Source: an uncultured Staphylococcaceae bacterium (GTDB lineage Bacteria; Bacillota_I; Bacilli_A; RFN20; CAG-826). Taken from it: 56,171 nucleotides of DNA. Location: positions 1 through 56,171 of the forward strand of contig CAYLSZ010000003.1 in NCBI GenBank assembly GCA_964386745.1, given 5' to 3'. The translations under genes were made by a program, and so were the position numbers. Under the pieces are notes generated by a model. The model saw only the letters and a list, made by a program, of their open reading frames with translations, had not been told where the DNA came from and searched no databases. Positions 1-56,171 of the stretch are shown one piece after another (positions within the stretch are counted from its first letter, which is position 1; the number at the start of each line of letters is the position of its first letter).

Positions 1-60
1 TATTGGAATATGAATTTTAACACCTTATTTTAGGGTTCTCGCCTAAAGTCAGGTATTATA

Positions 61-936
61 CTACTTCACTTCTTTATAAAGTTTATCAAGTTTTTCGAAA
101 TACTCTCCAAGTCGAGCTTTTTTAATATTGCTATAGTTATATCCATGCGATAACAAATAATCCATTGCTTCTTCTTTTATCTTTTTGAGTCTCCTTAAAC
201 TTATAACAGCTAGTATAAATGGGATAAATAAGAATAATATACTCGCAAAGAATGTGAACCAACTTGTTACTATATAGGCGGCTCTCGCATTTCTTAAAGT
301 TTTAATTTTTGTGTTAGGAGTAATTCTAAAGAATACAGCGTAGCTAAGAATTAACGAAATTAAGATAAATATTAGAACTATTGCAACAACAAAAAGGCCA
401 CCAAGAAAGGTAAATCCACCAGTTAATATTAACGCTTCATATTCAGCTGTGCCGACTTCATAGTTTGCCGATTCAGCAAATAGTAATAGTCCATCCATTG
501 ACATAAGTATTCCACCAATTAGTGGGATAAATCCACAAATTAACCACCAGATATATGTAAATATTCTGAATCCGTTCTTATGGACGAGTTTAGCCATTTT
601 GACGTTTTTCGGAGTCTTAAATTCATCCTCAACTTGAACTTCATCTTTAGGAAGAAGTTCTTCGACTATAGGTTGCTCTACTTTAGGTTCATCTTCAATT
701 TTTACTACAATAGGCGTATCGACCTTTTCTATTTTAGGTTCTTTCTTTTTAGTAGTTGTAACTTTAACCTTCATTGTTTCAGGAGCCTTAACTTCTTCGG
801 CTATTTCCTTTCCAGTAAAAACAGGCTCGCTTATCGCTTCATCAGAAAGGACGATTTTAATCTCGGGTAAACGTGTTGTACCGCACTTTGGACAAACGTT
901 TCCTTCATATTCATATTCGCATTTACTACATTTCAT
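61..936 (-). CDS. zinc-ribbon membrane protein (hypothetical)
   Basis: N-terminus MKCSKCEYEYEGNVCPKCG gives a CxxC-x10-CxxC zinc ribbon. A K/E/V-rich linker follows, then 4-5 hydrophobic helices. No family recognised. Confidence 0.55.
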   Translation of the reverse strand: MKCSKCEYEYEGNVCPKCGTTRLPEIKIVLSDEAISEPVFTGKEIAEEVKAPETMKVKVTTTKKKEPKIEKVDTPIVVKIEDEPKVEQPIVEELLPKDEVQVEDEFKTPKNVKMAKLVHKNGFRIFTYIWWLICGFIPLIGGILMSMDGLLLFAESANYEVGTAEYEALILTGGFTFLGGLFVVAIVLIFILISLILSYAVFFRITPNTKIKTLRNARAAYIVTSWFTFFASILFLFIPFILAVISLRRLKKIKEEAMDYLLSHGYNYSNIKKARLGEYFEKLDKLYKEVK

Positions 937-1084
937 AATTGCTCTCCAACTGTGCTTATTTTAGAGAAATTACTACTTCAAGTATGTAATTTCGCTTTAT
1001 CTTAAGCGCTTTTAAAATGTTAAATAGCATTTGATGTTTTGTCAAAGGAATTATCATATTATCTCTAACCGCTCACCGCAAATC

Positions 1085-2377
1085 TTAATTCTTAAGCAAC
1101 GTTATAGGTACAATATAAATTCCATCTTTTGTCTTATAAGCAGCTCCATGACTAACTAGAACCATTTTAAAAATAGGCGTCTTCAAGTCGTTATTTTTCA
1201 TTTTTGCTTCAAAACGATTTAAAGATTTACAAGCTTCACAAATATTTTTATCACTAGCTATTTTAATTTCGATAGCGGCGTAATTACTGTTAGGTAGTTC
1301 GACAATTGCATCTACTTCTTGGCCGGAACTATCACGATAATGCTTGATTGTTGCTCCAAAAGATTCGGCATAAATCGTTAAATCTCTTAATGCGAAATCT
1401 TCAAAGAAATAACCAAAAGAATGCATGTCATTTAAAAGGTCATTAGGATTAATCCCTAACGCCGCTGTTGCTATCGATGTATCTACAAAGTGGTGAGTTG
1501 GAGCGCTTCTAACAACCACAGTCGATCTCAAATTTAAATTCCACGCTGGTAAATCATAAATAATAAAAAGTTGTTTCAAAACTTTTTCGTATTTTACAAA
1601 GGTGTTTTCGTCTAGTTTGGTTCTTACGCCCGAGGCCAAAATATCGTTAATCATTTTTGGAATTCTAGCTTGAGTCGATATATTTCTAGCATAAGATTTC
1701 AAAATCAAAATTAGCAATTCAATATCTTTATTCTTTAAAAAGTCTGAAAATTCATCACTTATATCTTCAAGAGCAAATAGACCATCGTAATACTTTCTTG
1801 TGACTTCTAATGCGTACTCTTTTTCAGCTTTAACAGCTATAGGCCAACCACCTCGGCATATATAATAGGCAATATCATAAAGTGATACAGGGTTTTGACT
1901 TGGAAACACAGTTTCAAAAATGTAATTGCTATCAAAAAGAGATGATAGAGAAATCAACCCTAAAGATTCTTTAGATTCAAATAAAGAAAAAGGTCTCAAC
2001 ATCATAGAAGCTATTCGGCCGGCACCAGTATGTTGTAAAACACTTGCATCAATAGGTGTCGTGCTTCCAGTTATTATGTATTTACCAAATTGGTAATCTT
2101 TATCGAGATCGTCTCTTATATAATTCCAAATTTCAGGAGCCTTTTGCCATTCGTCAATTAAGTGTGGTCGCTCGCCTTTTAAAGCATGTGCTGGATCGGC
2201 TTTTGCTAGTTCTATTTCGTTTGTCTTTTTCAAACTAAACACAGATTTAGCAAAGAATTCACACATCGTCGACTTGCCACAAAATTTTGGTCCGTTAACC
2301 AAAACACAACCAATTGACTTTAAATTTTTAAGCAAATTCGCTTCAGCGATACGTGGTACATATTCTTCTTTTTTCAT
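1085..2377 (-). CDS. AAA+ ATPase, COG1373 / DUF4143-like
   Basis: Walker A GPKFCGKST near the N-terminus and Walker B-like HLIDEWQ. Length of about 430 aa and overall layout are typical of AAA_14+DUF4143 proteins. Confidence 0.65.
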   Translation of the reverse strand: MKKEEYVPRIAEANLLKNLKSIGCVLVNGPKFCGKSTMCEFFAKSVFSLKKTNEIELAKADPAHALKGERPHLIDEWQKAPEIWNYIRDDLDKDYQFGKYIITGSTTPIDASVLQHTGAGRIASMMLRPFSLFESKESLGLISLSSLFDSNYIFETVFPSQNPVSLYDIAYYICRGGWPIAVKAEKEYALEVTRKYYDGLFALEDISDEFSDFLKNKDIELLILILKSYARNISTQARIPKMINDILASGVRTKLDENTFVKYEKVLKQLFIIYDLPAWNLNLRSTVVVRSAPTHHFVDTSIATAALGINPNDLLNDMHSFGYFFEDFALRDLTIYAESFGATIKHYRDSSGQEVDAIVELPNSNYAAIEIKIASDKNICEACKSLNRFEAKMKNNDLKTPIFKMVLVSHGAAYKTKDGIYIVPITLLKN

Positions 2378-2416
2378 ACTAAGAATATACCATTTACTTA
2401 CATATAAAACAACACA

Positions 2417-2536
2417 TTTTCAGTGATTTGAAATGTTTTGTTTCAGTTGTTTGAAAGATTTATTTTCAGTGATTTGAAAGATTTTGTTTCAGTTGTTTGA
2501 AAGATTTATTTTCAGTGATTTGAAAATTTTGTTTTT
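2417..2536. repeat. tandem repeat, 23-bp unit x5 (two alternating variants, i.e. 46 bp x2.5)
   Basis: Units start at 2421, 2444, 2467, 2490 and 2513: CAGTGATTTGAAAGATTTTGTTT alternating with CAGTTGTTTGAAAGATTTATTTT. The array lies about 40 bp upstream of the ATPase start. An inverted CTTTCAAA core sits at about 2549-2556. Confidence 0.9.
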
Positions 2537-2556
2537 CGACTTAAATGACTTTCAAA

Positions 2557-2604
2557 GAAAAAACCTTAGTTCTGCAGGGTTTTACTCAAGATTTAGTGTT
2601 TTTT
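2557..2604 (-). repeat. dispersed ~50-bp repeat, copy A (reverse orientation)
   Basis: GAAAAAACCTTAGTTCTGCAGGGTTTTACTCAAGATTTAGTGTTTTTT. CTGCAG at 2572-2577. Intergenic. Confidence 0.8.
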
Positions 2605-2720
2605 ACAAATAATAGCTCTCATATAATTCCAGTTATTATCTCTAACATAAATATAGTCTCTTAAAATAAAAAAGACACATCATTACGACGCGCCTTTTCA
2701 TCCTCTTAAATCGCTATTAA

Positions 2721-2945
2721 CTAATTCTTATGAACAAGGTTCATCATTGGGTCAAGATCTCTATTTTCCATGACCATTTTATTGATTATTCCTTTTATTT
2801 CATTAGGACACTTAATATTCGATAAACAATACGTATCTTCGCGTCCTAAAATCCTAACGAATACTTCGCCATAGTTAAATATTCTTCCTTTAAAAGATTG
2901 TCTAATAGTAGATCCTCGTACTGTACTGCTATCATTTTTGTACAC
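2721..2945 (-). CDS. hypothetical small ORF, possibly a gene remnant next to the IS end
   Basis: 74 codons. The only start is a GTG lying inside the IS-end-like TGTACACACCCCC sequence. No RBS and no recognisable domain. Confidence 0.2.
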   Translation of the reverse strand: MYKNDSSTVRGSTIRQSFKGRIFNYGEVFVRILGREDTYCLSNIKCPNEIKGIINKMVMENRDLDPMMNLVHKN

Positions 2946-3023
2946 ACCCCCTACTCATTTTGTTCACACATAAATTCAAATTGTTCACACCCCAAGTTTA
3001 TAATTTAGAAAAGGAGGCTAAAC

Positions 3024-3383
3024 ATGGCATACAGTAAAGAACAACGACTGCAAATTGGTAAAGAGATTTACACGCACGAGATAACGATTCGAGAAGCTGC
3101 CGAAAAATATAAAGTCAATCGGTACACGGCTCGAGATTACATGCGTGAATATCGCGATTTAAATCAACTCGAACCAATGAGCGACACCAAAGAAGAATTC
3201 AAAATTCTTAAATCAAAAAGGCGAGCAAAATATGAAGATTTACAAGAAATGTCTCGCGAACAATTAATTGATGAGGTTATTAAGGCTCGTGTGGCCGAAG
3301 AACGCGCAAAAAAAGGTTACATAGTGAAAGGAGGTGGTCAGGACAAGGAATTCATTACCTCAAAAGATGCGAATTTGAAATAG
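3024..3383 (+). CDS. IS3-family transposase OrfA (HTH)
   Basis: RBS AAGGAGG lies 7 nt upstream. ITIREAAEKYKVNRYTARDYMREY is helix-turn-helix-like, followed by a coiled C-terminus typical of IS3 OrfA. Confidence 0.85.
   Translation: MAYSKEQRLQIGKEIYTHEITIREAAEKYKVNRYTARDYMREYRDLNQLEPMSDTKEEFKILKSKRRAKYEDLQEMSREQLIDEVIKARVAEERAKKGYIVKGGGQDKEFITSKDANLK
3308..3314 (+). promoter_or_regulatory. programmed -1 ribosomal frameshift site A_AAA_AAA (then G)
   Basis: Seven A residues lie in the X_XXY_YYZ register of orfA. I translated the -1 frame by hand and it is open from 3314 to the orfB ATG at 3431 (RLHSERRWSGQG...LSAEFSVKKLCAIM), which would give an OrfAB fusion. Confidence 0.6.
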
Positions 3384-3430
3384 TTTACACGTTATCAGCT
3401 GAATTTTCTGTTAAGAAATTATGCGCGATT

Positions 3431-4240
3431 ATGGGTGTCAATCGACGTAGTTTCTACAAACGGAGAGAAAGAGTCAAAAATCCGAATGGTCATCTTGCTA
3501 AAAGAGTCGCTGACATCGAACTTTTTAAATATTATCACGACCTTTATCCAACCCACGGATATAGGTGGTTAAGAGCTAAAATTCAATTAGATTTAGGCAT
3601 TGTGTTTTCGGATAATTACGCGCATAGATGCTGTAAATATGCGGGAATTAAGAGCAAATCGCGTAAAATTGCCTCAAAAACAAGGCAAAAACGCGAATAT
3701 ACATGTCCAAATTTGCTAACTAGAGATTTAGACATTGATAGACCAATGCAAGTTGTCGTTAGCGATATGACAGCATTTTGGTGTAAAAACACATATTACG
3801 AATTAACGTTATATATGGACCTATTTAATAACGAGATTATCGCTTACGATATTTCATCAAAAAGAGGCGATCGAACCACTTACATAAATGGCTTAGAGCA
3901 ATTATTAGCAAAGAAAAAAGAATATCAGAACCTACAGTTAATACTCCATACTGACCAAGGTTCGGTATATTCCTCAAAAAGCTATAACGAGCTTTTACCT
4001 TTATATAATATCATACATTCAATGTCGCGAGCAGGAACGCCAACTGATAATGCTGCAATGGAGGCCATCAACGGTTGGATAAAAGAAGAATTGTTTATTG
4101 ATTTTAAAATTCAGGATCAGGATGATGTGATTAAAAGTGTAAACGACTACATTCATTTCTTTAATTACGAAAGACCGGCATTTGAATTGGATTATTTAAC
4201 GCCAAAGCAATACAAAGCAATATATTGGGGGTGTGAATAA
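3431..4240 (+). CDS. IS3-family transposase OrfB (DDE/rve integrase core)
   Basis: Shows VSDMT (D), HTDQGSVY (D) and PTDNAAMEAINGWIKEE (E) spacing typical of rve-domain transposases. It is in the -1 frame relative to orfA. Confidence 0.85.
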   Translation: MGVNRRSFYKRRERVKNPNGHLAKRVADIELFKYYHDLYPTHGYRWLRAKIQLDLGIVFSDNYAHRCCKYAGIKSKSRKIASKTRQKREYTCPNLLTRDLDIDRPMQVVVSDMTAFWCKNTYYELTLYMDLFNNEIIAYDISSKRGDRTTYINGLEQLLAKKKEYQNLQLILHTDQGSVYSSKSYNELLPLYNIIHSMSRAGTPTDNAAMEAINGWIKEELFIDFKIQDQDDVIKSVNDYIHFFNYERPAFELDYLTPKQYKAIYWGCE

Positions 4241-4422
4241 ATTGTTGACTAGTGCAATTGTGCAAGTGATTTTTGCGGATCTTTCAAGATTTCAAAATTT
4301 TCATTCAAATTTTCTATTTGGTATTGGATTCATTGTCGTGCTTGAAAACAGCCAAAAAAGCACATTTGATGGATTAATTTTTGCTATATTTTCCTCCATA
4401 AATAAAAACAGGCTTTCTAAAA

Positions 4423-4471
4423 GAAAACCCGTAAATTTCATCAAAAAGCCTGCAGAACTCAACTATTTTTT
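4423..4471 (+). repeat. dispersed ~50-bp repeat, copy B (forward)
   Basis: GAAAACCCGTAAATTTCATCAAAAAGCCTGCAGAACTCAACTATTTTTT. CTGCAG at 4450-4455. On the other strand it supplies the last codons and TAG stop (AAA AAA TAG) of the glycosyltransferase. Confidence 0.85.
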
Positions 4472-5485
4472 ACGATTTTCCCAGTTTTCGTATACTTCGT
4501 TATATATATCTTTTAACTTTTGACCGACGATACTAATATCCCTTTGCTTAACGACTTCGTAGCCGTTTTCAACTATTTTTGTATTGTCATGAGTAAGTAT
4601 ATATTTAAGTTTGTTTACATACTCCATAACTGAATTAGCTTTATAACAATGATAACCGTCAACTAACCAATCTTTGTATGTAGGAATATTGCCTATAAGC
4701 ATAGGAGTTTTACTAGCCAAAGCTTCTAAAACAACAATTCCTTCTGTCTCCTCTTTAGTAGGGAATAAGAAACAATTTGCGTATAATAAAGCACCTTTCA
4801 ATATATCGTTATCAATATATCCAGGCATTATTACATTTCTAGGGCGATGTTTTATAGCTTTATTTATCTTAATTGGTAAAGCGATTTTAGCCATGTCACC
4901 AAACCAAATGAACGTTACATCAGGAAATTCTTGAGCGATTCTAAAAAATTCTAAAATACCTTTTCTTTCAATAGGTAAACCAATGCCAACTACTACTTTC
5001 TGACCATCTTTAATATTAAAACAAGTCTTAAAAAGGTCGATTTTTTCTTGATCATAAGCGTAATCTTTGATTTCTATACCATTACTTACGGCATAAACGG
5101 GGCATTTTACGCATTTATATGACTCAATAACCGTTTTACTATATTGAGTTGGCGTAATAATTGCATCAGCGTATTTAAAACATTTCTTGATAGACGCTTT
5201 AGTAAATATTTGGAGAACTTTCCAAATTCTAAAGCTACCTTTCATGTCAGAAAAAATAGAATGACCATGAACAATTAGTGGCACATTCGATTTTTTAATC
5301 ATTCTTTCTATCTTGTGAGATTTAGGCCAAAGAGTGTTAACGTGGCCAATATCATAGTTATCACGAATGTCTAAAGTGATATTGACCCCGCTAGATTTTA
5401 AAGCTTTTGTTTGTAAAATTAAGGCTCGACCAATACCACTTTTTCGAATAATGCTTTGTCCTTGGAAATATAAATACACTTTCAT
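4463..5485 (-). CDS. GT4-family glycosyltransferase
   Basis: EETEGIVVLEALASKTPML is an EX7E-type motif, and the N-terminus MKVYLYFQGQSIIRKSGIGRA is typical. I start at the ATG at 5485; the track extension to 5629 runs through repeat copy C and is probably not translated. Confidence 0.8.
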   Translation of the reverse strand: MKVYLYFQGQSIIRKSGIGRALILQTKALKSSGVNITLDIRDNYDIGHVNTLWPKSHKIERMIKKSNVPLIVHGHSIFSDMKGSFRIWKVLQIFTKASIKKCFKYADAIITPTQYSKTVIESYKCVKCPVYAVSNGIEIKDYAYDQEKIDLFKTCFNIKDGQKVVVGIGLPIERKGILEFFRIAQEFPDVTFIWFGDMAKIALPIKINKAIKHRPRNVIMPGYIDNDILKGALLYANCFLFPTKEETEGIVVLEALASKTPMLIGNIPTYKDWLVDGYHCYKANSVMEYVNKLKYILTHDNTKIVENGYEVVKQRDISIVGQKLKDIYNEVYENWENRKK

Positions 5486-5537
5486 TGCTCTTTCATTATA
5501 TAAAAATCTTAGTCTTTTAAAAATAGGAAGTTTTTGC

Positions 5538-5585
5538 AAAAATAATGGAGTTCTGCAGGGTTTTTCGTAAAAATAAGCGTTTTTC
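5538..5585 (-). repeat. dispersed ~50-bp repeat, copy C (reverse)
   Basis: AAAAATAATGGAGTTCTGCAGGGTTTTTCGTAAAAATAAGCGTTTTTC. CTGCAG at 5553-5558. It lies upstream of the glycosyltransferase start, inverted relative to copy B. Confidence 0.85.
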
Positions 5586-5675
5586 TCGACATTTTCAAAG
5601 TTAAATTTAATATTCATATTAATTAACATTAATTAAAGTTAAATATATAATTATCAGTCAAAAGGAGGGTTTAAA

Positions 5676-7085
5676 ATGATATCTGATAAACTCGCAACGC
5701 ATATTTTAAATCTAGCCACTTCGACTGGAGGAGATTTTGCTGAACTTTATTTTGAAAACACATCAACAAAATCAATTTCTGTCGAAAATGGATTAGTTGA
5801 TAATATCTCGATTAAAACCGAATACGGAGTCGGTTTACGTATTTTAAATGGTCTTAAATCTTTTTATGGCTATACAAACGATATTTCAGCTAAAGGCTTA
5901 GAAGAATTAGCAACTAGTTTAATTGCTTCTTATAACGAAGCTAGAAAAGTTGATGAAATTACAGGATTAACTAAAGTTCCTGTCAAAAACTTTCACAAGA
6001 AATGCACTTCTTTACTTACAATTAGTGATGAAGATTTAATTGCTTATTTAAAAGCACCAAACCAAATTATTAGAAATTACGATCCTAGAATTGTTAAATG
6101 TACTACTGGAATTTTAATTCAATCCACTAATACTTTAATCTTAAATTCGAAAGGTCAAAAAATTAAAAACTATAGAGAATATGGCCGTTTACTTTGTAGT
6201 TCAATCGCTAAAGAAGGCGATAAACTTGAACAAAGATTCGATGGACCTGGCTCTCAAGGTGGATGGGAATATTTCACTACTACTTTAGACCGTGATGCTT
6301 TAGCAAAAAAACACGCCGAAAAACTTATTCTTATGCTTGGAGCAAAAGAATGTCCATCTGGAAAATATCCTGTAATCATAGGAAACGGTTGGGGAGGCGT
6401 TATCTTCCACGAAGCTTGTGGTCATCAACTTGAAGCCTCCGCAGTCGGTAAAGGTTTATCGGTCTTCTCAGGACAATTAGGAGAAAAAATCGCTAGCGAC
6501 ATAGTCTCTGCATATGATGATGGTACAATCGCTAATGAATGGGGCAGCAACCTCGTCGATGATGAAGGTAAGAAAACCAACAAAAACCTACTTATCGAAA
6601 ACGGCATTTTAAAAGGTTATTTAATTGATGACTTCACTGGCCGTAGATTAAATATGGAAGGTAATGGCGCTTGCCGTAGACAAAGTTATAAATACGAACC
6701 AACTAGTAGAATGTCGAATACCTACATTGCTAATGGCACTTCTACTAAAGATGAAATTATTGCTAACACCAAACTTGGTCTATACGCAGTAAGTTTCAAC
6801 GGCGGTAGTGTTAATCCAACTACAGGTGAATTCAACTTCGGCTGTAGCGAAGCTTATATCGTAAAAGATGGCAAAATCCTCGAACCAGTTCGTGGAGCTA
6901 TTTTAATTGGTAAGGCTACCGAAATTTTAAAACATATCGATATGGTTGGTAACGACTTAGACTTTGGACAAGGAAACTGTGGAGCAGCTAGTGGAAGCAT
7001 TCCAGTCGATGTTGGCCAACCAACAATTAGAGTCGACGAAATTACTGTCGGAGGTAGAGGAGGTAGTATCGATGAATATAAATAA
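5676..7085 (+). CDS. tldD: metalloprotease TldD
   Basis: RBS AAAGGAGGG. The HEACGH motif and C-terminal GNCGAASGSIPV are typical of the TldD/PmbA family. Confidence 0.9.
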   Translation: MISDKLATHILNLATSTGGDFAELYFENTSTKSISVENGLVDNISIKTEYGVGLRILNGLKSFYGYTNDISAKGLEELATSLIASYNEARKVDEITGLTKVPVKNFHKKCTSLLTISDEDLIAYLKAPNQIIRNYDPRIVKCTTGILIQSTNTLILNSKGQKIKNYREYGRLLCSSIAKEGDKLEQRFDGPGSQGGWEYFTTTLDRDALAKKHAEKLILMLGAKECPSGKYPVIIGNGWGGVIFHEACGHQLEASAVGKGLSVFSGQLGEKIASDIVSAYDDGTIANEWGSNLVDDEGKKTNKNLLIENGILKGYLIDDFTGRRLNMEGNGACRRQSYKYEPTSRMSNTYIANGTSTKDEIIANTKLGLYAVSFNGGSVNPTTGEFNFGCSEAYIVKDGKILEPVRGAILIGKATEILKHIDMVGNDLDFGQGNCGAASGSIPVDVGQPTIRVDEITVGGRGGSIDEYK

Positions 7086-8391
7086 ATTCTTTCAAAAAGC
7101 TAAAGAATCCGGTATTGAAGTAAGCGAATTAAATATTTCAACTAATACTAGTAATGGTATCGATGTCTTTAGAGGCGTCATCGAAAATAACACGACTTCT
7201 AAATTAAGCGCTATCTCAGCTAGAGGCATCTATAATGGCAAAATGGGTATCTGTATTACTGAAAAAGACAATAAAGATACAATCAACGATTTAATTAATG
7301 GCATTAAATCAACTGCCACTTATATTGAACGCGAAGAAGAGCCAATTATTTTTGAAGGTAGCGAAAAATATACTAAGAAAAATGTCTATAACAAGGAATT
7401 AGCAAAAGTTACTCCTCAACAAAAAATCGATCTTTTATTCAATATTGAAAAATATATTAAAGAGGCCGATTCGAGAGTAACTGACGTTCAAGTTTCTTAT
7501 AAAGATCAAGATTCTAAACACGTATTAACTAATTCTTATGGTTTGAAATTAGTTAGTAATACCAATTACTATGGCATCGTTGTTGAAGTCGTCGTTAAAC
7601 AAGGTGGAGAAACAAAAGTTGGCTTTGATGTTCTTTTAGGAAACGATTTTGCTACTATCGACTATAAAGCCTTTGCTCAATCAGTTTTAGACTTAGCATT
7701 AAATCAATTAAATGGTCAAAATATAAAGAGCGGAGCTTATAAAGCCGTATTAAGCCAAGATTGTGTCTCTCAATTACTTGATGTCATAATCGGTCACGCT
7801 TCGAGTGAAGACGTTCAAAAAGGTTCATCCAAGTATGTCGATAAACTTAACGAAAAACTCTTCTCAAATAAATTAACAGTTACTGAAGCACCATTAAACA
7901 AAAACGTCTTCTTTAGATATCATGACGATGAAGGTGTAGCTACATATAACAAAAAAATTATTGATAAAGGTGTCTTAACTACTTATTTATATAATCTTGA
8001 AACTGCTAAAAAAGATGGCGTTACTACGACTGGTAATGCAGATCGTAGAGGTAGCAAGATGGGTATTGGTTTTGGTAACCTTGTTATCAAACCTGGTAAA
8101 TTATCTCTTGAACAACTTTTTGAAAAAATTGGTAACGGTATTTATGTAACCGACTTCCATGGATTATTTGCAGGATTAAATCGTGCTAGCGGCGATTTCT
8201 CAGTTCAAGCTCAAGGCTTTAGAATTGAAAATGGTAAGAAAGTTGGTCCATTAGGCCTCTTCTCAGTTGCTGGCAATGTCTTCGATTTATTTAACGAAAT
8301 TTTAGCTATAGGAAGCGATACAAAACTATTAACTTCGAGTAATACTGTTCCTTCAATAGCGTTCAAAAAAGTTAAATATTCAGGCGTATAA
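7072..8391 (+). CDS. pmbA: metalloprotease PmbA (TldE)
   Basis: TldD/PmbA-family paralogue lacking HExxxH. ATG at 7072 follows GGAGGTAG and overlaps the tldD end by 14 nt. The track start at 6964 lies inside tldD. Confidence 0.85.
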   Translation: MNINKFFQKAKESGIEVSELNISTNTSNGIDVFRGVIENNTTSKLSAISARGIYNGKMGICITEKDNKDTINDLINGIKSTATYIEREEEPIIFEGSEKYTKKNVYNKELAKVTPQQKIDLLFNIEKYIKEADSRVTDVQVSYKDQDSKHVLTNSYGLKLVSNTNYYGIVVEVVVKQGGETKVGFDVLLGNDFATIDYKAFAQSVLDLALNQLNGQNIKSGAYKAVLSQDCVSQLLDVIIGHASSEDVQKGSSKYVDKLNEKLFSNKLTVTEAPLNKNVFFRYHDDEGVATYNKKIIDKGVLTTYLYNLETAKKDGVTTTGNADRRGSKMGIGFGNLVIKPGKLSLEQLFEKIGNGIYVTDFHGLFAGLNRASGDFSVQAQGFRIENGKKVGPLGLFSVAGNVFDLFNEILAIGSDTKLLTSSNTVPSIAFKKVKYSGV

Positions 8392-8415
8392 ACATTAGAT
8401 TAAAACAATAAAAAT

Positions 8416-8449
8416 GGGTTTATGTTTTTCACATAAACCCTTTATTTTT
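8416..8449 (+). terminator. rho-independent terminator after pmbA
   Basis: Stem GGGTTTATG / CATAAACCC with a 7-nt loop, followed by TTTATTTTT. Its 3' half doubles as the left arm of repeat copy D. Confidence 0.8.
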
Positions 8450-8482
8450 GGAAAAATCCCTGCAGATCTCAACTATTTTTTT
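8435..8482 (+). repeat. dispersed ~50-bp repeat, copy D (forward)
   Basis: AAACCCTTTATTTTTGGAAAAATCCCTGCAGATCTCAACTATTTTTTT. CTGCAG at 8460-8465. It shares a 29-bp identical core with copy E. Confidence 0.9.
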
Positions 8483-8488
8483 AAAATT

Positions 8489-9583
8489 TTAATTTTCTAT
8501 ATTGTTTGCAGATATATCAGCACGATATTTTTCTCTTATTTTATCAATCGAAATTAACGCGCCATCTCGTAAAACATAAAGGCTATCAAAAGCATTCACT
8601 CGTCTATCTTTGTTCATCATTAAACCAGCAACTTCGTGCATGGATTTAATGTCTCCTTTATATTCTAAATGGCCTTCAAGATCTTTAAGAACAGCTCTTT
8701 CTCCATTCTTATTTATAAACTCTTCACCAATCTTATAATATCCAGCCTCAATCATTTCTTTCATTGAAACTTTTAAAGGTTTAATGTCATAAACAGCTTC
8801 TTCAACAGGTCCGATATTTTCTTCGACGCTTTGGAGTCTTCTTTCGCCATAAAGACAATATTTTTTATCTAATTCGATCATTGTGTAATTTCTACCGGTT
8901 TGCTTTGCAACTGCACCAGTAGTCATCGTTCCACCAAAAGGATCTAAAACGTTATCGCCTAAAGAAGTAAATAATACTATTGCTCTATATAATAACGCTT
9001 CAGGTTTTTGCGTATTGTGAAGTTTATTATTGTCATCATCTTTTAATCTTTCATTACCACTACATACAGGAAATTCCCGAATTGAACCCATTTGCTTTCC
9101 TCCATTGAGGTATTTTCCTGTCTTGTAATTAAAAGTGAATTTGGATTTTTTGCTTTTTGCAGCCCATATGATTGTTTCGTGACTATTATTTAGTCTAGTT
9201 CCGCCAAAATTAGGTGTAGGGTTAGACTTCTTCCAAACGATATCATTAATTACCCAAAAACCTAATTCTCTAAGAATATTTCCAATTTCAAAAATTGATT
9301 GCATACCGGAAATTACACATATTGTTCCATTATCTTTTAATAATCTATGTACTTCTTTTAACCAATTTCTTGTAAATTCTTTATAAACATCTAGCGAAGG
9401 GAATTTATCCCATTCATCATCACAGCCATCAAATTCTGTGCCTTCAACTCTGTATAATTTTTTGCCTTCTTCGATTTGCATAAAATAAGGTGGATCGGCA
9501 AAACAAAAATCAAAGCTTTTATCAGGAAGGCTTTTCATTACACTTATTGTCTCACCGTTTAAAATTTTATTAATAAAATCCAT
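8489..9583 (-). CDS. beta-class N6-adenine DNA methyltransferase, CcrM / M.HinfI-like (probable GANTC specificity)
   Basis: Motif IV FADPPYF is N-terminal and motif I VLDPFGGTMTTG is C-terminal. Blocks WVINDIVWKKSNPTPNF, HETIIWA and HNTQKPEALLYR closely match CcrM as I recall it, and a CcrM-type C-terminal domain of about 90 aa is present. Confidence 0.85.
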   Translation of the reverse strand: MDFINKILNGETISVMKSLPDKSFDFCFADPPYFMQIEEGKKLYRVEGTEFDGCDDEWDKFPSLDVYKEFTRNWLKEVHRLLKDNGTICVISGMQSIFEIGNILRELGFWVINDIVWKKSNPTPNFGGTRLNNSHETIIWAAKSKKSKFTFNYKTGKYLNGGKQMGSIREFPVCSGNERLKDDDNNKLHNTQKPEALLYRAIVLFTSLGDNVLDPFGGTMTTGAVAKQTGRNYTMIELDKKYCLYGERRLQSVEENIGPVEEAVYDIKPLKVSMKEMIEAGYYKIGEEFINKNGERAVLKDLEGHLEYKGDIKSMHEVAGLMMNKDRRVNAFDSLYVLRDGALISIDKIREKYRADISANNIEN

Positions 9584-9591
9584 ATTACTAC

Positions 9592-10419
9592 CTATATTCC
9601 ACGTATCGCTTTTACCTTAGCAAGATTATCGCCTGTGCCAAAAAGTTCTTCACGAATAATTTCGTATCTTTCGTCATTACATAACTTTTCTAAGCGTGTT
9701 CTATCTAATTCTAACAGGGCGTCAAAAATAATTTTATCATTACCAAAATCAGGTAAATTAATTATAAAGTCGTCATTGTGTTCTTCTTTATATCTTTCAA
9801 TCATACTGACCATTTCTGACCAAGCATATTCGCTTCCTTCCAAATATTTAAATAATTCATCACCATAAAAAAGCATCAACTCGACATTTGGTGAAACAAT
9901 TTTCTTCATTTCTTCGTTGTAATACTTTTTGTTTTTAATTAAATGGTCGTCAACAAACCGCATAATACCAACAATTTTATTAGAAGGATATAAATCTCTA
10001 AGCGCGTTTATCTTTTTGATAAAGTTTTCAAATTGTCCTCTTTTCTTAGTAGAATCATGGTCGTCCCTAATTTTCATTTCAACAACATAAACTGTATCGT
10101 TGTCTTTAAAAAGTTGGTCAACCATCAAATCTTTACCTAAGGAATTTAGTATGTTTTTATCGATATTTGTATAACCAATTCTTTCTATATATTTCGTGAC
10201 AAGATTTTCAACAAAATCTCCAAACTTAATTTCGCGACTTTGAGTAACATTTTGTATTATTTTGCTTTTTAATCCAGACAATCTAAATAAACCAAAATAT
10301 CGTTCAGGATAGTCGATTATTTTTTCTAAAAGTTCAACCCAAAAATCCTTTCCTACGCTTATATGGGAATCGATTAAATCGCAAAATTCTTCATATGTTA
10401 AGTAGCTCATTTTCGACAT
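9592..10419 (-). CDS. putative type II restriction endonuclease (partner of the methyltransferase)
   Basis: Lies 8 nt upstream of the MTase on the same strand. Candidate PD-(D/E)XK motif in NDTVYVVEMKI (D-x6-E-x-K). No homology is recognisable by eye; the call rests on context. Confidence 0.5.
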   Translation of the reverse strand: MSKMSYLTYEEFCDLIDSHISVGKDFWVELLEKIIDYPERYFGLFRLSGLKSKIIQNVTQSREIKFGDFVENLVTKYIERIGYTNIDKNILNSLGKDLMVDQLFKDNDTVYVVEMKIRDDHDSTKKRGQFENFIKKINALRDLYPSNKIVGIMRFVDDHLIKNKKYYNEEMKKIVSPNVELMLFYGDELFKYLEGSEYAWSEMVSMIERYKEEHNDDFIINLPDFGNDKIIFDALLELDRTRLEKLCNDERYEIIREELFGTGDNLAKVKAIRGI

Positions 10420-10465
10420 GCTTTAATTCTACCAAATATACTACTTATAGACAATTTGAACCGAA

Positions 10466-10494
10466 ACAAAAAAGCGCACGTTTTAATGTGCGCA
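10466..10494 (-). terminator. rho-independent terminator after degV
   Basis: Stem GCGCAC / GTGCGC followed by TTTTTTG on the minus strand. Confidence 0.7.
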
Positions 10495-10562
10495 TCTTCG
10501 TCAATTTAATAACCTTCTTTATGTTGTTTTTTAGTTCTTTCTTTCGCTAGAATAACTTTAAT

Positions 10563-10610
10563 AAAACCCGCGTTTTTAAAGAAAATCCCTGCAGATCTCA
10601 ACTATTTTTT
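10563..10610 (+). repeat. dispersed ~50-bp repeat, copy E (forward)
   Basis: AAAACCCGCGTTTTTAAAGAAAATCCCTGCAGATCTCAACTATTTTTT. CTGCAG at 10589-10594. On the other strand it supplies the AAA AAA TAG end of degV. Confidence 0.9.
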
Positions 10611-11456
10611 CAAAATATAGAGAATTCCAAGTGTTCTAGGACCGCAGTGCGAACTGATTGTGCAACCAGCTCTTGTAACGTGTAAATGACCTTCAGGAAC
10701 GAGATCTTTTATCTCGTTATATGTCTCTTCAACAAGATCATCCATGCGACCACTATGAGTAATAAATACGTGTTCTAAATCGATGTTTAGCAAGTCGTTT
10801 TTAAACTCTTCAATTTGTAAAGCGATACCTTTTTTAAGAGTGCCTCTAGGCATCTTTGCGACTTTTAATTCGTTATTTGTAACCTTAGCAATTGGGTGAA
10901 TTTTTAATGCGTGTGCAACAAGTTTTGTTAAACCTGAACATCTTCCACCTTTATATAAATAGTCGAGTCTATCTATACAAAATTTAACGCTTAGTTGAGG
11001 TACAGTTTCATTGAGTTCATCAACGATTTCTTTTAAACTTTTGCCTTCATCTTTAAGTTTACAAGCTTTTAAAACTAATAAACCAATGCCAGTCGAAAGT
11101 GATTTGCTATCAACCGCCATTACTTTTCCTTCAGGGAATTCGTTAATAGCTAACAATGCATTTTGATAAGTCGAAGATAAACCGCTGCCTATACCGGTAT
11201 AAAAAACTTCGTTTCCTTTACCGATTTCTACCTTAAACGCTTCGATAAATTCATTAACATTAATAGCTCCGGTCTTAGGTAAATTGCCGGTTTTTTCAAC
11301 CTTATCGTATAAAAGTTCGGAATTAATATCGATTCCGTCTAGATAATCTCCTTCACTAGGAACACTTACGTGAAGAGGAATTATCTTAATATTATTTTCC
11401 TTAATTTGTTCATTAGACAAATCACATGTTGAGTCCGTAAAAATAGTTATAGCCAT
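10602..11456 (-). CDS. degV: DegV-family fatty-acid-binding protein
   Basis: MAITIFTDSTCDL N-terminus, about 284 aa, typical DegV layout. Confidence 0.85.
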   Translation of the reverse strand: MAITIFTDSTCDLSNEQIKENNIKIIPLHVSVPSEGDYLDGIDINSELLYDKVEKTGNLPKTGAINVNEFIEAFKVEIGKGNEVFYTGIGSGLSSTYQNALLAINEFPEGKVMAVDSKSLSTGIGLLVLKACKLKDEGKSLKEIVDELNETVPQLSVKFCIDRLDYLYKGGRCSGLTKLVAHALKIHPIAKVTNNELKVAKMPRGTLKKGIALQIEEFKNDLLNIDLEHVFITHSGRMDDLVEETYNEIKDLVPEGHLHVTRAGCTISSHCGPRTLGILYILKK

Positions 11457-11571
11457 AAAAACCTCCTCGAATACTAAAAATTATATCACCCGTTTTTTCA
11501 AAACTCCTGTAATTAAAATTCATGTTTGTATACAAAAGTCACTAAAATATAGAACAAAGTTCTATATCTAA

Positions 11572-12696
11572 CTAAGCAACATTAATTTTTTGTTTAACTT
11601 CTTCTAATAATTTTTCTTGAGAATCTCTTTCAGAAGCCACTAATCTTTTAAGAATTTTCTTAGCTCTTTGTAAGGCTCTATCAACTTCGCTAACGCTTTT
11701 TTCGACTAATCCTTCAATTAATAAATATAGTCTAACAGCGTCCATTGTGTTACATGAAGTAACATATTTTTTATCCTTTTCATCAAACTCTTCTTTATAG
11801 AAAGCATATGCTTCATCGTATTTATCATCGAAGAATAAGATGATAGCCTTTGTAATTTTAATTTCTAGAGCAGTTGCTTTAGAAATCTTATCTTTATGTT
11901 CTAAGATATATTCGATAATTTCGTTAGCTTTTTCTGTATCTGTCGAGGCATATTTAATGGCACTCATAAGATTAACTCTGGCGGTAAAATCGGTGATATT
12001 TTCAAATGTTTTGATTTCACCATGATCAATTCCATAAATATTGTCGGATTGAACTTTTAAAAATTCATTATAAGCCTCGATATTAATCTTCTTATTTAAA
12101 AGCATTAATCGATATCCATCATTAAGCGAATCTAATCTATGTGGCCAATAGTTATAAATAATCATCATAGCTGCAACATAAACTACGACTAAATATCCAT
12201 ATTTAAGAAACATAATGCCGCCACCAGTCGCACTATAATTCATATTTTCAATATAGGTAAATACTAATGCTACCCCAATAATTTCAATTAAAAACATCAC
12301 TAAAGGTGCTAAAACATAATATATAGGATTACATTTTTCTTTCTTTGGAGTGATAACAGTTTCGCCAGCTAAGCCATCAAAACTTCTAAACATTCCAAAT
12401 TTTCTTTTAAATGTGTCGTTTTCAGTTTTTACTTTATAAATTGCAAAACCTACAGCGTTAAATGAAACGATTTCATATCCGCCAAGTTTTGCTCCAATAA
12501 CGTGACCTATTTCAAATAGGAATCCGTTAATAATTACACCAATAATTAAAGCAATAATTAAAAATAAAAATGCACCACCTTCACTAGGTATATATCCGCT
12601 TTCTACAGCTGGTGCAATCGAAGTTACCCCTACAACAATCGCAAATACGATCATAACGATGTAGGCAATAATACTCATTACTTCATCTTTTGTCAT
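11572..12696 (-). CDS. hypothetical membrane protein with helical-repeat C-terminal domain
   Basis: ATG at 12696 is preceded by AAAGGAG. The N-terminal half has about 6 TM helices and an EIGHVIGAKLGG segment, a degenerate M50-like HExxH lacking the first His. The C-terminal half is soluble and TPR-like. Confidence 0.5.
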   Translation of the reverse strand: MTKDEVMSIIAYIVMIVFAIVVGVTSIAPAVESGYIPSEGGAFLFLIIALIIGVIINGFLFEIGHVIGAKLGGYEIVSFNAVGFAIYKVKTENDTFKRKFGMFRSFDGLAGETVITPKKEKCNPIYYVLAPLVMFLIEIIGVALVFTYIENMNYSATGGGIMFLKYGYLVVVYVAAMMIIYNYWPHRLDSLNDGYRLMLLNKKINIEAYNEFLKVQSDNIYGIDHGEIKTFENITDFTARVNLMSAIKYASTDTEKANEIIEYILEHKDKISKATALEIKITKAIILFFDDKYDEAYAFYKEEFDEKDKKYVTSCNTMDAVRLYLLIEGLVEKSVSEVDRALQRAKKILKRLVASERDSQEKLLEEVKQKINVA

Positions 12697-12777
12697 CTCG
12701 AATTCTCCTTTGCTACAAAAAGTATGCAACGGTTAAATCTTGAATATTATATATAAATTTCTTGATTAATTAAACTT

Positions 12778-13296
12778 TTATAATAGGATTGTCGGTAGAT
12801 TTTTAAATATCGTCGAGAAATCAAATTCGATTTTTTTATAGTCTTCATAATCCCCATTTACAAACCTTCGATACATGTAATAGGTAAGTCCTGAGGCCAA
12901 GAAATTGAGCGATTCATCGTTATTTAATAGATAGCTAAGTTTCTTAAATTTCAGTAACGATTTAAGGTTTTTAAATAGGTACGAAAAGATATAATTTTTC
13001 AAAATATCGTCGGCATAAGTATCGAGTATCAAACGTAAAAAATGGTCGTTTTTTTGGAAAAAACCCTGCAGATCCTGGATAATTTTTTGAAAACTGTGGT
13101 TATCAGAACACTTCAAATTGAAGTTATAAAAGATGTTTGCTATGAGGTTATAGATACTTTCAAAGTGGTAGTAAAAAGTCTGTCTTTTGACTCTTGCTCT
13201 TTCGCAAATTTTATTGACAGAGATATCTTCTAACCTCTCATTTTCAAGCATTTCTATAAATAAATCGCGAAACATCTTTTCGCTATTTTTAGCCAT
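12778..13296 (-). CDS. TetR-family regulator (DhaS-like C-terminal type)
   Basis: SVNKICERARVKRQTFYYHFESIYNL is a TetR HTH. Confidence 0.75.
   Translation of the reverse strand: MAKNSEKMFRDLFIEMLENERLEDISVNKICERARVKRQTFYYHFESIYNLIANIFYNFNLKCSDNHSFQKIIQDLQGFFQKNDHFLRLILDTYADDILKNYIFSYLFKNLKSLLKFKKLSYLLNNDESLNFLASGLTYYMYRRFVNGDYEDYKKIEFDFSTIFKNLPTILL
13037..13088 (+). repeat. dispersed ~50-bp repeat, copy F (forward), inside the TetR CDS
   Basis: AAAAAATGGTCGTTTTTTTGGAAAAAACCCTGCAGATCCTGGATAATTTTTT. CTGCAG at 13066-13071. Translated on the other strand as IIQDLQGFFQKNDHF. Confidence 0.8.
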
Positions 13297-13300
13297 AGTT

Positions 13301-15787
13301 TTACTCCTTTACTTCGCGTAATCTTTTTCTTTTCTTGCTTACTTCGTTGAGTAAAAAGAAAATCACTCCAAGCACGATACTTATCGCTAAAGCTATAAAT
13401 AATAAAATCAAATAATCTAAGTTATCTATACTGCTCGTCGTCTTTAATATAGTTCCGTTAGCAAGTAAATTTACACCAACTGCAACTATATCTAAAATCG
13501 CAATTCCAATAAAAACAAACACACGATATAAATCGAATTTGAAACACGTAAAGAATAAAACTATGAGTGAATATATAGAAATATAATAAACGCTAATTGT
13601 TATAAACCAAGTATCACTACTTAAAACGGCTGCTCCATCTTCTAACATGAAATAACACGTTAAAACCATACCCATAATAGATAGGAACATAATCACACCA
13701 TTTGGCGTCGCTTTCTTAAAGATATTCTTTAAGAATCCTCCTTCAAGTCGCTCGTTATTTGGCTCTAAAGCGAGCAAGAACGCTGCTATACCAATATTAA
13801 GAAGTTCCCAAATATAGAAATTATTCGTGCTAAATGGCCATAAAACTGCTGTATCGCCACTTATACTCGTATAAACTCCAAATCCAAGGAAGAATATATT
13901 GAGCAAAACTGCAAATATCGTCTTCGTTAAGAATAACGAACAAGTTCTTTGAAGGTTATTAATAACTCGTCTTCCTTGAGCAACAATTTGAGGAAGCGAG
14001 TCGAAGTCGTCATTTAATAAAACAAGGTTCGCTATATCTCTAGATGCTCTACTTCCACTCTTAATCGATATAGAAACATCAGCCGATTTCATCGCTAAAA
14101 TATCATTAACACCATCACCAAACATTGCGACGGTGTGTTTCTTCTCTCTTAAACTCTTAACAATAACTTCTTTTTGTTCAGGGCTGACCCTACCAAAAAT
14201 CGTATACTCATCAACTATCGACGCAACCTCTTCTAAACTCATCCCTTCAAGCGAAATATATTTATCAGCGTTTTTAATACCGACAACCGAAGAAATTTTG
14301 CTAACTGTAATAGGGTTGTCACCCGAAATAACCTTTATATTTACATTATTTTCATTAAACCAAGCAATCGTTTTATCAACATTAGCACGTATACTATCTT
14401 GTAAAACTATAATCGCGACAGGGACTATCTTAGTAGGTAAATTGTTCTTCTTATCGATATTTTTCGAACTCATTCCGACAACCAAAGTTCTAAATCCATC
14501 GGCACTATATTTATTGATTTTGGTTTTTAATTCTCTTTGTTCAGTTATATCGAAATAACCTAAAGCACCTATAACGATAGTTCCACCTTCAACAAAACTT
14601 GCTGCTGAATATTTGATCGAACTATCAAAAGGAACGAATCTGTCGACCTTAAAAATCTCTTTTCTACCGTACTCTTTTTCTAACGCTTTGGCGGTATAGT
14701 TACTATCTTTGGTCTTATCAAGTAAACTGGCTATATAAGCTCCAAGTCGCTCTTCACGAATGCGATCTTTAATAATTTCGACGTGATAAACCGACATTGT
14801 ACCATCAGTTATAGTCCCTGTTTTATCTATACAAAGCGTATCGACTCGAGCTAAAGATTCAGTTGAATATAAATCTCTAACCAAGACATGTTTACTACTT
14901 AAATTGATAATTCCAACTGCTAAACTAGTCGAAGAAAGTAGATACATTCCACTAGGAATCATGCTGACTAGACTACCAGCAATCGCGCCAATTCCTGCAA
15001 CAAAGTTATCCCGCGTTGCAAATGTATTTTCGAATAGACCAAATTCCCAGAGCATGAAAAATCCCAAAATAATTACGAGTATCGCAATGATTTTGAATAA
15101 GTAATTGAGCTTTGAATATATCAAAGATTGAGGTCTTTTGAATTCTTTAGTTTTATCTTGAAGGGTTGCGATATAGTTTTGATTTCCTATCTTATCGACT
15201 CGAACATAAATCTCGCCTGTTATAACGTACGTTCCACTTAAAACGCTATCACCCATAATCTTTCTTTGAGGATTACTTTCTCCAGTGATAAGCGATTCGT
15301 TAAGTCGCGCTTCACCCTTCAAAACTATGCCGTCGCATGGTACATTTTCATCGTTTTTTAGTACCATAACGTCATCTAAAACTAATTTTTCAGGTTCAAT
15401 GAGTCTAATTTTGCCATCTCTTATTACTCTAACCTTATCTTTTGTCGTTAAAGATAATTTATCGACAGCTTTTTTAGCCCTTATATCTTGGAATAATCCC
15501 ATGCACGTATTTAAGACTAAGATGCCTAAAAATACGCAACTACTCCATTGTCCACAAACAATAAGAATTATTCCTAAAATGATGAGAAGAATATTAAAGA
15601 AGGTGAAACAATTTTTATAAATAATGTTCCAATACGAGCGATTAACTTTAACTTCAACGTCATTAGAAAGCCTTTGATACTCTCTTAAATTAACCTGATA
15701 GTTACTAAGTCCAATTTCAGGTCGCGAGTTAATTCGCTTAATCTCTTCTTTAGGTTTTCTATTTTTTATCTTCTCAACAATTTTCAT
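13301..15787 (-). CDS. cation-transporting P-type ATPase (P2/HAD-IC type)
   Basis: TGES, DKTGTITDG and GDGVNDILAMK motifs, 8-10 TM helices, 828 aa. Confidence 0.9.
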   Translation of the reverse strand: MKIVEKIKNRKPKEEIKRINSRPEIGLSNYQVNLREYQRLSNDVEVKVNRSYWNIIYKNCFTFFNILLIILGIILIVCGQWSSCVFLGILVLNTCMGLFQDIRAKKAVDKLSLTTKDKVRVIRDGKIRLIEPEKLVLDDVMVLKNDENVPCDGIVLKGEARLNESLITGESNPQRKIMGDSVLSGTYVITGEIYVRVDKIGNQNYIATLQDKTKEFKRPQSLIYSKLNYLFKIIAILVIILGFFMLWEFGLFENTFATRDNFVAGIGAIAGSLVSMIPSGMYLLSSTSLAVGIINLSSKHVLVRDLYSTESLARVDTLCIDKTGTITDGTMSVYHVEIIKDRIREERLGAYIASLLDKTKDSNYTAKALEKEYGRKEIFKVDRFVPFDSSIKYSAASFVEGGTIVIGALGYFDITEQRELKTKINKYSADGFRTLVVGMSSKNIDKKNNLPTKIVPVAIIVLQDSIRANVDKTIAWFNENNVNIKVISGDNPITVSKISSVVGIKNADKYISLEGMSLEEVASIVDEYTIFGRVSPEQKEVIVKSLREKKHTVAMFGDGVNDILAMKSADVSISIKSGSRASRDIANLVLLNDDFDSLPQIVAQGRRVINNLQRTCSLFLTKTIFAVLLNIFFLGFGVYTSISGDTAVLWPFSTNNFYIWELLNIGIAAFLLALEPNNERLEGGFLKNIFKKATPNGVIMFLSIMGMVLTCYFMLEDGAAVLSSDTWFITISVYYISIYSLIVLFFTCFKFDLYRVFVFIGIAILDIVAVGVNLLANGTILKTTSSIDNLDYLILLFIALAISIVLGVIFFLLNEVSKKRKRLREVKE

Positions 15788-18564
15788 TATTCACTTCTTA
15801 AAGCTATAACCGGATCCTTCTTAGCGGCCATTCTTGATGGGATAAATCCGCTTATAAATGTGAGCACAATTGATATTGCGATTAATAGTAATGCATGTAG
15901 TGGATTTAAACTTGCAATACTGCCTATTCCATATCCGCTAAATATAGCGTTAATTATCGCATTTATTGGTATACATACGAGGTATGCTACACCACATCCT
16001 ACCAGTCCGCTAAACGCTCCAACTATACAGTTTTCAGCTTCAAATAGTCGCCCGACGTCTCGTTTTCGAGCGCCTAATGCACGCAAAATACCAATTTCTT
16101 TCGTTCGTTCAATAACCGAAGCGTACGTAATAATACCTGTCATAACACAACTAACCGCCAGCGAAATCGAGGCAAATATAATTAAAACTGTCGATATAAT
16201 CGTAATAATTTCGGATAAACCACTAACAACTGTTCCAACAATATCGCTATAAGTGACAATTTCACTTTCACTCAACGCGTGATATTCATCAGGAAGCGAA
16301 CTATAAATATTGTTATATTCGTCTAACGCCTCAAGCATTGCATCTTTTGCTGTTAAACTCTTAGGGAAGATAATAACTGACTCGATTGCACTATATGAAT
16401 TTATATAAGCAAATAGCGAAATAATTTCCTCATATCCTGCATCTACATCATTACCTGATAAAGCTGTAAGGAGCGAACTAAATACATTTGATATATCGCC
16501 AACACCATTTTCAATAAAGTTTTCAGTTAGTAAATCTATACCAAGCTTACTCGCATACGTTGTATAGCCTGAAAAGTTAGTGTATCCATAAGTAGATTCG
16601 CTTGTGTATAAATACGAATTAAATCTAAAGTAGCTATTTAAAACAGAATTGATGTCGCTTAAGGAATACGAATAACTACCATTTTCGTTGTTGGTAATTG
16701 TCCCTAATAAATCTGAGACAAAATCCATTAGTGATGTTCCTGTAAACTCGACATATTGAGAGAAATTGTTATATAAATCGCTTTGTTCGTTTGCTGTAAC
16801 AAGTTCTTCTTGTAGAGATGGCAAATAACATAAACCGCCTGCAAATAAATCTAAACTTGAACTACTTGCTGGACGTAAAATTCCAGTAATTTTTAAAGTC
16901 GTTCCAACAGAATCGTCATTAAACAATTCTTCGTAATCCCTTTCTTTATAGTTTATAAATGAACGATCATTACCTAATGTATCTGTTCTCGAAACAGTTC
17001 TACCTTCTTCATAAAATTCGTCTAAAGTGAAGACTTTGTATTTCTTATTTAAGATGTCATCGAACGAAATTGGATTATTATACATATCCTCATCTTCAGC
17101 ATCGCTAGAATAAAAACCAAGTCTTTGTAAAATTGTTGGACTTAAACGGTTATAACTATCGACAACTAAGACCATTTCATTTGAATTTTGTGGATAAGTT
17201 CCGGCTAATAAATCGTAGTTATTTTCAATCGTTTCTTCTTCGCCATATAAAACGTGGAAATACGTGGTTGGAATTCCAATATAACTTGAAATAATACTAG
17301 TAAACGATGTGACAGTTCCGTTTTGAACTATACCTAATTCACTAGTTCCATCCGATTGAGGAAAATCAGTCATTAAATTAAACGCATAACTCGAACTATA
17401 GTTAACGATATAGTCGCTAACTAATCCTTTTTCATCTCTAAGATATCTCAAATAGTTGAAATATTTTTCGGTTATGTTGTTATACGTATAACTAACTGTC
17501 GATCCAGCCGTAACGTATGGATAAATGTATTCTTCATCGGTATATTGTTCGTACGAATAGTTCGATGGATTAGTCGTATACGTAACGTTATATGGACTAA
17601 CTGTAACTGGAAGTTGCGTTGCAGTTTCTGATTGAACTTTATCAATATAATTTGTAAAACCGTTTGATAAAGCTAAAACTAAAGCGACGCCAATAATACC
17701 AAAACTAGCTGCAACACTAGTTAAAATTGTACGTCCTTTTTTGGTCCAAATATTTTTAAATGAATGAGCTAAACTCGTTCCAAAACCCATCGAAGTTTTG
17801 TTCTTTTCTTTGGTTTTATGAACTTTTTTCTCACTTTCCGTGATTAAAGTGAGTTCTTCCGCTCTAGTAAGATCTTCTGGTTTTGGATAGGCTGGAGCGG
17901 TGTCTCCTGTAACTTCGCCATCTTTTACGGTGATAATTCTATTAGCGTATAGTCTAGCAAGTTCCTCATTATGAGTAACCATGATTACAAGATGCTTTTC
18001 AGCAACTTTTTTCAAGATTTCCATAACCTGAATAGAAGTTTCACTATCTAATGCGCCAGTAGGTTCATCGGCTAAGATAATTTCTGGGTTATTTACGATA
18101 CTTCTAGCGATCGCAACTCTTTGCATTTGGCCGCCACTCATTTGGTTTGGTTTTTTATGAATAATATCCTCTAAACCAACCATTGTGAGGCATTCTTTTG
18201 CGCGATCCTTACGTTCTTTAGCACTCATACCACTAAGCGTTAAAGATAATTCAACGTTTTCTAAAATTGATAAATGTGGGATTAAATTGTAACTTTGAAA
18301 AACGAAACCGATTCGTTTGTTACGATAGTTATCCCAATCTTTGTCCTTATATTTTTTTGTTGAAATACCTTCAATAATAAGGTCTCCACTGGTGTATTTA
18401 TCAAGACCACCAATGATGTTAAGTAATGTTGTTTTGCCACATCCTGAAGGGCCAAGAATTGCAACAAAACCAACGTTTTCAAAATATAAATTTATATTTT
18501 TTAAAGCTGGATAAGCAGTTTTGTCTATAACATAATCCTTATAGACCTCTTTTAGTTCTAGCAC
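15787..18564 (-). CDS. fused ABC ATPase / FtsX-type permease (MacB-like) with very large extracytoplasmic domain
   Basis: N-terminal NBD (GPSGCGKTT, LSGGQMQR, ILADEPT). One TM helix, then about 530 aa extracytoplasmic, then a C-terminal FtsX 3-TM bundle. Its stop overlaps the ATPase start (TAATG). Confidence 0.85.
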   Translation of the reverse strand: MLELKEVYKDYVIDKTAYPALKNINLYFENVGFVAILGPSGCGKTTLLNIIGGLDKYTSGDLIIEGISTKKYKDKDWDNYRNKRIGFVFQSYNLIPHLSILENVELSLTLSGMSAKERKDRAKECLTMVGLEDIIHKKPNQMSGGQMQRVAIARSIVNNPEIILADEPTGALDSETSIQVMEILKKVAEKHLVIMVTHNEELARLYANRIITVKDGEVTGDTAPAYPKPEDLTRAEELTLITESEKKVHKTKEKNKTSMGFGTSLAHSFKNIWTKKGRTILTSVAASFGIIGVALVLALSNGFTNYIDKVQSETATQLPVTVSPYNVTYTTNPSNYSYEQYTDEEYIYPYVTAGSTVSYTYNNITEKYFNYLRYLRDEKGLVSDYIVNYSSSYAFNLMTDFPQSDGTSELGIVQNGTVTSFTSIISSYIGIPTTYFHVLYGEEETIENNYDLLAGTYPQNSNEMVLVVDSYNRLSPTILQRLGFYSSDAEDEDMYNNPISFDDILNKKYKVFTLDEFYEEGRTVSRTDTLGNDRSFINYKERDYEELFNDDSVGTTLKITGILRPASSSSLDLFAGGLCYLPSLQEELVTANEQSDLYNNFSQYVEFTGTSLMDFVSDLLGTITNNENGSYSYSLSDINSVLNSYFRFNSYLYTSESTYGYTNFSGYTTYASKLGIDLLTENFIENGVGDISNVFSSLLTALSGNDVDAGYEEIISLFAYINSYSAIESVIIFPKSLTAKDAMLEALDEYNNIYSSLPDEYHALSESEIVTYSDIVGTVVSGLSEIITIISTVLIIFASISLAVSCVMTGIITYASVIERTKEIGILRALGARKRDVGRLFEAENCIVGAFSGLVGCGVAYLVCIPINAIINAIFSGYGIGSIASLNPLHALLLIAISIVLTFISGFIPSRMAAKKDPVIALRSE

Positions 18565-18640
18565 TTAAAAACCTCCTCTCTTTTTAAATTAGATTTTATT
18601 ATAAACAGGAATTATGCTTTTTTACATAGTAAAAAAACAT

Positions 18641-18660
18641 AATTTTTGCAGGGATTTTAG
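18641..18660 (-). repeat. dispersed repeat, truncated copy G-prime
   Basis: AATTTTTGCAGGGATTTTAG retains only the TGCAGGGATTTT half. Confidence 0.45.
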
Positions 18661-18704
18661 TACTGTATAGGGCATTAATTTTAATGCTAGTTTTTTGTTT
18701 TTTT

Positions 18705-18754
18705 GAAAAAATAGTTGAGTTCTGCAGGGTTTTTTCTCAAAAACGGCAGTTTTT
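18705..18754 (-). repeat. dispersed ~50-bp repeat, copy G (reverse)
   Basis: GAAAAAATAGTTGAGTTCTGCAGGGTTTTTTCTCAAAAACGGCAGTTTTT. CTGCAG at 18722-18727. Its distal arm abuts and overlaps the corA stop codon. Confidence 0.9.
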
Positions 18755-19724
18755 ACTTCTTTTTTCTGCTGTTATTGAATACAAAGAACATAATGATAGC
18801 AACCACTATAGCTAATCCAAAAGAAAGGGCCAAAACAATCCAAAAGCCATTAGAACTGTCAGCGAACGGCATATCTATCATGTTCATTCCATATATAGAT
18901 GTAATAAGCGTTGGTACACTAATAACAATCGAGACAATAGTCAAAACTCTCATTGTGAGGTTCATATTGTTATTAATAACGCTAGCAAAAGCGTCCATTA
19001 AGTTAGATGAAACATCCATATAAACAGTACACATTTCGACTGCTTGGTTTAATTCAACTTCTGTGTCGTCCATTAAGTCTGCATCTTGTTCGTATTTTCT
19101 ATAAGTTTTAGATTTCGCGAGTCTTGCTAGTACTGCTTTATCGGCTGATAAGGCGGTCGAAAAATAAACAAACGTATTATTTAAATCCATGAGTTCAAGA
19201 AGTTCTTTATTCTTATAAGAACCTCTAATTTTTTGTTGAATTACACTCATACGGCTATTAATAACCTTTAGACTATTGATATAACTGGAAGCCAGACCAC
19301 TAATAATATTCAAAGTCGTTCTTACGTGTTTATGAGGTTCAACATTCTTATGTTTTTTGATTAAATCTTTGATTAAACCGGTCTCTTTTTTACTGATTGT
19401 AACGTAATATTTATCATTAAAAGCGATAACGAAAGGTATTGTTGAATAATAAGTGGTTTCATCGTCGTTTTTTTCAACATAAGGAGCATCTAAAACAACT
19501 AAAGAATCCCCATCCTCATCATCGATACGGGCACTTTCTTCTTCGTCTAGAGCGCATAATAAAAATTCAGACGAAATTCCTGTCAATTCACTGACCTTTA
19601 ATATATTCTCGCTAGTAGGATCGACAATATGAATCCAACTACCTTCTTCAATAGAAATAAGCTCGTTATCTTCTAACTTTTTCGTATTAAGAGTTTTATT
19701 TTCTTCTTTAAAAATTACATACAT
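18753..19724 (-). CDS. corA: CorA-family magnesium/cobalt transporter
   Basis: YGMNM motif before the last TM helix, two C-terminal TM helices, 323 aa. Confidence 0.85.
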   Translation of the reverse strand: MYVIFKEENKTLNTKKLEDNELISIEEGSWIHIVDPTSENILKVSELTGISSEFLLCALDEEESARIDDEDGDSLVVLDAPYVEKNDDETTYYSTIPFVIAFNDKYYVTISKKETGLIKDLIKKHKNVEPHKHVRTTLNIISGLASSYINSLKVINSRMSVIQQKIRGSYKNKELLELMDLNNTFVYFSTALSADKAVLARLAKSKTYRKYEQDADLMDDTEVELNQAVEMCTVYMDVSSNLMDAFASVINNNMNLTMRVLTIVSIVISVPTLITSIYGMNMIDMPFADSSNGFWIVLALSFGLAIVVAIIMFFVFNNSRKKK

Positions 19725-19743
19725 AACACAAGTTTAGGAGCAA

Positions 19744-19773
19744 TAAAAAAGTAAGTCAACCAATTTTGACTTT
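19744..19773 (-). terminator. rho-independent terminator after tadA
   Basis: On the minus strand, AAGTCAA-aattgg-TTGACTT followed by ACTTTTTTATT. Confidence 0.55.
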
Positions 19774-19787
19774 ATCAAAATCGTGAC

Positions 19788-20264
19788 TTACTCCTCTTCT
19801 TCTTTCTTTTGTTTATTGTATTCTCTAATTTCTTCTAAAAATTGATCGACTAGAACCTTGATTTTCTTATAGTAAATTCTTCCTTCAACTTCAAATCCGT
19901 TATCAAATAAATAATCTTCTAAACTCATCAAAGTTGGTTCACGATTCGTTGCTTCAACTCCGAAATAAATAGATTTAATTCTCGATTGAATAATCGCCCC
20001 GGTACACATTAAGCATGGCTCCATCGTGACAAAAATTTTACAGCCATCAAGTCGCCAATTTTTCTTTTTCTTTCCAGCTTTTCTTATCGCTTCAATCTCG
20101 GCGTGACCTAAAATATCGTTATTTTTCATGCGTCGATTATAAGCTTTAGCTATAACCGTTTCGTTTTCATCAACAATAACAGCTCCTACCGGAACTTCAC
20201 CCTTTTTATAGGCTTTTTTAGCTTCTTTATAAGCTATAGCCATGATTCTTTCTAATTTTCCCAT
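19788..20264 (-). CDS. tadA: tRNA-specific adenosine deaminase
   Basis: HAEIEAIRKA and PCLMCTGAI zinc-deaminase motifs. Start placed at 20264 (or 20243), because the track start at 20291 would overlap the SRP RNA. Confidence 0.85.
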   Translation of the reverse strand: MGKLERIMAIAYKEAKKAYKKGEVPVGAVIVDENETVIAKAYNRRMKNNDILGHAEIEAIRKAGKKKKNWRLDGCKIFVTMEPCLMCTGAIIQSRIKSIYFGVEATNREPTLMSLEDYLFDNGFEVEGRIYYKKIKVLVDQFLEEIREYNKQKKEEEE

Positions 20265-20271
20265 AAAAATA

Positions 20272-20358
20272 AAAAACCACCGTACAGACAATTAAAATCT
20301 TAAGGCTGCTATGTTCCCATCCTGACCTGGTTCGAAGCAATTGCTCACGATGGCTCCT
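20272..20358 (-). ncRNA. ffs: small (4.5S-type) signal recognition particle RNA
   Basis: The minus strand reads GGAGCCAUCGUGAGCAAUUGCUUCGAACCAGGUCAGGAUGGGAACAUAGCAGCC...UACGGUGGUUUUUU. It carries the conserved domain IV CCAGGUCAGG...GGAA tetraloop...AGCAGCC. 5' CCAUCGUG pairs with 3' UACGGUGG. The serS/tadA neighbourhood resembles B. subtilis scr. Confidence 0.85.
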
Positions 20359-20368
20359 TTATTATACA

Positions 20369-21661
20369 TTATTTTTTGATTGGTTTAAGAACTTTAACTC
20401 CGTTCATATATGGCCATAAGACCTCAGGAATTTTGACGCTTCCATCTTCTTGTTGATTTTGTTCGAGTAAAGCAGGAAAAACACGGCTTGTTGCAAGTCC
20501 ACTACCATTTAAAGTATGACAGAAATGCATTTTTCCTTCTTCATCTTTATAACGTATCATTCCACGTCTAGCTTGATAACTTCCGGCGTTTGAAACACTA
20601 CTAACTTCTTTATATATATCCATCGATGGGAAATATATTTCTAAGTCATAGGTTCTAGCCATTGAGTGAGAACAATCTCCGGCAGCCAATTTACTGACTC
20701 TATAATGTAAACCAAGTCCTTCTAGAAGTCTTTTGGCTTTACTAACTAATTCATCAAAAGCGCGATCGCTATCATCATCTTTGGTATATTCAACCATCTC
20801 AACTTTATTGAATTGATAGCCACGAATCATGCCTCTTTCTTCAGTTCTATAACTTCCTGCTTCTTTACGGTAGCAAGGAGTATAGGCAAAGTATTTTTTA
20901 GGTAATTCATCGCTAGTTAAAACTTCGTTTCTATGAAGATTTACTAAAGCCGTCTCAGCGGTTGGAAGTAAAAATTTCATAGGGTCTTGATCTTTTATAA
21001 CAAAGACGTCTTCTTCAAATTTTGGGAATTGGCCAGCCGTAAAGCCGCTTTCGTAGTTTAACAAATGTGGAGGAAGAATAAATTCAAAACCGTCAGCAAG
21101 ATGGCTTTGAATAAAATAATTTATTAATGCCCATTCAAGTTGAGCGCCTAAACCAGTATAGACCCAAGTGCCGTGACCCGAAATTTTTGCACCACGTTGA
21201 TAGTCGATTAAACCTAAACTTTCAGCAAGTTGAACGTGATCTTTAACTGGAAATTTGAAGTTTGGTTTTTCTTTGTAAATATAGATTTCTTTATTGTTTT
21301 CTTTACCACCACCCAATAAATCTTCATCAGGTAAATTTGGTAAAGCATAAGCAATTTCATTTATAGATTTTTCAAGTTCTTCAAGTTTCTTTTCGCTAGC
21401 TGTGTTATTGGCAGCTAATTCTTTGACTTTAGCAAAAATTGCAGCAACATCTCCACCAGCTTTTTTAACTTCAGGGACCGATCTAGATAACTTATTTTGC
21501 TCAGCTTTATTAGTTTCAACTTGAGCAATAAGTTTCTTTCTCTCATTAATCATATTAACGAGATCAGTTAAATCTATAGGATAGTTTTTTCTTTTTAAAA
21601 GCTCTTCAACGTGCTTTTGATTAGCAACAATATAATTTAAATCTAACATGGTTTTCTCCAA
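20369..21661 (-). CDS. serS: seryl-tRNA synthetase
   Basis: 430 aa. N-terminal coiled-coil arm and class II core (TAETALVNLH, GYQFNKVE, NGSGLATSRV). Confidence 0.95.
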   Translation of the reverse strand: MEKTMLDLNYIVANQKHVEELLKRKNYPIDLTDLVNMINERKKLIAQVETNKAEQNKLSRSVPEVKKAGGDVAAIFAKVKELAANNTASEKKLEELEKSINEIAYALPNLPDEDLLGGGKENNKEIYIYKEKPNFKFPVKDHVQLAESLGLIDYQRGAKISGHGTWVYTGLGAQLEWALINYFIQSHLADGFEFILPPHLLNYESGFTAGQFPKFEEDVFVIKDQDPMKFLLPTAETALVNLHRNEVLTSDELPKKYFAYTPCYRKEAGSYRTEERGMIRGYQFNKVEMVEYTKDDDSDRAFDELVSKAKRLLEGLGLHYRVSKLAAGDCSHSMARTYDLEIYFPSMDIYKEVSSVSNAGSYQARRGMIRYKDEEGKMHFCHTLNGSGLATSRVFPALLEQNQQEDGSVKIPEVLWPYMNGVKVLKPIKK

Positions 21662-21707
21662 TTTTAGTCGAGATCTGCAGGGTTTTCTTCTGAAATCTCA
21701 GGTTTTT
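21662..21707 (-). repeat. dispersed ~50-bp repeat, copy H (reverse), forming the 3' end of gyrA
   Basis: TTTTAGTCGAGATCTGCAGGGTTTTCTTCTGAAATCTCAGGTTTTT. CTGCAG at 21675-21680. In gyrA sense it encodes ...KPEISEENPADLD-stop. Confidence 0.8.
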
Positions 21708-24201
21708 CTTCTTCCTGATCCTCATGATTTAAGATGGTTAATGAGGACACTTGTTCGTTTTCACGAAGGTTAATAATTTTTACGCCGGAAGCATTACGAC
21801 CAGTTTCTCTAACTTGGGTAAGCGACGATCTAATGGTGGTTCCGTGGTTAGTAATAACGACGACATCTTCATCGCCATTAACAATCTTCATGCCAACTAA
21901 GTCGCCAGTCTTTTCAGTGATCTTGATTGTTTTAACGCCTTTAGCGCCACGATTCGTTAATCTATAGTCTTCTAAGTCACTAAGCTTACCTAATCCTTTT
22001 TCGCTTAATACGAGGACTTTATTGCCGCTTAACGAGGTTTCTAAACTGACAACTTCTGCATCAGTTCCAATATTTATACCTTTAACGCCTGCAGCGGTTC
22101 TGCCCATTGCACGAACATCAGTTTCATCAAACAAACACATCATACCTTTGTTCGTTGCTAGAGCAATCTTAGCAGTTCCATCAGTGACTTTGACATCTAA
22201 TAAACTATCGCCCTCTTTAAAGGTGATAGCATATTTACCATTACAGTTAATACGAGCAAATTCGCTTAAAGCGGTACGTTTTACGATGCCATGCTTTGTA
22301 GCAAAGAACAAGAATTTATCGTTATAATCATCGACTCCGATTAAAGAAACAACCTTCTCATCTTTCTCTAAATTAATCAAATTGAGAACAGGAATCCCTT
22401 TTCCGGTACGGCTCGATTCAACGATTTCGTGACCTCTCTTTCTATGGACACGGCCTTTACTCGTAAAGAAGAGGATGTCGGTATGAGTTTTACTATGAAC
22501 CATCGCTGAAACTTCATCGTTTTCATAAACAGTCATACCTTTAACGCCTGTACCACCTCTATTTTGAGTTCTGAATTCGTTTGGATTCATTCTCTTGATA
22601 TAGCCGTTTTTGGTTAAAGTGACAATAATTTCTTCTTCCGGAATAAGATCTTCATCATCAACGGAGGTAATTTGAGTTGAAACTTCGGTTCTTCTATCAT
22701 CGCCATATTTTTCTTTAATTTCTTCAAGTTCATCGATGATGATTTTCTTTTGAAGTTCTTCGCTACCCAAAATTTCGTTATAGTAAGCGATATTTTTGAG
22801 GAGTTGATCTCTTTCATCGATTAATTTTTGAGTTTCTAAACCGGTCAATCTACCAAGAGTCATACTAACAACAGCTTTAGCTTGAATTTCGCTTAATTCA
22901 TAAGTTTTCATCAAGTTTTCTTGGAAAATAGCCGTAGTTTGCGAGGATTTTGCCATTTCGACAATCTCATCGATATGGTCGCGAACAAAAATTAATCCTT
23001 GGACGATATGTAATCTATCCTCATCTTTCTTCTTTAAGAATTTGGTTCTTCTAACAACAACATTGAGTTGATGTTTGAAATATTCTTTGATGATATCTTT
23101 TAAACCTAAAGTTCTTGGAGTTCCATCGACGATACATAAATTGATGACACCATAGCTAACTTCAAGTTGAGTCATTTTATAGAGTTGATTTAAGACAACT
23201 TGAGGTATAACGTCAGCTCTTAAATCAATTTCAATAAAGACGTTAGCTTTCGATAAATCGCGAATTCCGGTGATGCCTTCGATATGTTTTTCTCTAACAA
23301 GTTCACCAATTTTCGATACTAAAGCCGCTTTATTTACTTGATAAGGAATCTCATGAATTATAATTTGACTTCTACCATTTTTAAGTTCTTTAATTTCGCA
23401 TTTACCACGTAATTTAAAGCTTCCTTTACCATTTGTATAAGCTTCTCTAACTCCATTCAAGCCATATAAAATACCGCCTGTAGGGAAGTCAGGAGCTTTG
23501 ATAAACTTCATTAATTCTTCAGTGGTTATATCAGGATTTTCTGAATAAGCTTTAATACCTTCTACAACTTCACGTAAGTTGTGTGGAGGCATTTTTGTCG
23601 CCATACCAACCGCAATACCATCGCTTCCGTTAAGAAGTAAATTTGGAAGTCTAGCAGGTAAAACTGAAGGTTCTTCTAAAGAGCCATCGTAGTTTGGAAC
23701 AAAATCGACCGTATCGTAATCAATATCTTTAACCATCATTAAAGCAATTTTTGACATACGACATTCGGTATAACGCATAGCCGCTGCTTCATCTCCATCC
23801 ATGTCGCCGAAGTTACCATGACCATCGACGAGCGTATATCTCATCGAGAATGGTTGGGCCAATCTAACGATTGTATTATAAATAGCTGAGTCGCCATGAG
23901 GGTGAAATTTACCCATGACATCACCGACAATACGTGCCGATTTTACAAATGGTTTATCAGATGTATAACCCGCATTATACATGCCATAAATTGATCTTCT
24001 ATGAACAGGTTTTAAGCCATCTCTTACGTCAGGAATAGCACGCGAAACAATGACACTCATCGCATAATCTAAAAACGAACTTTTAACTTCAGAGCTAATT
24101 TCGCAATCTCTTAAGCTAGGGACTATACCTTCTTCAATTTCTGGGTTTTCAGTTGTTTCTTCTGTTTCTTCTCGAATTACATTTTCTTTATTTTCATCCA
24201 T
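21664..24201 (-). CDS. gyrA: DNA gyrase subunit A
   Basis: AMSVIVSRAIPDVRDGLKPVHRR, the active-site region AAAMRYTE, and C-terminal beta-pinwheel repeats. 845 aa. Confidence 0.97.
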   Translation of the reverse strand: MDENKENVIREETEETTENPEIEEGIVPSLRDCEISSEVKSSFLDYAMSVIVSRAIPDVRDGLKPVHRRSIYGMYNAGYTSDKPFVKSARIVGDVMGKFHPHGDSAIYNTIVRLAQPFSMRYTLVDGHGNFGDMDGDEAAAMRYTECRMSKIALMMVKDIDYDTVDFVPNYDGSLEEPSVLPARLPNLLLNGSDGIAVGMATKMPPHNLREVVEGIKAYSENPDITTEELMKFIKAPDFPTGGILYGLNGVREAYTNGKGSFKLRGKCEIKELKNGRSQIIIHEIPYQVNKAALVSKIGELVREKHIEGITGIRDLSKANVFIEIDLRADVIPQVVLNQLYKMTQLEVSYGVINLCIVDGTPRTLGLKDIIKEYFKHQLNVVVRRTKFLKKKDEDRLHIVQGLIFVRDHIDEIVEMAKSSQTTAIFQENLMKTYELSEIQAKAVVSMTLGRLTGLETQKLIDERDQLLKNIAYYNEILGSEELQKKIIIDELEEIKEKYGDDRRTEVSTQITSVDDEDLIPEEEIIVTLTKNGYIKRMNPNEFRTQNRGGTGVKGMTVYENDEVSAMVHSKTHTDILFFTSKGRVHRKRGHEIVESSRTGKGIPVLNLINLEKDEKVVSLIGVDDYNDKFLFFATKHGIVKRTALSEFARINCNGKYAITFKEGDSLLDVKVTDGTAKIALATNKGMMCLFDETDVRAMGRTAAGVKGINIGTDAEVVSLETSLSGNKVLVLSEKGLGKLSDLEDYRLTNRGAKGVKTIKITEKTGDLVGMKIVNGDEDVVVITNHGTTIRSSLTQVRETGRNASGVKIINLRENEQVSSLTILNHEDQEEEKPEISEENPADLD

Positions 24202-24214
24202 CGTTTATCCCTCC

Positions 24215-26293
24215 TTAAATATCGAGATTTTTAACGAACTTAGCGTTCTTTTCTATAAATTCAGTACGTGGAGCGACGTCTTCTCCCATTAAATCTTGGA
24301 AGACTTGATCAGCAAGCATCGCATCATCGACCGTTACACGTAACATTTTTCTATTTTTAGGGTCCATAGTCGTCTCTTCAAGTTGAGATGGGTCCATTTC
24401 ACCTAAACCTTTATAACGTTGATATGGATAACCTGGTTTTAAATCGAGAATTTTACGATATTTTTCAAGTTGCTCATCGTTATAGCAGTAATAATCTTTT
24501 CCTTTATACGAGATTTTATATAGAGGAGGTTGAGCAATATAAATATAACCATTTTCGATTAATGGTTTCATAAATCTATGGAAGAATGTGAGAAGTAATA
24601 CACGGATATGACTACCATCGACATCAGCATCGGTCATGATGATAATTTTGTGATATCTAATCTTGGTTATATCAAAATCTTCGCCAAATCCAGCTCCGAT
24701 AGCTGAGATCATATTTCCAATTTCAGCATTATCAAAAATACGGTGAATTTGAGCTTTTTGAACGTTTAAAATCTTACCTCTTAGAGGCATAATAGCTTGC
24801 GTTTTACTATCTCTACCGTTTTTTGCGCTACCTCCAGCACTATTACCCTCGACGATAAAAAGTTCGCATTCTTCAGGGTTTCTCGAGCTACAATCAGCAA
24901 GTTTTCCAGGTAAAGTTGTAATATCTATACCATTTTTACGTCTAAGATTTTCTCTAGCTTGTCTAGCTGCGAGTCTAGCTTCATAAGCTTTTTTAACCTT
25001 ATTCATAATCGCGGTAGCGACTTCTTTATTTTCTAAAAGATATCTTTCAAGCATCGTTCCAACGACGTTACTAACAATCGTTTTTACTTCAGGATTACCA
25101 AGTTTTCCTTTGGTTTGACCTTCGTATTGTGGATTAGGGTGTTTAACTGAAATAATTGCAGTTAAACCTTCTCTACAATCGTCAGCTGTAAATCTTTCTT
25201 TATCGTTATCTTTTAAAACTTTGGCTTCTCTAGCGTATTTATTAAAAACACGAGTTAAAGCCATATTGAAGCCATCGACATGCATACCACCATCGGTTGT
25301 AGCGACGTTATTACAATAGCTATAAACTTTTTCGTTATAACCTTGAGTATGTTGCATAGCTACTTCAACGTAGATCAATTCTTCTTTTTCGTCTTCGTGT
25401 TCTTTATAAGTTTGGGCGCCATCACAATAAATAACATCTTCAATTAATGGTTCGCTGCCGTTATTTAAATATTGGACATATTCAACAATTCCGCCATCAT
25501 AGTGATAACTAACCTTATTAGCAGGTTCGACTCTATCATCGGTCAAATTTATACGAATTCCCTTATTTAAAAACGCCATTTGACGGACACGGTTATTAAT
25601 AGTATCGAAATTGAATACGGTTGTTTCTGTAAAGATATATGGATCTGGTTTGAAAGTGACTTCAGTTCCAGTTTCGTTAGAAGTTCCAATTTCAGTTAAA
25701 GGTTGAGTTGCTTTACCACCTTTTTCAAAACGGATGAAATACTTCTTTCCGCCTCTACAAACAGTTACTTCTACAAATATTGATAAAGCGTTAACAACGC
25801 TAGCACCGACGCCATGAAGACCACCAGAAACCTTATAGCCTCCACCACCAAATTTACCACCAGCATGAAGGACAGTATAAACAGTTTCGACGCCGCTTAA
25901 ACCAGTCTTTTTAACGATGTCGACAGGAATACCACGGCCGTTATCTTTAACGGTTACCGAATTATCTTTATTGATAGTTACGCTAATTTCGTCGCAATAT
26001 CCAGCAAGAGCTTCGTCGATGCCGTTATCAATAATTTCCCAAACTAAATGATGCAAACCGATAGGGCCAGTGCTACCAATATACATACCAGGACGTTGTC
26101 TAACAGCTTCGAGTCCCTCTAAAACTTGGATATCACTACTTGTATAGTTGGCTTTTCCTTTTTCGAGCTTTTTTTCGTCAACTTTTAGGATTTCTTGAGA
26201 GATATTTTCATCAATTTTACTCTTTTCTTTTGGAGCTTCCTCTTCCGAAATAGTCTCTATAGTAGTCTCTAATTCTTCTTTTTCTTTTTCCAT
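24215..26293 (-). CDS. gyrB: DNA gyrase subunit B
   Basis: [19 protein letters not shown], the GHKL ATPase, and Toprim [10 protein letters not shown] / PLRGKILNV / DADVDGSHI. About 50 aa of E/K-rich N-terminal extension. Confidence 0.95.
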   Translation of the reverse strand: [692 protein letters not shown]

Positions 26294-26295
26294 AC

Positions 26296-27378
26296 TTACT
26301 CCTTTCTATAACAGGTGTTATCTATTACTTTGTAAATATTTTCATTTATATACATATTGTCTTTACAACCAGTTATGAATACCTGATTGAAGTCTTGAAG
26401 CGATTTTACGAGCTTTCTTTCGTGTGAATAGTCAAGTTCGCTTAATACGTCATCGAATAACAAGATTGGTTCTTTTCCGTAATCGAGATTTAGTTTATAT
26501 AGCGCTAATTTTAAGGCTATAACCGCCATTCGATTTTCGCCTTGAGAGCCATATATCGATATATCTTTTCCGTTTAGGGTTAGGGATATATCTTCTTTTT
26601 GAACCCCGATCGATGTCACGCCGTTTTTTATATCGTTTTCTAGTGCCACGTCGAATTTCTTTTTCGCCTCGACTTCGTAGTTATCATAATCATCTACGAA
26701 TGCGTGATAGTGAAGTTTGGCGTCTTTATCGTCGCCGCTCACATCTCGATATGTATCAACTAGATGTTCGTTCAATTTTTCAATGAACGATTCACGATAG
26801 AAATATATCGTTTTGAACTTTTGAATTAAGTTTGTTGTATACGAATCGAGCAAGTTTCGATCGAATTCCAGATTCTTTAGTAGAGCGTTTCTCTCTTTTA
26901 GAATCTTTTTCATCTCGTTCAGTATTTTTAAGTACTCGTGCGATACCTTACTAATGCCAGTATTTATAAATTCGCGTCGTTTTTCAGGTGAGTCGTGGAA
27001 TAGTCTTACATCATCTGGAATGAACACGATCGTGTTGACAACTGATGTTAGTTCGCTCACCTTGTTAAGTTTCTTTCCGTTTAGGAATATCTTTTTTCCT
27101 TGTCGACTGCCGTATATTTCAACGACATCAACTAGTGGGTCTAGCTTATCCTGAGCAACCTCTGCGTTTATATAAAATTCGACGCAATTATCTTTTATTA
27201 AATCGCTTATCTCGTTGGTTCTAAAACTTCTTGTTAGATTTAAATAATTAAGTCCTTCGACGAGATTGGTTTTACCGCTTGAATTATCGCCAAGCAAATA
27301 ATTTATACCGCTAAAAAAACGAACCTCAACTTCGTCAAAATTTCTAAAATTGACCAACTTAATTTTTCTAATCAGCAT
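26296..27378 (-). CDS. recF: DNA replication/repair protein RecF
   Basis: Walker A GDNSSGKTN, signature SQGENR, Walker B LLFDDVLSELD. Confidence 0.9.
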   Translation of the reverse strand: MLIRKIKLVNFRNFDEVEVRFFSGINYLLGDNSSGKTNLVEGLNYLNLTRSFRTNEISDLIKDNCVEFYINAEVAQDKLDPLVDVVEIYGSRQGKKIFLNGKKLNKVSELTSVVNTIVFIPDDVRLFHDSPEKRREFINTGISKVSHEYLKILNEMKKILKERNALLKNLEFDRNLLDSYTTNLIQKFKTIYFYRESFIEKLNEHLVDTYRDVSGDDKDAKLHYHAFVDDYDNYEVEAKKKFDVALENDIKNGVTSIGVQKEDISLTLNGKDISIYGSQGENRMAVIALKLALYKLNLDYGKEPILLFDDVLSELDYSHERKLVKSLQDFNQVFITGCKDNMYINENIYKVIDNTCYRKE

Positions 27379-27601
27379 CGCAAGTAACTTTATAAAATAG
27401 TTTGTTATCTATGTTTACTTCATCTCCAGGACGAAGTTTTTTACCTCTTTGTTTACACTCTTCCTTATTTACAAAAATAGTGTGGCTAGCGATATACTCT
27501 TTCACTTCGCCTCCACCATACGTTATTCCGATAAACTTGAGCAATTGCCCTAACGTAATATACTCAGTCGTGATTTTTACTTCTTTAACTAAGGGCTCCA
27601 T
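27368..27601 (-). CDS. yaaA: S4-domain RNA-binding protein YaaA
   Basis: ITLGQLLKFIGI...GGGEVKEY...VNKEECKQRGKKLRPGDEV matches B. subtilis YaaA, and the gene sits in the conserved dnaN-yaaA-recF position. Start at ATG 27601. Confidence 0.8.
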   Translation of the reverse strand: MEPLVKEVKITTEYITLGQLLKFIGITYGGGEVKEYIASHTIFVNKEECKQRGKKLRPGDEVNIDNKLFYKVTCDAD

Positions 27602-27707
27602 AGATTCTTTAATATTATATATTAAAGAAGACACAAATAAAAGCAAAATAAAAAGGATTTAAAAATCCTCGAGGAACCCCACGAGAAATTAATTTTCATC
27701 GTGTGGT

Positions 27708-27737
27708 CGGGTTTTAAATCCTTGCAGTTTTAATTTT
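27708..27737 (+). repeat. dispersed repeat, degenerate/truncated copy I
   Basis: CGGGTTTTAAATCCTTGCAGTTTTAATTTT keeps the left arm and CCTTGCAG but lacks ATCTCAAC. Confidence 0.4.
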
Positions 27738-27739
27738 AA

Positions 27740-28873
27740 TTAATAGGTTCTTACTGGAGTAACAACTTGGAGGATACTCTTGTCTTCATTATCGATAAGA
27801 ACGAATGGTTTCATTTCGCCATTGAAGCCAATTGCAACCTCAGGTGAACCAAAGGCTTTTACAGCTTGTTTTACGAATTCAGCATTAAGAGAAATTTCAA
27901 GTCTTTCGCCGCTATATTTGAAGTCGCTAAGTTCTTCAACACCACTACCATTTTGTTGTGATCTCGAACTAATCTCGACTCTATTTTCGGTCATAGTTAA
28001 TTTGACTATCGAATCTCTATCGCCAGTACTAAATAAACTTACACGGTCTAAAGCACTGATAAATTCTTTTGTGTTAATCAAAAGTTGGTATGGGCAACTT
28101 GTAAATTTAGGAATGATATTTTTGGTACTTGGATATTCGCCGCCAATCAAACTAGACGAGACAGTAGTTTTTTCTAATTCGAAAAGGATTTTGTTAGCAG
28201 CAACATAAACTTGGATTGTAGTTTCGTTAGTTATCATACCAATAACTTCTTGTAGCGATCTAACAGGAATGTTGACCTTAATTTTTTCAGGAATCTCAAG
28301 AAGAATTTCTTTTTGAGCTAAACGAGCGCCATCAGTTGCGGTAAATACAACTTTTGAAAGTTCACTTTCTAAATTGATAGCGGTTAATTGAGGTCTATTA
28401 CCAGCTTTGGTAGCAGCCGCAAAGCTTGTTTGGCTAACAGCCTTTGCAAGACTATCCGTATTCAATTCGATATGAACACCAGTTTCAGAGAAATCCATTT
28501 CTGCAAATTCTCTAGCATCTATGACGTTGAGTTGATATTCACTCTTATCAGTTCTTATATAAGCCATCGATTCGTCTAAGATTTCGAAACTTATTTCTTC
28601 GCATTCGAGTTTCTTTATAAGTTCATTAAATGAGTATGCAGGAACTAAAGTTGAACCAGGAATAACGTCTCTAATTATTTGGATACCGTTATTCACGACC
28701 GGAAGAATAGTTTGAATAGATAATTCTCCGTTTGATCCTGTTAAAGTTAGTTCAGTTTCGGTTAAAACTAATTTAATAAAGGTATACGCATGATTAGCAT
28801 GCTTTGAAGGACTAACTTTTGATGCTAGTGACAACCCTTTAATTAATTCTTCTCTGATGATTTTGAACTTCAT
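27740..28873 (-). CDS. dnaN: DNA polymerase III beta sliding clamp
   Basis: 377 aa with three-domain clamp pattern, immediately downstream of dnaA. RBS GGAGGGAG. Confidence 0.93.
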   Translation of the reverse strand: MKFKIIREELIKGLSLASKVSPSKHANHAYTFIKLVLTETELTLTGSNGELSIQTILPVVNNGIQIIRDVIPGSTLVPAYSFNELIKKLECEEISFEILDESMAYIRTDKSEYQLNVIDAREFAEMDFSETGVHIELNTDSLAKAVSQTSFAAATKAGNRPQLTAINLESELSKVVFTATDGARLAQKEILLEIPEKIKVNIPVRSLQEVIGMITNETTIQVYVAANKILFELEKTTVSSSLIGGEYPSTKNIIPKFTSCPYQLLINTKEFISALDRVSLFSTGDRDSIVKLTMTENRVEISSRSQQNGSGVEELSDFKYSGERLEISLNAEFVKQAVKAFGSPEVAIGFNGEMKPFVLIDNEDKSILQVVTPVRTY

Positions 28874-28929
28874 AATCTCCCTCCTTTTTATTTCTTTAAA
28901 TTATGATTTATAGTTATATTAATTATTCC

Positions 28930-28947
28930 TGTGGATAGTGTGGATAA
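28930..28947. promoter_or_regulatory. two tandem DnaA boxes in the dnaA-dnaN spacer
   Basis: TGTGGATAG (28930-28938) and TGTGGATAA (28939-28947), the complement of TTATCCACA. Confidence 0.8.
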
Positions 28948-28968
28948 CTCGTTTGTTTTTCCAAAAAG

Positions 28969-30342
28969 TTACGATTTATTCGACGAAATTTTTGTTTTGA
29001 GTTTGTTGATAACTCCAGGAATTTCTTTATCTTTTTTCAACATCCCTTCCACCTTGTTATAGCTATACATAATAGTCGCGTGGTCTCTATTTCCGAAGAC
29101 TTCTCCTATTTTTGTGTAAGGCGTATCTAACATTGTTCTAATTAAGTATATAGCAATTTGACGGGCAAAGACTATGTCTTTGGTTTTGATTTTTCCAGTA
29201 ATTTGACTGGAATTTATGCCGTAATACGTAGCAACTACATTAAGAATTCTTTGAATACTGATTTTGTTTTTGTTTGTTTTAGTGTCAATCAATGTGCTTA
29301 AAGCATCTTGAGTAACATCTATATCGATATGATCTAAATGGTTGATTGTGCAGTAAAAAACTAGCCTATTTAACGCGCCTTCTAGGCTTCTAATCGAGTC
29401 TTTAAAGGAGTCAGCGATGAAGTATAAAACGTCGTCATCGAAGGCTTTTACGTTATAGGTAGAATTGTCAATCTTCTTGCGTAAAATCTCTAAACAGAGG
29501 TCGGTTGTCGGTTTTTGAATCTCGACTGTTAAACCTCTAAGGAATCTAGTAACCAATCTATCGCTCAAACCACTTAATTCGGATGGTAAACGGTCGCAAG
29601 TGATGACAATTTGCTTTCCTTGGCGGATAAACGATTCAAAAACTGCAAAAAAGAACTCTTCTGTCTTGGTTTTGTTTTGTAAAAGTTGAATATCGTCGAC
29701 TAAAAACACATCAAAACCAAGAATAAAAACTTTTAGATCGTCTTCTTTTTTCTCACCACTAACGTATTTTATATATTCATCGACAAAATCTTGACTTGAA
29801 CAGAACAAAATTTTCTTAAGGGGTAGTTTTTCTCTAATGTAATTGCCAATAGCGTTAAGTAAATGTGTCTTACCTAAACCGGATTGGCTATATATAAATA
29901 ATGGGTTATAAAAATCTCCTGGATTAGATGCAACAATAAGAGCTGCGCTTTGCGCTTCTCTATTGGTTGGGCCTATAACAAAATTGTCAAACGTATATAA
30001 AGATTCTAAATAATTGTTAGGAAAGAACGGAGTTTTTTCAACTTTTGTTTCGGTCTTGTTTTTGTCAAGCAACGCTTCTTCTGTTTCAAAAATCATTTCG
30101 TAATTTGTGCCTGAAATACTGGTCACAATATCGCTTAACATGACGCTATATTTTTGAGAAATTAAAGTCGAGCTGAGTGAATTCGGACAACTAATCACCA
30201 TCTTGTTTGAGTCAACCGAAAAGATGTAAGTGTCTTTAAAAAACGCATCGTAAACACGTCTTTCGTTGACTTTTTCGCTAGTCACTTCAAGGACTTTTTT
30301 CCATAAATTATTCAGCTCATTAGTGTTTGAAATTCTTTCCAT
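28969..30342 (-). CDS. dnaA: chromosomal replication initiator DnaA
   Basis: AAA+ GLGKTHLLNAIGNY, FLVDDIQ, and a C-terminal domain IV (VFARQIAIYLIRTMLD...GNRDHATIMY). Confidence 0.97.
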   Translation of the reverse strand: MERISNTNELNNLWKKVLEVTSEKVNERRVYDAFFKDTYIFSVDSNKMVISCPNSLSSTLISQKYSVMLSDIVTSISGTNYEMIFETEEALLDKNKTETKVEKTPFFPNNYLESLYTFDNFVIGPTNREAQSAALIVASNPGDFYNPLFIYSQSGLGKTHLLNAIGNYIREKLPLKKILFCSSQDFVDEYIKYVSGEKKEDDLKVFILGFDVFLVDDIQLLQNKTKTEEFFFAVFESFIRQGKQIVITCDRLPSELSGLSDRLVTRFLRGLTVEIQKPTTDLCLEILRKKIDNSTYNVKAFDDDVLYFIADSFKDSIRSLEGALNRLVFYCTINHLDHIDIDVTQDALSTLIDTKTNKNKISIQRILNVVATYYGINSSQITGKIKTKDIVFARQIAIYLIRTMLDTPYTKIGEVFGNRDHATIMYSYNKVEGMLKKDKEIPGVINKLKTKISSNKS

Positions 30343-30705
30343 AAATTTTTTGTTCGGAAATATTCTAGCATTAATATAAAAAATAGAAATTAGGAAATTT
30401 TTGACTTCCTAGTTTTTCCACATTTTTGTGCAAAAATACCTTCGATTTTGCCTATATTTTTATGGTTTTCCACAACTTTTATTGTGGATAAACACCTCCA
30501 AATTGTGAAAAACTCAAAAAAGTTGAAAAAAACTCCTTAGTTTTCCATATTTTCAAAAAAATTGAACTAAAAAAAGTCTAGTATTTATCAATAAAAAACC
30601 GACTTTTCCACATATTTCAAAATCGTTTATTAACACTTGTTTAAATTGTGGAGATTTTGTTCATTACCCATTTTTAACCCCGAAACCACCCTCCACATCC
30701 TTTGT
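30343..30705. other. oriC: DnaA-box cluster with AT-rich stretches
   Basis: TTTTCCACA at 30414-22, 30466-74 and 30604-12. A perfect TGTGGATAA at 30483-91. Weaker boxes at 30504-12, 30541-49, 30647-55 and 30690-97. Gene orientation switches here. Confidence 0.85.
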
Positions 30706-30735
30706 TTGACATATATGTATAAATACATATATAAT
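30706..30735 (+). promoter_or_regulatory. sigma-70-type promoter of rpmH
   Basis: TTGACA (30706-11), 18-nt spacer, TATAAT (30730-35). Embedded in an AT-rich imperfect palindrome. GGAGG RBS at 30752-56. Confidence 0.55.
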
Positions 30736-30763
30736 TTATTTCGCAATTTTTTGGAGGCGTATT

Positions 30764-30901
30764 ATGAAAAGAACTTATCAACCTAGTAAATTACATAAAG
30801 CAAGAGTTAGTGGTTTTAGAGCTAGAATGGCCACTCCTACCGGAAGAAAAATCCTTGCTAACAGACGTGCAAAAGGCAGAAAAAATTTAGTTAACGCTTA
30901 A
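30764..30901 (+). CDS. rpmH: 50S ribosomal protein L34
   Basis: Hand translation gives [45 protein letters not shown]. Not in the ORF track because it is under 60 aa. Confidence 0.95.
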
Positions 30902-30904
30902 TAA

Positions 30905-31240
30905 ATGAAGAAAAAGAATAGAGTCAAAAAATATTTAGAGTTTAAAAAAATCCTTAACAAACGAAAATTTTATCGAAATAGCAGATATTGCTTATATTAT
31001 CAAGAAAACGAACTTGATTATGCCCGTGTTGGGATACTTGTAACTAAGAAAAATGGAAATGCAGTTATAAGAAATAAAATAAAACGACAAGTTAGATCAG
31101 TGATAGACGAAGCGATGGATTTTACAAAAAATCTCGATGTAATCGTCGTCATATCACAAAAATACGATACGAACGAATTTGAATATAATAGGGAAAAACT
31201 CTTAGAACTCTTCTTGGCTCTATTAGGAGAAAAGAAATGA
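30905..31240 (+). CDS. rnpA: RNase P protein component
   Basis: 111 aa, basic, VGILVTKKNGNAVIRNKIKRQVR motif, downstream of rpmH. Confidence 0.9.
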   Translation: MKKKNRVKKYLEFKKILNKRKFYRNSRYCLYYQENELDYARVGILVTKKNGNAVIRNKIKRQVRSVIDEAMDFTKNLDVIVVISQKYDTNEFEYNREKLLELFLALLGEKK

Positions 31241-33483
31241 AAAAGAAAAATAAACGCTTTTTAGGGTTTACAGCTGTTTGTGGTGGCATAGTACTTCTAC
31301 TTGCTTCTTGTAGTAGTTTCTGTTCCGCTCAAGATAGCGCTAGCTATCGTTATGCTTATGACCCTGTTCATACTGATTTTTTCGAAACTGAAGAGGCCGC
31401 AAAAGAATATGTTTTAGAAACATTCCAAACCGGTGTTATAGAAGATACCACTACTTCAGTTTATTACGATTCGAGTAGAACTAACGAAATAACTTTAGAT
31501 AATGTTGGCGATATAACTATCGATTCTGTTGAAAACGGACAAATAGTTACAACTAGCCTTATTAAATCGACTGACGCAAGTGATAGCGACTTTAATTTCA
31601 CCGACGAAATCGCTCAAAATGGCGCAATCTATTATTTAGAATCTGGTGTTTATACGGTTTATTATGAAACTGTTGATGAAGACACTGGTGAAGGAACTGG
31701 TGAAACTGGTAGCGCGACTTTTGTATTTAGTAAAAATAGTTATATCCAAGCTTTAGAACTTGCTGGCACTACTTTAGCAAGCAATGCATCTTATACAAGT
31801 TTAAGCACCTTACCTGCTAATGCTTTTTGGAACATGCTCGATAGCAAAACTATCGATGAGATGATTTCAAAAGCAGAGGAAGATAACTATATTTCTAAAG
31901 TTGCATCAGAAAACGAAGGTATTACCCTTTACGAGTTTTTCTATGGTTATAGCGAGTTAGCTTATGATGATTACGTCGCTAATCCAACCGATGAAAAACT
32001 TGAAATTATGCTTAATGGTGGCGAATATGTCACCGATGATGGTCAAACTGACGATATTTTAGGAAGATATAATTCCTTATTTTCCATTTATGGGAAATAT
32101 AAATTTATTAGCGACGATACAGTCGACGAATTAAATATGGATGACGGTGAATACTGGGGCAAAATTACTCAATGGAACCAAGAAATTTATGAAGAAAATA
32201 ATTGTGTCGACGGTATCGTAATGAATACAGACTATCTCGCATATTATCAATCGCAATTAGATTCAACTGTTTCGAGTTTGAATAGTTGTATCACGATTAG
32301 TGAAGGATATTATGGACACGTATATGAAGATGCTTTATATGATGGCGTCTTGATGACTGATAAATCGAGTTGGGGCGACGCTTGGAGTCATGGTTGGCTC
32401 GAAGGTTTACTCGTTTTCCCAATTGCCTATATGGTTGAATACTTCTCCCACTCCTTCGGTATGAATGGTTGGGGACAAATTGCAGCTGTCTTACTTGTTA
32501 CTTTAATTGTTAGAGCGCTCTTCTCTTTGATTACGCTCCCTTCAACAATCCAACAACAAAAGATGCAAAACTTACAACCAGAAATGGCTAAGTTGCAACA
32601 AAAATATCCAAATTCTGATAGCAATGAATACGAAAAACAACGTTTAGCTCAGGCGCAGCTGAACCTATATAAACGACATAAAGTCCATCCATTCTTGTCG
32701 TTCCTTGTCTTATTTATACAATTCCCGCTCTTTATCTGTGTTTGGAATGGTATGCGAGGAGCTGCAAGTTTATCGGTTGATGCTATTTTTGGTCTTAGGT
32801 TAAGTGATACTATTTCGAGTGTTTTATTCACTTGGAGCAACTGGCCAGGTGCACAATGTTGGACTGCGTTAATCTTAATCTTGCTCATGTCAGGCGCCCA
32901 AATTATGGCTATGCTTCTTCCACAAATCTTACAAAAACGTAGGATGAAGAAGGTTAGTAATATGGTCACTAAGACCGTTAAGAGCGGCGCTCAAAATAAA
33001 TCTCAACGTCAAATGAAGATTGTTCAATGGGTTATGACGATCGTCATTATATTTATGGGTTTCACCTTACCATCTGCTATGGGCGTTTATTGGTTAGCTG
33101 GTGCTTTATTCTCAATGCTTCAAACCACAATTATGCATTTTGCTATGGCTAGAGGCAGCAATAGAAACGGACCAAAAACTATCGATAAAACCAAGACTAA
33201 AAAGGATAAAAAAGCCCCAAAAGATAAGTCTTTAGGTGCTTCTAAAAAGAAAGAAAAAGCCGAAAAAATCGAGACTGAAACTGTTGAAACTAAAAAGAAG
33301 AAAATCAACACCAAAGTCAACGAAGATAAAGTCATTGACGTAAAAGATTTATCTGAAAATAAGGTAGAAGAAACTCCTGCTCCAACTGAAGTTATTGATA
33401 CTCCAGTTACCGCAGAAGAAACTACTACCACTTCAACAGAAGACGTCATCGATATTGATGATTTAGCGAATAAAAATTCTTAA
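31237..33483 (+). CDS. yidC: membrane protein insertase YidC with large N-terminal lipoprotein domain and K/E/T-rich tail
   Basis: Lipobox LLLASCSS. An extracytoplasmic domain of about 365 aa. YidC/Oxa1 core (LPSTIQQQKMQNLQPEMAKLQQKY...HKVHPF...PSAMGVYW). Charged C-terminal tail of about 110 aa. Confidence 0.85.
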   Translation: MKKKNKRFLGFTAVCGGIVLLLASCSSFCSAQDSASYRYAYDPVHTDFFETEEAAKEYVLETFQTGVIEDTTTSVYYDSSRTNEITLDNVGDITIDSVENGQIVTTSLIKSTDASDSDFNFTDEIAQNGAIYYLESGVYTVYYETVDEDTGEGTGETGSATFVFSKNSYIQALELAGTTLASNASYTSLSTLPANAFWNMLDSKTIDEMISKAEEDNYISKVASENEGITLYEFFYGYSELAYDDYVANPTDEKLEIMLNGGEYVTDDGQTDDILGRYNSLFSIYGKYKFISDDTVDELNMDDGEYWGKITQWNQEIYEENNCVDGIVMNTDYLAYYQSQLDSTVSSLNSCITISEGYYGHVYEDALYDGVLMTDKSSWGDAWSHGWLEGLLVFPIAYMVEYFSHSFGMNGWGQIAAVLLVTLIVRALFSLITLPSTIQQQKMQNLQPEMAKLQQKYPNSDSNEYEKQRLAQAQLNLYKRHKVHPFLSFLVLFIQFPLFICVWNGMRGAASLSVDAIFGLRLSDTISSVLFTWSNWPGAQCWTALILILLMSGAQIMAMLLPQILQKRRMKKVSNMVTKTVKSGAQNKSQRQMKIVQWVMTIVIIFMGFTLPSAMGVYWLAGALFSMLQTTIMHFAMARGSNRNGPKTIDKTKTKKDKKAPKDKSLGASKKKEKAEKIETETVETKKKKINTKVNEDKVIDVKDLSENKVEETPAPTEVIDTPVTAEETTTTSTEDVIDIDDLANKNS

Positions 33484-33502
33484 TATATAAAGAGGTTTAG
33501 TT

Positions 33503-34192
33503 ATGAAAAGATATTCAGGTAAAAAAATGGATGAAGTTTTAGCAGAAGCCTGCAAAGCCGAAGGTGTAACACTTGAAAACCTCATCTACGAAGTTGAAGA
33601 AGAAAAAAATACTTTATTTAGAAAGGTGGCAACAATTAGAGTTTATGACACCGCCGATATGATTGAGTATGCCGAAAACTATTTAAAAAAAGTTATCGAA
33701 GGACTCGGCTTAGAGGTTTCGCTTAAAACTTTTTATCGCGATGGCGTTGCTAAAATCTTAATTGAAACCAACCGTAACGCATTAATTATTGGTAATAACG
33801 GTTCTACTCTTCAAGCTCTTAACGATTTAGTTAAGCTTGCAGTTAGTAGAAAATATAAAAGAAAAATGCGTATTTTACTCGATATAAGTGACTATAAAGA
33901 TAGAAAATATAAAAGATCTATCTTCGTCGCTAAAAAATGCGCTAAAGAAGTTTTAAAAACTCATGTCGATATTAAACTCGACCCAATGACACCAGACGAA
34001 AGAAAGAAAGTCCATAACGCTTTAGCAGTATTTAAAGATATTAAAACTGAATCTATTGGCGATGGAAAAGATAGAGCTATCGTAATTAAATACGTTGGTC
34101 CAACCAAAAAAGAACCAAAGAAATTTGTTAAAGAAAAAATAGTTGAAACTACTACTGAAAAAGAAGAAACTACAGTAAAAACTGAAGAATAA
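33503..34192 (+). CDS. khpB: Jag/KhpB RNA-binding protein (KH + R3H)
   Basis: R3H-like ERKKVHNALAVFKDIKTESIGDGKDRAIVI, in the conserved yidC-jag position. Confidence 0.85.
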   Translation: MKRYSGKKMDEVLAEACKAEGVTLENLIYEVEEEKNTLFRKVATIRVYDTADMIEYAENYLKKVIEGLGLEVSLKTFYRDGVAKILIETNRNALIIGNNGSTLQALNDLVKLAVSRKYKRKMRILLDISDYKDRKYKRSIFVAKKCAKEVLKTHVDIKLDPMTPDERKKVHNALAVFKDIKTESIGDGKDRAIVIKYVGPTKKEPKKFVKEKIVETTTEKEETTVKTEE

Positions 34193-34194
34193 AT

Positions 34195-35523
34195 ATGTTA
34201 GAAAAAACCATTGTAGCTCTTGCTACTCCACCTCTAAGAAGCGCTTTAGCAATCGTTAGATTGAGCGGAGAGGACTGTTTTGATGTTGTTTCCAACTTCT
34301 TTTCTAAGACTATAAATATCGACAAAAATAACGGAATTCTTCATGGATATATAAAAGATAAGGGTGAAATTATAGACGAAGTTGTTCTTTTATTTTATAA
34401 GCATCCTCATTCTTTTACTGGTGAAGATTCCGTTGAAATTATTTCTCATGGAACACCTTTTATCTTTAATAAGATTATTTCTTTAGCGATCGCTAATGGC
34501 GCTAGAATGGCCGAAAGAGGCGAGTTTACTAATAGAGCGTATCTAAATGGTAAGTTAGACCTCATTCAAGCTGAGTCTATTAATGATTTAATTAACGCCG
34601 AAACTGAAGAAAGTAAGAAAATTTCTATGATGGCTTTAACAGGTGAAACCATAAAAGAAATCTTACCTATTAAACAAGGCTTAGGTGACCTTTTAGCTAA
34701 CATTGAAGCTAACTTTGACTATAGCGAATATAACGATCTCATCGATATGGATTTTAAAAAAATAGTTGAGATCTGCAGGGTTATTTCTCAAAAAACGGAG
34801 TTTTTAATCAAAAATGCAGTCAAAGGAAAGATTATTAAAGATGGTGTAAATGTCGCTATTGTTGGTAAACCAAACGTCGGTAAATCATCTTTACTGAATT
34901 CGTTATTAAACGAAAATAAAGCTATCGTTTCTAGTTATGAAGGTACTACTCGAGATGTCGTTGAAGGCAGGATTAATCTTGGTGGAGTTATCTTAAATTT
35001 ATACGACACAGCGGGCATTCGCGAATCAAGCGATTATGTAGAATCAATCGGTATCTCGAAAAGTAAAGAGATTATTGAAAAGGCTGATATTATCCTTGCT
35101 CTATTCGATAGTGATAAATTTGATAAGGAAGATAATGAGATTTTAGACCTCATTAAAGACAAAAAATATATAAAAGTTTTTAATAAAAAGGACTCTGTTA
35201 AATACACCAAAAAAGGCGAAATTTTAATTAGCGCGTTGAATAATGATGTCGATGCTTTAAAGAATGAAATTCTTAAAATTTTAGGCATTGATGAAAAAGA
35301 TTTTAACACTCCTTCTTTAGCTAACGAACGCGAAATTGGTTTATTAAAAGGCGTTAAATCTGACCTTAATGAAGTTATAGAAAAAGCAAGCGCTGGTATT
35401 ACTATTGATATCCTTGTAGAAACTATAAAACAAGCCTATCTTAAAGTCTTATCTATCACTGGCGAAGTCTATGATTTTGATATGACAAAAGAGATTTTCT
35501 CAAGATTTTGCTTAGGTAAATAA
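34195..35523 (+). CDS. mnmE: tRNA modification GTPase MnmE
   Basis: G-domain GKPNVGKSSLLN, DTAGIRE, NKKD, and the C-terminal FCLGK motif. Confidence 0.95.
   Translation: MLEKTIVALATPPLRSALAIVRLSGEDCFDVVSNFFSKTINIDKNNGILHGYIKDKGEIIDEVVLLFYKHPHSFTGEDSVEIISHGTPFIFNKIISLAIANGARMAERGEFTNRAYLNGKLDLIQAESINDLINAETEESKKISMMALTGETIKEILPIKQGLGDLLANIEANFDYSEYNDLIDMDFKKIVEICRVISQKTEFLIKNAVKGKIIKDGVNVAIVGKPNVGKSSLLNSLLNENKAIVSSYEGTTRDVVEGRINLGGVILNLYDTAGIRESSDYVESIGISKSKEIIEKADIILALFDSDKFDKEDNEILDLIKDKKYIKVFNKKDSVKYTKKGEILISALNNDVDALKNEILKILGIDEKDFNTPSLANEREIGLLKGVKSDLNEVIEKASAGITIDILVETIKQAYLKVLSITGEVYDFDMTKEIFSRFCLGK
34756..34805 (-). repeat. dispersed ~50-bp repeat, copy J (reverse), inside mnmE
   Basis: AAAAAAATAGTTGAGATCTGCAGGGTTATTTCTCAAAAAACGGAGTTTTT. 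CTGCAG at 34773-34778. Translated as KKIVEICRVISQKTEF. Confidence 0.9.
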
Positions 35524-35524
35524 A

Positions 35525-36298
35525 ATGATTTTTGATACCCATATTCACTTAAACGAACCTCGAATTTTAGCTAATCTTGATGTTTATTTAGCTGAAGCGA
35601 TTTCTAAAGGAATTAATAATTTTCTTTGTGTTGGATGGGATGTGGATAGTAGTAAAAAAGCGGTCGAAATAGCTAATAATTACAAGGGAGTTTATGCCGC
35701 AGTTGGCGTTATCCCAACCGAACATAAAACTTGGGATAAAGATTCTATAGAAGAGATTAGAAAACTAGCAAAATCTAGTAAAAAAGTAGTCGCTATCGGA
35801 GAAATTGGTCTCGATTATTATTGGGAAAATAGCGACGAAATAAAAATAAAACAAAAAGAAATGTTTATAGCACAACTTCAACTCGCGGAAGAGCTAGATT
35901 TACCTATCTCTATTCACTGCCGCGACGCTATTCAAGATACTTTTGACATAGTCAAAAAATTCCCAAAAGTTAAAGGAATAATGCATTGTTATAGCGGATC
36001 TTATGAAATGGCTAAAGAATTTGCTAAGCTCGGCTATAAGATTGCATTAGGCGGTGCTTTAACATTTAAAAACGCGGTTAAACCTAAAGAAGTTTTAGAA
36101 AAATTAGACCTCAAAAACATAGTTTTTGAAACAGACGCTCCATATTTAGCGCCTATGCCATATCGTGGTAAGTTAAATGAACCTGCTTTTATATATGAAA
36201 CAGTGAAATTTGCTGCTAAATATTTGAATATGGATCAAGACGAGTTAGAAAATATCGCTTATAAAAACTCGTTAGAAATTTTACGTATCGATGAATAA
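35525..36298 (+). CDS. tatD: TatD-family metal-dependent DNase/hydrolase
   Basis: IFDTHIHLN, EIGLDYYW, HCRDA and FETDAPYL motifs. Confidence 0.9.
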   Translation: MIFDTHIHLNEPRILANLDVYLAEAISKGINNFLCVGWDVDSSKKAVEIANNYKGVYAAVGVIPTEHKTWDKDSIEEIRKLAKSSKKVVAIGEIGLDYYWENSDEIKIKQKEMFIAQLQLAEELDLPISIHCRDAIQDTFDIVKKFPKVKGIMHCYSGSYEMAKEFAKLGYKIALGGALTFKNAVKPKEVLEKLDLKNIVFETDAPYLAPMPYRGKLNEPAFIYETVKFAAKYLNMDQDELENIAYKNSLEILRIDE

Positions 36299-36851
36299 AT
36301 TAAAAATAGATAATTTGATAGTTGTTGAAGGCAAAACTGATATAGATTTTTTATCTAGTTTTATCGATGGAAAATTCTATTCAGTGAATGGTTCTTTCAT
36401 TTCTATAGATGACTTAAATTATCTAAAAGAGGTCAATAAAAAGAATAAAATCATCGTTCTAACTGATCCTGATTATCCTGGATTATCGATTAGAAATAAG
36501 ATAAACGAATATTTAGGTAACGATGTTTATAACGCTTATGTTCGTAAAGAATATTCGATTAAAAATCATAAAGTTGGCGTAGCTGAATCGACCAAACAAG
36601 AGGTTATTAACGCTTTAAGCAACCTAAAACTATATAAAAGCGACGTTACAAGCGATTTAAAAAATATAGATTTGTTTGAACTAGGACTATCAGGACAAGA
36701 CTCATACGAATTAAGAAAAGAGTTATGCGATACTTACAATATCGGTTATTCTAATAGCAAACAACTCTTAAAGAAATTAAAATTATTAGGTATCAATAAA
36801 ACTGATTTAAACGAGATGGTGAAAAATGTTAACACAAAAAGAGATAATTGA
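36291..36851 (+). CDS. rnmV: ribonuclease M5 (Toprim)
   Basis: LIVVEGKTDIDFL and LTDPDYPG Toprim motifs, in the conserved tatD-rnmV-rsmA order. Confidence 0.85.
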   Translation: MNKLKIDNLIVVEGKTDIDFLSSFIDGKFYSVNGSFISIDDLNYLKEVNKKNKIIVLTDPDYPGLSIRNKINEYLGNDVYNAYVRKEYSIKNHKVGVAESTKQEVINALSNLKLYKSDVTSDLKNIDLFELGLSGQDSYELRKELCDTYNIGYSNSKQLLKKLKLLGINKTDLNEMVKNVNTKRDN

Positions 36852-37647
36852 TTTTTATAAATTAGAAAATTCGCACGCCAAAAAAGAACTTGGTCAAAAC
36901 TTTTTGCTTAGCGAAGAAATTGCTAATCAAATAGCGGATTCTTTAGACCTTCAAAAAGAAGATAAACTATTAGAGATTGGTCCTGGATTAGGCGCTATCA
37001 CTGAAAAGTTAATAAATAAAACTGAAAAATATACAGCCGTTGATGTTGATAAAAAACTTATAAACTTTTTACAAAACGCATATAAGGACACAAATCTCAA
37101 TGTTGTAAAAGAGAACATTTTAAAGTTCAGAGATTTCGATTTTAATAAAGTGGTCGGGAATCTTCCTTATTACATAACGACTGATATCATTGAATATATT
37201 GCTCTGAATTTTGAAAATCTAGAAACCGCTACATTTATGGTTCAAAGCGAATTTTATGAACGCATTACAACAAAAGATAAAAGAATTAAACGTCCGCTAA
37301 ATTATTTGCTTGAATATTTATTCGATATTAAGTTTGTGACCAAGGCTAAAAACAACCAATTTTTCCCTATTCCAACTGTTGATTCGGTAGTATTTAAAAT
37401 AACTAAAAATCGAGAAAAAAAGTTGAGTTCTGCAGGGTTTTTGTACAAAATCATAAGAATTTTGTTTACTAATCGTCGCAAAAACGTGAACAATAATATA
37501 GGAATTTTGCTTAAATCCGAAGAAGAAAAAGCACAACTTTGGAAAGAAGCAAATATTGCTCCAACAACCCGAGCCGAAGACTTAACTTTAGATGATTTTA
37601 TTCGCATTAGTGAAATCATATTGAAAATAAAAAAGATAAATTTATAA
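36826..37647 (+). CDS. rsmA: 16S rRNA (adenine1518/1519-N6)-dimethyltransferase
   Basis: LGQNFL, EIGPGLGAIT, GNLPYYIT, FPIPTVDS. Confidence 0.93.
   Translation: MLTQKEIIDFYKLENSHAKKELGQNFLLSEEIANQIADSLDLQKEDKLLEIGPGLGAITEKLINKTEKYTAVDVDKKLINFLQNAYKDTNLNVVKENILKFRDFDFNKVVGNLPYYITTDIIEYIALNFENLETATFMVQSEFYERITTKDKRIKRPLNYLLEYLFDIKFVTKAKNNQFFPIPTVDSVVFKITKNREKKLSSAGFLYKIIRILFTNRRKNVNNNIGILLKSEEEKAQLWKEANIAPTTRAEDLTLDDFIRISEIILKIKKINL
37414..37467 (-). repeat. dispersed ~50-bp repeat, copy K (reverse), inside rsmA
   Basis: GAAAAAAAGTTGAGTTCTGCAGGGTTTTTGTACAAAATCATAAGAATTTTGTTT. CTGCAG at 37430-37435. Translated as EKKLSSAGFLYKI, a different frame from copy J. Confidence 0.85.
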
Positions 37648-37659
37648 TTTTTGTTGTCT

Positions 37660-38508
37660 ATGGTAGAAAAAGCTTACGCCAAAATAAACTTAGGCCTTAA
37701 TGTTTTAGATAAAAATGATGATGGATATCATAATTTAGATACAATCATTGTTCCTTTAAAATTACATGATACTTTAGTCATAACAACCTTATCTGAAAAG
37801 GCTTCAGATGACTTTGTTACCTGCGATGAATATTCATTAAAGGTTAATAAAAATAATATTTGCCATAAAGCTATCCAAATTTTAAGAGATAAATACGGAT
37901 TTAAACAAAAATTTAGAATTCACATTCATAAAAATATATTTGTTTTAGCTGGATTAGGCGGCGGAAGTGCCGATGCAGCCGCAACAATTCGTGGCGTATG
38001 CAAAATGTTAAAAATTGCGCCTACAATCGAAGAATTACACGAAATTGGCCGTTCTTTAGGCTGGGATGTACCATGGTCAATTGAATCAAAACCATCTTTT
38101 GTGCGTAATAGAGGCACGGAAATGGAGTCTTTCGAACATTGTAGAAAAGATTATGTCTTGCTTGTTAAACCTCTTAAAGGTTTATCGACTGCCGATGTAT
38201 TTTTAGAAAGCGATACTTATGAGAAAGACAATCGCGATTTAAAAGTGACTAAAGAGGCATTCGCAAATGATAATCTTGAGGAATTAAATAACAATCTTGT
38301 GAATAACTTAGAACAAGCAGCCGTTAATTTGCTCCCTGAAGCTAAAGAATTAAAAGAGAAATTGCTCCAAGAAGGATTCGATACAGTTTGTATGACTGGT
38401 AGTGGTAGCACGTTCTTCTGTATAACCAAAAATAAAAAGTTAGCCAATAAAATGGCTGCTAAATACTATTACGACCACTATCAAGTTGAGTTAACAACAT
38501 TCTTATAA
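37660..38508 (+). CDS. ispE: GHMP kinase, IspE (4-diphosphocytidyl-2-C-methyl-D-erythritol kinase) homologue
   Basis: AYAKINLGLNV and GLGGGSADAAA motifs. ATG at 37660; the track start is an upstream TTG. Confidence 0.8.
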   Translation: MVEKAYAKINLGLNVLDKNDDGYHNLDTIIVPLKLHDTLVITTLSEKASDDFVTCDEYSLKVNKNNICHKAIQILRDKYGFKQKFRIHIHKNIFVLAGLGGGSADAAATIRGVCKMLKIAPTIEELHEIGRSLGWDVPWSIESKPSFVRNRGTEMESFEHCRKDYVLLVKPLKGLSTADVFLESDTYEKDNRDLKVTKEAFANDNLEELNNNLVNNLEQAAVNLLPEAKELKEKLLQEGFDTVCMTGSGSTFFCITKNKKLANKMAAKYYYDHYQVELTTFL

Positions 38509-38550
38509 AACCTGCGTTTTTAAAGAAAAACCTTGCAGATCTCAACTAAA
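38507..38550 (+). repeat. dispersed ~50-bp repeat, copy L (forward)
   Basis: AAAACCTGCGTTTTTAAAGAAAAACCTTGCAGATCTCAACTAAA. The left arm is nearly identical to copy E. It starts inside the ispE TAA stop. Confidence 0.85.
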
Positions 38551-38563
38551 ATTTATGAAAAAT

Positions 38564-38590
38564 AAAAAGGACGGTCTAGCCGTCCTTTTA
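38564..38590. terminator. bidirectional rho-independent terminator (ispE / ppdK convergent)
   Basis: AAAAA-GGACGG-tctag-CCGTCC-TTTT. Confidence 0.8.
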
Positions 38591-38608
38591 ATGTTGTTTA
38601 GTTAGAGA

Positions 38609-41266
38609 TTACTTTTTAGCTTTTTCTCTTTCGAGTTTGATTTGAGCTTGAGCAGCTGCAAGTCTTGCGATTGGGACTCTGAATGGTGAGCAGCTAACGT
38701 AATCTAATCCAGCTCTATTGAAGAATTCGATTGATCTTGGATCACCACCGTGTTCACCACAAACACCACAAGTTAAATTCTTGTTAGCGGCTTTGCCTTC
38801 TTCAACAGCCATCTTGATGAGTCTACCAACACCTTTTTGGTCAACGGTTTGGAATGGATCATCTTCGAGGATTTTTGATTTGAAGTAGTCGTTGATGAAT
38901 TTAGAAACGTCATCACGGCTGAATCCAAATGTCATTTGGGTTAAGTCGTTTGTACCAAAGCTATAGAATTCTGCTTCAGTAGCGATTTCTTTACTTAATA
39001 ATGCAGCACGTGGAATTTCGATCATAGTACCAACGTGGTATTTAAGTGTAGCTTTGTTTTCTTTTAAGACTTTCTCGATTTCATCAGTGACAATCTTCTT
39101 AACATATCTAAATTCTTTAACATCTAAGGTTAAAGGAATCATGATTTCTGGTTCGATGTCTCTCTTGAGTTCTTTGCTAGCTTTTAAAGCGGCTTCAATG
39201 ATGGCTCTAGCTTGCATTCTACCAATTTCTGGATAGGAAACATCAAGTCTACAACCTCTGTGTCCCATCATTGGGTTGAATTCGTGTAAGTATTCAATAC
39301 GATCTTTGATGGTTTGGACATCTTCGTTTAAAGCTTTAGCGAGTTCTTCGATCTTGTCTTCTTCTTGTGGTAAGAATTCGTGTAGAGGTGGATCGAGTAA
39401 ACGGATAACAACTTCAATACGTTCTAAGTTACCCATGGACATATATAATCCATAGAAGTCTTCTCTTTGATATGGAAGGAGTTCAGCAAGAGCTTTTTCA
39501 CGAACTTCGACGCTATTACTAAGAATCATCTTTCTCATGTGGAAGATACGTTCTTCGCCAAAGAACATATGTTCAGTTCTACAAAGACCAATACCTTCTG
39601 CGCCGAATTTAGCAGCTTGTTGAGCATCACGTGGAGTATCAGCATTCGTGCGGACGTGAAGTCTTCTATATTTATCAGCAGCTTTCATCATTCTACCGAA
39701 GTTACCATCCATTGAAGGTTCAACTAATTTAATAGCGCCTTCATAGATATCACCGGTACTTCCGTAAACTGAGATAGTATCTTTATCGGTATAAACTTTA
39801 CCATTAATTTTGACGGTTCTAGCTTCTTCATCGACGATAGCAGCATTACATCCGACGACACAGCATTTACCCATACCACGAGCAACGACTGCAGCGTGAG
39901 AAGTCATACCACCACGCATTGTCAAGATAGCTTCACTAGCGACCATACCTTCGATATCTTCTGGAGATGTTTCGGCACGGACTAAGATAATCTTTTCACC
40001 TTTAGCGTGTCTTTCTTCAGCTTCTTTAGCGTTGAAAGCGATCTTACCGACGCCAGCACCTGGAGAAGCAGGTAAACCAGTAGCGATTGGTTTGGCTTTC
40101 TTAATTTCATCAGCATCGAAGACTGGGTGTAATAAGCTATCGAGTAAAGCTGGTTCAACACGTAAAACAGCTTCTTTTTCGTCGATTACGCCTTCATCGA
40201 CTAAATCCCAAGCGATTTGTAAGGCAGCTTGAGCAGTTCTTTTACCATTTCTAGTTTGTAAGAAGTAGAGTTTGCCGTTTTCAACTGTATATTCCATATC
40301 TTGCATATCTTTATAATGTGCTTCCATGGCTTTAATAGTTGTAACGAATTGTTCGTAAACTTTTGGCATTCTCTTTTGGAGTTCAGATATATGTAAAGGA
40401 GTTCTAATACCTGCAACGACGTCTTCTCCTTGAGCATTTGGTAAATATTCAGCATAGATTTCTTTTTTACCAGTAGATGGGTCGCGAGAGAAAGCAACAC
40501 CAGTACCGGATTGTTCATTTAAGTTACCAAATACCATGGATTGAACGTTGACAGCGGTTCCCCATTCGTATGGAATACCATTCATCTTACGATAGGTGTT
40601 AGCTCTATCGTTGTCCCAGCTTCTAAAGACTGCAGTGACAGCTTCATGAAGTTGGATGTATGGATCAGTTGGGAAATCTTCATTAAATGTCTTTTTGTAG
40701 TAAGCTTTATAATCTTTAACGAGTTGTTTTAATTGTTCAGCAGTTACTTCGGTATCTAATTTATAACCATTCTTTTCTTTGATATCGTCAAGCATCTTAT
40801 CCATATCGGTTCTTGGATGACCTTTAGCGATATTTGTGAACATTAAAATAAATCTTCTATAGCTATCGTAGGCAAATCTTTTGTTATCGCCTTGAGCTAA
40901 TAATTCGACAGTTTCATCATTTAAACCAAGATTTAAGATGGTGTCCATCATACCTGGCATGGAGACTCTAGCTCCACTACGGACGGAAACGAGTAATGGG
41001 GTTTTACCACCTTTTCCTCCGAATGATTTTCCGGTCTTTTTTTCTACTTCTGCAATACCTTTATCGATTTGATCTACTAAGTATTTAGGCATTGTTTTAC
41101 CGCTTTGGTAATATAATGTACAAGCCTCAGTTGTGATAGTAAATCCTTGTGGAATTGGTACGCCGATATGAGTCATTTCGGCTAATCCAGCGCCTTTACC
41201 TCCGAGAAGCTCTTTTCCTAAACCATAAGCTTTATCGAAGAGGTAGACATACTTTTTTTCTGACAT
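38609..41266 (-). CDS. ppdK: pyruvate, phosphate dikinase
   Basis: 885 aa. GGMTSHAAVVARGMGK phosphohistidine loop, GLCRTEHMF, and CGEHGGDP. Confidence 0.97.
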   Translation of the reverse strand: MSEKKYVYLFDKAYGLGKELLGGKGAGLAEMTHIGVPIPQGFTITTEACTLYYQSGKTMPKYLVDQIDKGIAEVEKKTGKSFGGKGGKTPLLVSVRSGARVSMPGMMDTILNLGLNDETVELLAQGDNKRFAYDSYRRFILMFTNIAKGHPRTDMDKMLDDIKEKNGYKLDTEVTAEQLKQLVKDYKAYYKKTFNEDFPTDPYIQLHEAVTAVFRSWDNDRANTYRKMNGIPYEWGTAVNVQSMVFGNLNEQSGTGVAFSRDPSTGKKEIYAEYLPNAQGEDVVAGIRTPLHISELQKRMPKVYEQFVTTIKAMEAHYKDMQDMEYTVENGKLYFLQTRNGKRTAQAALQIAWDLVDEGVIDEKEAVLRVEPALLDSLLHPVFDADEIKKAKPIATGLPASPGAGVGKIAFNAKEAEERHAKGEKIILVRAETSPEDIEGMVASEAILTMRGGMTSHAAVVARGMGKCCVVGCNAAIVDEEARTVKINGKVYTDKDTISVYGSTGDIYEGAIKLVEPSMDGNFGRMMKAADKYRRLHVRTNADTPRDAQQAAKFGAEGIGLCRTEHMFFGEERIFHMRKMILSNSVEVREKALAELLPYQREDFYGLYMSMGNLERIEVVIRLLDPPLHEFLPQEEDKIEELAKALNEDVQTIKDRIEYLHEFNPMMGHRGCRLDVSYPEIGRMQARAIIEAALKASKELKRDIEPEIMIPLTLDVKEFRYVKKIVTDEIEKVLKENKATLKYHVGTMIEIPRAALLSKEIATEAEFYSFGTNDLTQMTFGFSRDDVSKFINDYFKSKILEDDPFQTVDQKGVGRLIKMAVEEGKAANKNLTCGVCGEHGGDPRSIEFFNRAGLDYVSCSPFRVPIARLAAAQAQIKLEREKAKK

Positions 41267-41302
41267 TCTTAGTCCTCCTAAAATTTTTAAGGCTTTTTAA
41301 AA

Positions 41303-41325
41303 CCTTTATGATTATATCATAAAGG
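41303..41325 (-). promoter_or_regulatory. perfect 10-bp inverted repeat containing an extended -10 (TGaTATAAT) upstream of ppdK
   Basis: CCTTTATGAT-TAT-ATCATAAAGG. On the minus strand it reads TGATATAAT about 45 nt before the ppdK ATG. Candidate promoter/operator. Confidence 0.45.
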
Positions 41326-41460
41326 AAAGTGGTTTTATAGCATTTTTAATGCGAGTTGTAAGGAAGGGTTTTGAGGCCGAAAATTAGGCAATAAATGGGT
41401 TAATTTTAATAGGAAAAATATGGTAAAAATTTGTCTCGTTTTACAAAGTTATCAGTTGAG

Positions 41461-41508
41461 AAAAACCTCAGTTTTCCACGAAAAACCCTGCAGAACCCCA
41501 ATATTTTT
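41461..41508 (+). repeat. dispersed ~50-bp repeat, copy M (forward)
   Basis: AAAAACCTCAGTTTTCCACGAAAAACCCTGCAGAACCCCAATATTTTT. CTGCAG at 41488-41493. Lies in the divergent ppdK/kinase spacer. Confidence 0.85.
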
Positions 41509-41586
41509 GTGAAAATTTCGAAATTTCTCGAGCTATTTTCCATTAAAATGGATACATTTAAGAAACTTTAATTTATAATATTGTCT

Positions 41587-43149
41587 ATGGAAAAAGATTT
41601 AGTTTTGTCGATTGATTATGGAACTCAATCCGTAAGGGTTTCAATAATAAATAAGGAAGGCGAATTTTTAGCTTTCGAACAAGAAAAATACGGAGAACCT
41701 TACTTCTCGGTGAAACCTGGATTTTGTGAACAAGAACCAGATTTTTACTATAACTGCATGATAAAAGCTGCTAAACGATTAACAAGCGCCCACAAAGATT
41801 TGCTCGATAGATGTATGTCTATTAGCTCAACTTGTTTTAGAGATACGCCAACCTTTTTGGATAAAGATTATAAAGTCATTCGTCCATCAATAATTTGGCT
41901 TGATCAACGTTTTGCTAGAGGCGATAAAAAGTTACCTTTACTTTATAGAATGCTTTATAAAATTGTTGGCGTTAGTAATACCATCAAATTCAACCGTTTA
42001 AGAACGCCTGCCATGTGGTTACAAGAAAATGAGCCTAAAAATTACGCAAAAATCCGTTGGTATGCACCACTCAATACATATTTAAATTATAAAATGCTTG
42101 GAGTTTTATCCGATTCTGCTTCGAATATGATTGGTCACTATCCAATTATGTTTAAAACCGGAAAAGTTCATAATAAGCATAATTTAGTAGGTATTTGTTA
42201 TGGAATCGACCCATATTTAATACCAAAAATTTCAAAAGTTGGCGAAATTATTGGCCATATCACTAAAGAATGCAGTTATGAAACTGGTTTTCCTGAAGGT
42301 TTGCCATTTATTACAACCGGAAGCGATAAATCTTGCGAAGCTTTAGGAAGTGGATCGATTTATAAAGGTTCTGCACATATAAGCTATGGAACCGCTAGCA
42401 CCATTTCGGTATTCTCAAAGAAATATTTCTCGCCTGAAACCTTCCTCCCTGCTTATACAGGTTGCGTAAAAGGTTATTACAACAGCGAAGTTCAAATCTA
42501 TAGAGGTTATTGGATGCTTAAATGGTTCAGTGACGAGTTTGCTAACCAAGAAAATATCGAAGCTAAGATTGAACATCTTGCTGTCGAAGAAGTTTTAAAT
42601 AAAAAATTAATGGAAATCGCTCCTGGAAGCGATGGACTTATCCTTCAACCATATTGGGGACCAGGTTTGCTTCGTCCATTAGCAAAAGGCGCAATTATTG
42701 GTTTTTATGATATTCATACTCGTTACCACGTTTATAAATCGATTATTGAAGGTATTGCCTATGCATTAAAAGAAGGCTTAGAGAGTATATCCAAAAATGG
42801 TCATCTTAAAGTTAAATATTTAACGATTAGCGGTGGCGGTAGTCGTAGTGATTCGATATGTCAAATTACGAGCGATATCTTTGGATTAGATGTTTATAAA
42901 CCTGACACATTTGAAAATAGTTCGTTAGGTTGCGCGATGGCTCAATATGTTTCCTTAGGAATTTATAAAACTCCAGAAGAAGCAACTAAGGCAATGGTTA
43001 ACTATAATAAAGTCTTCCATCCAAACGCTGAGGCACATGAAAAATATAAAGTCTTATTCAAAAAAGTTTATAAAAAGATTTATCCTTCGCTTAAGAAAAT
43101 CTATAAAGAATTATCTGAATATCAACATTATTCAACTCAAAAAATGTAA
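41587..43149 (+). CDS. FGGY-family carbohydrate kinase (xylulokinase-like)
   Basis: LVLSIDYGTQSVRV N-terminal actin-fold motif and C-terminal ISGGGSRSD. About 520 aa. Confidence 0.8.
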   Translation: MEKDLVLSIDYGTQSVRVSIINKEGEFLAFEQEKYGEPYFSVKPGFCEQEPDFYYNCMIKAAKRLTSAHKDLLDRCMSISSTCFRDTPTFLDKDYKVIRPSIIWLDQRFARGDKKLPLLYRMLYKIVGVSNTIKFNRLRTPAMWLQENEPKNYAKIRWYAPLNTYLNYKMLGVLSDSASNMIGHYPIMFKTGKVHNKHNLVGICYGIDPYLIPKISKVGEIIGHITKECSYETGFPEGLPFITTGSDKSCEALGSGSIYKGSAHISYGTASTISVFSKKYFSPETFLPAYTGCVKGYYNSEVQIYRGYWMLKWFSDEFANQENIEAKIEHLAVEEVLNKKLMEIAPGSDGLILQPYWGPGLLRPLAKGAIIGFYDIHTRYHVYKSIIEGIAYALKEGLESISKNGHLKVKYLTISGGGSRSDSICQITSDIFGLDVYKPDTFENSSLGCAMAQYVSLGIYKTPEEATKAMVNYNKVFHPNAEAHEKYKVLFKKVYKKIYPSLKKIYKELSEYQHYSTQKM

Positions 43150-43155
43150 CGAAAA

Positions 43156-43181
43156 AGCAACTCAATCGAGTTGCTTTTTTT
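43156..43181 (+). terminator. rho-independent terminator (flanked by A and T runs, possibly bidirectional)
   Basis: AGCAACTC-aatc-GAGTTGCT followed by TTTTTTT. Confidence 0.8.
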
Positions 43182-43184
43182 GAG

Positions 43185-43231
43185 GAAAATATGTCAGTTC
43201 TGCAAGGTTTTTGCTCAAAATCAGCTGTTTT
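43185..43231 (-). repeat. dispersed ~50-bp repeat, copy N (reverse, core CTGCAA)
   Basis: GAAAATATGTCAGTTCTGCAAGGTTTTTGCTCAAAATCAGCTGTTTT. Its distal arm contains the TGA stop of the ABC gene at 43221. Confidence 0.75.
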
Positions 43232-45098
43232 CTGCTTCGGTTTGAGCCATTGGATTTATGCCTGCGAATTGAGAATTATATAGTTCTGCGTAGAATCCGT
43301 TTTTCGCTAATAAATCTTTATGATTACCGATTTCAACGATGTGACCTTGTCTCATAACGATGATGAGTTTAGCGTTTTTAATCGTCGATAATCTATGAGC
43401 GATAATGAACGAAGTTCTATTTTCCATGACCCTATCTAAAGCGTCTTGAATAGCTTGTTCGGTACGAGTATCGACGCTACTTGTAGCTTCATCTAAAATC
43501 ATGATTTTTGGTTTAGAGATAATAGCTCTAGCAATCGTTAATAATTGACGTTGACCTTGAGAAATATTTGTTCCATCTTCGTTTAAGATGAAGTCATATT
43601 TGCCAGGCAAGGTTTCAATAAAGTGATCGCAATGTGCCTCTTTACAAGCTTGAACGATTTCTTCATCGGTTGCATTTTGATCACCGTAGAGCAAGTTTTC
43701 TTTAATGGTTCCTCTAAATAACCATGTATCTTGTAAAACCATACCGACGCTTCTTCTAAGGTTACCACGAGTATATTCAGTAGTTGGAATATCATCTAAT
43801 TTAATTTGACCACTATTGATTTCATAAAATCTCATAATGAGGTTAACCATAGTGGTTTTACCAGCGCCAGTAGGACCAACAATAGCGACCGTATCGCCTG
43901 CATTAATCTTTAAGTTAAAGTCTTCGATTAATGGTTTATTTGGCAAATATTGGAAATAGACGTGATCGAATTCGAATGCACCTTTGATATCGTCTTCGAC
44001 ATCGATTGCACCTTCTTTATCAGGAATAATTTCTTCTTCATCGAGAAGTTTATAAACTCTTTCGCCACTAGCGACGACAGATTGAATAATGTTAATAATT
44101 TGTCCGACTTGTTGGAATGGTCTATTGAATATATTTAAGAAGATAAAGAAGGTAATCATACTCGCTGGGTCGCGAATAATACCTCCAACGACGGCAATTC
44201 CTACGTAAGCTAAGTTATTAATAAAGTTTGTTGTTGGGAAGATAAGACCACTCAAGAATTGCGAGATTTGGTCAGCTTTAGCCATCTTTGAATTCGTTTT
44301 ATTAAATTCATCGACAGCATCTTGTTCTTTATTAAATAATTTAAGAACAACGTATCCAGCATAGTCCTCTTCAACTAAACCATCTAAGATACCAAGTTCT
44401 TTTCTATAAGCAATGAATTGCTTTTGTGAGAATTTACTTACTAAGAAGACGACAAGGATAGTAAATGGTAAGGAACAAAGTGCGACTAAAGCTAGTTGCC
44501 ACTTCGTAATAAACATCGCGACAAGCGTTCCAACAAAGAGCATGACGCCACTAGTAAGTTGAACGATGATATTTTGTAAGTTTCTAGCGATATTATCGAC
44601 ATCGTTAGTTCCTATAGATAACGTATCGCCATAAGGAACTCTATCGTAATAGGATAATGGAAGTCTATCGAGTTTATCTTTAATTTCCTTTCTCATGTTA
44701 TAGGCGTATCTATTTGATAAGCTAACGGTCATAAATTCGGCTAACCATGAGAAGAAAGCGGCTAAAACATATAAACCTAATAAGATTCCAAATCTAGAGA
44801 AGAAGAATGACCATTTAATGGATAAGGTTATAGTTCCGTCAGTTGCGATAGCAAATGATAATAATTCAGTTTCAGCGTCAGTTATATTAATAGCTGTACT
44901 TGTATCGACTGATGGAAACGCCCCATTAAGTAAGTTATTTAAAATAATAGGAGAAACTATCGTTAAGACGCTCGAAACGACAGTCATAAGCATGATGATA
45001 ATGATTAAGACGCGTTCTTTTTTAAACTCCTTAATCATTCTTTTAAATGTCGCGCCAAAGTTTTCAGGCTTTTCGACAGAACGATTCATTGGTGGCAT
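43221..45098 (-). CDS. ABC exporter, fused permease/ATPase (heterodimer partner 2)
   Basis: Six-TM type I exporter domain. GPTGAGKTT, LSQGQRQLL, ILDEATSSVD. Confidence 0.9.
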   Translation of the reverse strand: MPPMNRSVEKPENFGATFKRMIKEFKKERVLIIIIMLMTVVSSVLTIVSPIILNNLLNGAFPSVDTSTAINITDAETELLSFAIATDGTITLSIKWSFFFSRFGILLGLYVLAAFFSWLAEFMTVSLSNRYAYNMRKEIKDKLDRLPLSYYDRVPYGDTLSIGTNDVDNIARNLQNIIVQLTSGVMLFVGTLVAMFITKWQLALVALCSLPFTILVVFLVSKFSQKQFIAYRKELGILDGLVEEDYAGYVVLKLFNKEQDAVDEFNKTNSKMAKADQISQFLSGLIFPTTNFINNLAYVGIAVVGGIIRDPASMITFFIFLNIFNRPFQQVGQIINIIQSVVASGERVYKLLDEEEIIPDKEGAIDVEDDIKGAFEFDHVYFQYLPNKPLIEDFNLKINAGDTVAIVGPTGAGKTTMVNLIMRFYEINSGQIKLDDIPTTEYTRGNLRRSVGMVLQDTWLFRGTIKENLLYGDQNATDEEIVQACKEAHCDHFIETLPGKYDFILNEDGTNISQGQRQLLTIARAIISKPKIMILDEATSSVDTRTEQAIQDALDRVMENRTSFIIAHRLSTIKNAKLIIVMRQGHIVEIGNHKDLLAKNGFYAELYNSQFAGINPMAQTEAENS

Positions 45099-47233
45099 TA
45101 TAAACTACCTCCTTGTAAAGAAGTTTCACGATAAAGTTTTATCGTCTTTTCAATTTCATCAGGATCAAGTTGAGACTTAACAATATCTTGATAGACTGGG
45201 CAAGATTGAATAAGTTCGCTATGTTTTCCTTGACCAACTACCGTTCCTTGATTTAATACGATGATGTTATCAGCATCTAAAATTGAACTAACACGTTGAG
45301 CGACGACTATAACACTCGCACCAGTCGTATAGTCTTTTAAGGCTGCACGAAGTTTGGCGTCAGTTTTAAAGTCAAGAGCGCTAAAACTATCATCGAAGAT
45401 ATAGATTTCTGCATCTTTGACTAAAGCTCTAGCAATGCATAGACGTTGTTTTTGACCACCTGAGAAGTTTTTGCCGTTTTGAGAAACAAAACTATCAAGA
45501 CCTTCAGGAAGTTTTGAAACAAAGTGCGTAGCTTGAGCAACATTTAAGGCTTTATTGATTTCTTCATCAGTAGCCCCTTTTTTACCAAATTGCATATTTG
45601 ATCTAATAGTACCTTTGAAGAGTAATGCAGTTTGAGGAACGAAGCCTAAATGTTCTCTAACGACATCGCTTGGTAAGTCCTTAATATTTATACCATCGAG
45701 AAGGATTTCGCCTTCATTTGCATCATAGAATTTAGGTATTAAATTGATGATAGTAGATTTACCACTACCAGTTGAACCAATAATAGCAGTCGTAGTTCCA
45801 GGTTTGGTCTTAAAAGAGATATTTTCTAGACATGGTTTATCGCTTCCTGGATAAGTAAACGATACGTTTTTAAATTCAATTACACCTTTTTCTTTGGCTT
45901 CACTTAACTTATTTATAGCGACCTCTTTAATCGATTCGTTATTTTGTAAAGCAGTATTTTGAGCGACTAATTCTTTATATTTTAATCTAATCTTTTTGCG
46001 CTCTTGGTGATACTTTTGATGTATCTTTTCGTACTCAGAAATATAATTTTTTAGTGGAGATCTGCGGGCTTTTTCTTCAGAAAGTTGAGAAAAATTGAAT
46101 TTTATAAGCTCATAATTGAAGGCTGCTTTATACTCTTTTTCATATTTTTTATAAAGTGGTTCTAAAGCCTTTTTCTCTTTGCCGTATAAGTCATCGATGA
46201 GATTTTTATATTGCTCATAATGTTCATTGAAAGATAAACTTCCTTCCTCATCTTTATTGCTATCGATGTCTAAGACTTCATTGACACGTTTAGCACTAGC
46301 CATAGCTTGAGGCATCATAATAAAGATCATTGCAAACATGACGAATGAAGACATGATTTGCATACTATATTGAGCAACGACTGAGATATTTTCAATTTGA
46401 TTTGAAACGCTTGTAATTAAGCTAGCAAGTTCACCACTTACGCCGTTAATAATATAAAAACCTAAAGCGTAGATCGCGATAAAACAAAGGTTAAATACGA
46501 CGGTAACAAATGGGCTAGCAATAGACATATATCTATTAACTCTAATGTTGACGTCGGTTAAATCTTTATTAGCTTTAGCAAATTTCTTGGATTCGGTTTC
46601 TTCTTGATCGTATGCACGGATAACACGGATACCAGTAAGATTTTCTCTCATAACGACCGTGACGTTATCGATCTTTTCTTGAACTTTCTTAAATAGTGGC
46701 GAAGCTACATAAAGTAAGATAATCATCGCGATTAAGATAAGCGGTAAAGCGATGCACATGACGATTAATAAGTCGATTTGGACCATCGCAGTCTTAATAA
46801 TAGCGATAATCATCATGGTTGGGGACATGATTAATGTTCTAACTGCCATTAAGACAAAGTTTTTAATTTGCTCGATATCGTTAGTGGTACGAGTAATTAA
46901 AGTAGCCGTACCGAAGTTATTATATTCAGTATAGGATAAGGAATTTACCTTACTAAACATCGTTTCTCTTAGTTTTTCACCAACATAAGCTGAAATAGTA
47001 CTAGCGCTATAAAATTGAACGACGGCTAGACATATAACTCCTACGGAAATTAAGAGCATATATCCACCTTGAATCAATATTTCTTGCGTAGTTCCGTTAG
47101 TGGTAACTAAGGTTTGAATGGTGCCCATATATTCAGGCAACATGAGTTGTAAATAACATTGGCCTATAATTGCAGCGGCTGCTAAAAGCAAAAAGTACCG
47201 CTTGTGCCAAACAAATTTTAGTAATTTAAGCAT
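45098..47233 (-). CDS. ABC exporter, fused permease/ATPase (heterodimer partner 1) with ~120-aa linker insertion
   Basis: TMD, then a K/E/Y-rich insert, then an NBD (GSTGSGKST, FSGGQKQRL, IFDDSFSALD). Stop/start overlap TAATG with the downstream partner. Confidence 0.9.
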   Translation of the reverse strand: MLKLLKFVWHKRYFLLLAAAAIIGQCYLQLMLPEYMGTIQTLVTTNGTTQEILIQGGYMLLISVGVICLAVVQFYSASTISAYVGEKLRETMFSKVNSLSYTEYNNFGTATLITRTTNDIEQIKNFVLMAVRTLIMSPTMMIIAIIKTAMVQIDLLIVMCIALPLILIAMIILLYVASPLFKKVQEKIDNVTVVMRENLTGIRVIRAYDQEETESKKFAKANKDLTDVNIRVNRYMSIASPFVTVVFNLCFIAIYALGFYIINGVSGELASLITSVSNQIENISVVAQYSMQIMSSFVMFAMIFIMMPQAMASAKRVNEVLDIDSNKDEEGSLSFNEHYEQYKNLIDDLYGKEKKALEPLYKKYEKEYKAAFNYELIKFNFSQLSEEKARRSPLKNYISEYEKIHQKYHQERKKIRLKYKELVAQNTALQNNESIKEVAINKLSEAKEKGVIEFKNVSFTYPGSDKPCLENISFKTKPGTTTAIIGSTGSGKSTIINLIPKFYDANEGEILLDGINIKDLPSDVVREHLGFVPQTALLFKGTIRSNMQFGKKGATDEEINKALNVAQATHFVSKLPEGLDSFVSQNGKNFSGGQKQRLCIARALVKDAEIYIFDDSFSALDFKTDAKLRAALKDYTTGASVIVVAQRVSSILDADNIIVLNQGTVVGQGKHSELIQSCPVYQDIVKSQLDPDEIEKTIKLYRETSLQGGSL
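46045..46080 (-). repeat. dispersed repeat, copy O (reverse, core CTGCGG), inside the ABC linker insert
   Basis: AATTTTTTAGTGGAGATCTGCGGGCTTTTTCTTCAG. In gene sense it encodes EEKARRSPLKNY. Confidence 0.65.
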
Positions 47234-47235
47234 AA

Positions 47236-47826
47236 TTATTTCGTCTTTTTAAGGAAGATTTGCATTACTGCGTCGACTGATGGAATACCATATATGTCGG
47301 CTTTTTTGATTTTACAAGTTGCAATACCTTGTAATGTTGAAATGTAGGTTAAAATTAAGTCGACATAGCTTAAAGAATCTTCAAAAATTCCCTCTTCTTG
47401 GTCTTTTTTAACTAAATCGATGACTTTTGCAAAGATTTTACTAACCTCTTGTTTCTCTTTTAATTCTTGATAGTTACAGAAAAGTAAGAAATTGAGAATA
47501 TAGAGTTTGGTGATATCGTTTTGAATGATATCTAAAACAAATTCGGTGAGTTGTCTAAAAAAGCTATAAGCCGTATGGTTTTCGATAGCCCATTTAGTTG
47601 CATCTTCAACAAACATCGATTTAGACATTTCTCTAATCGCATCGATTAATTCGTTTTTATCCTTAAAATAGTGATAAAAAAGGCCATGAGAAATGCCAAG
47701 TTCTTTAGCGATATGATCGATTTTTACTTTTTCGACCCCATTTTCATAAAAAAGGCGCAAAGCGGTGTCTATTATGGCTTGTCGTCTTTTGTCTTTAATT
47801 AAATTTGCGCGTTCTTGTCTATTCAT
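47236..47826 (-). CDS. TetR/AcrR-family transcriptional regulator
   Basis: IIDTALRLFYENGVEKVKIDHIAKELGISHGLFYHYFKDK HTH. First gene of the ABC operon. Confidence 0.88.
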   Translation of the reverse strand: MNRQERANLIKDKRRQAIIDTALRLFYENGVEKVKIDHIAKELGISHGLFYHYFKDKNELIDAIREMSKSMFVEDATKWAIENHTAYSFFRQLTEFVLDIIQNDITKLYILNFLLFCNYQELKEKQEVSKIFAKVIDLVKKDQEEGIFEDSLSYVDLILTYISTLQGIATCKIKKADIYGIPSVDAVMQIFLKKTK

Positions 47827-47846
47827 ATTTTCACCTCGTGAAAATA

Positions 47847-47875
47847 AATATAGTTGTAATTGACAACATTGTCAA
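47847..47875 (-). promoter_or_regulatory. consensus promoter overlapped by a perfect palindromic operator
   Basis: The minus strand reads TTGACA-17 nt-TATATT, then GAGGTG RBS and ATG. The palindrome TTGACAA-CA-TTGTCAA (47860-47875) covers the -35. Confidence 0.65.
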
Positions 47876-47911
47876 TAAAAAAAATTAAAAAAATAAAAGG
47901 TGATTTTTAGA

Positions 47912-48859
47912 CTATTCTTGCTCTTCGATTGGCTTTCTATTTGATTTAAAAAATACGAGCATTGCAAGGATAGTTGTAGCTAATAAAATCACGATACCAA
48001 GGGTAAAATCCCAAATATAATCGTAGGTATTATTGTCCCAATCTATGTATAAATTTTGTGTAATTGGATTAAAGAATATGACAAAAATTGAACCTATTGA
48101 AAAGCCTAAAGTTGCGTAATTAAAATATCCGCGATATTTATTAATTAAGGTATAGATGATTCGTGCAAAGCAATAAATTCCAAGTAAATATCCAATGACT
48201 AGACAAACTAGCAAAAGAATAATCATTGGTTGAGCTGAAATTGCATCAAAACTAAGCAAATTGATTATATTTTCATAGTAGTTAATAAGAGTTAAACTTA
48301 GTGAAGCGCTTAATCCAGGGATGATGCTAAATAAAGCCATGAAAAATCCGATTAATACGAATAATGGATAGGTAACTCCTGCGATTTCATCGGTTGAAAA
48401 CGAAGAATCTCCATAATAATAAATAGCCACCAAACTGATTATAACAGGTATAGCAATCGCAACTATTAATATAATAATCTTCGATATATTAATCTTTTCT
48501 TCCTTCGCCCCTTTTATAAAAGCAGGCATCGATCCGATAACGCTGCCCCCAAAGAAACAAATTAATGAAAATGGGAATACATCGATAATATATTGATAAG
48601 TTACTAATCCTAAAAATGCTCCAACTAATAACCCTATTAATATAGGAAGGAAAAAGAGGAGTGATTTACCAAAAGATTTTAAAAATCCATTGAGTTCACT
48701 GACTGTTTTTTTATATCTATTCGTTAAAACTAAAAAAGTCGAAGCGCTGACGCCAGGAATAAGGCTAGATAGGCTCATATAGATACCAATAATTACTTCT
48801 TTGAAGTAATTCCAAATGCCATTTTCCTTAGTTTCAGTCGTTCTTTCTTTAATTTCCAT
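47912..48859 (-). CDS. DUF368-family polytopic membrane protein
   Basis: Duplicated LIPGVSAS / IIPGLSAS motifs and about 8 TM helices, typical of DUF368. Confidence 0.7.
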   Translation of the reverse strand: MEIKERTTETKENGIWNYFKEVIIGIYMSLSSLIPGVSASTFLVLTNRYKKTVSELNGFLKSFGKSLLFFLPILIGLLVGAFLGLVTYQYIIDVFPFSLICFFGGSVIGSMPAFIKGAKEEKINISKIIILIVAIAIPVIISLVAIYYYGDSSFSTDEIAGVTYPLFVLIGFFMALFSIIPGLSASLSLTLINYYENIINLLSFDAISAQPMIILLLVCLVIGYLLGIYCFARIIYTLINKYRGYFNYATLGFSIGSIFVIFFNPITQNLYIDWDNNTYDYIWDFTLGIVILLATTILAMLVFFKSNRKPIEEQE

Positions 48860-48900
48860 AGTTTAATTATTATAATCTATGCGAGGTTAAGAATAAAGTT

Positions 48901-49476
48901 ATGTCCGATTTATATTTATTAGTTGGTTTAGGTAATCCTGGTAAAAAATATGAGCACACTCGTCACAATATGGGCTTTGATGCGATAGATCTTTTTGCTG
49001 ATTCTTTAGGTATAGATATCGATAAAGAAGGGTTCCGTGGACTATACATAAAATGTAAATATAAAGATAAAGATTTGATCCTTTTAAAACCACAAACCTT
49101 TATGAATAATAGTGGATTTTCAGTTAGCGATGTAGTCAACTATTTTAAAATTGATAAACAAAATCTTTTGGTTATCTATGACGATATGGATTTTGAGCCT
49201 GGAATAATTAGATTAAAAGAAAGAGGTTCAGCAGGTGGACATAATGGAATGAAATCTATTATTGAACAACTTGGGACTGATGATTTTAAAAGACTAAGAA
49301 TTGGTATAGGTAGAAGTAAATATAACGAAGTAGATCACGTATTAAGTAAACCAAGTAAAGAGGAACAAGAACTTATAGACAAAGCTTTTAAAAGAGCAGT
49401 CGAAGCTATAAAAGTGTATTTAGGCGAATCGTATAATAAAGCTATGTCTATTTATAATAATGATGAAGTTATTTAA
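48901..49476 (+). CDS. pth: peptidyl-tRNA hydrolase
   Basis: LLVGLGNPGKKYEHTRHNMGF, DDMDF, GGHNGMKSI. Confidence 0.95.
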   Translation: MSDLYLLVGLGNPGKKYEHTRHNMGFDAIDLFADSLGIDIDKEGFRGLYIKCKYKDKDLILLKPQTFMNNSGFSVSDVVNYFKIDKQNLLVIYDDMDFEPGIIRLKERGSAGGHNGMKSIIEQLGTDDFKRLRIGIGRSKYNEVDHVLSKPSKEEQELIDKAFKRAVEAIKVYLGESYNKAMSIYNNDEVI

Positions 49477-52400
49477 CGTACTAAATTACCCTTTAGATAA
49501 GATAAATCTTTCTAATAAACAAAATGTAGATTATGTTGTGGACCATTTCATTGGTTCAGTTTTTCTTTCGTATAAATTATTTAAAAATACTACTGAAAAT
49601 ATATTAATATTGACGTCAACGCAAAGTGAAACAAGTCAGATTTATAATGGCCTTTTATCAATATTAAATGAGGACGATTTGATAGTTGTTCCAACTGATG
49701 AATTAATTCGTGTTGAGTATATTTCACAGAGCAAAGAGATGCTTGCTGAGCAAATTTCTGCGATATATAAACTTACTCAAGCAAAGCATAAAATTGTTAT
49801 CGCATCAATCCAAGCGGTCTATAAATTTTACCCTTCAAAGAACCTATTTTTATCATCTGTAATTAAGCTAAAAGTAGGTGAAGAAATATCAATTCAAGAA
49901 CTTAAAACTAAACTATCAAGATTAGGTTATTTCAAGACTAATAAGGTTGATCAATCTATGTCTTTTGCCTATAGAGGCGACATTGTTGATATCTATTCTT
50001 TGAACTATCCAAAACCAATTCGAATTGAATTTTTTGGAGACGAAATTGAGTCGATTCGTGAGTTTGAAATCGAGACTCAAACATCAATCAAAAAGGATAT
50101 TAAAGAGATCGAAATCCTTCCAGCATCATTAAATCTATTAACAGATGACGAGTTAAAAAACGCTGAAGCAAAGATTTTAAATCAATATAAATTGGATGTA
50201 GAAAACGATAAAAGTGATGAGTATAAAGAAAAACTTTTTGGTAACTTAAACGACGATATTGAGCGAATTAAAGAGCATGACTTCTCTAATAAATTTTATA
50301 AATTTATGGGGTTTCTGCAGGGTTTTCATTTCAATTTAGCGGATTTTTTAGATTCTTACATTGTTATTAATATTAACGAAAAGAAGTTTAATGACATGAA
50401 AGAAGCCATCCAAAAAGAGGCCAACAATTTCTTAATGGAGCTTCATAAAAACGCTAAAACAATTTCACATTTAGAATACTTCAACATGAAATCGAGCGTG
50501 TACTCTAAAGCTAAGCAAAATTATTTTTTGAATGAAATTTATGATGATTCAAATGTTGAAGCCATTGATATTAAAACTCCAACGGTTGTTTCTACGAACC
50601 AATCTTCATCAACAAATATTTTCAGTTCTTATATAAATTTAGGATACAAAGTTGTAGCGGTTTTTCACGATCCAATTCACTACAAAAAGGCAGTCGAATT
50701 ATTAAAAGTTTTAGGATTATTTTATAAAGAAATCAGTGGTTTAGACATTGATAATTTTGAAGACGTTTATGACGTTTTTTTATTACATGAATCGTTCGAT
50801 ATTGGATACGAATTACCTTTAGAAAAAATCGTTGTTTTAACCGAAAAAGAGATCTATGGAACTCATCGACATGGCTCTACTTTTAAGAAAGTTTTTAAGG
50901 AAGGAAGAGTAATTGGAAGCTACGAAGAGCTATCGGCCGGTGACTATGTAGTTCATGAAAATTATGGCATAGGAAAGTATGTTGGAATTGTTACACTTGA
51001 CGTCAACGGAACAACTTCAGACTATATGAAAGTTGAGTATGCTGGAAGCGATACTTTATATGTTCCTCTTTATCAATTTAATCTTATTCGTAAGTATGTA
51101 AGTCGCGAAGGAAGAGTCCCTACAATCCATAAATTAAATACTAATCAATGGGAAAAAACCAAGAAACGAATTAGAGAAAGAGTTAATGAATTAGCCGACC
51201 GTTTACTTGTTCTTTATCAAGAAAGACAAAAGGTTCAAGGCATATCTTTTACAATTGAAGACGACTTACAAAAGAACTTTGAAAATGAATTTCCGTATGA
51301 ATTAACTCTTGATCAAGAAAATTCGCTTGCTGAAATTAAAAAAGATATGGAGTCAGAAACTCCTATGGACCGACTTCTTTGCGGAGATGTAGGTTTTGGC
51401 AAAACTGAAATAGCCTTTAGGGCCGCCTTTAAAGCGCTTAATAATGGTTATCAAGTGGCTTTGGTTTGCCCAACTACTTTATTAGCACGACAACATTATG
51501 ATGTGGCGACTGAAAGATTTAAAAATTATGATTTTGGGATTGGAATCTTAAGTCGATTACAAAAACAAAGCGATAACAAAATGACTAGAGAAAAGATTAA
51601 AAGTGGAGAAATTAATTTTTTAATTGGAACTCACGCCGTTTTAAGTAAATGGGTTGAGTTCAAAAATCTAGGTCTATTAATTATCGATGAGGAGCAACGT
51701 TTTGGCGTTGAACAAAAAGAACGAATTAAAGAAAAATTTACAAATATTGATGTCTTAACAATCAGCGCAACTCCAATTCCTAGAACATTACAATCTACTC
51801 TTATCGGATTAAAGACTACTTCTAATATCAATACGCCTCCTAAAGAAAGAATGCCTATACAAACATATGTAATTCCTTTTAAATTAGATGTTGTTAAGGA
51901 ACTCATAAATCGTGAAATTTCTCGATCTGGTCAGGTTTTTTATGTTTATAACAAGGTTGCTACTATATATGAAAGAGCACAATCTTTACAAGCGATGCTA
52001 CCAGGCGTTAAGTTTGCAGTAGTCCACGCAAAAATGGAAAAAGAAGAGATTGAAAACACGATGCTATCGTTCTATTTAGGTGAAATTGATGTATTAGTTA
52101 CTACTACAATCGTTGAAAATGGCATTGATGTTAGAAATGCTAATCTTTTATTAGTTGAAGATGCTGATAGATTTGGATTATCGCAACTTTATCAAATAAA
52201 AGGACGTGTTGGTCGTGGCGATAAGCTCGCTTTTGCGTATTTAATGGTGAATTACGATAAAGGAATTCGCGAAGAAGCTACTAAAAGGCTTAGAGCCATT
52301 CAAGAATTCACCGAACTTGGTAGCGGATATAAAATATCTCAACGCGATTTATTAATTAGAGGTGCTGGTGACATTTTGGGTCCTGAACAAGCTGGATTTA

Positions 52401-52966
52401 TCGATTCAATTGGTATCGATATGTATATTAAAATCCTTAATGAAGCTGTTGAGCGCAAGAAAAACCGTAGCGAAGCCATTTATAACAAAGAAAAACCATT
52501 TGAACTTACAATTGACGCTTTTATTCCTAAAGAATTTGCGACCGATGAAGATAAAATTGAGTTATATCAAAAGATTATTGGTTGTAAAACTATCGAGGAA
52601 CTAAATAATCTTGTCTTTCAAGTCGAAGACATGTTTGGAAGTTTTCCTGAAGAAGCTTGGAATATATTCACAAAGAAAGAAATTCAAATATATTTAAGTT
52701 ATGATTGCTTCGATGGTCTTAAGCAATATGAAAATAACTATCAATTATTCTTAAGCGATAAATTTTCTGAAATTGAAGGTATCGGAACTGAACTATTTAC
52801 TAGCCTTATCCCATACATCAAATATATTTCAATGAAATACGAAGATAAGAAGATTAAAATAGTTGTTAATAAGGTTGGTAAATACGTTGAAACCTTAATT
52901 GAAATTATGAAGATTGTTGTTAAATTATTTAATATAAGTATAGAAAAGCAAAATGAGACTCGATAA
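49460..52966 (+). CDS. mfd: transcription-repair coupling factor
   Basis: 1168 aa. CarD/RID domain (GDYVVHENYGIGKY), SF2 helicase motifs (GDVGFGKTE, DEEQRFG, SATPIPRT, QIKGRVGRG), TRG region. Confidence 0.96.
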   Translation: MMKLFNVLNYPLDKINLSNKQNVDYVVDHFIGSVFLSYKLFKNTTENILILTSTQSETSQIYNGLLSILNEDDLIVVPTDELIRVEYISQSKEMLAEQISAIYKLTQAKHKIVIASIQAVYKFYPSKNLFLSSVIKLKVGEEISIQELKTKLSRLGYFKTNKVDQSMSFAYRGDIVDIYSLNYPKPIRIEFFGDEIESIREFEIETQTSIKKDIKEIEILPASLNLLTDDELKNAEAKILNQYKLDVENDKSDEYKEKLFGNLNDDIERIKEHDFSNKFYKFMGFLQGFHFNLADFLDSYIVININEKKFNDMKEAIQKEANNFLMELHKNAKTISHLEYFNMKSSVYSKAKQNYFLNEIYDDSNVEAIDIKTPTVVSTNQSSSTNIFSSYINLGYKVVAVFHDPIHYKKAVELLKVLGLFYKEISGLDIDNFEDVYDVFLLHESFDIGYELPLEKIVVLTEKEIYGTHRHGSTFKKVFKEGRVIGSYEELSAGDYVVHENYGIGKYVGIVTLDVNGTTSDYMKVEYAGSDTLYVPLYQFNLIRKYVSREGRVPTIHKLNTNQWEKTKKRIRERVNELADRLLVLYQERQKVQGISFTIEDDLQKNFENEFPYELTLDQENSLAEIKKDMESETPMDRLLCGDVGFGKTEIAFRAAFKALNNGYQVALVCPTTLLARQHYDVATERFKNYDFGIGILSRLQKQSDNKMTREKIKSGEINFLIGTHAVLSKWVEFKNLGLLIIDEEQRFGVEQKERIKEKFTNIDVLTISATPIPRTLQSTLIGLKTTSNINTPPKERMPIQTYVIPFKLDVVKELINREISRSGQVFYVYNKVATIYERAQSLQAMLPGVKFAVVHAKMEKEEIENTMLSFYLGEIDVLVTTTIVENGIDVRNANLLLVEDADRFGLSQLYQIKGRVGRGDKLAFAYLMVNYDKGIREEATKRLRAIQEFTELGSGYKISQRDLLIRGAGDILGPEQAGFIDSIGIDMYIKILNEAVERKKNRSEAIYNKEKPFELTIDAFIPKEFATDEDKIELYQKIIGCKTIEELNNLVFQVEDMFGSFPEEAWNIFTKKEIQIYLSYDCFDGLKQYENNYQLFLSDKFSEIEGIGTELFTSLIPYIKYISMKYEDKKIKIVVNKVGKYVETLIEIMKIVVKLFNISIEKQNETR
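50298..50349 (-). repeat. dispersed ~50-bp repeat, copy P (reverse), inside mfd
   Basis: ATAAATTTATGGGGTTTCTGCAGGGTTTTCATTTCAATTTAGCGGATTTTTT. CTGCAG at 50315-50320. Translated as KFMGFLQGFHF, the third frame. Confidence 0.7.
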
Positions 52967-53231
52967 ATATTTAAAGTTAACTAGATTAATTAAACGTAGA
53001 AGCGTTGCAAACGAACTCTCTAGTAGAGGGGTCTTTTTAGTTAACGGAAAGGTAGCAAAACCATCCACTTCGATTAAAGTTGGGGACATAATTGATCTAA
53101 CTTTAGGTAGGCATAAATTAAAGGTTCGAGTAAAAGAAATTTTAGAATTTGTAAAGAAAGAACAAGCCAGTTCTTTATACGATATTTTAGAAGATACAAT
53201 TGTCAATGAAATTGAGTTTGGACAAGAATAA
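52953..53231 (+). CDS. rqcP: S4-domain protein RqcP/YabO (Hsp15-like)
   Basis: MRLDKYLKLTRLIKRRSVANEL...NGKVAKPSTSIKVGD closely matches B. subtilis YabO. Confidence 0.85.
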   Translation: MRLDKYLKLTRLIKRRSVANELSSRGVFLVNGKVAKPSTSIKVGDIIDLTLGRHKLKVRVKEILEFVKKEQASSLYDILEDTIVNEIEFGQE

Positions 53232-54441
53232 AAAGTATATCTTAGGGTGTAGCAGCGGGCCTGATTCGATGGCTCTTTTTCATATGCTTTACACTCAAGG
53301 ATACGATTTTGTCGTTGTAAATGTTGATTATAATTATAGAGAAAATAGCAAAGAAGAAACCGATTTAGTTGAAGCTTATTGCAAAGAAAAAAACGTCCGT
53401 TTTTACACAAAAACCGTGCAGTTCTCCACTATTTTTGGAAATTTTGAAGCTTGGGCAAGAAAAATTCGCTACGAACTTTTTATGGAAATTGGACAAAAAA
53501 ATGGTGTCTTTAATATCGTCGTTGCGCATCAACAAGACGACCTTATTGAAACGTTTTTAATGCAAAAAGAAAGGGGTGGATTGGTCTCAATTTATGGTCT
53601 TGCTCGTTCATATAAAAGAAACAACTTTTTTGTCAATCGACCTTTATTAGACTACTCTAAAAAGGACTTAATTCAATACTGTCACGATAATAAAATCCCT
53701 TTCATTATTGACCCAACAAATGCGGACACAAATTATAAAAGAAACTATTATCGAGCCAATGTTATTAGAAATTTAACGCCTGAAAAACGACAAGAAATTC
53801 TTAGCGAAATCGCTAACTATAACGAAAAATTAGAGTCTAGTGTTAATAAAGTTCATGACATGATTATGAACGATTTATTGATTTCAAAAGACGATTTTTC
53901 AAGCCTTTCACCTATGGAAGGCGAAATTGCCTTAAGCCTTATTTTAAATGAACGGAATTTATTCTTCCCAATCAGTCAAGGACTTATTAAAGACATACAA
54001 TTCGCAATCCAAAAAGGTGCAAAGACGTATAAGGCAAAGCTTACAAACGACCTCTACTTCACCTTTGATCACGAATATATCGGTTTAGTAAATAAGACTA
54101 TCAATTACGAAATTCCTATCGATGAAAACTTCAAAAATAATGAAATTTTCAAAATAAATTTAGATAGTGAAAGAGCCAAAAATCTCGTTAATCTTAAAAA
54201 TTTAGTTATTAAACCAGCAATAATTGCTACTTCATATAAAATAGGCGACGCAGCTAAAAAAATAAATCGTATATTTATCGATTTTAAGTTGCCACAAGCC
54301 TATCGACCACTTTGGCCAGGAATATTTGATGAAAATAATAATCTCTTATATATGCCTCGCTATCGAAAGGATTATTGTATCAATAAAGAAAGTGTTCTCG
54401 TTTTCGATATATTTAATTTGATTAAATATGTAGAAAAATAG
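53200..54441 (+). CDS. tilS: tRNA(Ile)-lysidine synthase
   Basis: PP-loop GCSSGPDSMAL and HQQDDLIETFLM. 413 aa. Confidence 0.9.
   Translation: MSMKLSLDKNKKYILGCSSGPDSMALFHMLYTQGYDFVVVNVDYNYRENSKEETDLVEAYCKEKNVRFYTKTVQFSTIFGNFEAWARKIRYELFMEIGQKNGVFNIVVAHQQDDLIETFLMQKERGGLVSIYGLARSYKRNNFFVNRPLLDYSKKDLIQYCHDNKIPFIIDPTNADTNYKRNYYRANVIRNLTPEKRQEILSEIANYNEKLESSVNKVHDMIMNDLLISKDDFSSLSPMEGEIALSLILNERNLFFPISQGLIKDIQFAIQKGAKTYKAKLTNDLYFTFDHEYIGLVNKTINYEIPIDENFKNNEIFKINLDSERAKNLVNLKNLVIKPAIIATSYKIGDAAKKINRIFIDFKLPQAYRPLWPGIFDENNNLLYMPRYRKDYCINKESVLVFDIFNLIKYVEK
53386..53436 (+). repeat. dispersed ~50-bp repeat, copy Q (forward, core GTGCAG), inside tilS
   Basis: GAAAAAAACGTCCGTTTTTACACAAAAACCGTGCAGTTCTCCACTATTTTT. 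Translated as KEKNVRFYTKTVQFSTIF. Confidence 0.75.
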
Positions 54442-54507
54442 AGCGTTATATTATAAAATTATCGCACATTGCTTTATGAAATAAAGCATCATACCAAGGA
54501 GGGGTAA

Positions 54508-56171
54508 ATGAACAATAAAAAGAAATTCAACTGGTTGAGCTTATTGCTCTATATAGTTATATTCGTTGTAATCATCGTTATTATCGTTGCTCTTTTCAAT
54601 AACCTTAATAACCCATACACCGAATTATATACTACCGCAGGTATAAGTCTTGTCACTGACCAAACTGATGATATTTATGTTTATCAATATAGTTCTTCGC
54701 AAGACGGTGACTCGATCACTATCACACTTGTTACTGTCCAAGCTGAAAAAACTACCGATTCGACTACAGGTGAAACTAGCTATACGATTACAAGTGGCAC
54801 TTCTTATGGCTACTATACTTTCGAAATCACTGAACTCGCTGCTCAAAGCGTCACAGGTTACGATGAAGATGGAAACTTAATAGAAGGCACAATCTATTAC
54901 TTCCTTAATCAAGATGTCGCAAAAGTTGGCGGTGTTGGTCAAATCGAAGTCTATACCGAAAGCACATTATTAAGTTGGTTACCAACGATTATTTATGTCG
55001 TAATTGTTATCGTCGTTATAGTCTTCTTCTTTAGAATTTTGATGTCGAGTGCTGGAAGTAATAAGAGTGCTATGGACTTTAATAAATCGCGTGCTCGTCG
55101 AGTCGATGATTCTAAAGTCAAGTTCGCTGATGTTGCAGGATGCGAAGAAGAAAAAGCTGAAATGGCCGAACTTATTGACTATTTGAAAGATCCAAAAAGA
55201 TTTACTAAAAATGGCGCCAAGTTACCAAAAGGTATCTTGCTTGTAGGTCCACCAGGAACTGGTAAAACTTTACTTGCTAAAGCTGTTGCTGGTGAAGCTG
55301 GCGTTCCATTCTATTCGATCTCTGGTAGTGACTTCGTCGAAATGTTCGTTGGTGTCGGTGCTGGACGTGTTAGAGATTTATTCAAAACCGCAAAACAAAA
55401 TGCACCTTGTGTCGTATTTATAGATGAAATCGATGCTGTTGGTCGTCAAAGAGGCGCTGGTATGGGCGGTGGTAACGATGAACGTGAACAAACCCTTAAC
55501 CAATTACTCGTTGAACTCGATGGTTTTGAAGAAAATAGTGGCGTTATCGTTATAGCTGCTACTAATAGAGACGACGTATTAGATCCTGCTTTACTTAGAG
55601 CTGGACGTTTCGATAGACAAATCACCGTTAATCTTCCAGATCTTGCTGGTAGAGAAGCTATCTTTAAAGTCCACGCAAGAAATAAGAGATTCGATTCAGA
55701 TATCGACTTTAGACAACTCGCTCGTAGAACGACTGGATTTAGTGGAGCCGACATTGCTAACGTCTTAAATGAAGCTGCCATTTTAGCGGTTAGAGGAAAA
55801 CGTGATTCGATTTCTATAGCTGATATTGATGAAGCTATCGATAGAAGAATTGCTGGTATTGCTAGAAGTAGCCGCGGAATCAGTGCTAGAGAAAGAAAAC
55901 AAATTGCTTATCACGAAGCTGGTCACGCTATCATTGGTTTAACTCTTGAATATAGTGATAAAGTTAGAAAAATCACGATTATTCCTAGAGGTAGAACAGG
56001 TGGTCACGTCCTTATGGGACCAGATGAAGATAGATTCTTAATGACTAAAAACGAACTTATTGCTCGTATAGTTGGTTATTTAGGCGGACGTAGTAGTGAA
56101 GAAATTTTCTTTAAAGACGTCTCAACCGGAGCAAGTAACGACATTGAAGTCGCTACTCAAATCGCTCGTAG
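54508..56171 (+). CDS. ftsH: ATP-dependent zinc metalloprotease FtsH (3' end outside window)
   Basis: RBS AAGGAGGGG. Two TM helices flank an external domain of about 120 aa. AAA+ [21 protein letters not shown], and HEAGHA zinc site. Not in the track because no stop is reached. Confidence 0.95.

Follow-up and report, generated by a model that had tools for sequence, protein, structure and literature searches.

What keeps a conserved sequence of 28-55 bp recurring through the spacers, over the stop codons and within the conserved genes of a 56,171-nt stretch of DNA from uncultured gut Bacilli (the whole stretch analysed, hereafter the window)? A sequence-only reading had offered three candidates: an uptake signal, a miniature mobile element tolerated in frame like the Rickettsia palindromic elements (RPEs), or a binding or recombination site for a protein. 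The second is contradicted where it can be tested, and the first and third are both compatible with the evidence, neither being singled out; an uptake-signal-like sequence is tentatively our best reading, with a probability of about 0.4, and an array of chromosomal-protein binding sites is its close rival.

A discrete repeat family and its structure

The repeats form a genuine family: a scan with an nhmmer profile made from them returned 16 matches in the window (E=2.5e-16 to 1.1e-8; Table 1), set apart by a score gap from the best non-member match (E=0.42), and the over-representation check proposed earlier bears this out, with nine matches to the core CCCTGCAGAWCTCAAC at up to two mismatches against 0.04 expected from dinucleotide shuffles. 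Motif density is about 1 per 3-3.5 kb, and pairwise identity between copies goes up to 86%. Eighteen copies had been claimed, of which 16 are full copies where they had been placed; the two 'truncated' ones are indistinguishable from chance matches and find no support as members, namely 18641..18662 (-; best profile match 18645-18659, E=3.9) and 27708..27730 (+; spacer between dnaN and an S4-domain gene; best match 27716-27727, E=11).

The shared core is the 22-mer AAAAACCCTGCAGAWCTCAACTATTTTT, in degenerate form AAAAACC(C/T)TGCA(G/A)A(A/T)CTCAAC-TA-T5-6, which in the window genome is preceded by an additional module, AAAAAC-N4-GTTTT; the consensus given earlier is borne out. Two features ascribed to it hold only in part: overlapping PstI and BglII sites (CTGCAGATCT) occur in the copies with W=T, one half, but are missing from the other half and from the GCAAA dialect of relatives, so these palindromes are incidental, and the A/T tracts are phased with the helix only approximately, with centre-to-centre distances of ~10, 9, 23 and 7 bp. 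Two core subtypes, CTCAAC and CCCCAA, separated by three linked differences, stand side by side within genomes; linker sequence splits the window copies into subgroups, and 'free' linker and loop positions show states common to several of them. Such discrete subtypes and common 'free' positions hint that sequence has passed between copies, by copying or gene conversion, as opposed to arising by independent point mutation, which counts against the uptake reading. The A/T flanks mirror each other loosely as inverted repeats and the upstream module is partly dyad-symmetric, whereas the main core is not; the consensus forms no stable hairpin or conserved RNA fold (fold energy 0), and no inverted motif pairs forming terminators were found.

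The searches made agree with the earlier statement that the family had not been described: no Rfam family matches the motif, querying full texts with the motif string returned no published description, and viral contigs, phage records and plasmids yielded no copies.

Table 1. Motif copies in the window, with strand, nhmmer E-value and setting.
Position	Strand	E	Type	Setting
2544..2615	-	2.9e-10	core with 3 mismatches	divergent spacer, DUF4143 ATPase gene / IS3-like element
4414..4483	+	1.1e-13		overlaps stop of glycosyltransferase gene 4463-5629 (-), whose TAG is the motif CTA on the opposite strand
5526..5595	-	7.2e-15	inverted pair with 4414-4483, 1.07 kb apart	5' end of / just upstream of glycosyltransferase gene
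8429..8492	+	1.3e-13	perfect core	convergent spacer, TldD/PmbA gene / DNA methylase gene
10550..10623	+	2.5e-16	perfect core	overlaps stop of DegV gene 10602-11456 (-), which ends with TAG from motif CAACTA
13029..13099	+	2.6e-12		inside ORF 12778-13296 (-), antisense to gene
18700..18760	-	5.9e-16	perfect core	spacer, CorA gene / MacB-like ABC transporter gene
21646..21710	-	7.1e-13		last 14 GyrA residues (...EKPEISEENPADLD*), directly upstream of serS
34749..34816	-	1.3e-14	perfect core	inside mnmE, aa 188-204; length-neutral
37402..37472	-	3e-13	perfect core	inside ksgA/RsmA, aa 197-213; length-neutral
38499..38560	+	8e-13		begins at stop of ispE-like kinase gene; followed by terminator hairpin common to this gene and PPDK
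41451..41522	+	1e-15	CCCCAA subtype	divergent spacer, PPDK / FGGY kinase gene
43178..43236	-	2e-12		convergent spacer, FGGY kinase gene / ABC transporter gene
46033..46106	-	1.1e-8	degenerate	inside ABC transporter gene 45098-47233 (-), on the gene's strand
50289..50359	-	5.2e-10	CCCCA subtype	inside mfd, aa 280-296
53376..53450	+	6.8e-15		inside tilS PP-loop domain, aa 64-80; length-neutral

Placement in genes, spacers and relatives

As the sequence-only reading had observed, copies lie in spacers, over stop codons and within genes (mnmE, ksgA, tilS, mfd, an ABC transporter gene and the gyrA tail), and both orientations occur on either side of dnaA/oriC without replication polarity (GC-skew minimum near 28 kb of the window). 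Among 85 copies 61% are intergenic, though the DNA is 89% coding, and many sit 0-35 nt from stop codons, adjoining terminator hairpins; the genic share of 28% is close to the 34.5% of Neisseria meningitidis uptake sequences in ORFs (PMC2817400). Inside genes the motif is under DNA-level constraint that overrides codon preference: in six of seven genes the codons that the core covers rank among the bottom 0.2-4% of windows for codon preference (for example, at quantiles of 1.2% in ORF 12778-13296, 0.7% in mnmE and 0.2% in mfd).

Length neutrality was assessed for three genic copies, those of mnmE, ksgA and tilS, none of which adds residues relative to homologues without the motif, the alignments running colinear through it; for tilS this extends to the solved TilS structures (3a2k and 1ni5). 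Together with the neutral orientation and the lack of a conserved fold, this favours a motif that is recognised as DNA and that both arises and persists in situ.

Beyond the window, the exact 22-mer was found at 45 sites in 44 loci of six other species-level MAGs, including Ca. Onthovivens plus rumen and pig-gut Bacilli, with a 28-bp consensus common to them. Motif-bearing genomes are distant (PPDK 76% identical at the DNA level, MnmE ~61%; 59-71% for MnmE among syntenic relatives). The clade that carries the motif is of family level and consists of uncultured, Mollicutes-like Bacilli of the gut, with Ca. Onthovivens among its relatives. Dialects separate these lineages: all 16 window copies read GCAGA, whereas relatives' loci L047, L049 and most of L108-L111 read GCAAA, also at the orthologous mnmE site.

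Motif or GCAAA dialect occupies orthologous positions in mnmE (SUG1359 (L026), L047, L049 and L108-L111), ksgA (L026, L047, L049, L109 and L111, partly degenerate) and mfd (L109, 21261-21323), as well as in three spacers: that between the ispE-like kinase gene and PPDK (38499..38560; L047, L049, L050 and L108), the PPDK/FGGY spacer (L047 and L049, in opposite orientation to the window copy) and the FGGY/ABC spacer (L047, L109, L110 and L111, with a degenerate copy in L108). Conserved sites also fall within the tightly packed operon rnpA-yidC-jag-mnmE-tatD-rnmV-ksgA-ispE, and in the orthologous spacers the motif is the sole conserved island. In the FGGY/ABC spacer it lies on differing sides of the terminator hairpin according to lineage, and this switch therefore points to re-creation in place.

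Mobile elements, RNA, repair and binding sites as alternatives

A miniature non-autonomous mobile element (MITE, REP or RPE-like), copied to new sites by a transposase whose gene lies at another locus, would explain a discrete family of closely similar copies with a strong intergenic preference and loosely inverted flanks, as well as the partial half-copies that adjoin full copies in RGIG4904 and the bracketing of both an IS3-like element and a restriction-modification cassette by motif copies in the window. REP/BIME sequences (RAYT transposases) and MITEs such as Correia, RUP and BOX are likewise short, dispersed, mostly intergenic, often by gene 3' ends and of species-specific consensus; they are, however, insertions that carry hairpins or terminal inverted repeats, whereas the motif lacks a conserved hairpin and keeps its consensus far beyond the genus. 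RPEs likewise form an in-frame repeat family within conserved protein-coding genes, but they insert, adding 30-50 residues, where the motif replaces residues one for one. Insertion is refuted for the three genic copies tested (three of three add no length), and orthologous copies are recognisable in relatives of about 60-70% MnmE identity, where neutral DNA is expected to be unalignable; the terminal repeats of the IS3-like element are unrelated, no link between that element and the motif was found, and the viral, phage and plasmid records searched are devoid of copies. A simple cut- or copy-and-paste MITE is rejected on length neutrality and orthologous persistence, and the mobile-element reading as a whole is improbable. 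Less probable still, to the point of being barely credible, is an element acting as RNA (a small RNA, terminator, processing or stability element) or as a promoter: proximity to stops and terminator hairpins and a weak resemblance of the flanks, as read from the consensus, to UP-element and -10 sequences would suit it, but the lack of both consensus secondary structure and Rfam family, random orientation to flanking genes (37:33 and 27:23), placement at gene 5' ends, 3' ends and interiors alike, and opposite orientations across lineages in one spacer all speak against it.

Drive by intracellular repair or recombination, through short-patch gene conversion from one copy to another or motif-specific nick-and-repair, would require neither DNA uptake nor a function for each site, and has comparators in proposals for very-short-patch repair and for cyanobacterial HIP1 (GCGATCGC). 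HIP1 is over-represented, arises by substitution in genes and spacers and is kept at orthologous positions, its function still being debated; the motif resembles it in all three respects, but HIP1 is an 8-bp perfect palindrome tied to a methyltransferase site, whereas the motif is a long sequence without symmetry that can do without its short internal palindromes, as their absence from the GCAAA dialect shows. Length-neutral patches in genes agree with such drive, as do the linker subgroups and the mnmE copy of the window, which has the window-specific upstream module, shows 85% similarity across 53 nt to two intergenic copies (8435 and 10563), and has a 'free' GAG linker and similar loop in common with the intergenic copy at 18714. 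Coexisting subtypes are a further point in favour, differing (CTCAAC vs CCCCAA) at an orthologous site of L008 and L029, which are 93% identical, although this site lies ~300 bp from a contig end and may be an assembly artefact; common linker states could equally be weak motif preferences. To our knowledge, no bacterial system converts 30-50-bp ectopic patches at such scale, and we regard this explanation as unlikely.

That an abundant chromosomal protein (nucleoid-organising, condensin-loading or occlusion-type) binds the copies as an array and co-evolves with its site is a possible, if somewhat doubtful, explanation, under which purifying selection would keep the sites, the cell needing one every few kb, and operons without spacers would have them built inside genes. 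Orthologous positions kept even in the packed rnpA-to-ispE operon, neutral orientation, dialects as expected of protein-site co-evolution, and A/T tracts around a GC core with a partly dyad-symmetric module, typical of protein-bent DNA, are in its favour, together with copy-to-copy distances of at least 1.1 kb throughout (P=0.004). Interval variability over the whole window, however, resembles random placement (CV 0.83 vs 0.91), motif density in SUG1359 is apparently several-fold below that of the window, and no candidate binding protein was found. Selected binding sites normally carry roughly the information required, whereas the motif holds 50 bits (23 in its 16-mer core), some four times the 12.8 bits that its site frequency requires. 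As to recombination, the sites of Din-family serine invertases (hix, gix, cix) have the dix consensus TTC-N4-AAAC-N-NN-N-GTTT-N4-GAA (PMC3241671, Table 3), which some upstream modules of the window approach as AAAC-N4-GTTT with outer TTC/GAA (TTCTTATAAAACCTGCGTTTTTAAAGAA at 38494-38521, for example), and the left flank and core start in SUG1359 (TTCTCAAAAACC) and RGIG4904 (TTATCAAAAACC) resemble a Din half-site. The strict inner geometry is nonetheless confined to 5/16 copies and the full pattern to 2/16, the central dinucleotide is not constant from copy to copy, the main core departs from Din sites in its asymmetry, and no invertase gene was found in the window or in the relatives' loci examined; active recombination at the motif is made less likely by its presence in essential genes.

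Likeness to DNA uptake signals

In our preferred reading, the motif would be a highly iterated, orientation-free DNA recognition sequence, not a transposon-type insertion, recognised in its double-stranded form by a conserved protein and held near its consensus by biased fixation instead of descent from a mobile master copy. By the process known for DNA uptake signal sequences, a competence-associated receptor would preferentially bind motif-carrying fragments, and homologous recombination of the imported DNA would spread motif-improving alleles ('molecular drive'), which may enrich the motif where it is tolerated, in spacers by stop codons or terminators and where a protein is under weak constraint.

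The parallel is drawn from in-place origin, lineage dialects, orientation neutrality and excess information content. The minimum distance of 1.1 kb between copies also speaks for this reading, as does the orthologous occupancy of genes and spacers. The uptake sequences of Neisseriaceae (DUS) and Pasteurellaceae (USS), collectively DUES, are likewise massively over-represented in both orientations without replication polarity, enriched by gene ends and terminators, present in genes without indels at weakly conserved residues, and conserved at family level with lineage dialects; they too carry about at least twice the information that site frequency needs, a similar excess calculated from published copy numbers, and Hin-USS has A/T tracts around its core. 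The motif differs in being conserved over 28-55 bp (DUS/USS cores, 9-12 bp), in its lower density (~1 per 3.5 kb vs ~1 per 1.2 kb), in having two core subtypes side by side within genomes, and in lacking the inverted pairs that in many DUS/USS serve as terminators. Its codons are non-preferred, which counts against the uptake reading, as USS reading frames correlate with preferred codons (PMC2817400). Signature screens of the examined DNA, which comprises partial genomes, detected no competence genes. The host belongs to a Bacilli lineage in which no uptake specificity is known, and sequence-specific uptake being known only in Neisseriaceae and Pasteurellaceae (10.1101/2025.10.24.684340), the prior for an uptake signal there is low. 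The pattern as a whole nevertheless most resembles uptake signals, so far recorded only in relatives of Neisseria and Haemophilus.

The motif family and its placement in the origin region

The window is an origin region of low GC content (~33%) and standard genetic code, with dnaA, dnaN, an S4-domain gene, recF, gyrB and gyrA on the minus strand, and rnpA, a long Mycoplasma-type yidC, jag, mnmE, tatD, rnmV, ksgA and an ispE-like kinase gene, then PPDK, mfd and tilS, on the plus strand. In typical Firmicutes origin regions mnmE is followed by parA, parB, noc, mnmG or rsmG; none of these was found after mnmE in the window.

The dispersed repeat family proposed from the sequence alone proved genuine, with nine matches to the core CCCTGCAGAWCTCAAC at up to two mismatches against 0.04 expected, and 16 window matches to a profile built from the copies (E = 2.5e-16 to 1.1e-8); the next best match has E = 0.42, and this wide gap marks the family as real and discrete. 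Two further copies described in that reading as truncated, at 18641 and 27708, score E values of ~4 and ~11 and are indistinguishable from chance, while its claim of both orientations flanking the origin without replication polarity was borne out, copies in either orientation being found on each side of dnaA.

The window consensus, AAAAAC-N4-G(A)TTTT-N3-AAAAA-CCCTGCAGAaCTCaAc-TAtTTTTt-N2-AAA, carries 50.5 bits over 58 nt, with 23.4 bits in the 16-mer core and 35.0 bits in the 28-mer; 12.8 bits suffice for specifying 16 sites in 2 x 56 kb. The conserved block spans 28 bp (35 bits); in the window it stretches to ~55 bp (50 bits). Orthologous spacer copies preserve best a stretch of ~14 bp, AAAAACCYTGCARA, together with a T tract. 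The window and the motif-bearing metagenome-assembled genome (MAG) SUG1359 both carry a second core subtype, CCCTGCA(G/A)AACCCCAA, besides the main one, and flank preferences around the common 28-bp block differ genome by genome. In SUG1359 and a second such MAG, RGIG4904, a partial left half-motif lies ~20–34 bp upstream of some full copies (Table), for example AAAAACCCTGCAG/AAAAACCCTGCAA in locus L034, with more divergent forms in L044 and L015; by comparison with these, the upstream AAAAAC-N4-GTTTT module of the window may be a degenerate half-copy.

Among 85 distinct copies from the window and the motif-bearing loci, 61% are intergenic, 11% lie across a gene edge and 28% are genic, in DNA that is 89% coding. 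Orientation is neutral with respect to flanking genes, both after 3' ends (37:33) and before 5' ends (27:23), and genic copies are commoner on the antisense strand (22 vs 9). The distance from motif to stop codon is at most 35 nt in more than half of cases, and in two window genes the motif provides the TAG stop. The smallest distance between any two window copies is 1,097 bp (P = 0.004); the coefficient of variation of the intervals over the whole window is not significantly low, so that the minimum-distance test is the sole significant indication of spacing.

A role as promoter or terminator was rejected, orientation being random relative to flanking genes and true terminator hairpins adjoining motif copies as separate structures outside them. 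RNAalifold on 13 copies returned no pairs and an energy of 0, and no Rfam family corresponds to the motif, so that an RNA element was rejected; the lack of a stable hairpin likewise counts against a REP/REPIN. At gathering thresholds, the SRP RNA was the sole Rfam match in the window.

Origin in place and conservation at orthologous sites

Copies within genes were compared with homologues and with 15 syntenic origin-region loci of relatives (L026, L045–L054 and L108–L111), whose MnmE proteins are 59–71% identical to that of the window; no search gave an MnmE closer than 71%. With its perfect core, the mnmE copy adds no residue, amino acids 172–215 aligning without gaps even to distant homologues. 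The ksgA copy is similarly length-neutral in alignment with homologues lacking the motif, as is the tilS copy in alignment with solved TilS structures; for mfd, the alignment to solved structures stopped short of the motif region. A cut- or copy-and-paste mobile element is thereby ruled out for the three genic copies examined, and the RPE-like in-frame insert suggested earlier falls with it, no residues having been added to MnmE, KsgA or TilS. In six of seven genes, the codons under the core rank within the least preferred 0.2–4% of windows, an example being ATA GTT GAG ATC TGC AGG in mnmE; DNA-level constraint therefore overrides codon preference at genic copies.

Neutral decay after insertion, as of a MITE, was rejected, copies being recognisable at orthologous sites at 59–71% MnmE identity where the surrounding spacer DNA is unalignable; site and consensus conservation across such divergent genomes is hard to reconcile with a mobile element. 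The motif is flanked by loosely inverted A/T tracts, and conservation fades gradually with no sharp boundary. The window has a single transposase, that of an IS3-like element whose terminal repeats, at ~2981 and ~4241, are its own and unrelated to the motif; the motif was accordingly rejected as an end of this neighbouring element, and within the window no autonomous element has ends that match it.

The mnmE site bears the motif in the window, SUG1359 (L026), L047, L049 and L108–L111, is degenerate in L050, and lacks it in the L045, L046, L048 and L052 lineages. At the same codons, GCAGA in the window (CCCTGCAGATCTCAAC) and SUG1359 (CCCTGCAGAACTCAAC) is replaced by GCAAA in L047, L049 and L108 (CCTTGCAAATCTCAAC) and in L110 and L111, with L109 carrying CCCTGCAGTTCTCAAT. 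The two forms behave as dialects over the few loci per lineage compared: all 16 window copies have GCAGA, all copies found in L047 and L049 have GCAAA, and RGIG4904 carries both.

Other shared sites include ksgA (L026, L047, L049, L109 and L111); mfd (L109, of the CCCCA subtype as in the window); the ispE/PPDK spacer (L047, L049, L050 and L108); the PPDK 5' spacer (L047 and L049, with orientation reversed relative to the window); and the FGGY/ABC spacer (L047, L109, L110 and L111; degenerate in L108). In shared spacers the motif is the sole conserved island. Which side of the terminator hairpin it occupies in the FGGY/ABC spacer varies with lineage, and in L109 and L111 it provides the stop codon; on these alignments, its occurrence on either side of the hairpin implies repeated re-creation of the motif inside the same tolerated stretch of DNA. 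A possible further genic copy, in the ABC transporter of L049, was put down to a partial match by chance.

Several relatives encode a small conserved ORF of ~80 aa (...YIGDELVGY...NNDLYF...) in the interval from the ispE-like kinase gene to PPDK; it is missing from the window and L045, and in L047, L049 and L050 a motif copy directly follows its stop codon.

Distribution among genomes and accompanying features

Exact matches to the 22-mer CCCTGCAGAWCTCAACTATTTT numbered 45, on 44 loci of six species-representative MAGs: SUG1359, with the 22-mer on 27 separate loci, RGIG4904 from roe-deer rumen, BRZ_QT bin77, the 'Mollicutes' SUG431, Ca. Onthovivens SUG2468 and MAG154. The genome of the window is not among the six, and its sole match to their loci is PPDK, at 76% DNA identity. 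No record of a protein identical to the window's DnaA was found. No matches were obtained in collections of viral contigs, plasmids or phages, and a phage or plasmid origin was rejected on this basis. A literature search for the motif strings gave no relevant paper, upholding, within the libraries searched, the view that the family is undescribed.

In one pair of loci, L008 and L029, SUG1359 and MAG154 share 93% identity on the downstream side of a motif copy, with unrelated DNA on its upstream side; homology begins at the motif, whose core differs between the two (CCCCAA versus CTCAAC). Either the DNA was rearranged at the motif, or the break, ~300 bp from the end of a contig, is an artefact of assembly. 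The L021 contig, bounded by inverted copies, was considered as a mobile cassette and rejected, its translations reading as ordinary genes.

Coordinates of features in the window and in recovered loci of other genomes
Sequence	Coordinates	Feature	Details
Window	1085-2377	DUF4143/AAA_14 ATPase gene	
Window	2416-2530	Five tandem 23-bp units	ATTTTCAGTGATTTGAAAGATTT alternating with TGTTTCAGTTGTTTGAAAGATTT; divergent spacer upstream of the ATPase gene, just left of a motif copy
Window	2544-2615	Motif copy	Outside the ends of the insertion sequence
Window	2981-4241	IS3-family insertion sequence	Terminal inverted repeats TTCACACCCC.../...GGGGGTGTGAA
Window	3024-3383	orfA of the insertion sequence	
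Window	3431-4240	rve integrase of the insertion sequence	
Window	4414-4483 / 5526-5595	Inverted motif pair	Encloses one whole gene (glycosyltransferase); 4414-4483 lies outside the ends of the insertion sequence
Window	8489-9583	N6/N4 DNA methylase gene	Adjoins the following ORF
Window	9592-10419	ORF without Pfam match	
Window	19788-20291	Cytidine/deoxycytidylate-type deaminase-domain gene	
Window	20265-20361	Small-type bacterial SRP RNA	Between the deaminase-domain gene and serS
Window	31237-33483	yidC	Unusually long, 748 aa; best match to Mycoplasma-type YidC models
Window	41451-41522 / 43178-43236	Inverted motif pair	Encloses one whole gene (FGGY kinase)
L026	2290-2545	~80-aa conserved ORF	
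L047	8301-8697	~80-aa conserved ORF	
L049	14354-14700	~80-aa conserved ORF	
L050	14331-14714	~80-aa conserved ORF	
L034	984 and 4515	Partial left half-motif	
L044	454	Partial left half-motif	
L015	294	Partial left half-motif	
L008 / L029	2150-2400 / 180-430	SUG1359 versus MAG154 homology break	

The methylase gene and its adjoining ORF probably form a restriction-modification pair, with a perfect-core motif copy on each side, the two being in direct orientation. CGG codons are nearly absent across the window's 40 genes (8 codons vs 350 AGA), with four of the eight in the insertion sequence and restriction-modification genes; the presence of this otherwise rare codon in both genes of the pair suggests recent acquisition. 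Onthovivens is among the lineages with a predicted reassignment of CGG from Arg to Trp in a 2026 paper (PMC13092985).

Candidate readings: uptake signal, binding array or conversion drive

The pattern of the copies is that expected if a conserved factor recognised the motif in double-stranded DNA and the motif were kept close to consensus where it stands. Four properties are salient: the motif arises by substitution in place, is conserved across a family in dialect forms, is neutral in orientation and carries surplus information. The sole process known to us to be established as yielding all four is sequence-biased DNA uptake followed by recombination. On the strength of this match an uptake-signal-like role is ranked first, at a probability of about 0.4, the step from a recognised motif to uptake being inferred; receptor-biased uptake, then recombination, would keep the motif near consensus. 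Such a process underlies the uptake sequences USS and DUS (PMC2817400, PMC3630211, 10.1101/2025.10.24.684340), with which the motif has in common over-representation, both orientations, indel-free genic copies and lineage dialects, and the 34.5% of uptake sequences located within ORFs in N. meningitidis (PMC2817400) is close to the 28% genic share here. However, the DUS/USS core measures ~9–12 bp, in contrast to the conserved 28–55 bp of the motif, and DUS/USS frequently form inverted pairs that act as terminators, whereas none was found in the window, where the nearest copies are 1,097 bp apart. Genes for comEA, comEC, comF, comG and dprA were not found among the window's 40 genes, and signature screens for prepilin, DprA, ComF and ComEA were empty over ~0.6 Mb of loci, too partial a coverage of the genomes to be informative. 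We know of no uptake specificity in Bacilli.

Several features count against uptake or for its rivals: the length of the motif; the discrete subtypes found side by side within genomes; the same states shared by subsets of window copies at apparently free linker and loop positions; and the differing subtypes of SUG1359 and MAG154 at the point where their 93%-identical homology begins, near a contig end. They keep alive both an array of sites maintained by selection for the binding of a chromosomal protein, which is rather unlikely, and an intracellular conversion or repair drive, which is distinctly improbable.

No more than a hint at the kind of DNA-binding domain that may read the motif comes from the sites of Din-family invertases (hix, gix), a 26-bp dyad of TTC-N4-AAAC-N-NN-N-GTTT-N4-GAA found in inverted pairs beside an invertase gene (PMC3241671 Table 3), with which some upstream modules of the window share an AAAC-N4-GTTT geometry. 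The match is weak: of 16 modules, 5 have the strict inner pattern and 2 the full one; a half-site resemblance also spans the left flank and core start in SUG1359 (TTCTCAAAAACC) and RGIG4904 (TTATCAAAAACC). Screening the window and the recovered loci gave no serine-recombinase signature.

Genome-wide motifs that arise in place and persist throughout a bacterial family are rare; to our knowledge, the well-known classes comprise uptake sequences, HIP1, Chi and KOPS. In its behaviour the motif resembles these iterated recognition motifs made in place, and it stands apart from every one known to us in length, asymmetry and host lineage. In its boldest form, which is somewhat doubtful, the uptake reading would make it the first DNA uptake signal outside Proteobacteria, with genome-reduced Onthovivens-like gut Bacilli of pig, chicken and ruminant marking their own DNA with a ~28-bp word, sequence-biased natural transformation driving its spread into genes and spacers, and GCAGA and GCAAA acting as lineage barriers.

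Under either reading, uptake or binding array, the protein sequence and codon choice of MnmE, KsgA and TilS have demonstrably been reshaped by the motif, which is also usable as a marker for binning and classifying motif-bearing MAGs. A binding array, if that is what the copies form, would point to a new chromosome-organising protein in genome-reduced Bacilli. Biased uptake, if true, would extend self-recognition in transformation to Gram-positive-type gut bacteria, and the motif would then serve as a sequence tag by which recombination and species barriers could be followed among uncultured lineages of the microbiome.

What the first reader, a model, noticed from the sequence alone, without database searches (positions are those of the whole stretch)
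8435..10610. Restriction-modification cassette bracketed by near-identical direct copies of the repeat
Copies D (8435-8482) and E (10563-10610) have the same orientation. They share a 29-bp identical stretch, AAAATCCCTGCAGATCTCAACTATTTTTT, which is the best-matching pair in the window. The 2.1 kb between them holds only the R and M genes plus the degV terminator. The flanks are core genes: pmbA with its terminator on one side and degV on the other. This is the arrangement expected if the cassette entered, or can be lost, by recombination between repeat copies. It would link the repeat family to accessory-gene flux.
Basis: partly seen in the sequence, partly recalled or inferred. Interest (0 to 1): 0.65.

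Follow-up and report, generated by a model that had tools for sequence, protein, structure and literature searches.

The report
Restriction-modification cassette inserted at a dispersed repeat
A two-gene DNA-defence cassette (a GANTC restriction enzyme and its methylase) is present in some strains of this uncultured small-genome bacterium and absent in others. Its ends lie exactly inside two copies of the genome's abundant 55-base repeat, so it is a clean but not unprecedented case of a short repeat serving as the docking or excision point for an accessory gene cassette.

Summary

- **The cassette.** Copies D (8432-8488) and E (10560-10617) of a 213-copy repeat family are direct and share a 29-nt identical core. 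They bracket a 2,129-bp unit: terminator, promoter, an HpyAIV-family endonuclease gene and a CcrM/M.HinfI-like methyltransferase gene.
- **The ancestral state.** In 16 of 19 same-genus genomes pmbA and degV are directly adjacent. R is absent from all 40 relatives.
- **Empty sites.** Two contigs from closely related strains (92-95% identity) carry pmbA, the terminator, one repeat copy and degV. That single copy is the left arm of D, the core, and the right arm of E.
- **Not a target duplication.** Both repeat arms that lie inside the insert score as true family arms, so the incoming DNA carried its own complete repeat. This is the circular permutation expected from a single crossover between two repeat copies, or its reverse, a D x E deletion.
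- **Spread between strains.** In another strain the cassette is 100% identical while tldD and pmbA differ by 6-7%. The identical block starts about 100 nt left of D, so strain-to-strain transfer used homology in the flanking genes, as with Neisseria minimal mobile elements.
- **What carries no weight.** The D/E similarity alone is not significant, composition is host-like, and no cassette-borne recombinase exists.

This is a new member of a known kind.

The parts
7072..8391 (+). pmbA (TldD/PmbA family), the left core flank. The real start is probably the ATG at 7072, not the TTG at 6964.
   Evidence: Pfam PmbA_TldD domains 1-3. A 439-aa product is called on the other contigs. Adjacent to degV in 16 of 19 genus relatives.
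8416..8440 (.). Resident bidirectional terminator hairpin. It serves pmbA, and now also the R-M operon. In the empty allele it serves pmbA and degV.
   Evidence: Terminator scan finds it on both strands. It is present in both empty-site contigs.
8432..8488 (+). Repeat copy D, a hybrid. Its left arm is resident DNA overlapping the terminator stem; its right arm lies inside the insert and abuts the M stop codon.
   Evidence: nhmmer 47.5 bits. The left arm is shared with the empty alleles. The right arm scores 6.9 bits, in the top 0.08% of background.
8453..8481 (+). The 29-nt core of D, identical to the core of E. The crossover must lie in this interval.
8482..10610 (.). The 2,129-bp segment present here and absent from the empty alleles. 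The boundaries are arbitrary within the 29-nt identity.
   Evidence: Start-to-start spacing of 2129. BLAST of L026 and L027 against the window.
8489..9583 (-). M gene: a beta-class N6-adenine DNA methyltransferase, CcrM/M.HinfI-like, with inferred GANTC specificity.
   Evidence: PF01555, 182 bits. NF050803 CcrM matches full length at 352 bits, below that equivalog's cut-off. The motifs DPPY and FGG are visible in the translation.
9592..10419 (-). R gene: an HpyAIV-family type II restriction endonuclease, with inferred GANTC specificity.
   Evidence: NF045832, 264.7 bits against a cut-off of 160, over the full-length model. PF09520 HinfI is recorded on its homologs.
10426..10454 (-). Promoter-like site for the R-M operon: TTGTCT, 17 nt, TG-extended TAGAAT.
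   Evidence: This is a consensus match only.
10474..10493 (-). Terminator hairpin carried by the cassette (GCGCAC..GTGCGC followed by T6). It now terminates degV. In the circular permutation it would terminate the R-M operon.
   Evidence: It is absent from the empty alleles.
10560..10617 (+). Repeat copy E, a hybrid. Its left arm lies inside the insert; its right arm is resident DNA overlapping the last codons and stop of degV.
   Evidence: nhmmer 52.9 bits. The left arm scores 18.0 bits, and none of 200,000 random positions reach that. The right arm is shared with the empty alleles.
10602..11456 (-). degV (fatty-acid-binding DegV/FakB family), the right core flank. Its K-K-stop codons are the repeat's CTATTTTTT.
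   Evidence: PF02645, 230.8 bits. Found in 37 of 41 genomes, own included. Relatives end with the same length of C-terminus.

Best explanation
A self-contained 2.13-kb type II restriction-modification cassette sits in the convergent pmbA/degV intergenic region. It consists of a terminator, a promoter, an HpyAIV-family R gene and a CcrM/HinfI-like M gene, and its inferred specificity is GANTC. It is an insertion/deletion polymorphism within a population of closely related strains.

The indel was made by recombination between two complete copies of the genome's abundant ~55-nt CCCTGCAG repeat, with the crossover inside their 29-nt identical core.
- **Insertion direction:** DNA carrying the order promoter-R-M-repeat-terminator recombined with the resident repeat copy downstream of degV. 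This is a Campbell-type single crossover. It left two hybrid direct copies, D and E, and swapped the terminators of degV and the cassette.
- **Reverse direction:** a D x E crossover deletes the cassette precisely and leaves one hybrid copy.

The recombination most likely used host homologous recombination (RecA is present) rather than a dedicated site-specific enzyme.

Once installed, the cassette moves between strains as a block with adjoining core DNA, by homologous recombination in pmbA and around degV, probably after DNA uptake.

**Shown:** the anatomy, the empty alleles, the hybrid structure, the identity block, and absence from relatives. **Inferred:** the direction of the event, RecA dependence, the route of DNA entry, and GANTC specificity.
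For: - Two empty alleles have one repeat copy made of the left arm of D, the core and the right arm of E. Both single copies are full-length family members, at 40.4 and 44.2 bits.
- Both repeat arms that lie inside the insert are true family arms. The left arm of E scores 18.0 bits, above the family's 90th percentile, and 0 of 200,000 random sites reach it. The right arm of D scores 6.9 bits, in the top 0.08% of background. So the incoming DNA had its own whole repeat.
- The ancestral state is empty. pmbA and degV are adjacent in 16 of 19 genus relatives. R is absent from all 40 relatives. M has only homologs of 42% identity or less, which are shorter.
- In contig L024 (SRR7039258), tldD differs by 5.7% and pmbA by 7.0%, yet positions 8338-10417 are identical apart from one T-run indel. 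The same 8340-8450 stretch carries 9-14 differences in the empty-allele strains. The breakpoint therefore lies left of D, inside pmbA.
- L023 shows degV with no differences, then 6% divergence from 11522 onward.
- No recombinase is present in the cassette. No Y1 transposase or serine recombinase is found in the genome. RecA (418 bits) and DprA (203 bits) are present.
Against: - The D/E similarity alone is not significant (P about 0.31), and each copy has a better partner elsewhere.
- A 29-nt identity is near the lower limit for RecA-dependent exchange (general knowledge, not tested here).
- No circular form, donor context or second location of the cassette was found. The closest R outside this species is 54% identical and sits in unrelated contexts without the repeat.
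- The direction of the event, insertion or deletion, cannot be read from the junctions.
- The right end of the identity block rests on a contig picked for having an identical DegV. That contig comes from a different sample than L024.
- All strain evidence comes from short metagenome contigs, which could be strain mosaics.
- The genome has three tyrosine recombinases of untested role.
Confidence: 0.7

Rival explanations
1. Site-specific recombination. The repeat would be an att-like site read by a host-encoded recombinase, for example one of the three tyrosine recombinases. Cassettes carrying one repeat would then circularise and dock at any of about 200 repeat copies, in the manner of an integron.
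For: - The junctions are precise and lie inside a conserved asymmetric core around the CTGCAG palindrome.
- The insert carries a complete repeat in circular permutation.
- Three PF00589 recombinase genes are present in the genome.
- Adjacent direct pairs are slightly enriched for long identities: 4 of 78 at 26 nt or more, against 1.5% of all pairs, p = 0.03.
Against: - No recombinase lies in or next to the cassette.
- No Y1 or serine recombinase is present in the genome.
- The repeat has no arm symmetry of the Xer/attC type.
- About 40% of copies fall inside my crude ORF calls, and one overlaps the native C-terminal codons of degV. That is odd for att sites.
- The identity block between strains is not bounded by the repeats.
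- Other well-matched adjacent pairs enclose genes that look housekeeping by eye.
Confidence: 0.12
2. Insertion with long target duplication, as described for restriction-modification units in Helicobacter, Haemophilus and Neisseria. The cassette would have entered by a mechanism that duplicates about 30 bp of target, and the resemblance of its ends to the repeat family would be incidental.
For: An R+M unit under 20 kb, without mobility genes, is flanked by direct repeats that align to a single copy at an empty site. These match criteria (i) and (ii) of PMC2853133. Most reported cases are in naturally competent species.
Against: - The duplicated identity is 29 nt, under the paper's criterion of more than 30 bp.
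- The repeat is a 213-copy family, not a unique target.
- The arms inside the insert are independent, high-scoring family arms that differ from the resident arms. A duplication cannot produce that.
Confidence: 0.08
3. Coincidence of position. Repeats sit at most gene ends, so any inserted operon ends up bracketed by them. The cassette would have entered by illegitimate recombination unrelated to the repeats, and the empty alleles simply never received it.
For: The repeat occurs about every 4.7 kb and favours convergent over divergent intergenic regions, 36 against 8. 39 adjacent direct pairs lie within 2.2 kb. P is about 0.31 for a 29-nt match among adjacent direct pairs.
Against: The occupied allele equals the empty allele plus a segment whose two ends fall within the same 29-nt identity, with no extra or missing bases. 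It also reconstitutes two full repeats from one resident and one incoming copy. Illegitimate joins would not do this.
Confidence: 0.08

Closest known systems
Minimal mobile elements (MMEs) of Neisseria (Saunders & Snyder 2002; Snyder et al. 2007; definition quoted in PMC3082526)
   Same: A small cassette without mobility genes sits between two conserved genes and is present or absent among strains. It is exchanged by homologous recombination in the conserved flanks, and here the identity block runs into pmbA and degV. Many MMEs are restriction-modification systems (own knowledge).
   Different: Only presence or absence was seen here, not alternative cassettes. The original insertion junctions lie in copies of a dispersed repeat, which is not part of the MME definition. 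The host is an uncultured small-genome member of the Bacilli, and its natural competence is unproven.
Restriction-modification units inserted with long target duplication (Nobusato et al. 2000; Furuta, Abe & Kobayashi 2010, PMC2853133)
   Same: R and M genes are flanked by direct repeats. An empty site with one copy exists in a related genome. No transposase or integrase is present. The repeat spans a neighbouring gene's stop codon, so that gene stays intact.
   Different: The repeat is not a duplicated unique target but two independent members of a 213-copy family. The identity is 29 nt, below their criterion of more than 30 bp. That study removed high-copy repeats from its screen.
Haemophilus influenzae hif pilus cluster between purE and pepN, flanked by direct copies of the intergenic dyad sequence, with one copy left in strains lacking hif (Mhlanga-Mutangadura et al. 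1998; recalled from own knowledge, not retrieved here)
   Same: An accessory gene block is bracketed by direct copies of a genome-wide short repeat between two core genes, and the empty alleles keep a single copy.
   Different: The repeat type differs (that one is a dyad or ERIC-like element; this one is asymmetric). The cargo differs. The host phylum differs.
HpyAIV / HinfI GANTC restriction-modification systems (NCBIfam NF045832; Pfam PF09520; CcrM/M.HinfI beta-class methyltransferases)
   Same: R matches the HpyAIV model above its cut-off. M has the full-length CcrM/M.HinfI architecture. The two genes are adjacent and co-oriented.
   Different: The nearest R outside this species is only 54% identical. 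Specificity and activity are untested.
Integron gene cassettes (attC x attI recombination by IntI)
   Same: It works in a similar way on paper: a small unit carrying one recombination site in circular permutation docks at a matching chromosomal site.
   Different: There is no IntI next to the site and no attC-type imperfect palindrome. The cassette has its own promoter and terminator. The sites are scattered over the whole genome and also lie inside genes.

Membership tests
Type II R-M system of the HpyAIV/HinfI (GANTC) kind | The endonuclease matches the HpyAIV family model above the curated cut-off | tested here: met
   NF045832 scores 264.7 bits against a cut-off of 160. Residues 7-268 match model positions 1-268 of 269.
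Type II R-M system of the HpyAIV/HinfI (GANTC) kind | A cognate beta-class N6-adenine methyltransferase (DPPY before FxGxG) lies adjacent and co-oriented | tested here: met
   PF01555 scores 182 bits. The CcrM model NF050803 aligns over 3-349 of 350 positions at 352 bits, below the 830-bit equivalog cut-off. The motifs FADPPY and DPFGG occur in that order. The gap to R is 8 nt.
Type II R-M system of the HpyAIV/HinfI (GANTC) kind | Cleavage and methylation at GANTC | not testable with these tools
   Inferred from family membership only. GANTC is not notably avoided in the genome: observed/expected is 0.91, sixth lowest of 16 comparable words.
R-M insertion with long target duplication (PMC2853133) | R and M lie inside an insert under 20 kb with no mobility genes | tested here: met
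   The insert is 2,129 bp and holds only R, M, a promoter and a terminator.
R-M insertion with long target duplication (PMC2853133) | The flanking direct repeats align to a single copy at an empty site in a related genome | tested here: met
   L026 and L027.
R-M insertion with long target duplication (PMC2853133) | The repeat is a duplication, longer than 30 bp, of the unique target sequence | tested here: not met
   The identity is 29 nt. The repeat belongs to a 213-copy family. The arms inside the insert are independent family arms.
Minimal mobile element (Neisseria definition, PMC3082526) | The region lies between two conserved genes and its content differs among strains | tested here: met
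   pmbA and degV are adjacent in 16 of 19 relatives. Occupied alleles: the window, L024 and L025. Empty alleles: L026 and L027. Only presence or absence was seen.
Minimal mobile element (Neisseria definition, PMC3082526) | Incorporation by homologous recombination in the conserved flanks | tested here: met
   Divergence drops sharply from 7% to 0% at 8338, inside pmbA. degV is identical and divergence resumes at 11522 in L023. The right side rests on a separate contig.
Minimal mobile element (Neisseria definition, PMC3082526) | Transfer by natural transformation | not testable with these tools
   DprA and RecA are present. The Pfam Competence domain was not detected. A 673-aa protein has a ComEC-like layout: a weak DUF4131 match, a polytopic region and a metallo-beta-lactamase domain.
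Integron cassette | An IntI integrase with attI lies next to the cassette array, and attC is an imperfect palindrome | tested here: not met
   No recombinase lies within about 4 kb on either side. The repeat consensus is asymmetric.
DNA uptake signal (USS/DUS-like) as the identity of the repeat | A strongly over-represented word occurs equally on both strands and overlies native sequence without adding residues | tested here: inconclusive
   AACCCTGCAGA occurs 68 times forward and 71 reverse, against 0 for the reversed control. There are 213 HMM copies. The right arm of E coincides with degV's native K-K-stop, and relatives' DegV proteins end at the same length. Uptake bias is untestable here. 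Earlier notes of this scan reached the same reading and were treated as leads only.

The most novel reading that the evidence does not exclude
The ~55-nt CCCTGCAG repeat, which earlier notes read as a candidate DNA-uptake signal, may also serve as portable homology or an att-like site. Self-contained gene cassettes carrying one copy could then dock at, leave and hop among more than 200 marked sites with no element-encoded recombinase. That would be a genome-wide, integron-like cassette exchange system coupled to DNA uptake in a reduced-genome lineage of Bacilli.
Probability: 0.1. Interest if true: 0.75.

Novelty: new member of a known kind. Interest (0 to 1): 0.48.

Why it matters
- It gives a fully resolved natural example, with occupied allele, two empty alleles and a transfer tract, of how a defence cassette enters and leaves the chromosome of an uncultured small-genome gut bacterium that has few classical mobile elements.
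- It shows that the lineage's abundant short repeat can act as a recombination substrate with consequences for gene content, whatever its primary function is.
- It provides concrete junction sequences for PCR or read-based tests of excision.
- The population is polymorphic for a GANTC system, so it should be split into methylated and unmethylated strains. That could structure DNA exchange and phage susceptibility among them.

Tried and rejected
- **Compositional foreignness.** GC is 0.29-0.34 in the cassette and 0.30-0.36 in the flanks. Codon typicality is at the 75th percentile for R and the 94th for M, and GC3 is normal.
- **GANTC avoidance** as a sign of long residence. Observed/expected is 0.91, which is unremarkable.
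- **Donor search.** The cassette has no second copy in the genome. The exact M protein occurs only at this locus. The closest R elsewhere is 54% identical. Its contexts (L028-L031, GC 26% and 40%) have no family repeat, and no flanking direct repeat beyond a single shared 12-mer in L031.
- **Generalisation to other repeat-bracketed intervals.** The next best adjacent direct pairs (C6, C15, C16, C2) enclose genes that look housekeeping by eye: an SDR, a lactate dehydrogenase, a PduL-like protein and an aminopeptidase. I did not scan these against families.
- **Dedicated recombinases.** No Y1/RAYT and no serine recombinase were found.
- **Target-duplication model.** Rejected on the arm scores.
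- **Contig breaks at 10588** in L022 and L023 as a sign of allele mixtures. They are explained instead by a 31-nt identity between E and a copy on contig C15.
- **Read-level tests.** The look-up of sequencing runs and read laying were closed, so no read-level test of circles, heteroplasmy or junction support was possible.
Full report
**Setting**

The window is contig C3 of a 1.0-Mb, 61-contig, 34% GC assembly that is 86% complete. By protein names of homologs and earlier notes of this scan, it is an uncultured small-genome member of the Bacilli.

**Observation**

- The 29-mer AAAATCCCTGCAGATCTCAACTATTTTTT occurs at 8453 and 10582 on the same strand.
- It is the core of a dispersed repeat with the consensus AAAAAC..C..TTTTT.A..AAAAACCCTGCAGAtCtCcA.TATTTTT..AAAA.
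- An HMM built from the genome's copies finds 213 copies at E < 1e-3, and 15 of them lie in this window. D is at 8432-8488 (47.5 bits) and E at 10560-10617 (52.9 bits).
- Copies occur equally on both strands. They favour convergent over divergent intergenic regions, 36 against 8. About 40% fall inside my crude ORF calls.

**Anatomy of the interval**

| Feature | Coordinates | Note |
|---|---|---|
| pmbA | ends 8391 | left flank |
| Bidirectional terminator hairpin | 8416-8440 | its stem overlaps the left arm of D |
| M gene | 8489-9583, minus | PF01555; full-length CcrM/M.HinfI-like; DPPY then FGG |
| R gene | 9592-10419, minus | HpyAIV family, 264.7 bits against a cut-off of 160 |
| Promoter-like site | 10454-10426 | TTGTCT-17-TG-TAGAAT |
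| Terminator | 10493-10474 | minus strand |
| Spacer | about 60 nt | |
| Repeat E | 10560-10617 | its CTATTTTTT supplies the K-K-stop of degV |
| degV | 10602-11456, minus | right flank |

An earlier first-reader note called the R gene an unrecognisable endonuclease. NCBIfam recognises it clearly. GANTC specificity is inferred from both family assignments and was not tested.

**Is the bracket more than chance?**

Not by itself.
- D and E share more than 99.5% of all pairs do: 107 of 22,578 pairs reach 29 nt.
- D has a 30-nt partner, and E has partners of 35, 31 and 30 nt.
- Sixteen copies share the 24-mer CCCTGCAGATCTCAACTATTTTTT.
- There are 78 adjacent direct pairs within 4.5 kb. The chance that at least one reaches 29 nt is about 0.31.

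**Comparative evidence: relatives**

- In 16 of 19 same-genus loci, pmbA and degV are convergent neighbours. They are separated by a short spacer, roughly 80-170 bp, holding one or two hairpin terminators.
- R is absent from all 40 relatives.
- M has only homologs of 42% identity or less, and these are shorter.
- The empty state is therefore ancestral for the genus.

**Comparative evidence: empty alleles**

Two contigs from close relatives of the window strain are empty sites.
- L026 (ENA ERZ25039390, 2,213 bp) is 92% identical.
- L027 (Logan SRR7039257, 3,217 bp) is 95% identical over the stretch from degV to the ATPase gene.
- Both read pmbA, the same terminator hairpin, one repeat, then degV.

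In L027 the site reads:

...GGGTTTATGTTTCTCACATAAACCCTTTATTTTTAGAAAAATCCCTGCAGATCTCAACTATTTTTCAAAATATAGAG...

That is the left arm of D, the core, and the right arm of E. L026 aligns to the window as 1-1474 = 7014-8487 and 1439-2213 = 10581-11355. The 36-nt overlap is the repeat itself. Both single copies are full-length family members.

**What kind of event**

I built position weight matrices from the other copies and scored the two arms that lie inside the insert.
- The left arm of E (AAAACCCGCGTTTTTAAAG) scores 18.0 bits. This is above the family's 90th percentile, and 0 of 200,000 random genome positions reach it.
- The right arm of D scores 6.9 bits, in the top 0.08% of background.

The inserted DNA therefore carried a complete repeat of its own, so this is not a target duplication. 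Joining the two ends of the insert gives the order promoter, R, M, repeat, 60 nt, terminator. This is the same stop-repeat-terminator layout that degV has in the empty allele.

The present arrangement is the circular permutation expected from a single crossover between an incoming repeat and the resident one. As a side effect, degV now uses the cassette's terminator and the R-M operon uses the pmbA terminator. The reverse crossover, D x E, gives the empty allele exactly. The junctions do not tell which direction produced the alleles seen today.

**Spread between strains**

Contig L024 (SRR7039258) carries tldD, pmbA, D, M and R.
- tldD differs from the window by 5.7% and pmbA by 7.0%.
- From 8338 to the contig end at 10417 there is no substitution, only one T-run indel at 8475.
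- The stretch 8340-8450 is not intrinsically invariant. The empty-allele strains carry 9 and 14 differences there.

The identical block therefore begins about 100 nt left of D, inside pmbA.

On the other side, L023 (SRR7039262) has degV with zero differences, then 36 differences from 11522 to 12127. That contig was retrieved through its identical DegV and comes from another sample, so the right boundary is less secure.

The pattern is that of a tract of about 3 kb moved by homologous recombination in the core flanks. This defines the minimal mobile elements of Neisseria. At least four diverged pmbA haplotypes exist (the window's, L024, L026 and L027), and two of them (the window's and L024) carry the identical cassette.

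Caveat: these are short metagenome contigs. A mosaic assembly is unlikely, because an abundant empty-allele strain would have broken L024 at D. It cannot be excluded without reads.

**Machinery**

- The cassette has no recombinase.
- The genome has RecA, DprA and three tyrosine recombinases of unknown role.
- It has no Y1 transposase and no serine recombinase.
- The Pfam Competence domain was not detected. A 673-aa polytopic protein with a weak DUF4131 match and a C-terminal metallo-beta-lactamase domain has the ComEC layout.

**Nature of the repeat**

Earlier notes of this scan read the family as a DNA-uptake-signal-like word. I treated these as leads. My own data are compatible with that reading.
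- The core is strand-symmetric and hugely over-represented. AACCCTGCAGA occurs 68 times forward and 71 reverse, against 0 for the reversed control. Several same-genus species carry 7-40 copies.
- The right arm of E overlies degV's native C-terminal codons without lengthening the protein.
- One relative (G013, L006) has a degenerate copy at the orthologous site.

None of this proves uptake function.

**Negative results**

- No compositional anomaly.
- No GANTC avoidance.
- No donor and no second location.
- R-M homologs at 53-54% identity sit in unrelated contexts without the repeat.
- Other well-matched adjacent repeat pairs enclose genes that look housekeeping by eye. Adjacent direct pairs are only weakly enriched for long identities (p = 0.03). 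A general role of the repeat in accessory-gene flux therefore remains unshown.

**Comparison with the known**

Restriction-modification units flanked by direct repeats, with empty sites in related genomes, are well documented. They have been classed as site-specific insertion, long target duplication, or chance insertion between repeats, mostly in naturally competent species (PMC2853133).

This case fails the target-duplication criterion and lacks a recombinase. It is best described as a minimal-mobile-element-like cassette whose founding insertion, or precise loss, went through copies of a dispersed host repeat. From my own knowledge, the Haemophilus hif cluster between copies of the intergenic dyad sequence is the nearest parallel.

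**Verdict**

- It is a new member of a known kind.
- Interest is moderate. It would rise if a survey of strain-level indels showed that the repeat is used generally as a docking site.
- The read-based tools were closed, so circles and within-sample polymorphism could not be tested.

Noticed in passing
window 8475 (D) and 10605-10610 (E); L024, L027: The T-run in the repeat's right arm varies in length between strains. D has T7 in the window and T8 in L024. At the degV stop, the window and L026 have T6 and L027 has T5. By table 11 the L027 variant changes the DegV C-terminus from ..ILKK* to ..ILKNS*.
   Followed up: partly
window 13037-13095; L027 554-612: A repeat copy (43.1 bits) lies inside the 172-aa TetR-like ORF and is translated as ..FQKIIQDLQGFFQKNDH... 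It is kept at the same place in the 95%-identical strain (39.7 bits).
   Followed up: partly
L006 (G013) pmbA-degV spacer: A same-genus species whose DegV is only 58% identical has a degenerate repeat core (CTTTGCAAAACTCAACTATTTTTT) at the orthologous site just past the degV stop. That genome carries 19 exact cores.
   Followed up: no
L007-L010 (G017, G012, G005, G016) pmbA-degV spacers: These relatives share a different conserved hairpin in the same spacer (..GAAATCC[GA][CT]..GG[GT]TT.. between inverted CTCTA/TAGAG arms). It may be a terminator or their own lineage-specific repeat.
   Followed up: no
genome contig C1:65895-67916 (minus strand): A 673-aa polytopic protein has a weak DUF4131 match and a metallo-beta-lactamase domain (64.7 bits), which is the ComEC layout. 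Yet the Pfam Competence domain PF03772 finds nothing in the genome. A small ORF lies directly upstream (67913-68461).
   Followed up: partly
window 10588-10617 and genome C15:25677: E shares a 31-nt identity with a copy on contig C15. This explains why two independent Logan contigs (L022, L023) end at 10588. Sixteen copies genome-wide share the 24-mer CCCTGCAGATCTCAACTATTTTTT, which suggests a young or homogenised subfamily.
   Followed up: partly
window 6964-7085: The longest-ORF start of pmbA (TTG at 6964) overlaps tldD by 122 nt. Other contigs call a 439-aa product, which puts the start at the ATG at 7072 with a 14-nt overlap.
   Followed up: yes
genome-wide (search of 40 relatives): The exact repeat core AACCCTGCAGA occurs 139 times in this genome, 40 times in G018, 19 in G013, 15 in G009 and 7-8 in G015 and G011. 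It is absent or occurs only once to a few times in all the others, including every genome outside the genus. The family is therefore confined to part of one genus and is most expanded here.
   Followed up: partly

Follow-up and report, generated by a model that had tools for sequence, protein, structure and literature searches.

A dispersed DNA motif of 28 to 55 bases, located in spacers and overlaid on codons, in the oriC region of an uncultured Mollicutes-like gut bacterium

Motif copies and their setting in the oriC region

The window, that is, the whole stretch of 56,171 nucleotides analysed, is 33.7% GC and covers the oriC region of an uncultured Mollicutes-like gut bacterium of the Bacilli, with oriC placed between dnaA (28969-30342) and rnpA (30905). 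It contains 15 strong copies and one weak copy of a motif with the consensus TTTTGAAAAAATAGTTGAGWTCTGCAGGGTTTTT-N3-4-AAAAAC-N4-GTTTTT. The motif measures 28 to 55 bases, its 28-bp asymmetric core, AAAAATAGTTGAGWTYTGCAGGGTTTTT, being extended in this genome by phased T5/A5/T5 tracts to approximately 55 bp. When up to 3 mismatches were allowed, GTTGAGWTCTGCAGGGTT occurred 13 times in the window, against 0.01 expected from shuffles, and a profile built from the copies (nhmmer) scored the 15 copies at 32-55 bits (E values from 1e-7 to 8e-15) and the weak one at 18.8 bits. Density was 0.27 copies per kb. The near-invariant 28-bp core carries about 34 bits of information and the full 58 nt about 59 bits, the motif columns being either nearly invariant or free, not uniformly diverged.

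Ten copies lie in or at spacers. The first (2551-2608, plus strand, 34.3 bits by nhmmer) occupies the divergent spacer between a DUF4143 ATPase gene and an IS3-family insertion sequence. The second (4419-4475, minus strand, 44.9 bits) is found at the 3' end of a glycosyltransferase gene, whose stop codon is the motif's own TAG (4463-4465) and which is followed by a hairpin and T-run (4432-4408). The copy in the divergent spacer upstream of tldD (5532-5588, plus strand, 49.5 bits) falls inside a mechanically called ORF (4463-5629), the family match of which begins only at residue 49, so that the copy is probably upstream of the true start. Two copies delimit a restriction-modification cassette: the right boundary is the copy in the convergent spacer between pmbA and a methyltransferase gene (8433-8486, minus strand, 45.0 bits), and the left one is the copy at the 3' end of degV (10559-10615, minus strand, 51.6 bits), where the motif's TAG again provides the stop codon (10602-10604). 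The best-scoring copy (18701-18756, plus strand, 54.9 bits) lies in the spacer 3' of corA, antisense relative to both neighbouring genes. Another (21654-21709, plus strand, 42.0 bits) covers in antisense the gyrA tail, namely the last 15 codons plus the stop, and adjoins the serS ribosome-binding site; its orthologous copy in L091 is located directly past the gyrA stop. The copy in the convergent ispE/ppdK spacer (38505-38559, minus strand, 42.8 bits) is identical in site and orientation in L003, L005, L007 and L009; that in the divergent spacer separating ppdK from a sugar-kinase gene (41456-41514, minus strand, 50.6 bits) has the opposite orientation in L003, L005, L007 and L011. Past the sugar-kinase gene, the copy in the next, convergent spacer (43179-43234, plus strand, 44.6 bits) overlaps the last codons of a 625-aa ABC exporter and has orthologous copies in L003 and L006. 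The weak, core-only copy (46051-46083, plus strand) is antisense inside the gene for a 711-aa ABC exporter, where it reads A-R-R-S-P-L.

Coding sequence holds only 5-6 of the 15 copies although 90% of the window is coding (binomial P ~3e-6), and terminator hairpins adjoin many copies. The strong copies are split 8 to 7 between the strands; relative to oriC, 8 follow the leading strand and 7 do not, and a polar chromosome motif of the Chi or KOPS kind was therefore rejected, there being no skew with replication direction. Taken together, the copies are mostly located in short spacers at gene ends but also atop codons, in any frame and on either strand.

Overlay of the motif on codons

Five copies lie inside genes. 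Those in mnmE (34752-34806, plus strand, residues 186-204, 48.3 bits) and rsmA (37410-37464, plus strand, residues 195-213, 42.4 bits) are in the sense orientation, as are those in a TetR-family gene (13035-13092, minus strand, residues 68-88, SFQKIIQDLQGFFQKNDHFLR, 40.4 bits) and mfd (50294-50352, plus strand, residues 278-298, NKFYKFMGFLQGFHFNLADFL, 32.0 bits), whereas the tilS copy (53385-53442, minus strand, residues 62-81, ...KTVQFSTIFGNF, 47.0 bits) is antisense. An earlier note on this DNA had claimed that the core is translated differently from gene to gene, and all of its translations proved correct: V-E-I-C-R-V in frame in mnmE (34765-34782), L-S-S-A-G-F in rsmA, L-Q-G-F in mfd and the TetR gene, N-P-A-D-L-D-stop in gyrA and T-V-Q-F-S-T in tilS. 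As the note had also stated, all three frames are used and both orientations occur within genes. The codon offset of CTGCAG is 2 in mnmE, 1 in rsmA and 0 in mfd and TetR, and three copies are antisense. The placement given in the note is likewise right: in RsmA the motif lies between VDS and RRK, and in MnmE it lies between DYSEY and the P-loop, which were found to be separated by 44 residues.

The proposal that the motif is overlaid on existing codons rather than inserted was borne out by comparison with orthologues, no indel being associated with any of the five internal copies (5/5). A gap at the motif site was found in 0 of 16 MnmE orthologues, and none was seen against 14 RsmA orthologues, 13 TilS homologues, 11 TetR homologues or the L099 orthologue of Mfd. 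Compared with solved structures, MnmE showed only a 3-residue gap, just upstream of the motif site (TrmE, 1xzp), RsmA was 2 residues shorter at the motif site (KsgA, 6ifx/6ifs) and TilS was 5 residues shorter just before it (3a2k). The copy at the end of gyrA does not lengthen the acidic tail of GyrA, which is 16 residues shorter than that of L091. It had been conceded that the matches might be no better than chance in AT-rich, K/F-rich coding sequence, which would have refuted the overlay. The scores observed within coding sequences were 48.3, 47.0, 42.4, 40.4, 37.0 and 32.0 bits; when the same proteins were re-encoded 100 times following the codon usage of the window, the top score was 26.9 bits, and 100 codon shuffles gave at most 11.6 bits. 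As neither control ever reached the observed scores, the similarity to the motif is not a by-product of base or residue composition. These results establish that copies arise and persist by base substitution wherever the sequence tolerates it.

Conservation, dialects and loss among relatives

Conservation was claimed to act on the nucleotides, and synonymous sites in mnmE bear this out. Among the codons whose amino acid is invariant in 8 motif-bearing genomes, 5/5 within the motif were also invariant as codons, compared to 32/212 (15%) gene-wide, an outcome with a probability of 0.15^5, about 8e-5. The longest run invariant in all 8 genomes was the motif's AAAAAATAGTTGAG (14 nt), the next longest having 8 nt. 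GAG and TGC are among the conserved motif codons, and GGG is kept in rsmA. At synonymous sites, the motif has been held unchanged over long spans of evolution. Related motif-bearing genomes encode the peptides KIVEIC[KR], FAGFLYKI, FSTIF and GFLQG at matching positions, but close relatives without the motif lack them; since the peptides track motif presence, the sites must be old and have shaped the proteins.

Only the 28-nt core is common to related genomes and to unlinked rumen and human-gut contigs, the 3' A/T module being specific to this genome. In mnmE, this module overwrote about 8 codons without an indel, leaving VISQKTEFL in place of ENIKYIDKL. In five genomes the rsmA copy begins, in its 5' half, with CATAGATTTTGCAGGG, CATGGATTTTGCAGGG, GCGTGAGTTTTGCAGGG, GAGTGGGGTTTTGCAGGG and AAGTTGAGTTCTGCAGGG, a series that approaches the consensus gradually at one orthologous site. 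A C precedes TGCA in all 15 strong window copies (14 TCTGCA, 1 ACTGCA), whereas relatives mostly have TTTGCA; in rsmA this T-to-C core change costs an F-to-S replacement. The motif variants are concerted, species-specific 'dialects', the consensus shifting together at all sites of a genome. Copies are also present on contigs non-syntenic with the window, for example beside atp and glpK genes, and no copy was found in IMG/VR viral contigs. In two related lineages, L002/L010 and L008/L009, the motif is missing and decayed remnants occupy orthologous sites.

Candidate readers of the motif

The evidence above identifies a double-stranded DNA recognition motif that is neither a mobile insertion nor a structured RNA. 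Because its maintenance is concerted, genome-wide and indel-free, we inferred a trans-acting reader favouring DNA that carries it. Our leading explanation, held tentatively and short of an even chance, is that genome-wide directional pressure maintains the motif in place and that an uptake-signal-like system is its likeliest source; function remains unproven. Biased uptake or gene conversion, the cause suggested in the earlier note, is compatible with the data but has not been demonstrated. The most likely reader would be the DNA-uptake machinery of natural transformation: self-DNA fragments with the motif would be preferentially taken up and then recombined in, so that mutations improving a proto-site may spread and those damaging a site may be replaced, the same molecular drive as described for USS and DUS. 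Loss of the reader would lead to decay of the motif, as might have happened in the two lineages lacking it.

Two of the traits expected of USS and DUS were confirmed for the motif: it is over-represented, dispersed and present on both strands, and in-gene copies consist of codon substitutions that affect peptides. Its density, its balanced orientation and the small share of copies in coding sequence are further points of resemblance. The extended Haemophilus USS is a core followed by phased A/T tracts, which the motif resembles. Genome-wide over-representation on both strands and variants differing between genera are likewise shared with the USS of Pasteurellaceae. Within genes, USS copies are spread over several frames, involve no indels and have shaped the encoded peptides (PMC2817400), as is true of the copies described here. 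The two differ in core length (9 bp in the USS, 28 bp here), in the proportion within ORFs (~65% against ~35%) and in their hosts, which are Gram-negative with proven competence in one case and Mollicutes-like Bacilli, in which uptake is untested, in the other. The DUS of Neisseriaceae is read by a receptor, the minor pilin ComP, of which no counterpart is known in the motif-bearing lineage. As with the motif, about one third of DUS copies are in ORFs, they are concentrated at gene ends and terminators, and gene cassettes are swapped between conserved flanks; DUS are 10-12 bp long and often form inverted pairs making a terminator stem, in contrast to the single copies without dyad symmetry found here. 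In N. meningitidis, 34.5% of uptake sequences are in ORFs (PMC2817400). Lineage-specific DUS 'dialects', comparable to those of the motif, have been described (PMC3630211), and many copies of DUES lie beside terminator hairpins, as here (bioRxiv 10.1101/2025.10.24.684340).

The restriction-modification system in the window is GANTC-type by family match, and its expected site is not contained in the motif. HIP1 of cyanobacteria, a highly iterated 8-bp palindrome linked to methyltransferases, lies over coding sequence with no indels, and its orthologous copies are kept to a degree that the protein does not require. Both features are shared by the motif, which is long and asymmetric instead. Rickettsia palindromic elements (RPE) also provide in-frame repeats inside housekeeping genes, but they are palindromic insertions of ~100-150 bp that lengthen proteins, and the motif shows neither added length nor a palindrome. 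The REP/BIME of enterobacteria are, like the motif, short repeats at gene 3' ends and between convergent genes, where they are bound by host proteins and serve as rearrangement substrates; they differ in being strictly extragenic, species-specific imperfect palindromes, mobilised by RAYT transposases. A REP/RAYT element was rejected given the lack of a consensus structure and the five copies inside genes.

Several observations count against uptake. Descriptions of sequence-specific DNA uptake are so far confined to Pasteurellaceae and Neisseriaceae and include no Gram-positive or Mollicutes-like bacterium. The window and ~40 annotated neighbouring genes revealed neither a competence gene nor a candidate receptor, and ComEC, ComEA, DprA, a competence pilus and a specific receptor were absent among the genes annotated in the window and four related contigs. 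The information in the ~34-bit core or ~59-bit motif is far more than a 1-Mb genome needs and more than USS or DUS contain. Moreover, nearly all sizeable spacers hold exactly one copy each and the long spacers flanking oriC hold none, a pattern that could equally indicate a positional (architectural) role.

The main rival, unlikely in our judgement but a serious contender, is a binding site for a sequence-specific chromosomal protein (architectural, insulator-like or a global regulator); selection would retain about one site at each boundary between transcription units and, in long operons, sites within genes. Exactly one copy was present in 4/4 convergent, 3/5 divergent and 2/5 tandem spacers longer than 100 nt, two in-gene copies occur in each of the long operons, rnpA-ispE and pth-tilS, and site and orientation are kept across genomes at the 3' ends of gyrA and ispE and in mnmE and rsmA. 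The A-tract flanks are typical of bent protein-binding DNA, and the synonymous-site constraint would fit purifying selection on a binding site. On the other hand, copy spacing is no more regular than random (CV 0.88, P=0.41), the motif is not known to match any of the CodY, CcpA/cre, LexA, CIRCE, Noc, parS or dif boxes, its orientation flips within one spacer between genomes, two lineages lost it entirely with gene order unchanged, and the need for 28 invariant bases is unexplained.

More doubtful is ectopic gene conversion or recombination, by which the copies would homogenise and spread among themselves; no outside reader would be involved, and the copies would serve mainly as portable homology or as attachment sites for gene cassettes. 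Two direct copies flank the GANTC restriction-modification cassette, and in a strain that is 95% identical the empty site holds a single hybrid copy, the crossover lying inside the 36-nt core. Two pairs of copies (10559-10615 with 38505-38559, and 18701-18756 with 34752-34806) share 'free' positions beyond permutation expectation (P ~0.02-0.03), which tells against uptake and hints at some templated copying between sites, and the mnmE 3' module resembles a replaced patch (14/24 nt changed). Conversion requires pre-existing homology, however, and in-gene proto-sites match the motif at only 14-22 nt; rsmA orthologues approach the consensus base by base, not in all-or-none patches, shared descent among copies is weakly supported (variance test P=0.31), and conversion alone leaves unexplained how 28 nt remain fixed across genomes only 60% identical in MnmE.

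A role at the RNA level (a protein-binding site in a 3'-UTR or 5'-UTR, a terminator component or a processing signal) is very improbable. Many co-oriented copies in relatives (L075, L076, L079, L081, L083) lie 0-30 nt past a stop codon and are followed by a hairpin terminator, copies directly precede the ribosome-binding site in L075 and L092, and four window copies can be folded into a stem using G-U pairs. Yet the motif has no consensus RNA structure and no matching Rfam family, the 15 copies have an average folding z-score of about -0.1, and terminator hairpins occur on either side of it. In informative tandem spacers 8 copies are co-directional and 4 antisense by our own tally, and the roughly one third of informative copies that are antisense include the best-scoring one, the conserved gyrA 3'-end copy and the tilS copy. 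An intrinsic terminator or structured cis-RNA was rejected on the same grounds, there being no conserved stem. Insertion of a small non-autonomous mobile element (like MITE, REP or RPE) at each site is hardly tenable and already contradicted, although 15 dispersed, mostly intergenic copies of ~55 bp in 56 kb and the IS3-family element in the window might suggest it. Comparison with orthologues reveals no inserted sequence at any site, and the motif lacks terminal inverted repeats, target duplications and a hairpin. Its columns are not uniformly diverged, orthologous sites keep the core across genera, and the window's IS has its own unrelated 25-nt inverted repeats.

Under the uptake-signal-like explanation, the motif would be the first signal for sequence-specific DNA uptake or self-recognition known outside Proteobacteria, 28 bp long throughout a clade of uncultured, genome-reduced Bacilli of gut and rumen, ~55 bp here and secondarily lost in relatives; we regard this as possible, though on the unlikely side. 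The long invariant core also leaves room for recognition by a nucleic-acid guide and not by protein alone. Most known cases of indel-free motifs lying over coding sequence are the uptake signals of two proteobacterial families and cyanobacterial HIP1, and the same overlay behaviour is now found in a Gram-positive-derived, Mollicutes-like gut lineage, with a motif two to three times as long. Genomes with only ~60% identity in MnmE conserve it, and the related motif-less lineages provide a natural loss control. Whichever the reader, comparison of motif-bearing and motif-lacking genomes makes a direct search for its gene possible, and the motif offers a practical marker with which to bin these metagenome-assembled genomes and to recognise DNA that they acquired recently. 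Should a chromosomal protein be the reader, the motif would be a new genome-wide architectural site. Should it be uptake machinery, the range of selective transformation would come to include a new phylum as well as uncultured gut commensals, and such an uptake or self-recognition signal would have enough strength to establish non-preferred codons in essential genes, and amino-acid replacements too.

A repeated DNA motif in an origin-spanning window

Allowing up to 3 mismatches, the 18-mer GTTGAGWTCTGCAGGGTT occurred 13 times in the window against 0.01 expected, and a profile made from the copies gave 15 matches of 32-55 bits and a weak one of 18.8 bits. The motif consensus was TTTTGAAAAAATAGTTGAGWTCTGCAGGGTTTTT-N3-4-AAAAAC-N4-GTTTTT, whose columns were either nearly invariant or free to vary, the core contributing ~34 bits of relative entropy and the 3' module ~16 bits; 12 of the 15 CTGCAG sites of the window fell within motif copies. 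The earlier note had accepted that its proposal would fail if the matches were no better than expected by chance in AT-rich, K/F-rich coding sequence. Two chance controls were run, in which all 39 proteins were re-encoded 100 times with the window's own codon usage, or codons were shuffled within genes, also 100 times. The best motif scores reached were 26.9 bits after re-encoding and 11.6 bits after shuffling, versus 32-48 bits observed in coding sequence, so that a chance origin of these matches is excluded.

The window (G+C 33.7%) reads well with the standard bacterial code and carries dnaA (28969-30342), dnaN, recF, gyrB and gyrA on the minus strand and rnpA, a long yidC, jag, mnmE, tatD, the RNase M5 gene, rsmA and ispE on the plus strand, a gene content that places the replication origin within it. 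The YidC-like gene (31237-33483) encodes 748 aa, of which only residues 416-633 form the 60KD_IMP domain, and no Pfam family matched the N-terminal ~415 residues. The nearest species representatives in the genome collection were metagenome-assembled genomes labelled uncultured Bacilli or uncultured Mollicutes, or Candidatus Onthovivens, with an MnmE identity of only 59-62%, and two short Logan contigs (L098 and L101) matched parts of the window at 94-95% DNA identity.

Overlay on codons and constraint at the nucleotide level

The repeat had been described as overlaid on the codons of housekeeping genes, in all three frames and both orientations, without lengthening the proteins, and this observation was confirmed. 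The translations given for it were all correct on checking: sense copies use codon offset 2 in mnmE, 1 in rsmA and 0 in mfd and the TetR gene, and three copies are antisense. In alignments with orthologues and solved structures, none of the five internal copies, nor that over the gyrA tail, lengthens its protein. No gap was present at the motif site of MnmE against 16 orthologues, RsmA against 14 orthologues, TilS against 13 homologues, Mfd against the orthologue of a related contig (L099) or TetR against 11 homologues (in this last case a word-indexed search gave only a 98%-identical protein, and the distant homologues came from an exhaustive search). Against solved TrmE (1xzp) and MnmE (3geh) the only gap, of 2-3 residues, lies just after DY(S/P)EY, upstream of the motif site, while RsmA is 2 residues shorter at its site than solved KsgA (6ifx/6ifs), TilS is shorter at its site than 3a2k, and the acidic tail of GyrA is 16 residues shorter than that of a related locus (L091), where the same motif comes after the stop codon. 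A clean insertion of 15-17 codons relative to relatives would have refuted the proposal, and with no indel at the internal copies, the interpretation as overlay and not insertion is supported.

Conservation at the nucleotide level, also claimed from the sequence alone, was borne out by the synonymous sites of the mnmE motif codons, which were invariant in 8 genomes. Among these motif-bearing genomes, mnmE has 212 degenerate codon columns with an invariant amino acid, of which 32 (15%) are codon-invariant; inside the motif, 5 out of 5 such columns are (AAA ATA GTT GAG .. TGC). The 14-nt AAAAAATAGTTGAG at 34757 was the longest stretch without any base difference among the eight, the next being 8 nt, and the rsmA codons GCA GGG TTT TT were conserved in the same way. 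The motif-encoded peptides KIVEIC[KR], FAGFLYKI, FSTIF and GFLQG are found at equivalent positions in relatives that have the motif, and other residues occupy these positions in motif-less close relatives (L002, L008, L009 and L010) and in more distant orthologues. The motif shapes the encoded proteins.

In mnmE, similarity to the motif ends after its first 22 nt in the relatives and the window goes on through GGGTTATTTCTCAAAAAACGGAGTTTTT, an extension by which ENIKYIDKL becomes VISQKTEFL with no change in length. At the rsmA site, five genomes matched the 5' half of the core to differing degrees, the window best of all. The base before TGCA is C in 15 of the 15 strong window copies (14 TCTGCA and 1 ACTGCA), relatives having mostly TTTGCA, and in rsmA this C costs a conserved Phe. 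All over the genome, these overlays evolve in concert. Strain-level mismatches inside the motif (1/62 and 2/59) were at or below the 5-6% of the flanks, but on too few sites for this to be of use.

Placement of the copies and their distribution among relatives

The window is 89.9% coding, and copies within coding sequence were rarer than expected (binomial P ~3e-6, our own arithmetic). Only five are fully intragenic (mnmE, rsmA, mfd, tilS and the TetR gene), one overlies the final 15 codons of gyrA, and an ABC exporter gene holds the weak one; the remaining nine are in spacers or across stop codons, and the stop codon of two genes is the motif's own TAG. Exactly one copy was present in 4 of 4 convergent, 3 of 5 divergent and 2 of 5 longer tandem spacers. 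The 13 kb around dnaA/oriC (21710-34750) contain none, though there would be room for one in each of the spacers at 27378-27740 and 30342-30905, and relatives likewise lack copies upstream of mnmE. A replication-polar motif was rejected, orientations relative to replication being 8 to 7; regular spacing was unsupported (P=0.41), and the bias relative to transcription, 8 to 4 in informative spacers, was not significant. Sites conserved across genomes were the gyrA and ispE 3' ends, mnmE, rsmA and the sugar-kinase/ABC spacer. In the divergent ppdK/sugar-kinase spacer (41456-41514) the window and locus L006 (11798) have the motif on the minus strand, and L003 (17579), L005 (17603), L007 (17556) and L011 (17579) have it on the plus strand, which points to inversion or independent re-creation.

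When public metagenomes were searched for exact matches to the 23-nt core, 23 contigs of 25-34% G+C were obtained from rumen and human-gut samples, with 34 profile matches. Only 1 of the 23 was syntenic with the window, and genes on others were for ordinary functions such as ATP synthase, glycerol kinase and peptidases, so the motif occurs across the genome and is not confined to the origin region. These contigs have in common the 28-nt core AAAAATAGTTGAGWTYTGCAGGGTTTTT and lack the window's 3' module. On a rumen contig (L079, 779-824), AAAACCCTGC and a T-run come directly after GCAGGGTTTT of the motif, so that a perfect terminator hairpin takes its 5' arm from part of the motif; inverted pairs of the Neisseria uptake signal (DUS) act in much the same way.

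Among mnmE-syntenic loci, the motif was found in L001, L003-L007 and L011 and not in L002, L008 or L010; L009 had a single weak match, at the ispE site, and more distant loci had nothing. Weak partial remnants persist in L008 and L009 at orthologous sites (mnmE ~10550, rsmA ~13240, ispE 3' ~14600-14620), for instance AAAATAAATGAATTTTGCA in mnmE and a 13-15-bit match after ispE, and look like decaying copies. In a rough MnmE tree the window was the deepest branch and the motif-lacking pairs were nested among motif-bearing genomes. This nesting, together with the remnants, suggests that the motif is ancestral and was lost later in the motif-lacking lineages.

Candidate explanations

The element is thus a DNA-level motif whose copies arise and persist at their sites through substitution, are under constraint at synonymous positions and evolve in concert throughout a genome. 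Our tentative first choice is an uptake-signal-like self-recognition motif, uptake itself being inferred: biased DNA uptake followed by recombination would create and keep copies, and it is ranked first because it is the best-documented process giving exactly this picture. Known uptake signals also lie over existing codons in any frame, the peptides they encode are enriched at particular sites, ~1/3 to 2/3 of their copies are in genes, they are concentrated at terminators, and they have lineage-specific variants and decay after the system is lost. It should be considered that such signals are known only from two proteobacterial families and that a far shorter core would suffice for recognition in a 1-Mb genome. 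Four motif-bearing contigs searched for competence genes carried only ordinary metabolic genes; in the literature, the motif strings appeared in no relevant paper, and no account of uptake signals from Bacillota or Mollicutes came to light.

The presence of one copy per spacer and the conserved site positions favour the main rival, a site for an architectural or regulatory protein (binding inferred) kept by ordinary selection, which we consider unlikely but still a serious contender. Ectopic conversion or recombination among copies, ranked third, appears improbable as the overall explanation, and has direct support at one site. A two-gene restriction-modification cassette (8489-10419), composed by family match of a CcrM/HinfI-like adenine methyltransferase (8489-9583) and an HpyAIV-family endonuclease (9592-10419), lies between two direct motif copies (8433-10615). 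In L101, a 95%-identical strain contig, the cassette is absent and one hybrid copy (3038-3073), with the crossover inside the core, joins degV to the 3' end of pmbA, so that the limits of the gained or lost segment coincide exactly with motif copies. Moreover, 13-15 of the 20 poorly conserved free positions are shared by the copies at 18701-18756 and 34752-34806, and by those at 10559-10615 and 38505-38559, more than column permutations give (P ~0.02-0.03), which hints at occasional templated copying between distant sites.

Other identities were rejected. At gathering thresholds, the only Rfam match in the window was a small SRP RNA gene (20265-20361, minus strand) between a tadA-like deaminase gene and serS, nothing relevant emerged when 10 kb with five copies were scanned permissively, RNAalifold predicted zero pairs in the motif and individual copies folded with a mean z-score near 0, ruling out a structured RNA. 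About 1/3 of informative copies, the best-scoring one included, are antisense, which excludes a sense-strand RNA signal. For a promoter with TTGAGA, the -10 position 17 nt on is CAAAAA, TAAAAA or a ribosome-binding site, and by inspection no sigma-54 or phage-type promoter fitted. Absence of the motif from IMG/VR viral contigs led us to reject a phage origin. An insertion like those of MITE, REP or RPE elements was rejected because the sites show no indels and the motif has neither terminal repeats nor a hairpin. The IS3-family insertion sequence (2977-4244; orfA 3024-3383; orfB, with an rve integrase core, 3431-4240), which had no match among plasmids, has its own 25-nt terminal inverted repeats (2977-3001 and 4220-4244) and the motif lies outside it; in the spacer upstream (2416-2530), beside a motif copy, a 23-nt unit (ATTTTCAGTGATTTGAAAGATTT / TGTTTCAGTTGTTTGAAAGATTT) is repeated five times in tandem. 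A tie to the restriction-modification genes through CTGCAG or AGATCT was discarded, as both enzyme families recognise GANTC (specificity assigned by family match), which is absent from the motif.

A trans-acting reader of the motif is inferred and remains unidentified; the phenomenon itself belongs to a type already described, but the lineage is new and the motif unusually long.
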